Of a DNA stretch of 64,000 bases, positions 1-64,000 are shown one piece after another. Numbering within the stretch: position 1 is the first letter of the stretch; every line of letters begins with the position of its first letter. This stretch comes from Klebsormidium nitens. Its lineage: Eukaryota > Plantae > Klebsormidiophyceae. A program made the translations under genes and the position numbers. The stretch lies in assembly GCA_000708835.1 (NCBI GenBank), contig DF237046.1, positions 143,611-207,610 on the forward strand. The letters run 5' to 3'. The notes below the pieces were generated by a model. It was not told the origin of the DNA and did no database searches. It saw only the letters and a program-made list of their open reading frames with translations.

Positions 1-1888
1 GTGCTCTTGCAAGACGGCCAAAACGTGGTACAACACAGGGACGGAATACATTCTGCCGAAAACCCTGTCAGTACGAAACCAGATGATGGGTCCGCCGCAA
101 TCGGTCAGCTCACCTTGTTGTCCCCCAAGCGGAACCTGTAGAAATCCTTTTCAGACCCCTGCAGCCACAAGCATGTCGGGGGTGAGCGTCCAAACAGCCC
201 AGCCGATATTGCCCTTCGACTTGCCAAATGTGGAGTCCGCCAAGGGCCAGGGCAACGGAAGGCGCGCACGTTTGCAACAAGCGTTCCTTGGGATCTATCT
301 AAAAGATGTATCTAATCGTCTACGAATTACACAATCTTCGTAAGTCAGCCTTTGAATCTAGCAACTGAAGCTATCCAGCACAGGTGCGCTCAAACTCGTT
401 TTGGAACAGGTCGCACGATGCGCCCACCTCGAAAGAGCCTCCCCTCGACTTATTCCGAGCCTCGAAAGGGCGGCCCAAGTACCCGATAGTGTACCCATCC
501 CAGTCGACCTGAAAGACAGCAAGAAGGGCCTGTCTAGAAGGGCGGCAAGCCACATTTCGAGTGGGTGACTTGCCTCGAAAGAGCCACCTTTAGCCTTGTT
601 CCTTGCCTCAAAGATGCGGCCGTAGTAGCCAATGGTGTATCCATCCCAGTCAATCTGCAGACAGTGCATCGGGGAAAGGCTTTCCCAGCAACCCAGACGG
701 ATGAAAGTACATAATGAAGAGGTGCAGCTATTACTGAGGTGAAAAGGGAAACATGCTGCATCACAGCCTGGCAACCTGGAGAGTACTTTCGCATTTACAT
801 CAGTACTCAATACTCGTGTCCTTAATGGCAGCCAAGCTGCAGCAGGGATGCGTTTGCTCACCACGGCTACTTGCCCTTTCTTAGCTTGTGGTCCAAGCCC
901 TGGTTTCAACTCCTGCAGGGGTAGGGAGTCCAAATGTTGCATCAGAGTCCAGCTCAGTCCAGTAAACTACATTGAGCCACACAACATGCAGCGGGCATGT
1001 TGATAGCTTTCACATAACAACAAACCTGTCTAGAGCTGCATTTGCTTTCCCTTGCTTTCTTCAGATCCATACTCAAGCTCCCATGACTGTACTTTGGTAC
1101 AGGCCGGAAGACTGTGAGCTTGAAGCTGGGGCTTGCACAGAAGTCCACGATGGGCCTCCGTAACGGTTAGCCGTCATCAATCCTTGACCAAGCGGTGGTT
1201 CAAGTAAGTACCATCGAAGGTTGTTGAAGACTGCAGCCCTCAACAGTTGGGGAAGCGGGGCACGTGCTTACCTTGTACTGCAACCCGGTTTCAGTCAGGA
1301 TGTAGTCAGGACCGGCCCTCATCGCAGACTTACCGTAGTCTTTGCCTCGAATAGCGGGCACTGCACACGCAAAGAGCTATCATCAGATTTTTTTTCTGCA
1401 GAAACTTCCGCCATCCTCTCAGCCAAGCCAGTATCCAACCTTAAGAGCATCAAGAAAGATCACAAGTGCCATGGAGAGCTTGGTACAACGAGGACATATA
1501 GTACGGCAGTACAAAGGAGGGCGCCCGTTGTTTACTCACTATCGGTGAATTTCCGGTTTCCTTCAGCAGCATTTCCTTCAGCAGCATTTGCTCTTCCATA
1601 ATGAGCTGCAATTGCCGACGCTGCTGCCGCTAGCGCCAGCAACACCTGCCGTCTGCCCTCTGCGTGTGTAGCAATTGGCAAGGCGCCCTTCGCCGACTCG
1701 TCTTGCCTGCTGTCGGCTCTTACTGAGCTCACACCTTTTCTAGAACACTGGCTTCTCAGATGTACATCTAATGATGGTCCCTTAGATAAACGAGCACATT
1801 TCTCAAATCGTTCTGCCGCCGTCCTCAAGCATGATTGCTTTGGAAGCACAAACCTGGGGCCACCCAACGTTAGAGCATCCGAAGCCAT
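1..1888 (-). CDS. FKBP19: Thylakoid-lumen FKBP-type peptidyl-prolyl isomerase (FKBP19 orthologue); 3' end runs off the window
   Basis: Exon 1 encodes a bipartite transit peptide with twin-Arg motif (RRQVLLALAAAASAIAA..ANA). Spliced exons give MPAIRGKDYGKSAMR..PDYILTETGLQYK / ELKPGLGPQAKKGQVAV / (I|V)DWDGYTIGY.GR.FEARNK..GGSFE / GSEKDFYRFRLGDNK (114-158), matching plant FKBP19 as I recall it. Confidence 0.9.
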
Positions 1889-2080
1889 TCTGGGTCTGGG
1901 CTTGTCAACTCTTGACCAGCGGTCCCCACCTAGTCACGTCCAGAAACTCACGAGAGACCAAGTTCCATCTCCAGCTCTCTAGAGTCTAGTAGTAGATGCT
2001 GACGAGTGACAAGAGGTTTGCAGACGTGAAAGGACGTAGGTTTGCTAGTCTTACGATATGCGTCATTGATGATGTCACAC

Positions 2081-2311
2081 AGGGTTAACCTCCTAACGCA
2101 CACTAAAACCCTAAGGGTAATATTGAGCAGTAGCCCGGTTTTTAACAAACCCTAAGGCGTTCCGCCAGAGCGCACCCTTACCCACCCTAACCCCCCAGCT
2201 AACCCCACCAAGATCACAGGTTTGCCCTCATTGTAACCGGAATCTGCCCCGAGCACTTCACCGCACCCGGTGAAACCTGGCGGTACCAACCATACCGACA
2301 AGTACCGTACC
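2081..2311. promoter_or_regulatory. Telo-box-like (AAACCCTAA) cluster plus GTACCGTACC in the FKBP19/rhomboid divergent spacer
   Basis: aaaaccctaa at 2105, aaaccctaa at 2147, further accctta/accctaaccc/ctaacccc motifs, and GTACCGTACC at 2302. Confidence 0.45.
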
Positions 2312-2791
2312 CCACCACTGCTATCGCTGATGTCACCGATGACGTAGTTTTGAAGACTAGCAAAGTTATGTAGTCTGCTGGGTGAAAGCGTTCTCCAGGT
2401 GAATATAAGGGCTCGTGTCGACAGACTTCTTATGAAATCTCAACTGACGGTGATGACCCCGGCACTCCAAGCTTGGTACAATCTTGATATTAAAGTGAAT
2501 TAGCGTAGGTAAAGAACGGTACCAGAGGAAGCCCCAATAACCCTCCGTGTTGCGTAATAAGCGTCCAGAGTGTTGTCCGCTTTGCCCGCGTATTGGAGAT
2601 ATATTCCAAACGCTCTGTTCTGCTGCAGTGAAGTTGCGAAATGTTGATCAACAGTGAAGAGCTGCAGGAGGAAGACATCATTTGTCATCTAAGCCTAAAC
2701 CTTTCAAAGCTCCGAGCATCACTTTTATTTGCTGGGACCTAGACGCAGAGCCCAATCCTTCTAGCTGTTGTTGATCACTGACTTCCTTTCA

Positions 2792-5225
2792 ATGGACGGT
2801 GTCTACTTCTCTTCGATGGCGGCGGCCGCCTCAGCAGCTTCCGACTGCATCACTCGCAGTGCTTTCGTAGCAGCCACACGGCATTTTTTGAAAAACCATG
2901 AGCATCAGCTGCACACCCAGCAGCCTGATCGACCTTATCACTCCAGTCCACAGACGCAGAGCAGCTCCTGTGGTGGTGGAGGGTCTGGCATGTTTGGAGC
3001 GGGCGTCGTATTAAGCCGCCGACGGAGAGGGATGCAATGCCGTGCATCGAGCGGAAGGGAGGCCAGTTCACTGGATCAAAGTAGCAAAGCATTGGTGCCT
3101 GGGCCAATGTCATTCGGACTATTGCGGTTAAATTGCGGGGTTGCGGCGCTAGGTGTTGCGACCATCGGTATGGCAATTCAAACCCCATTTTGCTTCTTCT
3201 GCCGGCTGACGTGATCTTTCTGGATGGCTCCATTTTTTGACCATTGATGGATTAGTGATGCCGCGGGGAGAGTCCTCTTTGCAGAATGTACAGCTCTAGT
3301 TGCTCATCAGAGTTCGTTTCAATTGCAGTACTTGCTGCGCTTAATCCTAGCCTGATGAGGCAGCTGCTCGGTTGCAGGAAGATCGAAGTTAGATGTGACT
3401 CGGGGGAAGGGACGGTCTAGCAGCTCTCGCCGGGAGTGGGAGAGGTCTGAAGACCGGGAGCCCCATATCCTGGAAAGGCTGCTGGCACCGTTCAGGGATC
3501 GGGGACGTTTCTGGACCAACGTGTTCCTAGCAGCGAATATTGTGTAAGTGACAGCCACGGCCCTTGTACAGTCTCTAAACTGTTTAGCAGAGCCTTCGAA
3601 TATTCCCCCGCGGACGCTTGCTTAGCATCGATTCACATACTTTTCGAGAAGCACGTCAGCCGGCTCCTGTCCAATGTGCCTGGTTGAGTTTGTGCCAGTG
3701 GTTTCTCCAGTCAAAGCTAACCGCAAACATGTCACGTTGTTGCCCTTACTACAAGACGTACTATAAAGCAGGCATCCACCCCACTGTCTTTGCAGTGTCT
3801 TCATGGGCCAGCTGGCCTTGGGGAGCGATCGTGTCGTGATGTGGGGCGCAAAAGTGAACGAGTTCATAGACCAGGGACAATACTGGCGCTTCATCACGGC
3901 AAATTTCCTTCATTCTGGAGTCAGCCATCTGCTGGTGAGGGGCAAGTGAAACGGCGTAGTAGACTGCATGAATGTCCAAACAGAAATAAGCCAAGGATTT
4001 CACAATAACCGCACGTTGTGTAATTTTGTGTCATTTCTCAACTCGAGTGTCTCATGTTCAGCCCTGTTACTCATAGCCCGTCTGAAATGAAGTTTGCAAG
4101 GCAAGAAATCAATGGTGCCTCTTTGGAAGCCCCAAAGGACTCCCTCTTTCTCCAGATGAACTGTTACTCGTTGAACAACGTTGGCCCATCCTGGGAGCGC
4201 ATTGCTGGGGCGCCCCGCTTCCTGACTGTGTATGCAGCGGCCAGCCTGGCCACTGTGCTGGCCAGCTACAGTTTCACCCCGCAGCCGTCCGTGGGGGCAT
4301 CGGGGGCCATCTTTGGACTGGTGAGATCGCTGCTGGGTGACGAGAAAGATGCATGATCAGAACGGTTTAGCGAAACAACGGTCCAGCAAGTTTTCTCTGC
4401 CGTTGGTTCTTTGACGGACCAGTCATGTCTAGCTGAAGAACCCCACAACGTTGCCACTTTCTCTAGGGAGAGAGTCGTGCACCGCTTGGCAGTTGTCCCG
4501 CTAGCAAGTCATTCGGCTTTAACGTTCTAGCGGCTCCTTGTCCTGGCCTGCAGTAGTCGGTCTTGTCTTACAGTGACCTTGCATAAAGGGACAGGGATTC
4601 AAGTGGACTGAATTTGTGCCCAGGTGGGGGCCCTGACCGTGTTCTCCTACCGGTACATGCGCCTCTTTCGGAGCGGGGAAGGCCGCGAGCTCTTCAACTC
4701 GCTCGTGCGCACTGTCGCTGTCAACGCCCTCCTTGGGGTGGCCATCCAGCGCTGGGACAACTGGGGCCATGTGAGCATACCAGCAGTGTACGGCCATGAG
4801 ATTGAAAATGCGGACTAAACACTTTGGTTCATCGTTGGCCTCAGCATTGCTCGTGATGGCACCATAAAGGTCACATGGTCAGCGTCAGCGTCCTCCGCTG
4901 GTCAGAGTCCGGCGGTGTGGGGCATGCTTGGGTCAGTCAGACATCTCTTTGATGTGAGCTGATGAAATAGAATGGCATGTCTTTACAGGCAGGAGGTTTC
5001 CTCGGCGGAGCAGCTGCAGCCTGGATCCTGGGGCCTTCGTATGAGGTGAGGAAACCAACTTCGAGAGTGTTGTTCATCAAGCGAGGGCCTTGGACAGCTT
5101 GCTATATGGATAGGGCGGTCTTGTACTCCGATCGCCCAGGAATCTCGGGGCTACTAGCTTCCATCTTTAAAGTAATTGTTTGGGTCAACAGGGCCGATTG
5201 CACAGGGGCTGCAACAGGTGTCTAG
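2792..5225 (+). CDS. RBL10: Rhomboid intramembrane serine protease, plastid RBL10-like (about 6 exons)
   Basis: Exons give RFWTNVFLAANIV / MWGAKVNEFIDQGQYWRFITANFLHSG / PSVGASGAIFGL (catalytic GASG) / DNWGH|AGGFLGG (catalytic His). N-terminus is Ser/Ala-rich and transit-peptide-like. GT-AG introns keep the frame. Confidence 0.88.
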
Positions 5226-6938
5226 AGTGCCAGACACTTTTGCAGTGCTTGTCGCAGTCCACTTTGCAGGATGCGACCATTTTATGCGTCTACTTCGACC
5301 CATTTTGACAGCGCTTCAGGGCCTTTAGTGTTTCAATTGGATGCGACCATGTCTTCTCAATCCTGGCCAGAAGTCATCATTCGGTCTGGTCCAGGTTTCC
5401 TTGCCCTAGAATAGCATCTGGCGGTTTTTATCACAGTAGGCAACAGCTCTTCACGTCAAGCATCAGAGCTGGTCATTGTTCATTGTCGTGCAGGTGAACT
5501 ACTATGCGGGTTTGATGGTAGACCGGCCACCCTTAAGAAGGCTACTGGATCAATTTGATAAAAGCAACGGGAAGAAAGATACGCCGCTGTGATAACAAAT
5601 ATCTTTAGCAGTAGGTCTTGTATAATATCGCAAATGTTGCCTCAAGCTGAGGCAGGCAAATAGTACCGATCAGCAGCTTGCAATACTGCAGTCCCTTTAT
5701 GTAGAGGTGATCAACAGAATTGAAGCCACTACTGAAAGACGTTTACAGTTCTCTGAGGCTCGCTGGAAGATACCTGGAATATGAAAGTGTACATTGCAAG
5801 TACAAGTAAAGAGGGTCCCATGCGCCTCATGAGATCAGTCACGCCTTCCATTGCATGCGACTCCTTTGGTCGAAGAATTGCATTGTAAAAACCCACATAC
5901 ATGCATTGTTCGATAATCACAGCTGAAGCCGCGCTGCTTTGTCATGCAAGTCGAAGGGAATTATCGCTCCATTCGCTATAAGGCTTGTGCATGATCACAT
6001 GCATCGTCTTTACTCAAAGGTCGCAATTTCGCTTCGCCGCCATGCCAGCAATCTAGTGGCGGATAGACATAGCTAGCTGGATTGCAAATCTCAATTAACC
6101 GGTACGTGCATGCGGGCCACTGCAAGCGCATGCATTTGTGAAGGTTGCGCGCAACTTTGCCCGATGGCTCATGGCATGATTTAGGTATTGCATTACGCGG
6201 ATGGCCGACTCCCAATACATATACGAACCAATTTGATGGCCGATCTCACTAGGATGCACATGCAGGTCTTGATTTGACGCAGGCTCGCTTTATATAGTGA
6301 TAGCCACTGAGTTAACGCATAAAATGATGCACCGTCGTTCGAAATTGCCAACAGATATAGCCCATGATTTGCACCATTCGTAAAATTAACATTCAGCCTT
6401 TTAGTAGACATTAGAACCGTACCGTCGTAAGCTTATCATGATATCAGTTTATACAATTGGGCCCCATGCAATGGTTGGCCGGTGGCCGGGCAGCTAGATT
6501 AACACATGCTCGCCAGGATCGATCATTCTGAGGTTCATGCAAATTGCTTCTTGATCTGCTATGCAACTCGATGTATCATTATACCAGCGAAAGACTGCAT
6601 TTAAGAATAGCACACAGATGTGTGTAGTAGGCAAAGCAGATTACATGTGCTTGCGACCATAATAATCGCAGTCTCTGCATCATACAAAATTGTAGCATCC
6701 TCAGGTTTTATATCTGCTTGTACACAACGGTTCAAATTGAGTTTTCAGTAGGAGGAGGCTGACCACCTCCGGATCCTTTTTAAGTTTACTGTCATATGTA
6801 CACCTACTACTTAACCACCATATGTATAGAAGTTCTAATAGGATCCGCAGATCTGTCTCTCGAGATATGTCCAGGAATGTCCGTTTATTATCCACAAGGC
6901 TAATGTGCTGCCGCTCATTTGCCAGCCGTACTGGAATC

Positions 6939-9900
6939 TTAGTGTTGGGTTTCCGACGAGCTTGATTCCGACTCCAGCATGGCCCATCCCTCATCTTCAA
7001 TTTCCCCTTGGTCGAAGTGAGGACCGACCTGCTGCTGGAAGACCCCCAGGTATTGGCTGGTCAAGTTGCTCGGAGAAGGGCCATACAGGCCCATGTGAAG
7101 AGCCTGCGCTGACCCTACATCAAAGGCCTCCTGGCTCTCGACAATGTTCGAAGCAGTGACCCCGCCTTGGTTCTCCCGGTCTGCGACATAGTTGCTCGCA
7201 TCTCCTCCCGGAGCCTGGCTCAGTCTCATGCTACTGTTGGTGGACTGGAAGTTGGACTGAGCAGACAGCGACAGGAGTGACGGGAGCGACGACTGCAGGG
7301 AATGCTCACTGTCCCCTGCGGTGCTGTCGGAACTGGGGATAACTGCTCGAGGGTGCCCCTCAGCGTGGTCGATGTTTCCTGCCGGTGATCCCCCCTCGCT
7401 GGCAGAAGCGGCACTAACTTCCGGGTGGTCCGTGTCAGCCTCTGTTTGCGGCACCGAGAGAGTTTCTATCTCTGCAGCTCTGCTTAAGATGGTTTCTCCT
7501 TGAGAATGCGAGGAGCGGCGTAAGGCAGACCCTGCCTGGCCGACAGTCAGAAACGACGACGGCGCGAGCGGGCCGCTGAGCCCACTGCCGGAGGCCAGCC
7601 GCTCAACAGCCGCCAGGTCCTCACGGAGCATGGCCACCTCAGCCCTGCATAAGACATGCGCCGTTAGACAACGCGTTCACCAAAATAATCTCAAGGCAAT
7701 CTGCCGTGAGAAGGCCTCATAGCAGTACGAACGAACAGCAAGCAGCTAGAGATGCATGTGACGAGGCAGGTCAACGGGTCTCCTGTTCAACGACAAGCAG
7801 AAAAGCAACTCGGCGCACCACCAAAATGCCTGGTTCACGAGGCTCACAGGGCTGACTCAGCCCAACATTTCAGCAAAGCATACCAAGCATTATGAGGATA
7901 GAACAGTGCGAGCATTTATGGACCAGGTTGCTTACAGCATGGAATCCACCATTGTTCCTTTCTCCATGATGAAGAGATGCAACTGCGAGGGGAAAGAAGG
8001 CTTTGTCATATAGGACGTCCTTCACACAGTCCTCAAATATCTTTTGACTTTGCAAAGCGTAAATGAGACAGCATGGTCAAGAAGACCGTCTTTGATTTGC
8101 AGATGACAAGCTCGAACGTTTGAAGCCCCGCAACCATCATCACTTTTGAATGCTTACAAGAAGCTGATATACCCAAGATGGTCCAAATTCATGCATGATC
8201 GAAACAAAGCGCTTCTATCTGAAGATGGGAATCGAACCCTCAGTAGCCTGACCGCTACGACCATGCTCACCTTGTTGGCCTCAGCCTCTTGTCTATCAAG
8301 GTCCGCCTTCTCTACTTCTGCCTTGTCCAACTTGGTTTGCACAACCTCAAGCGCTGCCTGGACCACAGCCCGTCGCTTGGCCGCTTCTGCGTCGGCCAGT
8401 ACAATGGCAGCCTCTGTGGCCCCCATCCTCTCACGCAGGCCCACTTGCAGCTGCAGGTCAAGTCACATCAAGAACTATAAGCTCATGTGTTGGTGGGGGG
8501 CGCTTTGAGGAGCTTACCATAGGCTGCTCTTCTGTATTTGACCATCAGCCAGCTTTCCCCACATGGTTGCAAAAACCCGGTAGTGGAAACATAAGCATGT
8601 GCGACACTTAAGCTGGCATCAGCAAAGGTGTGAGAGGCGCTCTAATGTAGGTGTGAGAGGCACTCTGATGTATGCCGGGTCCAGAAGAGGGTTGAAGAAT
8701 TGACCTCTATGGAGAGGCACCTCGAAAAAACTGTACATTACCCAGACTAGACACCATTAATGCCCTTTGGCGAAGTGGATTCTTCAGAAGGAATGCCCTT
8801 ACGTGCTCCAATGTCGTCCTGATGGCCCTCCTCTCCTCCTGCAGGAGGGCCAGATTGCGGCGCAGCTCCTTTGCCTCCGTTCCCAGCATTGCCAACTCTC
8901 CATGGACCTCCCCGGACCGCCGCTCATTCTCTTCACTTAATCGGGCCACTGCTTGCTGGGTTTGCTCCATGTGGCGCTGCTCTGCATGTCCTGCCACATT
9001 GGCTCTATCCCTGGCTGCATCCAGCTCGACTTCCAGTGCAGCTGCAGTGTTGCGCATCTGGGCATAAGCCGCGAGTTCTGCAGCCAGTCTCTCCTGCACG
9101 TTCCAGCGAGGAGGACAGGTCTAAGACTCAACCTGAAGGATTGAAGACTGAAGGCTGCCATAGTCGACCACCTGCCCTACATGAGATGCAAGCAAGGTAT
9201 GCTGGTAACATTGTCCACAGAAGGTGATCATCAAAAGGAGTTTCCAGCAAGTGCATGACATGACCAGATCGTCAGGAGGTTAGAACAAAGTACAAACTCA
9301 AGGAGGATGCAACATAGTTAGTGAACAAATGACGACGCGATTGGCAGACCAAGGTCACATCAAAGCCAGCTGTGAAAGGAAGGGCATATGAAAGGGGAGG
9401 GCCAGAAAGAAAGGGGCACCTGTCAGTGGTATTGCTTACCTTCTCTTGCACTGACTGTTGGACGAGCATCTCCAGAGTAGGAGACTGTCCTTGGGCAACT
9501 GTCTCTTGGCTACCGTGAAGAGTCCTCTCTTCAGGGGGTTCTATCCCCCTGACAGCCTCTTCCAAAGGGGCTTCCTCATGATTCCTCAGCGGCTCACTTG
9601 AACATACAGCTGGCCCCAAAAGCCCCTCAGGCGGACTTTCATGGGAAATATGAGCCTCAACATCCTCTGCCGAAGTCTCGGCGTCTAAGCAAGTGGACTG
9701 GTTCGCAGCCAATGCTGCTGCTTCCAGGTATGGGTTCCAACTGTCGAGAGCATTGGTCCCAGTCTCCTGAGAGGCATCGTGACCACTCTGAAGTTCGTCA
9801 GTCCCTGCTCCAGCGGAGGGACTACGGGTTTCCAACGGCTGACCTGCAAAACATCCAATACTAGAACACTCAGTAAACAAAGCAATGAACAAACGCAAGC

Positions 9901-10571
9901 GATTTTGAGCACTTGCAATGGGTGGACCAAGAGCTTGACAAGCTTCAAAGAGAAGCTCTGTAACATGGCAGGCTTTTAAACCATGGCAAAAGTTGGTATC
10001 ACATAGACTACGGTTCAGAATTGCTGAGAGATCATTTTTGTTCTGCAGACCTGAGCATGCTTCAAAGAGGCACTTACCTTCACTGCCACGTGACAAGCAT
10101 GCAGGGTTCTCATGTACATGCGCTTCAGATGCTTCGCAAGCCAGAAAGAACGCAGCATCATCTTCATTCAGAAACCGTTCAGCTGCAGCACGAACGACGG
10201 TCCTGTCCAACTGCAGAGGAAGAAGCAAAAGATGAGGCAATCGCCTCCCCAAGCTTCTCTTATATTATTTGTATTAACAAGAAGTTGTGAAAAGCCTTGA
10301 TGCTTGCAAACATGAGGTAACATACTATCCACAGACGTTTTCACTGTACATTCACCAAGAACACACAGCTCACGAAACTGTGATAACAAACGGCTGAAAG
10401 GAGGCAGAATAATGCTGCAGAATGCAAGACGCTACAGAGAATATTCCTCAGAGTGGAAGGACGTACCTGAGGAAAGCTTTCTCGAAGCCCAGCGTAAATG
10501 ACACGCCATTCCGCCATTCCGCCACCTTGAAACCTTGCTAATATGTCCTCTTCAAAACTCCGACTTCGCAT
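6939..10571 (-). CDS. N-terminal CUE-like domain plus long coiled coil (plant ELKS/Rab6-interacting/CAST-annotated family)
   Basis: IYAGLRESFPQ|LDRTVVRAAAERF resembles a CUE domain (FP motif). GEVHGELAMLGTEAKELRRNLALLQEER matches the conserved coiled-coil segment of the plant family. Some internal exons are unresolved. Confidence 0.65.
8626..8671. repeat. 23-bp tandem duplication in a CUE-gene intron
   Basis: aggtgtgagaggc(g/a)ctct(a/g)atgt x2. Confidence 0.85.
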
Positions 10572-10841
10572 GAGAATGGCAATGCGATAGCAACTACCGT
10601 AAGGTCGTCTTCACATGCCTTCCTACTTCCCTTTAAAGGCTCTCATGTTAGCCTGGGCATTGCAGGCACCTGCCGCCATGGCGCTGCATCGTCCACTCGC
10701 GCGAGTCCCTAGTGCGTACACAGGCTACGCTTTGAAAGTGCTGTTGCCAATGCCATGCGTGACGGTGGTCACGGACCTGGTCACGTTCCGTTCATGCTGG
10801 AGCCTAGCTGGCCATGCAGCTCACATTTTATGCTACAGGTA

Positions 10842-10992
10842 GGTACCGTACCGTGTGTGTCTTATGCATACCGCATGGCCAACTTTTGACAAAATAGGCC
10901 GTACGATTCAAAAGCGATGCAATTGGACGATCAGCATTGACCAAAATCACTGATTTCATCAACCGGTTGGTACCAAGGAGTACGTACCGTAC
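10842..10992. promoter_or_regulatory. GTAC cluster in the divergent spacer between the CUE gene and the kinase
   Basis: GGTACCGTACC at 10842 and GTACGTACCGTAC at 10980; 7 GTAC in 150 bp. Confidence 0.45.
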
Positions 10993-12338
10993 TGGGCAAC
11001 TTGGCGGCTGGCAAGTAGGATAGGCGGCCGCGCATGATCCAAACCAGATCGCTTCCGGCGCGGCCGGCCGGCGGCCGCCCAGGCTCCAAACCAGCCTACA
11101 TAAGTAGCTCGTGACTGAGCGGCCGCGCGCGCGCAGGTTGTATATAGTTGTATAGATGCAAACATAAGTTTGACGATCAGCGCCGACGCGCTTTCAAAGA
11201 CTATATTCCGTTTCTTGGAACATTTCTGACGTGTCCAAGTGATTCTTTCGCGCTAGTGCCAGTAGTATTAGAATTTAGTGCTAGCTTAGTACGGTAAGTT
11301 TGTTGACCGGACTACCATCGCGGACCGAGCCCGCCCGCAGAGTGACTCTGGCAGGTGTCTTGCCACTCGAGCTATTGCCTGAGCTGGAGCAATGAGTGTC
11401 ATACGTGAAATGAGGTGAATCATACTATACCAAAGAGCGCGTATTAGCTGATTCGAGGTTTGGAGGCTGGGAGATTGCAAGCGTTTAGACCGACCTCCTG
11501 CAACGCACAAAAGAGCTGTATGCAGATTTCAGAAGTTTACTTCCAACATACTACAGCAGGCCGGCAGCACGGCCGGCAGCTTGCCGCCAACTTGATGCAC
11601 TTGAACGTACGTAGGCCCATTGTTTAAATCCACCGTTCTCGTTTAGCATATCTTGGCACTCCGGAGATGACGTCCTACTTGGCAGCGTCCCCTTAGACCC
11701 TTATTCCCTCATTGACAAGTTTCGAGGGTCTCAGAACACCTCTTTTAGGTAGCCTTGGGAGTACCGTAATAACATCTGGCGACTGGTTTGAAACCCGACG
11801 ACATTGCATTAAGATCCCAAATAAAATCTCGAACGAAAAGAAGCCTAGTGTGCGCGTGACGGCTTGGAGGGAAGAATCTGCTGACGAAAGAGACATGCAT
11901 GGACAAACATCGATGTTGTGGGGATAATAAAAACCTGTCCCCTAGGGCCATTACAGCAGTTGCTGGAGACTTCTCCAATATAAGCACTTACAGAAAAAGG
12001 CCGTCTGGTTGAGCGTTCATGAGAGCCTCCCCTGTTACACGACCTTGGTCTTTTCAAATTATGGGTGGCTTCAAGTTGCCTTGAATAGGGACACACACGC
12101 AACAAGAAGGAAGCACTGGCAGTACTAACCATCACGCTGCGGCCGACTCCTCCTCTCTGGATTCGGTCCCCGCACTTTTCAACTTAGCTTGGCAAAGATC
12201 CCTGACGTCAGGCCCGCAGCTTTCTAGGGGAGTGCCCTGACTTGGCCCTGCAATCCGGGTGCGCTCATAGCAGCCCCTGTTGTTGCTTCTTGAAGGGCAG
12301 AAGTAGTGGGACGGGTAAAGAGGCGCACACCACCAAGA

Positions 12339-15181
12339 ATGACTTCCCAGGACGTCATGTCCCCATGTTCTACTAGCGGTCGTTCTGAGGGCCAGCTAAG
12401 CTCCCAAGCGGGACGCTGTCCCGTGTTTGAAGGGCTATACAACGCGAGCAAGCCAGGGCAGGAGCTAGTCAGGCTATGGCACGGAAGTGAACAGGACTTT
12501 GGCGCGGCATTTGAGCTTGGGGAGCTCGTGGGCGAAGGAGGTGAGGGCCTCTCGTTGTATTTGCACCCACAGACTTGGAGTGTTGTTCAGGAAAGTGAAA
12601 GAGAGTCTTCACAAGGCCCTCACTGGATGCAGGCTCTTCCACACCACAATCATGTCACCGACTAATGCCATGACGTGCTTTTGTCGATTTGTGCCTTTGA
12701 CCATGTTTTTACGTGGTGAAAGGCAAGGAAAGCAGGCGGTACGAACAATGTTCTCAGCAAGCAACGTATGCGCCAATCTGAATCAACTCAGGAGTGGTGC
12801 AAGCAAAAAATTACTTCCCAGATGTGATAGTTGAATCGTGCAGGGTTTGCGGTTGTGCGGCGAGGCCGCTGTCCAGAATCCGGGGAGGACGTTGCGGTCA
12901 AAATTGTAGACAGGCAGCGCTATGGGAAACAGCATACGCAGAACCTGGATAGAGAAATCGCTATTCTGCAGCAGGTGGGTTGCTCCCTTGTTTTCACCAA
13001 CTGCTGACATAATGCTGCCTTGCAACCGGTAGCGCGAGCTGCCCTCTAGCCCTCTTCGTCTTAACAGGTGGGAGATAGTAATGGGCTGGTTAAAAATGGT
13101 TGACTTTGTTTCCGTACCTGCAGCCTGTCCGGCTTTGAAGATAGATTGTCAAGTGGATCCCGTGAAACGTGTCCTTATACGATGGACGCAGATTTCTGTT
13201 TCTTTCGTGTGGTGTAGTTGGATCACCCGCACCTGGTGCGGCTGAAGCGCGTGTATTTGTCGCCCCCCCGCGTGTACATTGTGACGGAGTTGCTGACGGG
13301 GGGCGAGCTGCTGGACGCGTTGACGGTGTGCGGCAAGTACCCGGAGCCTGACGCGCGGCGCATGATGGAACAGCTGCTGCAGGCCGTCGACTACCTGCAC
13401 AGCCACGGCATTGCGCACAGGTCAGCACCCGGCGCGTGGGGCTGCTGTGCCGCATGCAAACATCGATGCGCCAAAGTTATGAAATCCCACACAAGAGAAG
13501 TCCGGAGAGATGCGTAGTTCTTGAGTCTTGCTGACCAATGAGCCTCAATTTTTTTGATACTCAGAAATATCCTTCTGCTCCCCAAAAGACCGCTTCTGGG
13601 CATTATAGGACGTAAGATCTACGAGCAGTCTCCGAAACTGCTTGCTGAGGTTTTTCAACGGCTTTTAAAGTGATCTGCAAAGGTGAAAGTGATCTGCAAA
13701 GGTGAAAGCTTTCCGTTGGTCTCACTTCGCCCGTGCCTTCCGTCACGCCTCAGGGACCTGAAGCTGGAGAACCTGCTGTTGGCGACGCACGCGCCCGCGG
13801 CCCCGCTCAAGATCGCGGACTTTGGGCTGTCCAAGTCGTTCCTGGAGGACCCGCTGCGCACCATTTGCGGCAGCCCGCAGTACGTGGCGCCCGAGGTGCT
13901 GTGCGTGGGCCTGCTGCGCGCGAGCTACGGCTGCGCCGCCGACCTGTGGAGCCTGGGCGTGGTGCTCTTCATCCTGCTCGCCGGCTTCTCGCCCTTCGAC
14001 GACGACAGCGAGGCGCTCATGTTCGAGCGCATCCGCGCGGGCCGCTACTCCGTCGAGGGACCGCTCTGGGAGGGCGTCTCGCAGCCAGGTCAGGGCGGGG
14101 CACGGAAAGGGGCCGCTTCAAAGAACAGAACTCTCAGGGCCTAGCTCGCCCTCGTTGCTCGATAGTAAAGCTTTAGTGAGTCCTCCTCGGCTTGTCGTTA
14201 GAGCAAGCGGCCTCCTCGCGATACGTTTCTCTCAAGAGTTTGCCACGCGAAGTGCCGTTCGGAGACACCGCGTCCGTGGTGCTCCCAAGTTTGTTACTTG
14301 CAGCAGTAGGTACAGAATGTACGCCGCCTTGCGCTTCACCTCTCTGGCTTCCTCTCCTTGCAGCTCGCGACCTGGTCCGTCAGTTGCTGTGCGTGGACCC
14401 GAAACGGCGGCTGACTGCGGCGCAGGCGTTGCAGCACCCCTGGATCTGCGAGCAGCACGTGCCCAGCAGCAGCCCCGAGGGGGCGTCCCCTGAGGCGGCC
14501 ACGCGGCCCAAGATGTCGCCCAGGAGGCCCACCATCAAGGGCCTCGACAAGGTGGGGCTGTCATTTGGAGCCACTCGTGGCGGCGCAAGCTCACGAAGGG
14601 CGGGCTCCGGAAAGGAACCGGGACTCTTTTGCACACTCTGGACAACGGTTTGATACATTTGATTGACGCAGATGACGCAAGCTGGCGTCCTGAAACGTGG
14701 AATTCGATCCATATTATCCATTCGCCAATCATTATTTTCCTTCCCCTCAGTTTTTGGCACCCGGAATTTTCATGTCGACCACAAGTCTGGATGATAACTT
14801 CAGTAATCAGAAACAGAATTTTGACAAGCGTGGCTGTCCTTTTTCGTGCAGCTGGTCCTCCAGAGCCGCAGCCCCAACCAGTCCGCCCCCGACAGCCCCC
14901 GCGGCAGTCCCCGCCACGAGCCGCCCGTCAGCCCCGGGCCCGGTAGCCCCGCCAAGGGGAAACCCGGCTCCTCGAGCCCACGCTGCAAGGGGGATCCCCG
15001 GGATGACAAGGCCGGGGGAGTCACCGGCCGGCTGCCGGCTTCTCCCCGGTCTCCCGCTCCCAGCAGTCCGCTGAGCAGGCGATGGGACTCGTCAGATGGG
15101 GCGCATCAAGCCATCAGGGAGGTCAAGAGAGTGGGCACCCCGAAGGCGTTGCTCGCGCAAATTGGCAAACTGCTGCGGTAA
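12339..15181 (+). CDS. CaMK-group Ser/Thr protein kinase with Ser/Pro-rich C-terminal tail (6 exons; start codon uncertain)
   Basis: GELVGEG|GFAVVR, VAVKIVD, HR|DLKLENLLL, IADFGLSK, CGSPQYVAPE, DLWSLGVVLF, DPKRRLTAAQALQHPW. No EF-hands seen. Confidence 0.9.
13670..13707. repeat. 19-bp perfect tandem duplication in a kinase intron
   Basis: gtgatctgcaaaggtgaaa x2. Confidence 0.9.
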
Positions 15182-16492
15182 AGGCCGCTAGATCTCACGA
15201 TGGACTGATTGGGTGGGAGAATGGCGAATATGCAAGCGTGTTGCGAGATGATCGAGAGGCCGCTTCTTCCGAGCGCGGCTTTTATAACGGATGAAAGAGG
15301 GTAACAGGTACACAAGTTGTGCTGCCGGCCGCATCTTACTCTCAGTTTGAAACGTTTCAGCGTTGAACGTCGATCGATGTAAGTAGCGCGCGCAGAGGAT
15401 GAGTTGAGTTATAGAGTCGGTTCCACCGACTTAACCCGAGGCTTCTTTTAAAGTCTTACTTATGCAATATATCTGGCCAAGGTCGATCAACGTGCACGAA
15501 GAGATCGCGGCTGCCTGCATCGAGTTCTTCCTCGACGTGCCAAAAACTCTTAATTTAAGCAGAAATGTATCCTGCACCCAGTGATGAGGGCCTTCTATAC
15601 CAGAAGCCACTTCAATGTAAAAACTAATGCATTGAAGCTACAAGATGCATGACACTGTGTTGGAGTGACGTGAATTCGCCAGTGATATGCTTGAACGTCA
15701 TGAAAGGGGGACGATATAGGCCTAGATCAGTCATATGAAGGGTGCAGCAAACTTAAAGCCTTTCCAGTTGCGCAGACGTACAAAGTTGCATGCGCTCCGT
15801 ACATCAACACCGGGCTTTTAGGTAAATGCTGATCATATCACAGCGCATGAGTGATTTAGGCCTGTAAGCTCGCGCGCCAAATCGACCGAAAAGACTTCAT
15901 TGAAGTCGGCATCTCTTATCGCACGATCTCTGCTCATGTACGGTAGACCATGCGGCAGAGCTAAGGTCAGATTGATGGGCCGCACCGATCGCCTTGTTCA
16001 GAGAGAGTTTATCGCGAGTTGCCAAAACATATTGAGGATCAGGACCACCAAACGCACATTTTGCGCCTACTTTGAATCATTGAAGTGTGCTGCAATGATC
16101 ATTTACACAATAGCTGGACCGTCGCAGATTGATTGTGTGAGCGTTCGCATATGTACCAGCGCGCCAGGCTTGGACCACTTGTGCTAATTTCTCAGATCAT
16201 GCATGTGCAGTTCCGCGCATGTTAAGCTGATGTCCATGTTCATCCGACCACACGAGCTTTTCTTGGCACCCACTGACTGCCTCCTTTGGCGATACTAGAC
16301 CATATTGAATGATGCAACAGATCGATCTCGCTGACTAATGCTTGCTCAGGCAATCTCGCCGCAACAACGACCGCCTCCTCTTTCGAGGAGCAAAAATCTA
16401 AAAGCACGATCCGGCATTGGCGTGCAAGCAGCTACCTGCGATTAATGCACGTACCTGTCACCAAGTTTTCTGCAAATGGCAACGAATCAAGG

Positions 16493-19400
16493 TTACCGAT
16501 TGTGTTTCTGGTTGTGACTATTATTCTGCTGTACGCTTAGACTTCTAAGCAAGTCGATGAACACAGCACCCCCGTCGTCCGCATTCCCGGCTGCTTCTTC
16601 GTCTCTGTAGTCCTCCGCAGCCTGAAATGCAAATACACCGCAGATAAGTGCGGACGTCAGAGTAGCTGGCAGTGCTAGCAACGGAAGGAGAAACTGGTAC
16701 CCGTTCCAGCGCACTTACTGAGGTCTATGCGCAGCTTTGGAGCAGAAAACTTCCCGAATAAGAAATGCTTCAACAACCTGGTCTCGCATCTCTTCGAACT
16801 GAGCCCGAAAGGCAGCGGGCCCTGCCACCTGGCCAAAAGGCCTCATCTTTCCATAAAACATCCTCAACAGGGGTTAAGTTCAGGGGTAACCGTCTCTACT
16901 CAAGCACACTATGTGCTGGCGGCGATAGCAGCCGTGTGCCTCTCCCCCTCGCTCACCTGCTTGGACAGTTTATTGGTGGCGATGACGGAGGCGAGGTCGT
17001 CGAAGGCGATGGCCCGCGGCCGGCTGCTGCTGCCCGCCTCCTCCGCGACCGCGTCAAACTCCTTGAGGTAGTCCCGCAGCGGCAGGTACGCCGCCTGCTT
17101 CGCAATCTCCGTCAGGTCGCTCCCGCTGCATGCGCACACAGCGCTGGTCAGGGCCGCGCTCACCGCATCACCGGCCTATGTTTAGACGACCTCAAAGCGC
17201 CGGCAAGCGATCTTTTGCAGCAGTTTCGTGCGAAAGGCAGTCCAAAACACAGTCCGGAAGTAAGCAAAAAAGACATCGGAGATCGCATGCAACGGCTTTG
17301 AAGACGCAGAGCAGCCCCTTTGCGCGGCTGACCTGTACCCCTCGGTCATGTCTGCGAGCGCGTGCGTGTCGATGCCGTCCTCGACGTTCTCCCCCTCAAG
17401 CAGAACCTCCAGGATCGCCGCGCGCTGCGAGCGGTCCGGCATGCCCACCTCGAACGTGCGCGGCAGTCGCCGCAGGATCGCTGGGTCCAGGTCGTACGGC
17501 CTGCAGAGAAGGCGGGGGGAAACATGCCGGCCTTATGATTGGGATTAAGGCTACAATCATCCGGCAGCCACTATCAGATCGTCCCAGAAAAGTGGAACTT
17601 TAAAGCGAACAGGCTAAGAAAAGTAGCATCGGGTCTGATTTATATGTCACTGCTCATTCCCATATTTTGAGGGGCCCCGACCTTTCCATAACTGACTGCT
17701 CGTATTTGACCTCCTTATTGTAAGTTCTGCCGCCGATGAGTGAGCCTGGGGATGAGGCGGGAAGAACACGAACTCAATACCAGATGCCGTCGTAGTGGCT
17801 GATAAGAACGGAACCATTCCAACAGTCGAGGCTACAGATTTCAATCCTAACATGAAATCAATTCTCAACAGACGTCCATGCAGAAACGCGAGCTCACCTG
17901 TTTGTGGCAGCAAGCACGATCACTTGGGCGTTTGCATCGGCTGCAGAGATAAGGACCCCCAGCTTAGAAGGCGGAGTTGCATGCACAGTGTTCCCTGCAT
18001 CCTATTTCCTGGCGCAGCTGCTGGCAGCCAGCTGGGACGACGGTGCCGGCGACAGGCGCAGAAGCAAGGCCAGCGCAGGCAGCACAACTTACTAACATAC
18101 CGTTAGTTACATGGACGGCAAGTGATTGTTGGCCAACGTGCTGCGGGTAACTGTGGAGCAAGGTGCGAGGCGGCTCACTGTTGAAGCCGTCCCAGAGCGC
18201 CATGAACTCGGTCTTCATGAGGTTGGTGGCCTCGTGCTCGGAGGACACGCCGCGCTTGCCCAGGAAGCTGTCGATCTCGTCCATGAAGATGATGGCCGGC
18301 TGCAGCTTGTACGCCAAACTGAACACCGCGGCCACTGCACAGCCACACGCCCCAGTCAAGCCACTGCCCAGGCCATCGAAGGGTCATTGGAGCCGTCCAG
18401 AGACAAACTCAGTCATGTCCTCCGTGTCCAATCCTGCTTGGACAGACATGTTGATGGTGAAACCAACAAGACTTTAATACCGAGCTGTCAAGCATTGGGC
18501 CGTTCAAAGGCACAAAAAACTCCTCAGGAGAGGCTCTTCGAAGGGCTCTTTTTGAGCCCCAAGTCTGCCGCAGTTCCGGAAGAAACACGAAATCTCATGC
18601 CAAAAATCAAAACGATGCTTACCCAGCTTCTGCGCATCCCCAAACCACTTGCTGGCCAGGTTGGAGAAGCGCACGTTGATGAAGCACGCCTCTGACTCCT
18701 TGGCGATGGCCTTGGCCAGCATGGTCTTGCCCGTGCCGGGGGGACCGTACAGGAGCACGCCCTTCAGTGGCCGCAGCAGCTTGCCGCTCATGAACAGGTC
18801 GGGGCGCTGCAGAACAGGGAGTGTCAGCGGACCAGGCTTTCTACAACAAAAAGGAATATACACAAACAGGGCTCGTTGAGGTATTGTATGGTGAATTGGT
18901 GCAAGTCAGCCAGCTTTTGAACATCGTAACAAGATGTCGGCCTTGGACACTCATGAGCTTTGTCCCTGCCTGTCACCCCGGGGCCGGCCTACCTTGAGCG
19001 GCAGCACCACGAGCTCCTTGAGTGCGGACTTGACATCGTCTAGGCCCCCAACACATGAGAAGTCTACGTTGATGTCGTTGGAATCGACCACGTCGCACGC
19101 GATCACATCCTGGCAGGATACAAGTAAAAACCTCGTCAGAAGTGACATCAGGGAAGCGAAGTTTCAGTGGCAAGCAGAGGGGGCCTTTGGCAGACCGCTC
19201 AAAGAATAGGCACCTCACCACAGAATTGGTACGGAAGTGGCGAATGCCCACTTAGTGATCTCAATATCCCCGTGTCAATCAGGACATCAATCATCAAAGC
19301 CACTTGAAGCAAGCAGACCCTGTCAAGGATGCGCTGGGCTTGCCACGTAGAGCCTCCAAGGCCATACACACCTCTTTCCAGCATATGCAACTTTGTGGAA

Positions 19401-19751
19401 AAACCACAGTGCCTCCTTGACAGATCTTTCACCGCACTTCTACGACGACAGGAAACATTAGGTCAGCTCAAGGAGTGAACTTCCTCAAGCCTTCGATGGT
19501 TGACTTTTCAAAGGATTTCTGAGCTCAGTGCAGCGGCTGCATCTGCGGCCCAGAAACCTTCCCTTCTAGCCTTGCTCAATTACCTCGTAAGCGTTGAGCT
19601 TGATCGGCCTTCCGAGTCTCCTGCCTAGCTCTTTCTTCTTCTTCTTCGCGTCGGAGGCTATGATGCGGGATGGATCCAGCTGGCGCAGCCCAAACATTAC
19701 ACAGGACACACATAACAAGCCGACAACCGACGCTATCAGAGTATCCTGCAC
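16493..19751 (-). CDS. MSP1: MSP1/ATAD1-type membrane-anchored AAA+ ATPase (first coding exon not located)
   Basis: N-terminal TM segment then [33 protein letters not shown], Walker [19 protein letters not shown], Walker [34 protein letters not shown]. Confidence 0.92.
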
Positions 19752-20587
19752 ATGACAAGACGCTCTTCAATATTTTGCGGTGGTGGACCCTGGAGGGGAC
19801 AATGCTGTGGAAAAACACAAAAGAGGACAACACTGATGCTAGCAAAGCCCTAGATCTGTACAGCATAGCCTCAGCGGAGAAGATGGGACAGGATACATCA
19901 TTGCCGGCAGCACCGGGGGCTTGTCAATGATTGGAGGCGCACCGTTGCCTGCTGAGCAAAGGTCTTCCCCATCGCGGACAGGTGCCCTCAATTGACTCCC
20001 CTTTCAAACTCTACTCCTCAGTTTTCTGGTTCCGTAGGGGGGTGCAAAAACTTGAGAAAGAAGCTAGCTCAACCAAACATACTCCTTCTTGTTCTCAGAA
20101 CAACATGACGAGTACTGCGCTTTCCACCGAAAGGAAATCTGTCCCTTTCACTGTTCAACTTCAGAGAGCTCGAACTATGCAGATGGAGCTGGGAAGGTGA
20201 AAGCGCCAATCCTCCACCTGCAACTTGAAGTTGTAACATGTCGTCTGCAAATTCAAGAGTGACGAACTGGCCAGCTGGGTGACGAACTGAAGGCCCAACC
20301 TGCAAGTTTTGTAGTCTGTATCGCGACCGTCCAAAGTCGGCTTGCAAGTAGAATCGACTGCCTAAAATGTCCGCCTGCTATAGGGGGCTTGACCGTCTGC
20401 CAGCTGGCAGCCACATGGCACAGACGGCCAGTTCACAAAGCTTCTGCCCAGCTCCGCTCTGCAATTTCAAAACCTTGAGCGCAAGCAGATCAGCAGGGCT
20501 GAAACTTCAAGAAAGGGGGGCGGGTGTCCAGCATTCCTTTCATGAACTCTGAACAGAGGGAGCCGGCCCCGCTTGTGCGCGACCAGC

Positions 20588-22847
20588 ATGTCTACCTTCA
20601 CGTATAAGCCCCGCCAGCAGGACCCGGGCGTGGCCACTGAGAAGTCGACGAGCTACAGCCAGGGGTATGCGGACCGTGCAGCCGGGGCGCCCCCTGCTGC
20701 AGCCAATGCCAGGCATGGAGCTGGCACGTTTCCACCATCGCAGGGATATGCCCCAAGTGACCGCGCCGGGGGATATTCGCAGTACCAGCGGCCACGCACA
20801 GTTGGGGATGTCATGGTGGACGCAATCGGCGGGCTCTTCAATGGCCTCTGGGGAGCATCTCACACAGTAGCCAGGTAGGGCAGGCTGGTCCGAGATTGCT
20901 GGGCCTATGAGAGATGCATGCAAACGACCGCAAGCATGATTAACGTCTGTGGGCGGTGGAGTACTGCGGAACATCTCTGGCAGCATTACAACCCATCTTG
21001 TATCAATGCACCCAATTGACGCAGGTGTGGTGGTGCTCCGGTCCCCTTTTCATGCCAGCTATTGGTTGCAGGGTCGACTTGAAGCGGCCATTCCGGTACA
21101 GCGGTCCCGTCATACATGGAGCAAGGCCCGAAGATGATGAGTTTACATACCGCGGCAGGAAAGCGCGCCGTAGCCGGGCTGTAGCGACGCCACCAGGAGC
21201 AATGTATGTCAGGTGGGGCAAAGAGGAACGAGCAGCCTTGTGAACACCACCTTACATATGACAAACAAGGACAAAGGCAACAATTTGAAGGGGCATCATG
21301 CCCCGGATTAAAGAAGGGCCACTGGATTCCTTCCATATGAAGATGCCTTGGTGTTGTTGCTATCCATCATTAGTCATTTTCTAACCACTTCATCATGCCA
21401 AGTGTCAGAAGGTTTAGCCTGAAATGTTTTGCCGTTGGTTCGATTTTGCTGTTTGATGCTAGTACCGAATGTCAAACAGATATTCACTTCTTGGAGGCAG
21501 ACAGCAATTGAGCTTGTGTCGTTTGATTGGTCTAACCAAACATCTCCGTTCGCTCACTGCAGAATGGTTAGTGGTATAGGGGCTGACCTTGTTTGTATCT
21601 TCTTGTTCTCCTTGTTTTAGCGGGCCCTACAGCGACGTATCTCCAAGCGCTCCTCCGGCGGAGCTGGTGGACGAATCTGGGCGGATGGTGTCCTGGCGGG
21701 GCAGCCTGCGGGGGCCAGGTGGAGCGCGCCTCAAGCTCATGCAGGTGAACCAGGGGCCCTCCCCGTGCAGCCTTGCTCTGCACAATCCTAGAAGACCACA
21801 CTGCTTGTAGGTCGACTGCCCCACTTCCGGATCGTTCACCTTTTGTATTACTCATGTCAGAGGATGCTTCGCGAGAGAGCCACCCCCTTAGAGAAATAAA
21901 GTGGGAAGCTGTGGAGCTTTTGACTCCCCTCACCTTCAAGATGTCCTCTTCTTTTCATTAGTTCCTTTGGTTCATTGAGCGAGGGCCCTTCCACATGGGG
22001 CCTCTGGGTCCCGGTGGCGAAAACTCATCTCTTTTCGATATGTAGGTCTTATAGCTGTTTTGGGCTGCTATCGTCCCCCTCCATTGAGTCTGCCGTCAAA
22101 ACAGCACCAAACAATAAAATCTGCCCTGCTTCAGATCTGGGACGTCGCCTCCCCCGAGGGCGACAGGCCCTCGTTCAACTTTGGTGCGGGCGTCAACTTC
22201 GACATGGACAGCAACCGGCTGACGCCCAAGTGCCGGTTCAAGTCGGACCAGGTGGGCCTGCTGCTGCTGCCGGAGCCCGCCCTGGAGCTCAAGGGCAAGT
22301 GGCGCGTCTTTGACAGCCCACTCGCGGTGGACGTCAAGTACCAGTGCCCCGTCACCAACTTCACGCGCTTCTGGGAGAGCCCCGCTAAAGTGCGCGTGCG
22401 CTTCTTCAATGCCAACCATGCCGGCCTGCACATCACCCCCGTCGGTGAGGGACGTGCTCTGAGTGCCCTCTAAGCGTAGGCTGTTGAGGGCATTAGGGGG
22501 TTGGGGTCTGCAAAATCACTTAGAGACGTTCAATGTTTATTCGAATCCGGCAAAGTCTACTCCCATGTTCGAGGTCGTCCTGTGGTCGGGTGCATAGGAA
22601 CTTCACAAAAGCTTTGTAGGCACCTCTTCCAAGGTTCACGAGCTATCCCGACAAGGCATGTCGCTGAGTCCTTCTTCCCCCTTCTCCAGGTGTCGAATTC
22701 GAAGATCGTGACCTCAAGCTCGGGAAGTATGCCAGCCTGCGTGTTGCGGCGGCAGTTGATTTCCCTCGGCAGCTGCCACTCGAAGAAGGGGATCAAGCGC
22801 TCAATGTCCGAGTGAGCAGGCTGGGGCTAAAGGCCAGGATAAATTGA
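20588..22847 (+). CDS. Hypothetical protein: disordered N-terminus, C-terminal domain of amphipathic beta-strands (5 exons)
   Basis: Frame-consistent GT-AG exons ending IWDVASP..FNFGAGVNFD..LELKGKWRVF..AKVRVRFF..|VEFEDRDLKLGKYASLRVAAAVDFPRQLPLEEGDQALNVRVSRLGLKARIN*. High GC3 in exon 22135-22445. Confidence 0.75.
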
Positions 22848-23345
22848 CACCCATGTTATGGTGAAACACCGGCCCACCACCATTATGACGTCTCAACTGC
22901 TTTTGACCTGGACAATCACCAAGAAGGACACTTGCTGCACCGAAGTGCCAACTTTCGCTCAAGGGTGTTCTGCTCGCATCCTTGACGATGCGCATGACTT
23001 AGCATGCCCCAGAATACGAAGCTTTTTTAAGACGTCATGAATCTTAAGATATCGTGAGAACAAGTACGTTTGCTGCATGAAATCAACATGGGGGCCGCAG
23101 TTACGTAAGGTCTATTTTGCTCATAGTCGGACCTTGAAACGGCATTTGCATTATACCCATGCCAGGCAATACAATGGCCGTGTAGACACATGAATCTGAG
23201 CGAGATGTCAGATATGGATGAACAAGAAGCTATGTTTATTGTTGTCCGGCCTCATCAAATTTTGCAGCCGAGCATGCAGAACCGATCAAGCAGCGTTCCA
23301 CCAAGAAGTTGACCACTCCTCTTGCTTGTGTGCCTTCATCATCAG

Positions 23346-25384
23346 CTAGCTTTTCGTGTCATCTTCGAGTTCAGTGACTGACGGGAATGCATTCAATCGT
23401 CCAGTTTGCATGCAAAAATCAAGGGCGGCAGCAGCAAACGCTAGGAATATCACACTCTCCCCAGCATCTAACGCCGATTTTAACAACGTTTCCACAGCTG
23501 CTGGGCTAGAGCCAGCCAGCTGTGATGTCGTCGCAACCTGTGCAAGACCTGCACCCATAGAGCAACAGAAGCATTGACACGAAGTCGGGACCTTGCGAAG
23601 ACTCGAAAGTGGTTGCATCGATTGTGATCTCCCTGTCAAAATGACTTGACAGAAGAGGCTCAGGAAAACTGCAGCAATCATGGTACTGGCTGACTCTAGG
23701 CTCGTTCAACAGAACGTAGGCATGCGCGCTGAAGACGGCAACAATCAGGAAGCGGGTACAAATGCTCGACCCTTCTCAGTGTTTGAATCCTGGAGGCTGG
23801 TCGCTGCGACTAATAAGAAACTTGAAGGTCGTAGGACCTTACCGCGTGTGAGTCCAAAGGCCGCCACCACTCCTCCCTTGAGGTGCGTGTTCTGGGTGTC
23901 CCGCCGAATCATGTAGCGGTAGCACACGCCAAACAGCGCGCAAGTGGCAAGGATGGCTCCCTCGCTCACCACCAGGCTCACTAGACTCGACTCGGGGCCG
24001 CGCCCCGCCAGCACCACCGGCAGACTGGCCGCCAGCCCTGCAAGGCAGCACCAACAGAACAGCTCAGAACAACTCAATTTCCATAGCACAGTGTAAAAGG
24101 TGCCTAAATGTCTGGCCTGATCAGCACAGGACGGAGTGCCCCTAAGTATATGACAGGTAATAACGTAGCTTTTGCTAGTTGAGATCCTATTATTCAGTGG
24201 AACATCAGCGATACAGCCCTTCGCCCCGCCCCAGAGAACACCTTGTGAGTCACTTCCCCTCACCTGTAGCAACTGCGATGGCCGCTGCCTTCCCTGACTC
24301 AATGCGCTCCTTGTCTTCATCTACGCCAGGGGTGCTCCACTTGTTGGCCCCCTGTTTGGCCCGTGCCTGGAGCACCTCCTCGCGTCGTAGTGCCACCTCC
24401 GCCTCCGCCTCAGCCACAAGGCGCGCAGCAGCAGTTACCTGCGGCACCAACCAACCATCTTTTATTTAAGAAGATTCTCTTAGGCATTGCTTCTATCGCA
24501 CCACCCATTCCAAGCTGTCACAATTGCATTACAGCACCTTCCACCACAAACCCTTTCGCATGATTTGCAAGAGAGTAATTCAGGGATGAGAATCTTGTCA
24601 AGTGGGGCATATGCTGTATGTGCTTACCCCTTCATCAGCCTCTTCCAGCTCCGCTTCCTCGCTGGCACGCGCCAGCTCCGCTTTCATGTTGGCCACCTCA
24701 GTCAGCTTCTCCTCCAACAACTTGCGTGCTGCCTGCAAGGCAAGAGTCGGGTGTTATCAGCATTTGATTTACGGTAATTCCTAGAGGTGATGGACAGAAG
24801 GGGAAAAGTGACACAACAAGGTTTCAAGTCCGCTTACAAGGTGTGATGTAAAGCATATTTGTCCCTTGTGCACGTATGAAGAAACTCTTTCAGCTTCTTT
24901 AGACACTCTGCCATCAGCAAATGCACCACTGAACGGCAAAGTCCCAATGCACGCCCTTGCTTGGACTTCTTGGGATCTGTGCTGGCCAACTAGTGGTGGC
25001 ACAGTTGTTGCAGAATTGTAGCGGTACCTCCGCTCTGAGCACCCTGTCCTCTGCTGTTTGTAACTTCTCCATCAGGCGCGGTGCATCGCCCTCCTGCATG
25101 ACTCGCTCCAGCTCCACTTGAAACTCCGCATTGGCCCCCATGCCATCATCTGAGCCCCAGACGTTCCTGTCATCCTGGACTGCTGACGCTAAACTTAGCC
25201 TCTTCTTACCAGCGGTGTAAATCAAGGAAGAGGAAAGTCCTTGACGGGTGCTTTGGCTGTGCTGAGGCGGCATTGCGATCCGTCTGGTGAGCGCATTGCC
25301 AAAGGCATTGTCGCTTCGCTGAGAGCAGGTTCCAAGAGCGACACCAAACCCTTCACAGCCACAATATCCTACAATGGCCTCCAT
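23346..25384 (-). CDS. Conserved plastid membrane protein with N-terminal coiled coil (uncharacterised plant/cyanobacterial family)
   Basis: Transit-peptide-like N-terminus and coiled coil, then RIESGKAAAIAVAT|GLAASLP..CALFGVCYRYMIRRDTQNTHLKGGVVAAFGLTR|GLA..FAAAALDFCMQ. I recognise this motif set from a conserved green-lineage family. Confidence 0.72.
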
Positions 25385-25939
25385 TGTCTTGCCTTAGATT
25401 TGCGGGTTGAGCACCTCAACCTCAGGACAATTCCCTGCACGTCTAGGCGCGCTGGACCCTTGGTCACGGTGGCACTGGCATTGGCAATTGCCAACACCGA
25501 TGTCAGTCCAGCCTCGGAGGACTGCTTCCCACTTCTAACTTTTGAAGAATGTACCGGGTGAACCGTGAGGCCCGGGGTAGTCCTCCATTGGGCCTTGTTG
25601 GGAAGCGGGCTGACTCCCGTTGCTAGGAGAACTACGCCAAGGTGCTTGCGACAAAGAAGGCAGCAGTTCCCGGTTCAAGTGGTCGGTCGTCGCTGCTCTC
25701 TTTCTTACAACTGTACAAACTTGAATCGAAGTTCAAGAAGGCAGCTGAAGCCTGAACGCTACCTACCTTCCCAATTGCCAAAGGTTGGGGCGCTAGCTAG
25801 AAACTTCACGTGAGTCTCACCTCATTTTCTGTGTCCAGAGTGCTTTTTCCGCAGTGAATCCAGATATCTAGAAAGCTTCCTGTCCAGCTTCCTAGGACAA
25901 CGAGCGGCGTATATCGTTGCGGCTCTCTGAGGGATCACC

Positions 25940-28515
25940 ATGGAAGATGACGCGATCAGCAACTTCTGCGCAATCACAGGTGCCACGCCGGATCAGGCAA
26001 GGTTCTTTTTAGAGAGCTCAGGCAATGACATGGAACAGGCCATGTCCGCTTTCTATGATCAGGAAGGCGACGACGATCTGCCTGCTGAAGAGGCAGTGCC
26101 GTCGGAAGGAGCAGCGCCACCGGCGCAGGGGCAGCAGGAGCAGGCGGGAGGGGTCAGGCAGGGCCAAGGGGCGTGGCCAGGTGAACAAGAGGGTGCTGTT
26201 GGCTCCGACTTTTTGGTCTCCGGTTTCCAAGCGCACTACTTTGATCAAGAAACCGTTCCAAGTTTGATTTATTGATTTCTGCTTGCAAAGCAATTGTGGA
26301 CGTATGTACCTGGCGTCAAGTTGAACAAACGCAAATCCCTGGAACTTTGTTGGGCGTATTGGCGTACTGGCTGTTGCTGAACAGTCTTAGCCACCACAAT
26401 CCTGTATCTTGAGAAGTGACCCAGTGGAGAGCGCGTGCAGGTGCTTCTGGTGGCGGCGGCGCTGGCCCGAGCATCCGGGGCGGCGAAGTCCGGGGTGGGG
26501 CCAAGAAGAGGCCTGCCGGCGCAGGCGCCAGTGGGGGGGGCATCAGGACTCTGGGTGATCTCGGCAGAGCAGCAGAACAAGACGACAGTGATGAGGAGGG
26601 CGGTCCACAGGAGTACTACACAGGGGGAGAGAAGAGGTGTGGACAATTCTCCTATTCCCCACTTTAAAACAGATTGTCTCCTTGAGAATAGACACTCCGC
26701 TGCAAGGGTTTCCTCGTTGCTTCTGCGGCTTTCATCGCTGAGAAGCTGTGTGTCGCGCGCTGTGTGATCGCTTCCAATTTCTGCTCTCAATCTATGTCCG
26801 TGTATGCAGTGGCATGATGGTCCAGGACCCCAGCAAAAAGCCCGGCACGTCGGTTGACTCCATCTTTGATCGCGCCCGCCAGCACGGCGCCGTCGATGGC
26901 ACTCCCGCAGATATGCTTCCCTCCGCGCCTGCCGCCAGGGGGGCTTTCACAGGATCAGCCAGGTGGGTATTCTCAGGAGTGACTCGTTGTTCGCCCTGCC
27001 CCGCTGCAGGCTCCAATAGTGCGAGCCCTCGCTGAGTCTGCTCAAGATTCATCCCAATGATGCGCCTCTGGTAGGACAGATTCCAGCCGATTTGGGCACT
27101 CAGCTCCAAATTGTGCTTGCAAGTCCAATCAGCTCTCGCTGAAGGACACTCGTGCCCCTAGTCCTGACGGGCGCTCCTCTTTCTGCGCTGCTGGCAGGAC
27201 GCTGGGCGCGGACGGCAGCCCCGCTGTGCCGGAGGTTCCGCCGGCGGTGGCCGCGGCGCCGGCGCCGGAGCGGGCGGTGCACACCATCACGTTCTGGCGC
27301 AACGGCTTCACTGTGGACGATGGGCCCCTGCGCAAGCTGGAGGACCCCGCCAACGCACCCTTCCTCAACGTGAGCAGGCCGGGTGCAGCGGGGCAGGGCG
27401 ATGTGATTGGGCACGTCTTTTTTGTCTGCATATCGTGGCTCGGCAAAGCCAGACAATGGTTTGTGTAGCTCATTCTGGACGCGTGCATCCCTTGCAGAGC
27501 ATCAACAAGGGCGAGTGTCCGCGCGAGCTGGCCCCCGCAGATGCGCGCGTGATGGTGCACGTCAACCTGGTGCGCAAGGATGCCGACTACGAGGTGAGCG
27601 CACAGCCCAGCCGTACGTTGCCTCAAGCTTGTGCAATATCTTGCGGTTTCAGTCGTCCAAGGTAGCTTCGTTATGACTTCTGACAACCAGCACACGGAGG
27701 CTGTGGTTGGCGGCACAGGCATGATTCTTTTTCAACTTTGTGATGGATGAAGACACGAGTTGGAGAAGGGCAGGCAAGGCAGTCGTGGCTGTCGCAAACA
27801 GTTGACGACCCGCACTTTGTGCCCCCGGATGCAGCCTCCTAAGGAGCCCAAGTACCGCGCATTTGTGGGGTCTGGCCGCACCCTGGGCTCCACCGACAGC
27901 GAGCCCGCCCCGGAGCCGGCCGCCTCAGCCCCCGCGACAGCATCCAGCAACAAGTCGTTCGAGGTGCGTCTCTTTCGGAGGTTGCTAGCAGTGAAGGGAG
28001 CCCACTCGTTGCGCTGTTCCGGCTTGATGCATCTTTTTTTTTTTTCTTTTTCCGGCGATGGTGCATCTTCTCGCGGTCTTTCTTCGCTGCGACCGAAGAA
28101 GGCCATTTGGCACACAGAACGTTGGCCTTGAGATATGAGCAGACGGCTGCTGTTTCGCAGTCATCAAGTTGGAGTGATCGAGTCGGAGCCCTTAAAGAAC
28201 CTCGTCAAGATGAGAGGTGTTCAGTCGTGTCACGCGATTCGAGCATGAATGGCCGTGTCTCCCCATATGCAGGTGGACGAATCGCAGCCGTTCACCAGCC
28301 TGCAGCTGCGCCTTCTGGACGGAACGCGGCTGGTGGCGCGCTTCAACCACAGCCACACGGTCGGCGACATCCGCCGCTTCTTGGAGCGGGCGCGGCCCGG
28401 GGCCACGTCCTCCTACCGCCTGGTGACTTCCTTTCCCCCGAAGACGCTCACGGACCTCGACCAGACGATCGAGCAGGCGGGGCTCCTAAATGCAGTGGTT
28501 ATGCAAAAGGCTTGA
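25940..28515 (+). CDS. SHP1: p47/Shp1-type CDC48 adaptor (UBA-like, SEP, SHP box, UBX; plant PUX3/4/5-like), 7 exons
   Basis: [18 protein letters not shown] (UBA-like), EYYTGGEK|[18 protein letters not shown] (SEP), FVGSGRTLG (SHP box), [30 protein letters not shown] (UBX). Confidence 0.95.
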
Positions 28516-29660
28516 TCCGGAGAGAGCAGGGCCGCTTGGTGAAGCGGGAGTACAGGAGTGCACTGACAATATCTTAGGTCGATTGGCGCTGTGCCACAAG
28601 AATTCCAACTTACCTAGCTGCCTGTATTGTTTTTTATTGGAGTATTTGTCTGCCGCCAACATCAACCACAATCTATTCATCTACTACTTGTCCAATGTTC
28701 CTTGGATTGGAATCTAGAGGTTGTCGCTCCAGAACCGAGAATGCCCTGAATCCTTGACCCTCTGTGTCATGTGCATACTTCAACGAGAAGTGGCCGTGCA
28801 TTACAACAATCTGACAATATCAAAGGCTCGCTTCAACTCAATCGAGTCGCTCGTAGAAAGCCACACACGTACGTACTTATATGGACAATTTCGATAATAT
28901 GAAGTCGACCGCATACTGTGTCTCAACTGCGTTCAAAGTGGACGTACCATTGAGCCAGATCCCCCGTCTCATACCATCGGGTTGACGCGGAATCTTATGG
29001 CTGCAGTAAATTCACCAAGATTTCATGTGCCATGCCGCCGGGCAACCAATGACCGGATATATACGTAGCTGCGCGCGATCATGCACATATATGCAAAGTT
29101 GTACTCATTAAAGATATAACGCGATCGATCATTCACAAAAGTATGCCATGAGAAGCCTATCATAGTATGGCCAATTACTGGCTACAGCGTATTTTGAAAA
29201 GAGACCATCATCCGCATGGCATGCCAGACAGTACGATCGGACCGGTGACACAAAAGAAGAATCCCAGTATGCTGAATGATAATGGCAGGCTTCGTGCAAT
29301 AGCCTGACACTTCCGACGCCCAGGTTCATCAAGATTGAAAGAGCTCCTATATTTCAACCACAGGCAACCAAATTACGCTGTTCTAAGTAGTGCGCTTTCG
29401 CCTGCTGGTCCGCTTTGTATACAGGTTCTCACCGGACGTGATCTCAAACACCAGTCTCGATACGTTCCTCTCAGGTTATGTAATTTGGAGAAGCAACTTG
29501 GAGCATCTTGGAAGCATACGGTCCTATCCCTCTGTCTCCGTTTTCTAACTTCAGTGCAAGAAACGCCTTTCAGCCTGTACTCTTTCGGGCAGCATGCCAA
29601 CCGCACCATGACGCAAGCACCAGCAAAGCATGACCAGCTAAGAGGCGCTGCCCAGGCGCG

Positions 29661-32600
29661 TTACGCCGCGTCGGGCCGCCTGGCGCGGCGGTACATGTTG
29701 TCGCGGAACTCGAGGACGTCGTCGCGGATGAGGTTGTTGAGGAAGGCCTGCAGCTGCGCGGCGCTCTTGTCGAAGGGCGGGTCCACCACGAACATCTTGA
29801 GCATGTTGTGGATGCGCTCCAGCGGCAGCGCGTCCAGGTTTGTCAGCATGCCCACCACGTAGTCCTGCACCACCAGCACCATCGTCAGCGGCCGCCCTCG
29901 GCAGCCAGCAACAGTATAGCAGTCCGATAAACAAAGCACGCTCAAGATTCGTTTCTTTCAAGGATCGCCTCTTGCGCAATGACCAAACCCGCCTGTTAGC
30001 ATGCTGCTGGTCACCAAGTGCGGGGAGACTGTCGTGCGGCGGCACGCACCTTGTATACTTGCATCTCGGACGCCATCTGCTCCTCAGCTGACGTCACTGC
30101 GCTCTCCCCCTCCTCCTCTGCCACCACCGTCACCTCACCCTCCTCGCTAGGCCCCCTACCCGGGCCCCCGGCCGCGCCCTCCCCTCCTTCCACCAGGCGG
30201 TACAGCCCCCCCCCGTCCGGCCCCGTGCTCTCCGCGAGCACGCCCTGGTTGACCCAGAACACGGCCTTCTTGCGCAGCGTGCCCAGCGGCGCCCCGACGG
30301 CCTCCGCGAGCTCGCGCGCGGGCCAGCGCGGGCGGTCCTGGAAGTGCCACACGATGGCCGCGTGGATGGGCGACACCGCGTACTGCACCGCGCGGCCCCC
30401 ACGCTCCACCTCCAGCCGCACCGTGCCCAGGCCCGTCTTCCACCCCAGCTTGCGCGGCGCCTTCACCTCCTGGTACCGCGCAGCGTATGCGTCCAGCACC
30501 GACTGCACCGGCGCCGGCAGCCGCACCTCGTCCGCCTGCCACAGGCGTGACAAGGTCAGAGCGCAGCGCTGGCTGCCCGGACAATAAGCATGCAAGAAGT
30601 CATCGGGCATAGATCAATAAGCAGCACCTTGAAATACAAACGGTCGAGGTTACAGCCCAGGCGAAGGGATAAAATACTTGGGTTGTTCCGACGACCTCTA
30701 CTCGGACCTGATTACCGTGCCGCAATCGCCAGCAAGGCCTTGGCTACAAGGAGCAGGCAACACAACGTCACACTGATCTACCCAGGTCGCTTTAAACCAC
30801 ACGAATGCTGTCCCCACTTCCGCGTACCTGGAAGGGCGGCCAGAAGTGCGCCGACACGATGGTGGCGTCCACGTTGTCCAGGGTGGGCTCCCCTTCGGCG
30901 GGCGCTGCGCCGGGCGGCCCCTGGCTGCGCAGCGCGCGCATGCGGGCGCGAATGGCCTGCAGCCGCGCCTCGTTCTCGCTGCTGCTCCCACTGCCGCGCC
31001 CCACGGCGGCATCCCCGGCCGAAGGCCCGGGCGGGCTGGCAGGGCCGGCACTGCACGGGGCATGCGTGTCGACATGAGGTGCAGGGACGAGAAGGAGACA
31101 TCCGACGATCACGCCAAGCGGGTGAGCGTCCACGCAAGCGATGGCCGGACTGGGGCGAGCTGGTGCGAGAAGCACTGACCCGTTTCTGTGCCGCAAGTTC
31201 GTTCTCACCGTGGAGGCAGCGGCGGCTGGGGCACGCCCCGTCCCGCCCCCCGACCCTGGGGGGCGGCTGCCGCCGAGCGGCGCCGGGTGCTTGGGGGGGA
31301 CTGCCGGGGTGCGGCGCTGCGTTTGGGGGAGGCGACGTAGGGCGGGGGGCCGGGGTGTGGATCAGCGTGTTGATGCGCTTGCTGTCGGCCAGGTCCTTGA
31401 GCATGACGTCACACTGGTGCAGGTTGGCATCCGCGAAGCGAAGCTGCGAGCAACGGACAGGGCGGAGTATGATGAGAGCAGTGCGGTGGAATTTAATGGC
31501 GAAGGGGAGAGTCTTGAAGGGAACAATCAACTGATTCAGCCAGCGTGAAGCGCCTTCTTCAATCGTTGCACGGGCCGAGTCTGCGGCAAACTCCTAGTAT
31601 AGCCAACGCCTTTCGGTCACTACTTGGCTTCCGAAACCCGTGCCCCTCGTGAGCTCATCAGCAGCCTGATGGACTCCAGGTTCGTTGGGCGAAGCTGAAT
31701 TTTATCTTGCCCGCTCTCAGCGGCGTGGCGCACCTTGAGCAGCTCGAGCGTGCGCACGTCGGTGGCGGTGTTGTAGTCCTGCTTGGCGAGCAGGCGGTCG
31801 GCCAGCATGACGCGGTACTCGTTGACCAGCACCTCCTTGCTGCCGTACATGCCCACTACCGCGCTGATCAGGTCCGCGCGACGCCGCCGCCGGCCCCCGC
31901 CGCCCGGAGCAGCAGCAATCTACCATCACAAAAGAATGCGCTCGGGTTAATGAGAATGGGAAGCGCGGCTTAGTCAGGGGCCGCTGCGTACCGACTTGCA
32001 GTCGTCAAAGATATGAGGCAAGTCTAATTGCTTCCGCATGCTCCTCCCGTTCTCAGACCAACCCGTATCAACAGGACCGTTCCCAACGCCCTGGTGCAAG
32101 GGCGTGCAAGCCGTTTCGGTCCGCGTGCCTCACCGGGTCCGGCTCCCAGGCGTGGGCGGCGGCCGCCTCCTCCTCGGTGTCCGCCGCCCCCGCGTCGTCA
32201 TCCTCGCGCTCATCCGCCTCCGCCATGGCCGCCGTCTTGGCGAGCTCCTCGTACAGCGACTCGCCGCCCCCCGCGGCCGCGCTGTCGTCCGTGAGCAGCG
32301 TGACGATGCCGCGGATGGTGTCCTTGCGGCGCCGCAAATACTCCTGGATGGGCGCACCCACCGCCTCCAGCACCACGCCCCCGGGGTCCAGCACGCGCAA
32401 ACTCTGCACCCAGCGCACGGCCACGCTGTCAGGCCCCTGGCAGCGCGTGGGCCCAAGGCTTGCAGCCGGACTGTGGGAAGCGGCAATGAACCTGCAGCAG
32501 CCAGACGCGCTTCCTGCTGATAATACTATCTGCAGACTTGCCAAGTGGCGGAACCGTCTCCCTACAACCCAGGGTGCCGCTCAGCGAATGCTGACGGCCG

Positions 32601-35135
32601 ACCTTGATCGTGGCGATGTAGTGTGTGAGGATGTCGGTGGTGGCGGCCCCCGGCAGCAGCAGCCTCTGCCGCAGCTGTGCGCGAAAGGCGTCCACCAGGT
32701 CGCGCTGCCGCCCCGTTGCGGCCAGGCAGGCACGCAGGTCCTCCACAGCAGGCAGGCTGCGCGCCGCACGAGCACGATCAGGAGGACGCGCAGGGAAACA
32801 AAGCACCGCATGCGCAGAAGGAAAGGAGCAGGAAACGTGGGCTAGCGGAGAACCGAAGAGCCAGGTTGCAAAGTCAGGTGAAAACAAGGACATGTATGGA
32901 CACGGAGTCATGCAACTGAGTTCGGGTTCACCGTCTGCCTGATGCCCACCTCTCTGGGTGGTCCACAATGATGTCGAACAGCTCTGTGGTGCGCAGGTCC
33001 CCCAGGATCTCGTAGGCCGCCATCTCGAGGCGCTGCTTCCATTGTCCCAGCGCCGCAGCAGTGGGCGCGGGGCCAGGAGACGAGGCCGGAGCCGGGGTGG
33101 CGGGGCAGGCGAGGGGGGAGGGGAAGGGGGAGGCCGCAGGGGAGTGGTACAGGGGAGGGGGGGGTGGGCGGGACCGGGGGCGGCAGCAGCAGCGAGAGGA
33201 AGCGCAGCGGGACGGCCTCAATCCAGCGCAGGAACACTGCCGCAACAGGCGCCTCGTAGCGGCCACGCGCAGCACGCAGCAGCTTGCTCTAGACGGAGGG
33301 GGGAGAGGGGGTGAGGCAGCGGAAGAAGTGGTAGGAGAAGGAAATAGAGACAAGGATGGAGGCACCCCCAGGTGTCACACTCAAGATCACATCTAGGCAC
33401 TCTGCTTTGGAGAATTCAGATCATCCAGTTTTTGTGGGAAGAGCCCCGGTGGCAGAGCGTACCTGCAGGTGCTCGTGCACAGCCTGCGCGACGGCCCCCT
33501 CTGCGAGCGCCCCCAGGCCCAGCTCCCGCAGCTGCCGTGCCACCGCTGCTACGCCCGCCACCCACTCCACGCCCATCAGCCGCACCATGTCGCCGATGCC
33601 CACCCCTTCCACGTGCCCTTCCGCCCCTGCCCCCCACGCGCCCGCGCCCCCTCCCGTATCCCCCAGCACCCCCGCCAGGTGCTTGTTCACCAGGCCCGCC
33701 CGGTTGGGCGCTGCCTCCCCGGGGCTGCGCTCCACGCCCTCCATGGCATCCCCCCCCTCCACGTGCGGCGCAACCCCCGGCCCCCCCACCCCGTCGTCCT
33801 CGTCCATCACACTGCTGCTGCGCCTGCTGCGCCGCCGCCGCAGCGCGCTTCCCCCCCCCGCAAGCCCCCCTGCGCTCTCGACTTCGTCGTCCGCCCCCTC
33901 CAGGCCTAGCTCATCCTCGCTGGTGCCCCCGCTGTCGAGGCTGGCCGTGCTCTCTCGGCGCCGGCTCCGCCGCGCTGCGCGTTTCACGCCCCCGCTGAAT
34001 TCGTCGAGGCGCGCAGCAAAGTAGAGGCGCAGCAGGTCTGCCACCACACAGGAAGGATTTTAGAGTGTGAGGAGAGGAGAACAGGACCCAGCCGTGGACG
34101 AAATCACAGCCCTGCTGCAAGGAACGAGCCAGCCTGTTTAGCGGAAGCGGCCACGGCCAGATAAGCACCTAGAAGCTGCCTTCTGCCGTTTGGCCGGGGT
34201 GCCCACCTGGCAGGTAGTCGGGGGCCGTGCTGAGGAGCCAGGCACTGGTGCCCGCCTGGAACTGCGCCACCACCCGCTCGCTCTCTGACAGCTCCAGCCG
34301 CGGCTTGGGCCAGCCCGCCCCACCTGCTCCCCCCGCTGCTCTTGGGGCCTCCGCCATCACCTTGAGCAGGTCCGCCAGCTGGCGCTTCTGCAGCCCCTGC
34401 GCCGAGTGCAGCTCCGCCAGAGCCGGGGCTAGGGTGGACACCGCCCAGGATTGCAAAGGAGACGGGTCATCCGCCTGCGGTAGGGCAGCCAAAAGAGGGG
34501 GTAAGCGGGGAAGAGTATGATTGCAAACAGTGGCAACAGGCAATGCCACGCAGGGCCTTGATCATCATTGCACGAGGTCGAAACGAGGGGGAGGCGGGGC
34601 TTCACCTGCTGAGCCCTTTGCTGGCGGTCCTCGTATGTGTCAAACTTGGCCCAAAAGCGAGGGAGGTGCTCCTCACGAAAGACTCTCTGCAAGGGCGCCA
34701 CCAGCAAGACGCAATCAGAGCCAGTCCCATGCAAGCACACCTCGGCACATGCACCCAGGCCATCACCACCTCCAGCCAGCATCTCTTCCACAAATCACAG
34801 CGGGGGAAAGAAAGTACTGAAGACCATCAGTAGAGCTGTGCCCGTAATGAAAGTCCTGCCATCCTAGTCATGGGTCCTGCTTCCATGTTCCATGAATCAC
34901 AGTTGTAGTGGTGCCAGGCTGGGAGGCGCATTGCTTGAGCTGTCACCTCCAGGCGATCCCCACAGTGGGCAGTGAGCAGCGGGCCCAGCCCCTGCTGGCA
35001 CAGCACCCCCACACTGGCCGCCAGCTCGCCCGAGGGCGCGTCTCTGCTTCCCCCTTGCAGGCCCTGCTCCAGACAAACCGTCCATGCTGCGCTGATGTTG
35101 CTGGCCAGGACGGAGGTCAGAGCTGGCGCCCCCAT
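29661..35135 (-). CDS. APC2: Anaphase-promoting complex subunit 2 (cullin-like); apparent frameshifts at G-runs
   Basis: WIEAVPLRFL, YEILGDLRTTELFDIIVDHP, LLLPGAATTDILTHYIATIK, YLRRRKDTIRGIVTLLTD, WEPDP, YGSKEVLVNEYRVMLADRLL, CDVMLKDLADSKRIN, RKLGWKTGLGTV, LPLERIHNMLKMF. Confidence 0.95.
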
Positions 35136-35994
35136 GCTTGATAGCAAAGACAAGGGGGCCACCGCGTGCTCCTCAATTCGTTGCGCAGAAGCAAGAGGCA
35201 ATGCGGCTTCCTCAATGCGTGTGGCTGTCACTACAGGCACTGTCCCAATCCCGCTCCGCCTGGAATCCACAAAATTGAGACTGCTCGGTGCTCAATTTCG
35301 ATGTGCATTGCGATTATGAGGAACCTTTGGGCCTGAAAGGAAAAACAGTTGCTGACACTGGTGTCACAGGGCATCAGATTCATGCCTTCGGGTGGAGCTA
35401 GCTGTGTTCAACGGTTTCTCTTCTCTTGCTGTCCCTGATCATTGATGGTTCATTTGTGAGGTGCGGGTTCCCCCCTTCGTCGACGTAGGTAAAACTTGGC
35501 TTTTAGGGTATCCATACGCGGCGTAGAACCATTTTTCATGTTGGATATAATCGTACACCCGCTTGTTAGAATTGGGCTCTTTCTGAGGGAAGCGTCAGCT
35601 CTGCGTGGCTACCTTCTAAACCCCGTAATAGACTTCCAAATCCGTTCAAAAATGTGTTGGTTTAAAGTGGGCGTAGGCCGTCACACCGACGGCATCACCG
35701 TAGCGTGACGGCGACAGAAATCAATCAACATTCACCCTCCGATAGATTCAACTCGGTGGTTTGTACCGTCCGATCGAAAAATGACTCGCGAGCCCTAGGC
35801 AGGCCTACGGTGCTTCGCTGTTTGCCTCAGTGGACGTACAAGTTTGCCATTGGCCACCATCATGATCAATGGCATCATGAATCTGATCTCCCCAGCCAGC
35901 TCGCGGGCTGTAAACTGTCAGTGTAACAGACGCAGCTGCCGGCCTCACTATCAGCCAGGGTCATCAATTTCTACTCTGGTCGCTTGGTGGCGCC

Positions 35995-37450
35995 ATGTGC
36001 GTCGCCTTCTGGCTCTGGCAGCCTGACCCACAGCCCGCTGCCGGCGATGGTCCCCCCCCGGTGCGCTACGCCCTGCTGCTGGCGCTCAACCGCGACGAGG
36101 TGCTGAGCCGGCCCTCGCAGGCGGCGCACTTCTGGGCGGACGACCCCGGCATCTTCGCGGGGCGCGACCTGGTGCAGGGCGGCACCTGGCTGGGCGTCAG
36201 CAAGAGCGGGCGCGTCGGCTGGCTCACCAACGTGCGCGAAACGTACGTGGACGCCGCAGCGCACACGCGCGGGGACCTCGTGACCGCCTTCCTTCAGGTC
36301 AGCATTGCGCCCGGGAGCCAGCCCCTGCCTCGTGGCCACAGCTAGACAGTCTTGCCACCGCCCTCTGTGTTCACTGGCCCCGGCCGCCATGGATGGAAGC
36401 GGGAAAACGTTGAAGGCCCCTGCCAGGCTGACGTGCAGCCAACTTGCTTGTGTCAGAGTAGCAACACTGGCACTGCCGCGCGTGTTTGTTCACGCAGGCG
36501 TCTGAGATTGTTGTCCACCCACACGCCCCTGTGTCTCGTCTAGGGCAGAGAGAGCCCCCTGGAGTACTGCGCTGCGCACGCCCCGCACCTTGGCGCCTAC
36601 AATGGCTTCAACCTGGTGGTGGCCGACCTGCGCATCGGCCAGATGGCCTACTGCACCAACCGCCCTCCCGGCCAGTCGGGGCGGATTGAGGCGCTCCCCT
36701 CCGGCATGTACGGCCTCAGCAATGCCGCCCTCGACACCCCCTGGCCCAAGGTGAGCTCCCGACAATGGCACGCTGTGCCCCAGGAGACAGCGACAGATGC
36801 TTGCGAATTGTGGCCGCTGGCTATCTGATGTGGCCCGGATCTTGCCAGCGTTGGCCTCCGACCCCCCCCGGCGGCCCGCTCTTGCAGGTAGTCCGGGGCA
36901 AGGCCACGTTTGCTTCCCTAGTGGCTGCGACCGCTGATGCGGCGGTGCCTGCGGAGGAGCTGGTGCACGGTCTGCTGCAGGACCGGTGGCGCCCGCCAGG
37001 GGACCAGCTGCCGCACACGGGGAGGCCGCCCGAGGTGGAGGCAGAGTTAAGCCCCATCTTCGTGGAGTGCACGCTGCCAGAACTGGTGAGAGCCGCAAGG
37101 CAGTCGCCTCTGACGTCGGTCAGCGAGAGCTGCCCATTCACCTTCGGCAGGACGGGGCGAATGCTTTGCTTGCTTCACTTGTGATTGGTTCTCAGATAAT
37201 GTGAGTGCTCTCCGTTGGGCTGTGGTTATTGTTGTTGAGGGCGGTGGTCATGGTGTTTTTGCAGGGGGCGTATGGCACGCGGAGTCAAACCGTTATTGGG
37301 ATCCAGCACAACGGACATGTAGACTTCTTTGAGCGATATCTTGACAATGACGGCACATGGAAAGAGCAACAGCAGATGTTCGAAGTAGAATGCCAACGGG
37401 GAAATGGGTCCGAGCAGGGACTCAAAGCGAAAGGATCCTGGGTCCGATGA
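35995..37450 (+). CDS. TANGO2: TANGO2 / NRDE-family protein (4 exons)
   Basis: N-terminal MC, NRDE motif, GRDLVQGGTWLGVS..GR..LTN, YNGFNL, YGLSNAALDTPWPK, YGTRSQT. Confidence 0.93.
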
Positions 37451-38136
37451 CGACAACCTTCTCTTGCTGGTGGAACTTATCACGCAACTTTATCACCAAA
37501 GAGGAATCCACTGCATAGGTTTTGGAAAGGTTGCAAGTTCTATAAAGAACTTGCTGGCCAATAACATTCTGTGGCAGGATTGATTTCCGAGTGCATAGGT
37601 TGACGTCTCAAATTAGTACCACATGCTTGATTGCACATGCAAGCGGGGCTGAGAGAAGTCCATGTTATAACCGTTGACCTCCTTCCCATACTTAAGCTGG
37701 TTCAATCACCGACATACTTACATACCTATCATGAAGCTTTCGACTGCCCACGTTTAATTGCATAACAGGAACTGTGTACGCGTATACAAATTCCACGTGC
37801 CATATTCAGGGGCTCTCAACATCAGGGCCCGGCCATTCTGCAGTCAACCACCAGCTAGCGAATGACCTACTTCAAGTTGAGTGAGATGGATGGTGCGCCT
37901 ACAAACGCTTTGCTTTGACTGCCCAGAGGACATCGAAGTGACTTTGCGGCCATGTTAGAGCACTTTAAGTCAACTCTATTTCGCTACGCTATACACTGGA
38001 GGGGTGTCTACAGGGGCCGCGGCAACTAGCTCAGCACGATCAAAAGTAGAGCGCAAGGCAGAGTCTCACTACTGCCTTACAAAACTACCTAAACAATATA
38101 CGGTACAATTTTGACGTCGTGTGGACGCACTCAATC

Positions 38137-40450
38137 TCAACGCTCCCAGAACGCCTCTCCTGGCAAAAGGTCCACCTCGGGAGCCAGCCAGTCCTCGCCC
38201 GAGTTCATGTCCGGACTGCTCAATGCTTCACTGCCATCCGAGAAGGTGGCTATATGCTCTCCGTCAAACCGATCTGGGGACTGCCTGTGATGCAGATCGT
38301 CCTTTTCCGGTCGGGCAGGGCTCAGATCCATCTCGAAGACTCTGGCACTGTAGACACTGTCGAGGTCTTCGACCAGCGGAGAATCCTGCAATGCCGGCAG
38401 TGGTTCAACAAGCTGCAATCAAATAGCCGCGACCACTCGACTGCTAGCATTCAAGGACATGAGACAAATAGACACTGTGCCACGGCAGTTGGGTTGCCGA
38501 ACCCCGGTGCCTCTGCAGATGCGAGAACAGGCATCAGCGGTTGCCGTCCGGCCTTGATGCGTAGGGTAGAGTCTCACTCCGAGCGGCTTGGCATCCCCCA
38601 GCCGGGTGCTGATGTGCTCAAAGACGGCGTGCTCAACGCCGTGGTCCTGCGAGAGCCACAGCTTGCGGCCCGGCAGGAACACGTCGCGCACCGCCTTGAA
38701 GCGGCTGCAGTTGGGCCGGTCCGACAGCACCAGCACCTCCGCCGCCTCCCCCTCATGCAGCGGCGCCCGGGCAGCCGCCGCAGGCAGGCTCATCTGGCGC
38801 GCACGAGCAAGGACACGAGTCAGGAACGGTTCACAGTACCGCCAGTGAAGGGGCCGGGGCCGGCCACTGAAGCGGGGCAGATATGAGGGAAGCAAGGACA
38901 GTAAGAACGGGTGACGGAGGAAGTGGACCGTGCGGTGGGGGCAGCTTCATACGTTGGCCCTTAATGTATATCCATATGTCGACCAGACAGGGATGGGCAT
39001 GAGAGAGCCCAGACTTTGCATCTAGCCAATACCATCTGATTGATTTTGTAAAAAGAAAAGTGTCTGTTAGATTGTGATTTTTGCCTTATGCAGCTTCGCC
39101 CATTCCTTAGAGAGCGATGGAGCCTGAGGAAATTGGCTTTGAGGGCACCGGGGCCTTCGAACCTCATACAAGTTTCCGGCCTCACCTCGATGGTCACCCC
39201 TCCCCTATCCCCCACCAGCACCGTGTACCTGTTCTCGGAGGCAGTGGGGGTGTCACGTCCGTCATGCTTTGCTCCAGTGGCTGTGCTTTTTGGTGCAGCT
39301 GGCATTTGCTGAACCCTGAGGATGTGCGTTTTCCAAACTCCTGCAAAGACGGCTCGAACACAAATCAGCACCCCATTGCAACTGGGCCCAAAGGAAGTGA
39401 GTCAGACATACGTCCTCACTGATTTAAGTGGAGCACCAGGGTTCCCAAGACAGCGCTTTACTAGGTGTGTTCTGCAGGCAGTCGGTGGCATACCTGCGTA
39501 CTTGAAGCGCAGGCGCAGCCCCGTGTTGGCGCTCGCTGCGCCCAGGATGGGGCTCCACACCCAGAACAGGCTGGCCAGGGCGGTCAGGACGACGCTCAGG
39601 TTGTAGAACGCAAAGGTGCCCGCCAGCGAGAGGCCCAGCCGGCGCGCCCACGCGTCAACGCCGCCCAGGGTGGACACCACCTGATCCCCAGTGCCTGCAG
39701 CACGGAAGCAGGGGGGCTCAAGAAGGAGAGCAGAGAGTGGCATGGAGGCAGGGCAACCACGCTATGCGACGTGGCGCTAGGAGGTGGGAGTCTGGTAGAC
39801 AAGTATGACACTACTAAGACTTTGACAGATGTAACTGGGGGGTTTTGGGAAGCGTAGGAGGAGGGGGGCAACAAATTGGAATCTGCCACAACACTGAAGT
39901 ACGTGGGCGCAAGCTCAGATTACACCTCAGGGGGCCCACCTGAGTACGGAAGCACTTTTGACAGCGTCTTGGTCGAGAGGGGAATGATGGTCGGGAAAAC
40001 TTTTGAACGTGGGGAAGACTCTCCTGCCCCGCGCATGAATCGCTGGGCACACACGACGGTTAGTTGGCCCGCTGGTGGCTGTCGTATTCTGTGTCTGGAG
40101 GTCTGGTTTCCTGTCATAAACCAGTCCCTGGCTTCTGATTCTAGGTTACAAAGGGCTCTCCCGTTCCAAAGCATCGCCCCTTTGTTTCTGGGCCGTCGAA
40201 ACAGATGTGACCACCGATGCTGTGCTCGACCAGCCGGGTCTAGAGAGAGCGTACAGTGCAGTCTGGGATGCTGGTGGCCACTTGGGAAGCCCCAGGCTGA
40301 CAGTTTTTGCGGTGTGTGACTGTGCAATCGGCCGGTGCCGCAGCATTTGGGTGGCAGCGGGCCTTGTTTATGAAGAGGTCCAAGCGAACCTAATGATGCG
40401 TCCAGGGAGGTCTGGAAGGAACAACACCTCGCTGATTTGACCACTGCCAT
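38137..40450 (-). CDS. Plastid-targeted homologue of an uncharacterised cyanobacterial membrane protein
   Basis: Long transit-like N-terminus, then IIPLSTKTLSKVLPYS|GTGDQ..RRLGLSL..LFWVWSPILGAASAN..FKYA|GVWK..VLVGD..GEAAEVLVLSDRP..DVFLPGRKLW. This parallels cyanobacterial proteins of the pattern LIPL..TGPQY..WLWGPV..YSGFW..EVGD..AEMVVMSN. Confidence 0.7.
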
Positions 40451-40760
40451 CCTAAAGTCTTCTTTGCCTGCTTACTTCAGCACCTAGAATCATAACACAG
40501 GAAGCATTGCTGCCATTTGTCGAGCTCACTGAACTAGGAACGCATAGGACCAAGCGGATGCTGTGCTGCCAGCAATGGTCTGCGACTCTGGACGGACACC
40601 ATGGTCGCAAGGCAGCTTCAATGCTGGCAATTTGCCTGCATCAATGCTGGCCGTTGGCCTGCACCTTGATCAATGTTCTCTTCTCTGATCTGGTGATCCA
40701 ACTTTTGTAGTACCTAATAATACAAGTCGTGCCAATGCCAGCAACTGGTGTCGTGTACCG

Positions 40761-40780
40761 NNNNNNNNNNNNNNNNNNNN
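40761..40780. other. Assembly gap (20 N)
   Basis: N run; gccaatgccagcaact is present on both flanks. Confidence 0.99.
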
Positions 40781-41213
40781 GCCAATGCCAGCAACTAGTA
40801 CCTGAGCTCAATGACAATGTCGTCAATGGGCAGGCCTGCTCGAGAGCAAGCTACCCAGGAACAAAAGCAGAACTTGACACTCTTTCGAGGCGGCTCCGGC
40901 CCCCGGGACTCGGAGCGAGTTAAAAGGTACTCGATCAAACCAGAAAGAGACAAACGTCAACGTGGTGTCAAGCCGTCAGTGAGCAACTCAAGTATACCGG
41001 TGCCAGCCTGAGTGGCGTGCAGCATTGAGGGGAGAAGTGCCAGAGCTGAGGAGCTGATTCGAATTGTCAGGGGAAACTGAGCTTGCATGAGCCACCGCGG
41101 CAGCAGAGCTAGCTCCTGATGGGCATCTCTGTTATTGTGGTACACTCGTGAGCATCACGACAATGAATCGAAGCAGGAGCTCGGGCTAAGAGAGGAAGGT
41201 GGTGCTGGGCAAC

Positions 41214-42927
41214 ATGGTGCTGGTTCTGGCTCTGGGGGACCTGCACATACCCCATCGAGCGCCAGATCTGCCTCCAAAGTTCAAGCAGATGCTTGTCCCC
41301 GGAAAGATTCAGCATATTCTCAGCCCAGGAAACTTGTGCATAAAGGTAACTGACAGAATTATGATTTCGCTGTGATCCCAACACGGGGCATTCTCTCAAA
41401 CTGCACAACTCTCTTTTAACTTTCAAGAGGCAGCAAATCCTGTGGTGTAACAATGAGCAACCAATCCTCGGTGTCCAATCGCTTGCACAAATAAACATTT
41501 CCTGCTCAGTGCCTTGCTGTTAGCGTTGTGGGAGCTGCTTGACCCGGGCAGGTGGTACAACAACATCTCCTGGAGGGCACAGAGACACGACAGCTTTCAG
41601 TCCAGAAATTTTTCTGGCAGCAGAGTGTTTCTCGAAGATGCATACCTGTAATACACAATGATTCTCATCCACTTGGGCCCACATGAAAGGGCAATTTAGC
41701 AGAGGGGCAGCTCTACTTGCAATCACCTTGAAGCCAGGCTTGTCAGTAGGGGCTGATGTTGCAGCTGGCTGTGTGCAGGAGGTGCAAGACTACTTGAAAG
41801 GCCTGTGCAGCGACGTCCACATCGTGAAGGGAGAATATGACGAAGTGCAGAATTACCCAGAGCATAAGGTGCTGACCATTGGGGGGTTCAAGCTGGGGAT
41901 CTGCCATGGCCACCAGGTTAGTGTTTGCGTCTTGCACTCATCCTTTCAGGGGGTCTTCCGCCTAAGCCCCACCGAAGCTAGCGGCTTAAGCTGTGAAGCT
42001 TTCTACGACAGATGTTCCCCCTGACCAGCCCCGGATGTCTGGGGTATATCTGCATGTGGACGTGTCCTCCGTCCGCTCACCTCGTCCTCTTAGGAGCCCG
42101 CCATAAACCTGCACTTAAAAGTTTGGTGAAGCCCGAGCTGTGCCTGATGTGTTCTGTTCCCTCAGGTTGTTCCGTGGGGAGATGTGGAGTCCCTGGCCAT
42201 GCTGCAGCGACAACTTGACGTTGATATCCTCATCACAGGGCACACTCATCAATTCAAGGTCGGCAGCCACAGCTTTCTGAGTCACATGTCTTTCAGCGAA
42301 TCCATTTTAATGTACTTCATTTCTGCCACTGTCTTGTGCTCTCTTCTGAGTCTCCAAGGTTGAGCAGCATTGGGCAGCGTCAGACTTGATGTCTCTCCCG
42401 GAGGAAGTTCTGCACCTACAGTTAAAAAATGCAGAGCTGTGGACATTTTGTCGATGCACAGACAAATGCATCCTGTGTAACTACTGCAGGCCTACAAGCA
42501 TCAAGGGCGGCTGATGATCAATCCAGGATCTGCAACCGGAGCTTACAGCAGCATCACATATGATGTCAATCCAAGCTTTGTTTTGATGGACATTGATGGA
42601 CAGGTCAGGATTCCTCCCCCCATCACATGAAGCCATGTTCTGCTGTTTGCTCGACTTCTGAGTGGTTGTTGCGTTTCGTAGTCTTGCCTTATTTCAGCGT
42701 ACACATGCTGTCTATTCCACTCAGAAGCCTGGCGGAGTCTCCGGTTGCTGTGCTTTCTTGCCAAATAAGGGCAGCTGACACATCATGTATATCTTTAGGC
42801 TAGTTTCCAGGCTAACTTCGCTTTTGTGCAGAGGGTGGTGGTGTACGTCTATGAGCTGGTGAATGGAGAAGTGAAGGTCGACAAGATTGACTTCCGCAAG
42901 CCCCCACCGCAAGCCAACGAGAGCTGA
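41214..42927 (+). CDS. VPS29: Retromer subunit VPS29 (5 exons)
   Basis: [43 protein letters not shown]|[57 protein letters not shown]. Confidence 0.97.
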
Positions 42928-43978
42928 CTTGCAAGGATTGCGGACTGACACGAGAATACATACCCATCAGACTTAAATGGGCGCTTTACGGGTATCCACT
43001 GCAGAGATCAGTTGTCCAGCGTTTGGAAAACCTTTTTTCAGCTTTTCGTGGTGACTTTAGATTCAAAAACTTGGATCTAAGTCATTGGATTCATAACAGG
43101 GCCATGCCGATGCATGGTCTATGTCTCGCTTACTGGCGCCCTTACAGCCACATGCACATGGCCTGATCGTGGTGCGGGAATGAGTCTCGCGGGCCAACGG
43201 GCCGACAAAATTTTCTCAATCTGGTCGATCATTATGCATCACCAAACATGTGCAGCAGTCTGCACAGGCCGCAGCTTATCATTCAGCTGCAAGGGCAGAT
43301 ATTGTGCCCTGAACGCAACGCTCAAAAAATTTGACAACCAGGTTAGATATATCTCCTATACTGCAGTGCTACACAACCAGTCGAAAACTGTAGGCGTAAA
43401 TGCGAGGGAATGCATAAACACCGAGTCTTCATATTTTGATGAATCCACCGTATATAGGTATGTTGCGGATCTGGAAGACCAACGCACTGCAGACCCCTCT
43501 AGCTTCACATGAGTCTCTGTGCGTCGCGACCTGCACAAGCCATACGCATCCGTCCAATATTTTCATGGCCACTGAGCTGATCGGTATGCATATCACGCGC
43601 GCTGGCATAGCTTTACCCTGATGCACACTGTAGCTCGCGGAACCAACTCGACTGAAGTACATTTCATTCTGGCCGAGTGGACATGGCCAACGGCGAGCTT
43701 AATTCCGGGTTTACTTCAACTGGCTGGCAACGCGCATGAACGAGGGCTCCAACTAGCTGAAGACTAGTGCACAGTACCTGCTTTGATTCATTACTTGTTT
43801 GTTGTGAACAGCATGCTCTGTCGTATGAACGCACGAAAAGTGTTCTTATTATGCAGCGACAAAATCCACGATTCAAGAAAGTGACACAGCCTGTACAAAA
43901 GTTGACGAACGAGGTTGAAAATTTCTTTCAATGACGCGTATTACTTTACGCAATGCTCGCAGCCAGCAGTCAGCTATG

Positions 43979-46900
43979 TTACATCTGGCAGACAAAATCG
44001 CCACTGCTCTCAAAGTCTATCTCGTTCTCCAGATCCATGTCCTCGTCAAGCAGGCCGTTGTCCCCCATCAAGCCCCCCAAGCCCTGCCCTGGAGGCACAG
44101 TGCGTGCCTCCTGCAAGATCCGCATGATGTCCTCAATGCTCTGGGGGGGGTGGTTGACATCGTCAAAGCCGAGTGGCGCGTTGGTCCCTACTGCCAGGTC
44201 TGCCGGCAGGTTCTTGAGGAACCACTGGTGATTCCGGATCTCAGCGATTGTAATGCGCTGCAGCCCACGAGAACAGACCCCGTGTCAGTAAAGCATGCAC
44301 ACAGGAAGATTCAGGCGGTGAGAATGTTGCTACAGCACTCTGCAATGAACTTGCAAGGACCAATCGCAGCGTGCTCTGCCGCTGGGTCCTTCTGCTTTTT
44401 CTAGCAGGCCTTGACAAGGGATGCTGTTGGGTCTTACCTTCTTCGGGTCGGCAACGAATATCCGGGACAGAAGGTGTCTGCACTCCGGAGAGATCCTGAC
44501 ATAGTCTGGGATGGTGTACAGCACCCCCATAATCCGCTGCATGGAGACAAGTGTCAGTTGATCGAATGACAGACCGCCCTCAGGCATAGGCCCCCCCTGG
44601 ACAACCCTGACCATCCACAACGTCATACGTCATACTTTACCAGCAACCAGCATCACACGGTAGACCATCTCTCCTACAGGCCAGCCAAACGATGTTTACG
44701 TTCCTATTGCACCACCTTGCCAGTACACTAGAGAGCCTGGAGGCTGAAAGAAGGCTTCCAAGGCGACAATACCAGAAGAGTCCCCTATCGGATCCCTGGC
44801 TCCATAGCCCCATCTGCAGGCGCTGCCGGCCTGCGGTCGTTGTTGGCGCTCACCTGGATGGTCTTCTTGAAGTTGCGCGGGTCGCTGGGGTCCTCGAAGG
44901 GGTACACGCCGACCAGCATCACGTACAGAGTCACGCCGCACGACCACACATCAGCCATCTGCACCCGCCAGGAACACCCCACCGTTTCAATACAGAAGTA
45001 CCTTACTTGTGGCTTGGCTTTGCTATCAAACCTTGAACATAATACCAACCACCTCTTCCCATGCTCGTTCAAAGCTGGTGTCAGGGGATTTTGAGTTGCG
45101 ACCTCGACACCGACCTTTTTTGCAAGAAGAAATGCAGACAGGTCAGCAAGGTTGATTCTAACCATTTGCCAGACACTCGACAGGTCAGCAAGGTTGATTC
45201 TAACCATTAGCCAGACACTCAACGGCCAGGTCTCAAAGAAGGCTCGGATCCGAAATGGGAAAAACTACTGATTCAAGAACAGCTGTGTTGTCCTTAGGCA
45301 TCATTTGGCGGAAGAATAACTAGCTCCTGCTCACAACTTGGCTGAACCAGTCATTCAATCCATTCAGACTGACATCCACCACATCCTCCGGAAGCAATGT
45401 GGTGCCAGCCAGCAGAGCCCAGGTTTTGAAAGGCCTTACCTTGCCGTCATATTCCCTTTTGGAGAGGACCTCTGGTGCAATGTACGCGGGGGTCCCCACA
45501 GTCGACTTGGGTTGGGAATGCAACAGGGACGACTGCACGCATAGAACGCATCAGTGGCTGAGGAGGTGTTTTAAGAAATGCCCATACAGCGAGGCGTTTG
45601 TGTGAGAGCACAGAGCTTGCCTGAGACCAACGGAAGATGAGGCATAAGGTATGATGCACGCTTTCATGGCGCACGCAAGGGCTACCAAGCCTCACCATTC
45701 AGAATTATAGCTGTTGTGTCTGATCGAATCCACAACAACCAGTGTTTCAGAAGTGCTCTACTCAATAAGCAGCATTCTGTCAACCACCCCCGACACAGCA
45801 AGCTAGAAAATTGCAAGTGACGAATCCAAAAAGGAAAGTCACTCTTGGAGCTATTTCGTAGTCTAACAAGGCATCTGTAGCTGGGGTAGTGAGCACACCT
45901 TAGAGTAGCCAAAGTCACAGATTTTCAACCTTGGAGCAGGGCTGCCGTCCAGGAGGGTGTTCTCAAGTTTCAAGTCCCTGTGGCAAATTTGCTGCAAAGC
46001 GAGGCACCAAAGTTAGAACAGCATATTCCAGACGCAATTTTAAGGTGTGCTGGCAGCAATTGATGTCCATGAGATGAATCAAGTGTGACCTGCAACAAGT
46101 CTTGGACAAAGTGGGAAAGAACTGGAAGCCTCACCATGGCATGGCAGTAGCTGACGCCTGACACTAATTGTTGAAAGAAGTAACGCGCCTGCACAAAACA
46201 AAGGACAGCATCTGATCATCTTGACACTGCTTTGATGTAACACTGGTGTCCACAGAGCGAGCACCTCCAACACCAATGCATAGGACTCGGGGTCAGCCAA
46301 CCACTTATTGAATGCGGAACAACGGCGGCAAGAATGACAGAAGTAGTGAACCAGCGCACCTCATCCTCACTGAACCTGCCGGCATTGCAAATCCGTTCGA
46401 ACAACTCCCCCCCGGCTGCGTACTCCATAACAATGGCCAAATGAGTAGGGGTAAGGAAAACCTGAGGGACACAAAAGGACTTTCATGTTAGGTTGGGGCA
46501 GAGTGCTCGAGCCAATGACACCTTTCAATCTCCAACGAACCGGCCATCCATTCGCTTAATGCCCTGAGATCTATACATGTATCCTCAAACACATGTCAGC
46601 CCAGTTGCTCTACAACTGCTGCCCAGCTTCACAATCCGGTTTATCATGTTGCACCCCAGTGACATGTACATGGCCATGATCTTGTCTATTGGCCACTTCA
46701 GTAGAGGAAGCCAAGGACATGCATGCAGACCATGGCACCTCCAAGTATGCAATACATGATAGCAGTTGAACCAAGTAAGCAATGCGCTTGCAACGTCCTG
46801 CCAGTAGAGACCTTCCAAGTGCAACTTACCTCTTTGAAGCGCACAATATTTGGGTGCCTAAGCGATCGATGGTTGATAATCTCCCTCTGAACATTCTCAT

Positions 46901-47201
46901 CGATCTGCACATCCACCAAGGAGAGAAATGGCACAATCAGTCTCCACTCTGGACAGGCAAACCTGCACCCAATCTTTCCTGACCATTCATGCATATTGGC
47001 ACCAGATTATGCATCTGAAACTCCATTGCTCTCACAATGTAACTCAGACGGAGCCCTTCTGTAACGACTTACCTTCTCTCCCCTCTCAATCAGTTTGACG
47101 GCCACCATCTCCTTTGTCCGTTTGTCACGATAAAGCTTTGCCACGCCAAAGTTGCCGGACCCAATGTCTTTGATTGGCTCATATCTATCTGATGAAGCCA
47201 T
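43979..47201 (-). CDS. SnRK2: SnRK2 kinase with acidic C-terminal tail (9 exons)
   Basis: [92 protein letters not shown], SnRK2 box [14 protein letters not shown], tail [22 protein letters not shown]. Confidence 0.97.
45137..45220. repeat. 42-bp tandem duplication in a SnRK2 intron
   Basis: gacaggtcagcaaggttgattctaaccatt(t/a)gccagacactc x2, one mismatch. Confidence 0.9.
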
Positions 47202-47570
47202 CGTCCAAGCTTTGGCAAAAGAAGCTTCAACCCACAAAAGCTGCTGGCACTCTGATTCCAAACTGTCACCAAGTTCAGCGAAGTCTGCTTAGTCGAACAA
47301 CAACCGTTCAGGGTCCTTCCAGAAGAACGTTCCACCGTAAGCGCTAGCTTCTGCTCTCCACCCAGGGCGTTTTTTCGCTCCTGCTCCCTTTGCTAAAGTA
47401 GGCAGTACACAAGAGCAGCCCCAACTCCAACTCCAAGAAGGCCAAAAGAATGAAGATACAGGAGCCGCCCTCTACCCTAGCCTCTACAGGTGGCTGGATT
47501 CCCTATACCAGCCTGGTCTTGACTTTTGACTCGAGAGACCTCCAGGAGGCTGGGGGAGGGACCTGGGTAG

Positions 47571-47943
47571 GTACCGGCTAGTCGAACCAGGTACCTGATG
47601 TATTATATATACCTAAACAGGTGTGGACCGCCCTGCGTCGGAAACCGGGGTACCGTACCGGTAGGTACCAGATCCCAGATTCCAGCTAGAGCTGGAGTGT
47701 GACTCAGGCCCTGGGCCTCATGCCCCAGGGGCCCGAGGAGTCACATGGGTTCCGCCGACTTTGATTAGAACGGTGGGGTGCAGGACTGTTCTCGAGACGT
47801 CTACAGACGGTCAAATAGCTTGTCTTGAAGGTGCTTGCCAAGTGTCATCAATCGGCCTCCTCCATCCTGTAGATTCCACTTGTAGGTACCGAACGTACCG
47901 GTACCTACGTACCGGTACCTGAAAAACTCGCATGGGTAGGTAC
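47571..47943. promoter_or_regulatory. Dense GTAC-core cluster in the SnRK2/formin divergent promoter region
   Basis: 11 GTAC in about 370 bp (47571, 47591, 47650, 47655, 47665, 47886, 47895, 47901, 47909, 47915, 47940). GTAC is the known SBP/SPL-domain binding core. Function is inferred. Confidence 0.5.
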
Positions 47944-47948
47944 ACGAG

Positions 47949-47995
47949 CAAACCCTAAAAGCTGGCCGGGCTGGAGTCGCTAGTTTTAGGGTTTG
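47949..47995. promoter_or_regulatory. Perfect 12-bp inverted pair of telomere-like boxes (CAAACCCTAAAA-23 nt-TTTTAGGGTTTG)
   Basis: Read directly from the sequence; lies between the divergent SnRK2 and formin genes. Confidence 0.55.
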
Positions 47996-48666
47996 TCAAC
48001 AGCACCTTTATTCATTTCATTGTGAGCGCTCAATGCCAATGCCAATGGCTCTGCGAAGTGCAGCAGCTTTTCTGACGATATTGAGGATCTTGTAGCCTGT
48101 AGGCCTTCAGGCAGGAAGGCAGGAAAGCAGGCTTCGTGGGTGATTGGGAATTGGACTACTTTACCAGAGGGGGGCTACCGGAAAAAGGCTCAGCTTTGGT
48201 CGCCAGCTTGGGATGGTGTAATTGATTTGAAGAGGTGAGACCAGGAACGTTGGAATTGACTTCTCTATGAGTTGCGGAGGTCTTTCGTACAATCCCACAC
48301 AGCTGCGACCTCGTGGTAGGTAATCTCGATTCAGGCGTAAGCTGATTGCGTGGCACATGACCTAACTTTCTCCTTGGTCCGTCGAGGGGGCTTTGAGTGG
48401 TGCTGGACATTGATTAGACCAAAAGTTGTCTACAACCAAACGAATTTTGGAACAAGTGGTAAGTATGTCTGTGTGTGTAGTGACCGTGTGATTTGCGGGT
48501 CAATGATTATTACTGACATGAAGGAGAGAAGAACACTGATTCCTTTCCACCCCATCTATCTGTGTGGTGATTTTCAAGAGGACGTACTACTTTCTCCCTG
48601 TTAAGATACTCCGTCGGTTAGCAAAGTGGCAGCATTGTGCACATTCGCGAAGGTGGTAGAGGTAGT

Positions 48667-51600
48667 ATGAGCAAGAGCCGTCTGAGCAGCTTCGCAAGAT
48701 TCATGTTCACTGCTGCACCTCTTCATGAGCCTGTCCTTGCCAGGTATGCAGCTGTGATTCTTAAGGCCATCTTCTTTAGATAGCAGGACTGTTTTCCCTG
48801 TACTTGCTCAACACCATGAACAGTCGTTCTGTACTGCAGGCCTACTGCTCCTGCCGTCTGCATGGGGGCAGGGGGCAGCCACCTGAGCCCCGCTGGTCAG
48901 GCTGCTGCTGCCCCTCCTGCTGGCGGCCAGGGGGCAGCGTCCTCTCGCCGCACCCTTCAGGATGGCCCCAGGAAGCTGGCGCGCCCCCTCATCTCGCGTG
49001 GCCCGCGAGGGGCGGGGGGGCTGCTGTCGTCGCTGTGGGGCGGCTTTGCTCCGGAGGCTGCAGCCCCGCCCGCAGCTAGTGACACTGAGCCAAGGGAGCT
49101 GGCAGCGGACTCGCGTGTGTGGGCCTTCACATACGAGGATGCGGGGGGAGGGCCCGATGAAGACAGAAAGTGAGCTCTTGCACTTCGCGTGAAGGCCGTC
49201 CGTGCCGCGGAGCTGGGGCTGTATGACAATTGTGTCAGAAGTGCATTCTCTGCGCTTCGAGGGCCAGGGCTGCTCCGCTTCGGAGGGGTGGGCTGCTCCG
49301 CTTCGGAGGGGTTCATCTCTTAGGCCCCACAGATGAGACGAACGTGCTGAGCCAGAGTATACTTCACAGCGCCTCCTAACCCCCACCGCCACTGTACAGC
49401 ACTAGTCTGTTCCGGCCGCCGCTGGTCAGCGCTGCTCTTTCTGGCGCACAATTCATGTCTGCTCGCTTGATCATTCCTGAGCTCCTCCCCCCTCTTCTCC
49501 TTGACCCCCCCTCCCTGCCTGCAGGTACCTGGTGTGCCTCACCAGTGCGGCCGCGCGCCTGGAGGCGGTGGCCCCCCTTGGCACGCTGCTGCTGGTGAAC
49601 GTGGGGTCGCTGCTGCTGCAGCCGGGCCTGTACTCGCTGTTCCACAACAACGTGTGCGAGCTGGGCGCCCACTGGGACGTCCCGCGCGGAGCGGCCGTGG
49701 CACCGCTGGACCTCCTCTTTGCCGCCTGCGCCTCCATGCAGAACTGGTGAGCGCCACAAGCGCCCCGCCAACAATTCCCAGACGAAGCCAGGTAGCGGCC
49801 GAGTGTTGCGGGTTCACTGTCAGTCATGCTCTAGTGGGGCTAACTTTTCGTGGACATGTTAGCAGGACGGTTTCGCCACTCCCATCGTGGTCCTTGCCAC
49901 CTCGCTCGTTAGTGCGGCCCGACCTTGACAGCTGTGCTCGCCCCCCGCTGCGCAGGCTGGCCATTGACGACGACCACCTGGCGGTGCTGCACACGCGGGG
50001 TGCGCAGGACTTGGGTGCGGGCTCCTTCCTGCGCTTTGTGGCGGCGTGCTACCTCACGTTCAGCGAGGAGTTTGACTTCACGGTGGAGGCCCTGCAGGAG
50101 CTGCCGGTCGCACCACTGCGCAGCGGGCCTGCTTGGGCGTCCCACCGCCGGGGCAGCCCCAGCGAGGGCGCCTTTGGCACCGCCACCGCTGCACAGCGCC
50201 GCTACTGCCAGTACTTCGACATGCTGCACAACAAGGTGAGAGCGCGGCGTGCAAGCAACAGGGGCGGACGAGTAGGCGGCTTGCCGCTTGTTTGAAATTG
50301 AAGCTGCGAATGCTTGTCCTGAAGAGAAGGTAGGTGACTGTCTAGATTGCGCCAGGGAGCAGACTGACGGCTTTACCACATGCTGCACGAGCTGCACGAA
50401 GTTGCATCGTGGCGCCATCAGCCTGGAGTTACGGGGCCCGCTGCCATTGATCTCACTTTGGACTCGGTGCAATTGCATCGAGTCCTTGAAGCGACCCGAG
50501 ATCTGCAAACGGTCTCCTAGAAGGGCGCTTTCTCTCTGCCTACCGGAAATGGCCGCCTGACCTGCGCCCAATGCACCGTGTGCGTTCAGACCATGCCGGC
50601 ACGGCGCATGGGCGCGCTGCACCTGCGGCAGGTCATCCTGAGTGCTGCGCCGGGCGTGGATGGCCAGGGCGGCTGCCGGCCGTATGTCAAGGTCTTCTGG
50701 AGGGGGCAGGAGGTCAAGACCAGTGCGCCCGACCGCCAGGTGAGCCGGGCCCGCCTGCAACCAGCCGGGCGGAGGCCCCGCCCCTGGGGCCAGTCTGCAG
50801 TGCACGTTAACTGTGTGGTAGGTGATGCCTGCACACAGAAGCAGGCGTGAGGCCGTTAGTCTTGTGCATGGAGGCCTGCGAGCGGCGGCGGTGGGTGGCT
50901 CAGGCCGGGTTCCCCTGTGTGCAGGTGCCCGCCAAGCACACGGCGGCATCGGGGTGGCAGGTGCCGTTCGAGCTGGGGGTGGAGGTGCAGGGGGACGTGG
51001 CCATCACGGTGCACCACTACACCGGTGAGCGGCCGGGGGATGGGCAGGGTAGGGCACGCAGGGAGCAGCAGCCTGGTGGCGCAGAGTCCAGTCTGTGAGA
51101 TATTCAGACGAACGAGGAGTTGCAGTGTCAAGCGGGCGAGTCCGATAAGTTCCCTCGTCCGGGATTTACGTGTGACTGACAGGACGGCAGAGTGGAAATA
51201 TCCTTCTTGGCCTTGCGCGCTTGTCCGTGCCTGGCGTGCTCCCCTGCTCCGGGCGCCTCGCTGACGCCCGCTGCGCTGCCTGGCTGCAGGCGACATCTGG
51301 GCCGACGACCAGCTGCCCCTCCTCGTCTACGCCTTCCACACCGCCTTCACTGAGGCCGGCCTCGTGCGCGTCCCTCGTGCACAGGTAAGCCCCGGGCCCC
51401 CGCGAGCGGCCGCGTTCTGCTGGCCTCTCTGCCCGCCTGTCTCGGCCCCGCCTCGTCTCCGCTTCCTGCCTGCCGTGCTGACGCTCCGGTGGGCCCGCGC
51501 GTGGTTGCAGCTGGACAGCGCATACGGAGGCGCACTGGAGGTGCCCCCCGACTTCTTCCTGGACATGATCCTGGAGCCGTCCGCGGCCGCAGTGCACGCG

Positions 51601-54600
51601 CGCGCGGGGGTGGGCCGGGTCAGCCAGGACGGCGACCTCGACACGGACGGGCCCGACTGGAAGGACCTCCTCCTGGCAGGCACGCAGCATGACGCACCCG
51701 CGCACACCGCAGCGCAGGTGCGCAGGAACCGGGCTCACGCGAGTGGGCTACCGTGGGTCATTGGGCCACTCACAAGCTGGTTCGGTCTTCTAGTTGTCAG
51801 CGTTGTGGGTTGAGCCCGTGCATCGAGGCTGTTTGTCAACTTCTTCATCTCTCAGATAAGTTGTATTCTTGTCAGACGTGGCTTTCCCTGTACCGCCAGC
51901 ACTGGCTGTGCTGCTGCCTGAGAGCCTCCCCGCTGCTCCGTGCTGCGCAGGAGAAGGGCCGCCGGCAGCAGGCCGTGATGCGCAACGTGATGAGTGAGAT
52001 GAAGGCCGGCTTCGCCAGCGGGGGCACATCGGCCCTCCTGCGCAGGACGCCGGAACGGAGCCCCTCCAAGGCAGACGCCGACACGCCCACCTCGACGGCG
52101 CCGGATGCACCACCCGGCACAGAAGCGGGGCACCCAGCTGACGCCAGCGGGAGCGCTGGCGCGGGGCGCCTAGAGCCCGCCGACATCCCCAAGTTCGTGC
52201 CCCCGCCTCCCGCCGCCGCCCCCCCCTCGCCCCTCTACGTCGCCTCCTCCCCCACCTCCGCCGCCACCCGCCGACCCCCGCCCCCTCCGCGAACTATCCG
52301 GAGCACCGCCGCCTGCGCCCCCTCCCCCACCTCCGCCCCCTCCTCCGGCCCTAGCCTCCGGCTTGCCGCGCCCGCCGCCCCCTCCCCCACCGCCCAGGGG
52401 TCCAGGGCCCCCGCCTCCGCCCCGCCCCCCTGGCGCGCCCCCTCCGCCTGCGCGCCCTGGCGCCCCACCCCCTCCTGGGAGGGGCGTCCCGGCCCCCCCT
52501 CCGCCTGGGCGCGGTCCTGCTCCCAAGGAAAGCTCCACACGCGGCCTGTACTGGGCCAAGCTGCTGCGAACGGCGGGCACCATCTGGGCGGACGTGGCCG
52601 CAGAAGGCGACAGCGAGGCTGCCCTGGGGGGACCGGCGGGGGTGCGCGCGCTCGAGTTCCTGTTCCGCAACAAGGCCAAGAGGGGCACAGCAGGGGCCGC
52701 GGCGGAGGCGGTGGGCAAGCGCGGGCGGCGGGAGTCGGTGGTGAAGCTGATCACGGTGACGCGCGCCAACAACGTGGCCATCATGCTCACGCAATTCAAG
52801 GTGAGCAGCCCGCCCACGCCTCGCGGCAGCCACGGGGCACTGCTGAGTCCGCATCCCCAGGGGGCTCACAGTCGAGTGCGTGGTGCCAACGACTGTGTCA
52901 CTGACGCGGGCGGGGCCTGGTTGCTTCGCAGATGCCTGCGGGGGCTGTGCGCGAGTGTATCTTGCGGGGGGCCGAACCGTCGGGGCCGGGCGCCGCCCTT
53001 TCGCTCGAGAAGCTGGGCCTCCTGCTGCAAGTAAGACCACGCCCTCACTGTCCGTTGGCCTGCCAGATCAAGGACGGGGCATCGGAAGCCAGCCACGGCA
53101 GGTTTGCTCTCGCCGCTTGGCGCGCTTTGCCACATGCTCGCTGACGACAAGCGGGGAGAGCATGTCGCGCTGTGCTGTTTTGGGTCTGCTCCGTGCGACA
53201 CGTATTCGGAGTCCCCGCTGCCCCCTCGCTTGAGCGCACCGCGGGCCGTGTGGCGCTGTGCAGGTGATCCCCACGGAGGACGAGGTGGCGCTGCTGACCC
53301 GCTACGAGGGGCCCCCCAGCGAGCTGTCGGCGCCGGAGCAGTTCCTGGCCACCATGGCGCAGGTGCCGCGCCTGCGCAACAAGATCCAGGTCAGCGGGCA
53401 CTGCTCACGGCCTGCTCGCGCGCGGGTGACCCCGCACAGCACCACGCTCGCTCGTCCTCTGGTCCCTGATGGGGCCGGTCGTCTTGAGGCACTCGCCGGG
53501 CGAAGCGTCCCTCTGATGGCCTCCTCTTGCGCTGCGCAGGTGTTGATCTTCACTCGCCAGTTCGGCGGCCTGGTGGCCGACACCGCGGTGGCCCTGCGCA
53601 CAGTGCGCCGCGCGTGTGCACAGGTGCGCGAGAGCCACCTCCTGCGCCGCGTGCTGGCCGCTGTACTGGCAGCGGGGAACCACCTGAACTCCGGGTCCGC
53701 GCGAGGTAAGAGCAGCGCCCTCTTGGCACCCATCACCGAAGTACCGCTCGCCGGCATTGCTGCGTGCGTGCTCTTACCGCTGGAGGGGCTACCCCGCTGG
53801 CTGGGGCCGCCACGTCCCATCTGTGTTGCCGCGCGGAGCGGCACCCTCGGGCCTGACCCGCGCTGTGCCTTGCAGGCGGCGCGGCCGGCTGCACCCTGGC
53901 GTCCCTCGCCAAGCTGGCCGACATGAAGGTGGGGCCCCCGCACAGCTTGCTGCTGCAGCCTCTCTTGCGCTCTCTTAAGGTCGGGACAGCCTGTTGCACG
54001 TCTGTTGGAAATTGGCGCCACTCTGGTCGTCCTTCTCCTCGGCGCCGCTGCTTGCCGAGTGACTGCTGGGATGCGCCTTCTGCAGGCGACCCCCCCCGGC
54101 AAGGACGAAGCGCCCGTGGGCGCCGTGGGGCCCGCGGCCCGCGCGAGCAGCCTGCTCGAGTTCGTGGCCGCGGCGGTGGCGGCCGGTGGCGCGTCATCGC
54201 AGGGGGGCCCCACCGAGCTGGCGGTGGAGCTGGGGGCGGTGGGGGAGGCGGCGCGCTGGACCAACGCCGCGCTGCTCGAGGCGCTCGCCGCCGTCGACCG
54301 CGGCCTGGCCGCCATCGCCGACGAGTGCGCCGCCTGCGCCCCACGCGCACCACCAGCCGCTGGGGAAGGCAGCGCCGCCGCAGACCCCCCAAGCGAGAAG
54401 GGAAGCGCGGGGGCGGAGGAGGCAGACGGGGCGGAGGGCGGCGCCAGCGAGGCCGGGTTTGCGCGGCAGCTGCGCACGTTTTTGGCCGGGGCGGAGGTGC
54501 AGCGCGGGGAGCTGGTGGCGCTGGCGGACGCGTGCCGCGCCGACTTCCAGGCCCTGGCCACTTACCTGGGAGAGCCGCCAGCGACCGCAGCGCCGGAGGT

Positions 54601-54902
54601 GAGGCCGCGCAGCAGCCGCACCCGCGCAGAGAGAGCGAAGAAAAGGCTGCAGCACGCGGAACTCGTGCACAGCTTTCATCTTGTTGGAGCGGTGACGGCC
54701 TCTGCCCCGCCTGAGCGGACCGCCTTGTCTCTGCTGTGGGCGTGCATCTTGCCCCCTCTTGTCCCGTGTGCCGGCCCGGGTGGCACGGCTGACGCCGGCG
54801 TGCTCGTGGCTGTTGCCGCAGGAGGTGCTGGGCATGCTGTGGGCGTTCGCGGTGCAGTTCGACAAGGCCGCACGAGAGCTTCACCCGCCCCCACACAAGT
54901 AG
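48667..54902 (+). CDS. Class II formin (PTEN-like, C2, FH1 poly-Pro, FH2); apparent frameshift at the start of FH1
   Basis: PTEN-like QNW|LAIDDDHLAVLH..AQRRYCQYF, C2 GGCRPYVKVF..VQGDVAITVHH..YAFHTAF, poly-Pro at 52200-52520, FH2 LYWAKL, RANNVAIML, PTEDEV..EQFL, VLAAGNHLNSGSAR|GGAAG..LAKL. Confidence 0.9.
49267..49311. repeat. 22-bp direct repeat in a formin intron; each copy holds a small CTCCG-ctt-CGGAG hairpin
   Basis: gggctgctccgcttcggagggg x2 separated by 1 nt. Confidence 0.85.
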
Positions 54903-56149
54903 GCCGGCCATCCGCAAGCTCCCGCGCCATCGCTGACAGGGTCGTCACTAGCCAACGGGGGTGGCCGCCCCCGCGCACGATCCTTCCCCCCGTCGAGCTG
55001 GCGTCTCCGCGCGGCCACACCGGCCTCGGGCTCACCGGCTGCCGCCTCAGCACAGGGCGGACACGAAGAGATGCCACAGGTGGGGGGCCAGGAACTCCTG
55101 CGCAATGGACAGCCCAACGCTCTCTTTTGAAAGACTCAAGTAGGCCAGGGCAGCATCGTGTGGCCTCTAACAGGGCGCCTCATAGCCTCCCCACACAAGG
55201 GACGCTGGTGTACCGGGTGCCTTTTATTGGGATGTGACATCTCGTCACGATCAGCACCCAAAAGGCCAGCTGGATCACGTTCTCCGGCTGCAAAGTAGAT
55301 GACAGTTTTGCGTTCGGCAGATTTGCCCGCTTGGATGTCCGCCAAGACACTTGCCTGAGACAGAATGCAGAAGCAAGGGTAGCTGCTTGTTGCGGTCGTG
55401 ACACAACTGCACATGACCGCCGAGCAAGATGATGGCACTAGGGGTCTCCTCGAACTTGTACTAGCATTGCGGGCTGACCTGGGCTAGAGCTATACGTTGG
55501 CCAGGATGCATTGCCTGTTGCGCGCATATGTGTTCGACAGCCCTCCAACATGTGATCCTCGCACATACTGATGTTTTGTCATAGATGGCCAGATCCCCTC
55601 TCAGAGATAAGTCGACAAGCAAGGTACTTGTCATCCGGGTTATCTCAATCACCCATGAACATGATAGCGCACTTGCAGTGTGTTCTTCAGATTGACAATC
55701 ATCTCTCAGCTAGCCTGAGAGCTCTATACCTAGCTCGCACTTTGGGATTATTATCTGCAGTAACCTATCCGGGGTTCGTACTCTATCCAAGATTTGTCCT
55801 CTATGCGGACTTGCTTGTCTCTATGAAACTCGCTTTACAATATGGAAAAGAACAGCAGAGCGCGCTAGTTCTCCTGACAGCCTTGCGCTGACGGATTCTG
55901 TCGACACCTGTACATCAGTTAGCAGCAACAAAGACTTCATGTTGTTTCTCGACAGATTTTCCGTTCCTCGTCCCAATCAACTGTACAAGAACGACAACAA
56001 TCATCTACATCGGAATTGCGCTCGCGCCTGAGTGCTTGTGCAAAGCTGGAACAGTCATGGCGTCCTCCAGGTACCAGATCAAGGCCTACCGCATCACTCT
56101 TCCCAACGCGACTTTGTCCGTCGGAGCCTGATGCCGCTACTTTTGGGCC

Positions 56150-57950
56150 TCACGCAATCTCAGGATCGTCGATACTGAGCCACTTGCGGTATCGCTCCAG
56201 CGAGTACTCAATTTTGCCGCCCGCATCCTTCATGACCTGGCCAAAATGCAGGGCGGATCCAATCATGTGCACCAAAACTCGAGGACACCTTCCAGGCACC
56301 AACACCTCGAGCAGCGGGACCCCAGCATACTGCGAACATCTCAAGTAGATTCATCGGAAGAACATCCTTGACTGATTCTAGAAGCATAACATTCACCGTA
56401 CTTCAAATTGGGAGTGCACATAACAAGCAGGCAAGAGATCCTCCACAACTACCAAGGCCGAGGCTGCTCTTCCCTGCCACCCTGCATCAGCCCTTGTTCC
56501 CGCTCTGTTCTCTGTGTGTAACTCATTCCGTGGCCCGTTTGCAGTGGGCGGTGTCAGCTGACCTGGTACCAAAAGGCCCCGTAAACGGTGCGATACGGCG
56601 GCAGGCGCGCCATCCGGGTCTGGATGCGCGCCACTGTCGCATCCGAGAGGGGGATGAGGCATGGGTACGAGCGCATCACCCCCACCGTCTCACACCCGGG
56701 GTTGATCTGCGCGCAAGGGCCAGCAGCACGGCAGGTCAGCCCAGTGGCCCCTCGAAGCGCCCGTGTCTCTGCTTGCACACCACTCTTAACTGCTGAATAC
56801 CAGGATGCCACTGTGAGGACTTCGTGATGTCCAGCACAGATGATGCCAGACGATCAGGCCGTGTGACCATCACCAGCGGGCCTCATTGGGGGTGGTGCAT
56901 GCATTGCCGGCGCCCAGCGCTGCCCACCTGGATGATGTCCCCCACCAGCAGGGCACCCTCCCCGCCAGCCCCGGCCTGCCAGTGGCAGATCTGTGCACCC
57001 GCAAAGTGTCCGCCCCTGCAAAAAGAAAGCTGGCATTGGAAGTGCGTCCCAGCAAAGGACGAGGGACAAAAGACCTGGTACATTTTGCCAGATCACACCC
57101 CTTAGGAGGCAACTCCTGTCCAGCAATGACCAGACGATGTGCACGGCAAGGCTCACAGGTGCCAAAGGGAGAGGCCCCCAAAGAGGGGCTGCTGATCCCC
57201 CTCCCAGAAGTGGAAGTGCTCCGCAATTGCATCAGGGCGCACAGCCTCCACCCACGCCCTGCATCACATCAAGGCACGGTCAGACGGCCTGCGGCCGGGG
57301 CTGGAGCAATCCGCAGCCAAAGGCACAGGCACAGGGAAAGGGGCAGGCAGGAAAAGGCAGCGCCGCAGCGCGGGGGCAAGTGGCAAGCAGGCTGGGGGGG
57401 TCTAGGCGGGGGAGCAACTTGCCCCAGGCTGTAGAATGACTTCTTCAGGCGCGCACCTTTCTTTGGTGTGGATGTAGATGGGTGCGCTGAAGGCCCGGCT
57501 CCACTCCACGCAGGTGGAGTAGTAGTGCGGGTGGCTGATGGCAATTGCCTTGATGCCCCCCAGCGCAGTCACAATGTCGCGCGTCGCGCCATCCAGCAGC
57601 GCAATGCAGTCCCACAGCAGGTTCCCCTCCTTTGTGCTCACCAGCAGCGCCCGCTGGCCAATCCCGCTCTTGGGCTCCGTCCCAATGCCCAGCAGCTGCG
57701 GCTCCATGCGCTGGAAGGCGTTGCGGTGGCCGCTGCCCAGCTTGGCCAGCGTGGTCCAGCGCTGCCCGCTCTGCGGCACGTACTGGCGCTCATCCGCACA
57801 CACAGGACAGTTGCCAGGTGGGGGGGTGGCGGACGGGGCGTACTGCACGTTGCACGTCTCGCACACAAAGCATTGCAACTCTGCGGGCCCTGAATCAGGC
57901 AATGCGTCTGCCAGGACGGGGGTCAATGCCGTGTAGTCTGATGCCGCCAT
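56150..57950 (-). CDS. Metallo-beta-lactamase-fold hydrolase with N-terminal CxxC...CxxC (bacterial YmaE-like family), 5 exons
   Basis: VCETCNVQY..CPVCADERQYVP.SGQRWTT, GIGQRALL, NLLWDC, IAISHPHYY, FWEGD..L|GGHFAG, GALLVGDIIQ, MRSYPCLIPL, VYGAFW. Confidence 0.85.
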
Positions 57951-58237
57951 GCCGACCAATGTTCGGACAATCAGGCAGGGGACCAATGGCAATGGCAAGA
58001 TGATGGAGACAGAGAAGCAAGCTGGAACTGTATGTGGCGTTCTGTGCAAGGCTCCGAGTCAGAGCTGCAGAGTCGAGTCTGGAGTCTCGGCTGCTGACCG
58101 AGTCTCCGTGTCACAAGTTACAACTCATGAACATTCTCAGGAACCGGAATCCTGATACGCAGGAACTTTACTCCAGCTAACTCTGCTCCAGCTAATCCCT
58201 GGCCGATTTCTTGAGCCAGCGTGGCAATACTTTCACA

Positions 58238-58688
58238 GTACCCCGGGCACGGGTTACACCGAGTAATACGTACGAGTACCGAGCAATGAGCATGGAGAAG
58301 TCTGCGTACTGAGTGCGAGGAGTCAGAGGGGTTAAGACTTGGTTAGGGAGTTGAAGCAGCGGTTTAAAGTATATCATGTGAAGGACTGGATGTTGATACT
58401 ATTAAACCATGTAGTACCTTTATCATGTCGATCTTGCTCGCGCTCGAGCCGAGTCGGGGTCTTCCATTTCATCCCCGGTAATTTGGAGTCTCGTCGGTAA
58501 GCCAGCGTGGCAATATGCTTTTATGCGATTGGATATGCGGTCAGCAGTCAAACCTTAGGGGTAGGTACCCGGGGGCCAGACATGAGCCTGGCCGGACCAA
58601 CCGTGCCACTTTTCCGGTTCAGTGTCCCAACATTCTTGACTTGCGTTGCACAGAGTACCGTAGAGCCACGGTATCGGGGTACCGTACC
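58238..58688. promoter_or_regulatory. GTAC cluster in the MBL/Gly-rich divergent spacer
   Basis: 9 GTAC, including GGTACCGTACC at 58678. Confidence 0.45.
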
Positions 58689-59003
58689 TACAGAGTAGCA
58701 GTCCTACCTGGGCGCATACTCCACTGCCCAGTTGGAGTCTTAGGTCCCACGTCGGACCTTTGAAATCGGGCCGGATCGGACTTAGCTGGAGTAAAGTTCC
58801 TTAAAGTGAATCCTGAGACTTCAGGGTGAACAACATCTGGGTGCTGATGGTATTTGTGCAATTGGTGGTGCCAGCAGCCAGAAACGGATAGGTAGCTGTG
58901 CAATGAGCAAGTTGACGAAGCCATGCTCAAGGGGCGCGCCGCGGATCCGCTTTGAGCAACGGTAGTCCCAGGTCGGTGGTGGTGCCCTGCCGCGGCTGTC
59001 CTC

Positions 59004-61431
59004 ATGGCACCCCCTGTTGCGGAGCCCCTTGCCCCTGCCCCCGCCCCCCAAGGCCCCCGGCTGAAGCTGCCACCGCTGTCCAATCCGTTCTTCTTTCAGA
59101 TCATGCCCATGGTGGGGGCGGGAATTGGGGTCGGCTGCGGCGTGGGCATCGGGTTCGGCAAGCAAGTCCCATTTGGTACGTACGATTGCAAGTGGTTTTG
59201 GTGGGGAGAGCAGAGGCCACCACCCATCTTTCGTTCTCGTCTGCCGTCTTGCTCTGCTGTGCTCCTCTTGGCCTTGGCAGCACAATCAGAACCTTAGCGC
59301 AGCTGTTGCAAAGCCCGCGCCTGGCTGCACCTGCTGGTCTCCCAGCTGCGAAATGCCAGGCCCTTGTGTCTGTCTCTTCCTGTTTGTGGCTGCCCTGTCG
59401 TTGCCCTCTCTCAGCCCCATTCTGGCACCCCCCCCAGGCGTGGTGTTGACTGCGTGAGCGTGTGCGTGCAGCGTCGCTGCCCGGCTTGGATGGCATTGCC
59501 AGCGGCGTGAGCCAGGTGGGCGGCCAGCTGCGCGGGGTGCGTGGCTTTGTCAAGAAGGGGGTGAGCCACGCCACACCCTAGCCCCGCACCGCTGGCCAGG
59601 ATGTTGCATTTGACAGGACGCTTTACAGACATGCTGGATTGTCCCCATGGTGCACGGTGTCCCCTCTTGTCAGAGCGCGGGCCAGTTGCCAGGCTGGCAT
59701 CCGTTTGGCTGCCTCCATGGTGGCCCCAGGGGGTCCAATGTCTCCCTGCGCTCAGCGGGGGGTCGCACCAGGCCCCCACGTCGTCTGGTTCCTCCCCGGG
59801 CTCCTGTTCTTTCCACCCAACCCTGTGTTGCGGCGGCCCCTCCTCTCCCCGCCACCGCGGCAGGCTCGCGGAGGCGGTGATTGCGCTGGCGCCGGCAAAA
59901 TGCCTGCTCCCGGCCACGCCAGGTACCATTCTTGCGCAGCATAGCAGTAGGGGCTTCTGACCAGTGGCGCGTGCACGTATGTGGTGCAGCTGGCCAAGAG
60001 CGGCCAGAAGAACCTGGACGTGGGGCTGGGCTGCGGGGTGGGCGTCGGCTACGGCTTTGGCGCGGGCCTCTTCCTGAAGCCGGGCGTGGGGGAGGGCCTC
60101 GTCGACAGCGCCAAGGCGGCCTGGGCCGGCGCACAGGAGCAGCTGCACACGCGCTACGGTGAGCGCGCCAGCCGCCGCGCAGGTGGCTCTTGTACACGAG
60201 AAGAGCATGTCCAGGGTACCCCCACGTACTAGCATCCTCTCTTAACGGAACCAGAAAGCTCTTGGGCTCATTGAGCTCCTGAGTAGTTGTGGAGCGCAGG
60301 CAATTGCTGCTTCTCACTGGCCCAACTGCGGTATAGTGGGGAAGGTGCTACTCCTCAGTCGGAAGCAGGAGAGGCACAGGGCCCCTTTCTCAGAGGGAGT
60401 CCCGACACTTGCCGAACATCAGGCACGGGTGAATCGTCGTGTTAGAGTCGCTACAGCGGCTTGCCCGTCCTGCAAGCCAGGTCATTGGAGGGCGGGCCCT
60501 TGGGTAGCCTGGGTGCGCCGGCATGGCATGGGAGGCCACCCGGGGCGGGCTCGTTGTCTTTGAAAACTTGGTGGCACGATTGGTGCAAGAGGCAAAAAAG
60601 GATGACAACACGAAGCGCCTCATTCCGGGCCGTCGATCAAGTATACTCGTGAAGCCGGCTAGGCCGCCTTAGCAAGCCTCTTTTACTTTTTGTGAGTTGT
60701 GACTCAGCAGTGAATCTTATGCTGCCAACCGGGTGTCCCATGAGGATGACATGACCCCTCGATGGGCAAGCACGAGCTTTCTCTTTTGCCTGGCAGGGCA
60801 CCTCCTTCCCAAAACCGGAGCCACAAATGCAGAGCCGTCGGCGGAAGTTGGAGCACCTGGCCCCACCATCGAGAATACGGGGGTGATCGGAGGCAGGAAG
60901 GCCGCAAATTCACAACAGTCTGGAGGAGCAGTGACAAGCGAAAGCGAGGGTGAGACAGTGCCACAGGAGGCAGTTAAAGCGGAGGGTGTAGCAGTTCCTA
61001 GAGATCCATTAACGAGGGCCGCGCCAAAAGATGTGGGTGCTACAGACCGGGGCCCAAAGGAAAGTAAAAGAAAGGGCGCAGTCACGAAGCAAGGAGATGC
61101 GGATAGTGATGAAGGGGCAAAGTGGTCGCCAAGTATGCAGCAGGATCAGGGCGGCCGTGGAGACACGGTTGCACACGCAAAAAGGAAAAGCTCCGGAGGA
61201 GAGCGGGACAAGGAACTGAATCGGCTGCAATTAGAGAATGATGTATTGCGAGAGACGTTGCGACAACGAGAGTTGATAGAGCACCTAGAGGGCGAGGTGC
61301 AAACGCTTAGAGAAATGCTTAGTGGCAAGTCCGTATGCAGCCGATCTAGGAGTCTTGGGCTAGGCACCACCCCTTCATTAGAGGATCTTTGTTTCAAGTG
61401 TCGGCGGGTAGCACTTGGAAGACGAAGGTAA
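59004..61431 (+). CDS. Conserved plant-type glycine-rich protein with C-terminal short coiled coil
   Basis: NPFFFQIMPMVGAGIGVGCGVGIGFG and NLDVGLGCGVGVGYGFGAGLFLKP repeats. The phase-1 splice from about 60148 to 60799 joins to LENDVLRETLRQRELIEHLEGEVQTLREML. Confidence 0.72.
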
Positions 61432-62197
61432 CGGTGCTTGGTACTCACATATGCTTGGACCATAGATGGGCACTGGACTGCTGATCCTCTTGGATCGAGC
61501 AGTCAATGTCAAGCTTCTCATACTTCAATTGCATGGTCTCTCGGAATGCCGTGGTACTAATGGGCGCATACATAGTAACCTCAATCCGTACATATCGACA
61601 CGAGTACGCAAGAAGATTGTCTATATGCGGTTACCAACGCAATGAGCAATGAAAATGTAATTCTTCAATTCATTGCGGCACCTTTTCGAGGCTTGACTCG
61701 CTTGGAAACGAGTTTCACATCTTTTTTAGTTTCGAATTCAAAAAGATAACACGGCACCTTACAAATTTTGTTTGCATTCAATCCCATACATGTGCAGGAG
61801 CAATTGGACTCAGGTTTACCTGAAGTGTCGTCAGTATCTGCCGGCCAAAGCTAGCTAGGGAAGCATGCATTATGAGTGATTAATGTACCTGTATCGATTT
61901 GATGTCATATATAGCTTGTAGTAAAAATTCGATTCTTTCCGACCACGTCACTTGCTAACTACCTAGTATTGAACCATCATAGCCTCATGCTATGATGATA
62001 ATTATGTTCTGAAACTTCCTCGGGCTAAATCATTTTCTTTGCAAGCCGAAAATTAACAACATGTAGGGTTCAATAAGTTTTTAGATTGCGAATCAAAGCC
62101 CGAAAAATTTGTGAAAACATGCGTTATAACACGTTATGCGTGCGTTCTGCATCAGGCGAGGCTTTTATGCTTTCCTCATGCAATTCCATTGAAGCGG

Positions 62198-62502
62198 NNN
62201 NNNNNNNNNNNNNNNNNNNNNNNNNNNNNNNNNNNNNNNNNNNNNNNNNNNNNNNNNNNNNNNNNNNNNNNNNNNNNNNNNNNNNNNNNNNNNNNNNNNN
62301 NNNNNNNNNNNNNNNNNNNNNNNNNNNNNNNNNNNNNNNNNNNNNNNNNNNNNNNNNNNNNNNNNNNNNNNNNNNNNNNNNNNNNNNNNNNNNNNNNNNN
62401 NNNNNNNNNNNNNNNNNNNNNNNNNNNNNNNNNNNNNNNNNNNNNNNNNNNNNNNNNNNNNNNNNNNNNNNNNNNNNNNNNNNNNNNNNNNNNNNNNNNN
62501 NN
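62198..62502. other. Assembly gap (305 N)
   Basis: N run. Confidence 0.99.
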
Positions 62503-62700
62503 GCAAGCTTGACCACAGATCTTATATCTAGAAGCTTCGCATAAGAGTCTGAGTCTGCAGCGCGAAGTGTCAGCCTAGAAGCTTCGGTGCTCGGCCTAGA
62601 AGCTTCGGTGCTCGGCCGGCCATAAGCTTAGTCTCGAAAGCTTATCGGACGGTTCCCTCGTACGCGGTGCACGTGGGTCTTATCGGACGGTCACGCGTAC
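62503..62700. repeat. Short degenerate repeat cluster flanking the assembly gap
   Basis: cctagaagcttcggtgctcgg x2 (62574-62615), six AAGCTT in 62505-62643, cttatcggacgg x2. Confidence 0.75.
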
Positions 62701-64000
62701 CGTAATTCGGTGTCGTATAATAACGAACGATGCGCGGCCGCATATAGGCGTGCGGCCGGGAGTCGGTGCGCAGTCGTGCCGTTACATCCATAAATGATGT
62801 TTCGGTGGGTCCGATTTGGCTATTTAGAGGCTTTGCAGGGCGCGTCGTTCTACAGACAAGCGAAGTTCTCTCTAACATCACTTACGCTCTCATGTTGTGC
62901 GTCACAACGTTTTGAGGACACGATGACGGTGAGCGGAGTCTTCTTGAGAAGCATCCGCCCGCGCCTTACTCCTTGCTTTCGTTCTACATCGGAGAAGTCT
63001 AGTCTGCAAATCTTACAGAAAGGTGCAACGTCTTCTTCAGAGTAGTGCTCTCGGATCCGAACATTTTCGTATAGTTGAGAGGGGTGACGGGAGGGGTGAC
63101 GAAGAGGAGGAAGACGAAAAGCGAGGGGGAAGAGGAGAGAGAGAAGAGGACGAAGCGGGATTTCGAGTGGAGGATAAGCGTAGCTTTTTGTTGTTCAATA
63201 CTACATTTAGGCCCATGTTATCAACTATTTTCATTTTGTAATAGACTCATGCTCGTCCACTCTACTCCTCATCATTCTGTTACCGCACACAACGCTCTTC
63301 TGCACTATTATGGTGAATTCGAAAGCCGACGCCCTTCTCAAGTCAAGCTGGGCCAATCTCGAGCACAAGGGTTTCCATTGCCATGAATTAAGCAGGGTTT
63401 GGAATGCGCCCAAATGGCCTCATTGCAAAACGATTCGTTGCGAATGAGAATTAAGAGGCCTACGGCTGATAACGACGAATGAAGGGAATCCGTCCTGCCA
63501 TGTAGTGCATAAGCGTGCCGACCGCCTTCCGATGTTGCACCTTGTGCACACATTTTCGTACAGGAGGCTTCCCACTCACTCGACGGTTGTATGGAAACCG
63601 TTTCGTAACGAGAGGCTCACCCTTCCCCGTCGATTTGTCCCCCCGGTTCAAAAGAAATGCTTTGCACCCGCGCATCTGCTAGTCTGCAATTTCCGACCAA
63701 CTCTAGCGTCGGCCTAGGCATTGCATCAGCCTCTGGAATGTGCGTTTGCTCCATCCTGGGAAAGTACAGTGCCCCCCTCAAATGGCGCATGTCGATTTCT
63801 GCGCCTTTGGCAACTTTGTAGTACGCTCATGTTCACAGTGCAATGTGAGAGAAGATTCGCGCGTGAAAATGTCTTCTAAAAGCAAAAAGGCAGAGAGGTG
63901 GCTGAGATGCAATATTGCGAAAAGATACTAGAATTCGGTGATAATAGGCAGTCGAATTACTGTGTGATTAGGGTTCGACCCATTAGGGTTCGTGTAACGG

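Follow-up and report, generated by a model that had tools for sequence, protein, structure and literature searches.

Bidirectional promoters of animals and plants lie between head-to-head genes whose transcription start sites (TSSs) are less than 1 kb apart, and such pairs are a minority among tandem genes (~10% of human genes). In brown algae, a bias in gene orientation has been measured across whole genomes. In Ectocarpales, >60% of neighboring genes are on opposite strands and divergent spacers are much shorter than tandem ones; Ectocarpus, whose genome is not extremely small, has many very short divergent spacers (median, 409 bp); and among brown algal genes that flank TSS-adjacent intergenic regions, 61.7% belong to divergent pairs (bioRxiv 10.1101/2024.02.19.579948; 10.1101/2020.03.09.980763). 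A survey of 64 species found ~50% co-directional pairs in most eukaryotes, with departures in Monosiga, Cyanidioschyzon, Thalassiosira, and Cryptococcus (PMC2871058); Klebsormidium is outside its species set. Our literature search found no published description of alternating gene orientation for Klebsormidium.

Here we analyzed a 64,000-nucleotide stretch of Klebsormidium nitens DNA (the window), in which 16 consecutive genes alternate in strand. The window resembles brown algal genomes in its opposite-strand neighbors and many divergent pairs. However, the brown algal values are fractions measured genome-wide, whereas the present case is one verified 61-kb run in a streptophyte alga. The run also shares features with the bidirectional promoters of animals and plants, namely eight head-to-head pairs, four of them with start codons no more than 0.91 kb apart, and enrichment of GCCAATG. 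In contrast to those pairs, which are scattered among tandem genes, every gene of the run sits in a head-to-head pair.

Gene order and strands of the run

Gene order and strands were examined using Pfam searches of individual exons, a codon model, and third-codon-position substitutions, for which stop-free frames were compared with a close relative. Pfam and homologue searches were carried out exon by exon. The order and strands named in the original prediction were recovered for all 16 genes, with the strand confirmed exon by exon. The exon-level evidence also bore out its claim that all 15 junctions switch strand and none is tandem. The genes are mutually unrelated nuclear protein-coding genes with a density of ~3.8 kb per gene, making this a gene-dense region. 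The features are as follows.

1–1888, minus strand: gene 1, FKBP19-type lumenal peptidyl-prolyl isomerase (start codon at 1888; 3′ end truncated by the window start)
2792–5592, plus strand: gene 2, RBL10-like rhomboid protease (Pfam Rhomboid, E 5.6e-12; third-position substitutions in plus frames)
6939–10517, minus strand: gene 3, large low-complexity protein, originally labeled CUE (stop-free minus-strand ORFs of 245 and 330 aa)
12339–15181, plus strand: gene 4, Ser/Thr protein kinase (Pfam Pkinase, E 1.1e-22; codon model; substitution phase)
16493–19990 (start codon approximate), minus strand: gene 5, MSP1/ATAD1-type AAA ATPase (Pfam AAA and AAA_lid_3)
20588–22847, plus strand: gene 6, protein without family name (codon model; third-position substitutions in plus frames)
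23346–25384, minus strand: gene 7, membrane protein without family name, originally labeled plastid protein (codon model; substitution phase; stop-free minus frames)
25940–28515, plus strand: gene 8, PUX/p47-type SEP-UBX protein (Pfam SEP, E 5.9e-11; UBX, E 1.2e-19)
29661–35135, minus strand: gene 9, APC2, anaphase-promoting complex subunit 2 (Pfam Cullin and TPR_ANAPC2)
35995–37450, plus strand: gene 10, TANGO2 (Pfam TANGO2, E 3.8e-29; plus-strand conservation of four exons in L002, a distant relative)
38137–40036, minus strand: gene 11, protein without family name, originally labeled cyano-like (five blocks with minus-strand protein conservation in L002; substitution phase)
40761–40780, no strand: assembly gap of 20 N, located in the head-to-head spacer between genes 11 and 12, which is non-coding
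41214–42927, plus strand: gene 12, VPS29 of the retromer (signature peptides across exons; five exons conserved in L002)
43979–47201, minus strand: gene 13, SnRK2-type kinase (kinase subdomain and signature peptides; Pfam Pkinase; substitution phase)
48862–55237, plus strand: gene 14, PTEN-FH1-FH2 (class-II-type) formin (stop at 54902 or 55237; substitution phase unbroken)
56150–57950, minus strand: gene 15, metallo-beta-lactamase (MBL)-fold-like protein (first exon from ATG 57950, terminal exon to 56150; substitution phase)
59004–61431, plus strand: gene 16, glycine-rich protein with a coiled-coil tail (codon model; substitution phase; collinear with the relative to 61499)

Gene 1 was assigned from FKBP peptides in minus frames, an RR-type N-terminal signal, and homologues named FKBP19, chloroplastic. 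One of its exons is tandemly duplicated at ~428–654. Contig L007, which matched FKBP19, was considered as an upstream extension of the window and rejected; it comes from an unrelated organism (35% GC) and has no DNA similarity. The N-terminal membrane-segment exon of gene 5 (19572–19751) is 98% identical in the relative, the 5′ exons of gene 9 show minus-strand conservation in L002, and homologues of gene 12 with 98% identity bear metallophosphoesterase domains. In gene 14, PTEN_C2 (~50.6 kb) lies upstream of FH2 (52.5–53.9 kb) on the same plus strand; therefore, 48.9–55 kb was read as one class-II-type formin gene. Likewise, gene 16 was read as one gene since its last exon (~60.8–61.43 kb) begins at a splice acceptor without a start codon; a motif of the type G-x-G-C-G-V-G is common to two of its exons. 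Searches with exons of VPS29, the CUE gene, and FKBP19 returned proteins of relatives and none identical to the window.

Six genes have no Pfam name (the CUE-like, beta-barrel-like, plastid, cyano-like, MBL-like, and glycine-rich genes). They were identified by the codon model, protein-sequence conservation in the distant relative on the expected strand, and third-position substitutions. For gene 3, conservation in the relative and a substitution phase agreeing with the minus strand were observed. Pfam searches of long ORFs from the first 12 kb and of exons of genes 3, 6, 7, 11, 15, and 16 gave nothing significant for naming these genes; the only match of gene 11, ABA_GPCR (E 0.066), was below its cut-off. 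No Pfam match was found for gene 15, and a PDB sequence search with its MBL-like exon was empty; an Atlas lead pointed to clusters bearing Lactamase_B. A similar lead to OEP/porin-like clusters suggests that the product of gene 6 is possibly an outer-envelope beta-barrel. The N-terminal exon of gene 3 contains a CUE-like FP motif. Thus, the genes originally labeled CUE, MBL, cyano-like, plastid, and beta were upheld together with their strands, but with no significant Pfam match the names themselves are leads at most.

Spacers and their motifs

The run consists of eight head-to-head spacers alternating with seven tail-to-tail spacers, with no same-strand junction; these opposite-strand spacers span 0.50–1.82 kb. 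Tail-to-tail spacers measured 0.50–1.35 kb from stop to stop and head-to-head spacers 0.56–1.82 kb from ATG to ATG (0.90, 1.82, ~0.6, 0.56, 0.86, 1.18, 1.66, and 1.05 kb for the eight pairs). The start-to-start distances of 0.55–0.9 kb given originally therefore apply to four of the eight pairs (≤0.91 kb) but not to the other four (1.05–1.82 kb). In the former (0.56, ~0.6, 0.86, and 0.90 kb), the TSSs are less than 1 kb apart provided that the first coding exons are correct. Since the start codons are so close, these four spacers have room only for a compact promoter region, which is probably shared. Downstream of gene 16, both the window and the relative continue with AT-rich DNA that lacks coding signal for at least 2.5 kb, and the run terminates in gene-poor DNA rather than at a tandem gene. 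The local architecture fits the original picture of divergent pairs separated by convergent junctions; the original interpretation as a whole is partly supported.

Neither tRNAs nor Rfam families were found in the spacers of the window. The head-to-head spacers of the eight pairs showed no coding signal and no conserved block by the codon model, the relatives, and the substitutions, and the spacers covered by a relative contained no conserved coding block and no coding-type substitution pattern. Most spacer centers could not be aligned even to a relative with alignable introns. Three conserved patches were considered as extra genes and rejected: those at 22.7–22.85 and 23.35–23.54 kb are the terminal exons of gene 6 (~22691–22847) and gene 7 (23346–23540), and that at 56.15–56.22 kb belongs to gene 15 as its terminal exon. 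Missed small genes that would break the alternation were thus not found as conserved coding blocks, but unconserved small genes or non-coding RNAs may still be present. Both flanks of the assembly gap bear a near-identical 19-base repeat of the GCCAATGCCAGCAACT type, and the corresponding interval between genes 11 and 12 is 576 bp in relative L001 and 829 bp in L002, with no gene in either.

The two spacer classes differ in motifs within the window: GTAC/GGTACC, ACCTA, and GCCAATG mark head-to-head spacers, and CATG/TGCA/TGCACATG mark tail-to-tail spacers. In the window, 13 of 21 GGTACC copies are in head-to-head spacers, where CCAAT-type (GCCAATG) motifs are enriched and GTAC motifs cluster in the central part. 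Tail-to-tail spacers contain seven of nine TGCACATG copies and have about twice the density of CATG and TGCA. However, the relative shows these differences only in part in its orthologous spacers: its head-to-head spacers lack GTAC enrichment, and exact TGCACATG was kept in only two of its tail-to-tail spacers. We rejected TGCACATG as a conserved terminator element since two copies lie in coding exons (19747 and 56264) and most copies are missing from the spacers of the relative.

Conservation of the gene order

A sister alga has the same order and orientation over 14 genes. Logan contigs of SRR23617307 are collinear with 2.8–25.7 kb and 36.8–61.5 kb of the window, and a more distant JGI metagenome contig is collinear over 33.9–42.9 kb, with four genes in the same order and orientation. 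The similarity of the close relative is too high for collinearity to reveal selection on the layout. The FKBP19/rhomboid divergent pair was absent in Closterium, Coccomyxa, Elliptochloris, and Myrmecia, where FKBP19 has other 5′ neighbors. Synteny of the pairs, suggested originally as a check, thus holds among Klebsormidium-type relatives, but the sole pair examined further out was absent from four of four green algae.

Explanations of the run and their meaning

The original prediction assigned the run a probability of 0.5^15 under random orientation. This value is correct locally but disregards the fact that the whole genome was scanned. With random orientation in ~16,000 genes, 0.25 runs of at least 15 switches are expected and the probability of at least one is 0.22, whereas a switch rate of 0.8 would give >100 runs of 16 or more genes genome-wide. 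The run lengths require a switch rate of only ~0.55–0.65. To account for the run, a mild genome-wide preference for opposite-strand neighbors of the known brown algal kind would suffice. We consider it fairly probable that the run is an extreme local case of such a statistical preference, as described for brown algae including Ectocarpus and for some compact protist genomes. In compact intergenic space, head-to-head genes would use one short common nucleosome-free promoter region, and tail-to-tail genes would terminate against each other. No promoter would then lie downstream of a neighbor's terminator, so that read-through interference would be avoided and tandem arrangements selected against. 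Gene pairs would be units of layout, not of function.

Two alternatives appear improbable to a similar degree. One is chance, in which orientation is random (switch rate, 0.5) and the window is the longest run of a whole-genome scan. The expectation calculated above is compatible with a single such run, and at four FKBP19-centered loci of other green algae 13 of 20 junctions switch strand, which is indistinguishable from 0.5. The other is a strict design, in which a bidirectional promoter, two co-regulated genes, and shared terminators form the unit of the genome with a switch rate of ~0.8 or more. The 15 of 15 switches, the four short spacers, the central GTAC motifs in head-to-head spacers, and the class-specific palindromes in the window are in line with such a unit. 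However, partner genes have no functional relation, the FKBP19-rhomboid pair is missing from the four green algae, and the motif classes are poorly kept in the relative. An annotation artefact, in which merged tandem genes or overlooked small spacer genes break the alternation, is very improbable: six genes lack a family name and the CUE/kinase (1.8 kb) and SnRK2/formin (1.7 kb) spacers could accommodate a small gene, but long blocks show single-gene domain orders (PTEN_C2 then FH2; ANAPC2 repeats then Cullin), the extra conserved patches are terminal exons, spacers lack coding-type substitutions and conserved blocks, and all ORFs of ≥45 aa from 1–13.2 kb together match only the Rhomboid domain of gene 2 and the Pkinase domain of gene 4 in Pfam, plus a weak, sub-threshold UBZ_FAAP20 zinc finger (E 0.0019).

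A stronger form of the preferred statistical bias can be put forward tentatively, although we regard it as doubtful. The Klebsormidium-type layout might alternate more than that of brown algae, with a switch rate of at least 0.7 in gene-dense regions and two sequence-defined spacer classes, a shared promoter rich in GTAC/ACCTA/CCAAT and a shared terminator rich in CATG/TGCA palindromes readable from both strands. If so, this streptophyte genome would be organized in promoter-terminator modules.

If the bias is weak or absent, the window represents the tail of a random distribution. If the statistical preference for opposite-strand neighbors extends to the whole genome, Klebsormidium would be the first streptophyte alga, near land-plant ancestry, known to have a brown-algal alternating layout, and this would point to convergent selection against tandem neighbors in moderately compact genomes. 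Algal engineering could then also draw on numerous short bidirectional promoters and paired terminators of natural origin, and such a genome would serve for testing transcriptional interference.

Strand assignment of the 16 genes

The original prediction described 16 genes in strictly alternating orientation. We assigned gene strands by four independent kinds of evidence, namely Pfam matches, signature peptides or homologues, a codon model, and comparison with relatives. All searches were run on single unspliced exons, with no joined protein model, and the Pfam queries were single exons free of stop codons. The 16 genes and their 15 strand switches were confirmed.

Gene strands from Pfam matches, signature peptides and homologues.
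Gene 1, FKBP19, minus strand: homologues bear the name "FKBP19, chloroplastic"
Gene 2, plus strand: Rhomboid (Pfam)
Gene 4, plus strand: Pkinase (Pfam)
Gene 5, minus strand: AAA with AAA_lid (Pfam)
Gene 8, plus strand: SEP and UBX (Pfam)
Gene 9, APC2, minus strand: Cullin and TPR_ANAPC2 (Pfam)
Gene 10, plus strand: TANGO2 (Pfam)
Gene 12, VPS29, ATG at 41214, plus strand: signature peptides
Gene 13, SnRK2, ATG at 47201, minus strand: signature peptides; kinase exon, minus strand (Pfam)
Gene 14, formin, plus strand: PTEN_C2 upstream of FH2, both plus strand (Pfam)

The codon model, bootstrapped from the confirmed exons, gave strand blocks exactly in the predicted order. The window is intron-rich nuclear eukaryotic DNA of 50–70% GC; its closest proteins are transcriptome models with 98% identity, and Logan and JGI contigs are collinear with it, and these matches agree with a Klebsormidium-type streptophyte alga. 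Two Logan contigs of SRR23617307, the close relative, cover 2.8–25.7 kb and 36.8–61.5 kb collinearly at about 77% DNA identity. In these alignments we used indel-free stretches with substitutions in a single codon phase and took the strand from the stop-free frame; genes 2–7 and 10–16, including all six genes without a Pfam name, were on the expected strands. The more distant JGI metagenome contig (L002) retains only exons of APC2 (−), TANGO2 (+), the cyano-like gene (−) and VPS29 (+), and its protein-level conservation matches those strands. Within the FKBP19 gene, two tandem exon copies of the segment DWDGYTIGY..GR.FEARNK..GGSFE, differing in reading frame, were observed at 428–654 (−).

Spacers and the search for missed genes

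The alternation could have failed through small genes missed in the spacers, and no conserved spacer gene or spacer gene with a coding pattern was found by ORF/Pfam, tRNA, Rfam and substitution analyses. The window contained no tRNA and no Rfam family. In the first 13.2 kb, where coding bias is weak, every ORF of 45 aa or longer was compared with Pfam, each strand separately; the plus strand gave the Rhomboid and Pkinase matches of genes 2 and 4 and one weak zinc-finger match and nothing else, and the minus strand gave no matches. Most spacer centres could not be aligned to the close relative, whereas introns aligned, and a coding-type substitution pattern was absent from every spacer checked against it. 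The conserved patch at 56.13–56.22 kb belongs to gene 15 (−) as its terminal exon, the strongly conserved block at 19572–19751 is the MSP1 membrane-anchor exon, and the plus-strand block at 48.9–55 kb is a single PTEN-FH1-FH2 formin gene. Gene 16 was read as a single gene because its last exon opens at an acceptor without a start codon. Since the exon, domain, tRNA/Rfam, ORF and spacer checks left the alternation intact, we regard the 16 genes and 15 switches as established; small genes without conservation, or non-coding RNAs, may be present in the spacers.

A possible extra gene suggested by two conserved patches was rejected: substitution phase, a splice acceptor and a stop codon identify the patch at 22.69–22.85 kb as the last exon of gene 6 (+) and that at 23.35–23.54 kb as the last exon of gene 7 (−).

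Start-to-start distances of the eight head-to-head pairs were 0.90, 1.82, about 0.6, 0.56, 0.86, 1.18, 1.66 and 1.05 kb, and the seven tail-to-tail (stop-to-stop) distances were 1.35, 1.31, 0.50, 1.15, 0.69, 1.05 and 0.9–1.25 kb; roughly a quarter of the 61 kb lies between genes. The window has two assembly gaps:

40761–40780: 20 N, between gene 11 (ATG at about 40036) and VPS29 (ATG at 41214)
62198–62502: 305 N, beyond gene 16

The first gap lies in a non-coding head-to-head spacer and is therefore of no concern for a reading frame. A near-identical 19-base repeat (GCCAATGCCAGCAACT-type) flanks it on either side (40733–40800), suggesting that a short tandem repeat was collapsed here or that contig ends overlap. 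Continuity over the gap is supported because both relatives keep gene 11 and VPS29 adjacent, with geneless spacers of 576 and 829 bp; between the same alignment blocks the window measures 622 bp (vs 576 bp) and 1,198 bp (vs 829 bp).

The gene 15/16 head-to-head spacer is 1,053 bp long (57951–59003) vs about 285 bp between the matching blocks of the relative (L003, 16842–17127), a large indel in the putative promoter region. Spacer DNA at 5593–6938, 10692–12213, 15244–16343 and 55132–56085 gave no alignment to the SRR23617307 relative (blastn, E ≤1e-5), and introns of the flanking genes aligned. Turnover seems to be quicker in spacers than in introns. Beyond gene 16 (61500–64000), at least 2.5 kb of AT-rich DNA (42–44% GC, including the 305-N gap) carries no coding signal; the corresponding DNA of the relative (L004, 1–3400) is also AT-rich and non-coding, yet unalignable to the window.

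Sequence motifs of the two spacer classes

Motif densities on both strands (per kb; genic / head-to-head / tail-to-tail).
GTAC: 2.5 / 6.3 / 4.8
GGTACC: 0.15 / 1.5 / 0.14
TACCTA/TAGGTA: 0.02 / 1.9 / 1.0
GCCAATG: 0.15 / 0.8 / 0.14
CATG: 4.6 / 5.0 / 10.0
TGCA: 7.6 / 5.0 / 11.7
TGCATG: 0.8 / 0.6 / 2.9

Palindromic motifs had been noted in the two spacer classes. Within the window the densities bear this out; GTAC copies in head-to-head spacers are mainly mid-spacer, and 7 of the 9 copies of the 8-mer TGCACATG in the 16-gene region fall in tail-to-tail spacers, spread over six of the seven. In the relatives the pattern was repeated in part: CATG and TGCATG were enriched in orthologous tail-to-tail spacers, but TGCATG was equally enriched in head-to-head spacers, GTAC enrichment was absent from orthologous head-to-head spacers, and the exact TGCACATG was retained in just two tail-to-tail spacers. 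Since the motifs were discovered by searching the same window, we regard them as no more than suggestive.

Counted on both strands, TACCTA/TAGGTA has a single copy in the roughly 46 kb of genic DNA, introns as well as exons, vs 23 copies in the 15.5 kb between genes, commonly embedded in TTTAGGTA or GGTAGGTACC; we presume a resemblance to MYB-type AC elements. Most of the seven GGTACC sites of the SnRK2/formin head-to-head spacer, with several GTAC cores, form a dense cluster at 47550–47950.

Chance, orientation bias and other genomes

The probability of 0.5^15 (about 3e-5) attached to this run is correct locally; the whole genome was scanned, and under random orientation of about 16,000 genes, 0.25 runs of at least 15 switches are expected, with a probability of 0.22 for at least one. 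At an assumed switch rate of 0.8, over 100 runs of 16 or more genes would be expected genome-wide. We favour a putative moderate bias, with a switch rate of roughly 0.55–0.7, over a strict rule and over pure chance. Across most eukaryotes, roughly one in two neighbouring gene pairs is co-directional; a few protists differ (PMC2871058). In the brown algal order Ectocarpales, more than 60% of neighbouring genes are on opposite strands, and divergent spacers are far shorter than tandem ones (median 409 vs 2,293 bp in Ectocarpus; bioRxiv 10.1101/2024.02.19.579948; 10.1101/2020.03.09.980763). For Klebsormidium, its genome paper and full-text literature searches yielded nothing on gene orientation. 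Most likely, the run represents in Klebsormidium the bias towards alternating orientation that brown algae are known for, here at its extreme in a gene-dense region. The proposal of shared bidirectional promoters and terminators as the organising unit is supported in part: the local layout is consistent with it, and the genome-wide rule and the shared promoters are putative.

Synteny of the pairs holds in the collinear Logan contigs and L002, but the FKBP19/rhomboid pair is not conserved outside the Klebsormidium lineage: the 5′ neighbours of FKBP19 differ in Closterium, Coccomyxa, Elliptochloris and Myrmecia, and the rhomboid pairing is absent. These four annotated FKBP19 loci combined show 13 strand switches out of 20. 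In the trebouxiophytes Coccomyxa subellipsoidea and Elliptochloris bilobata, FKBP19 lies head-to-head with MCM2, and this divergent pair is conserved. Six of 7 junctions at the Coccomyxa locus switch strand, and alternation may therefore be common among other compact green algae.
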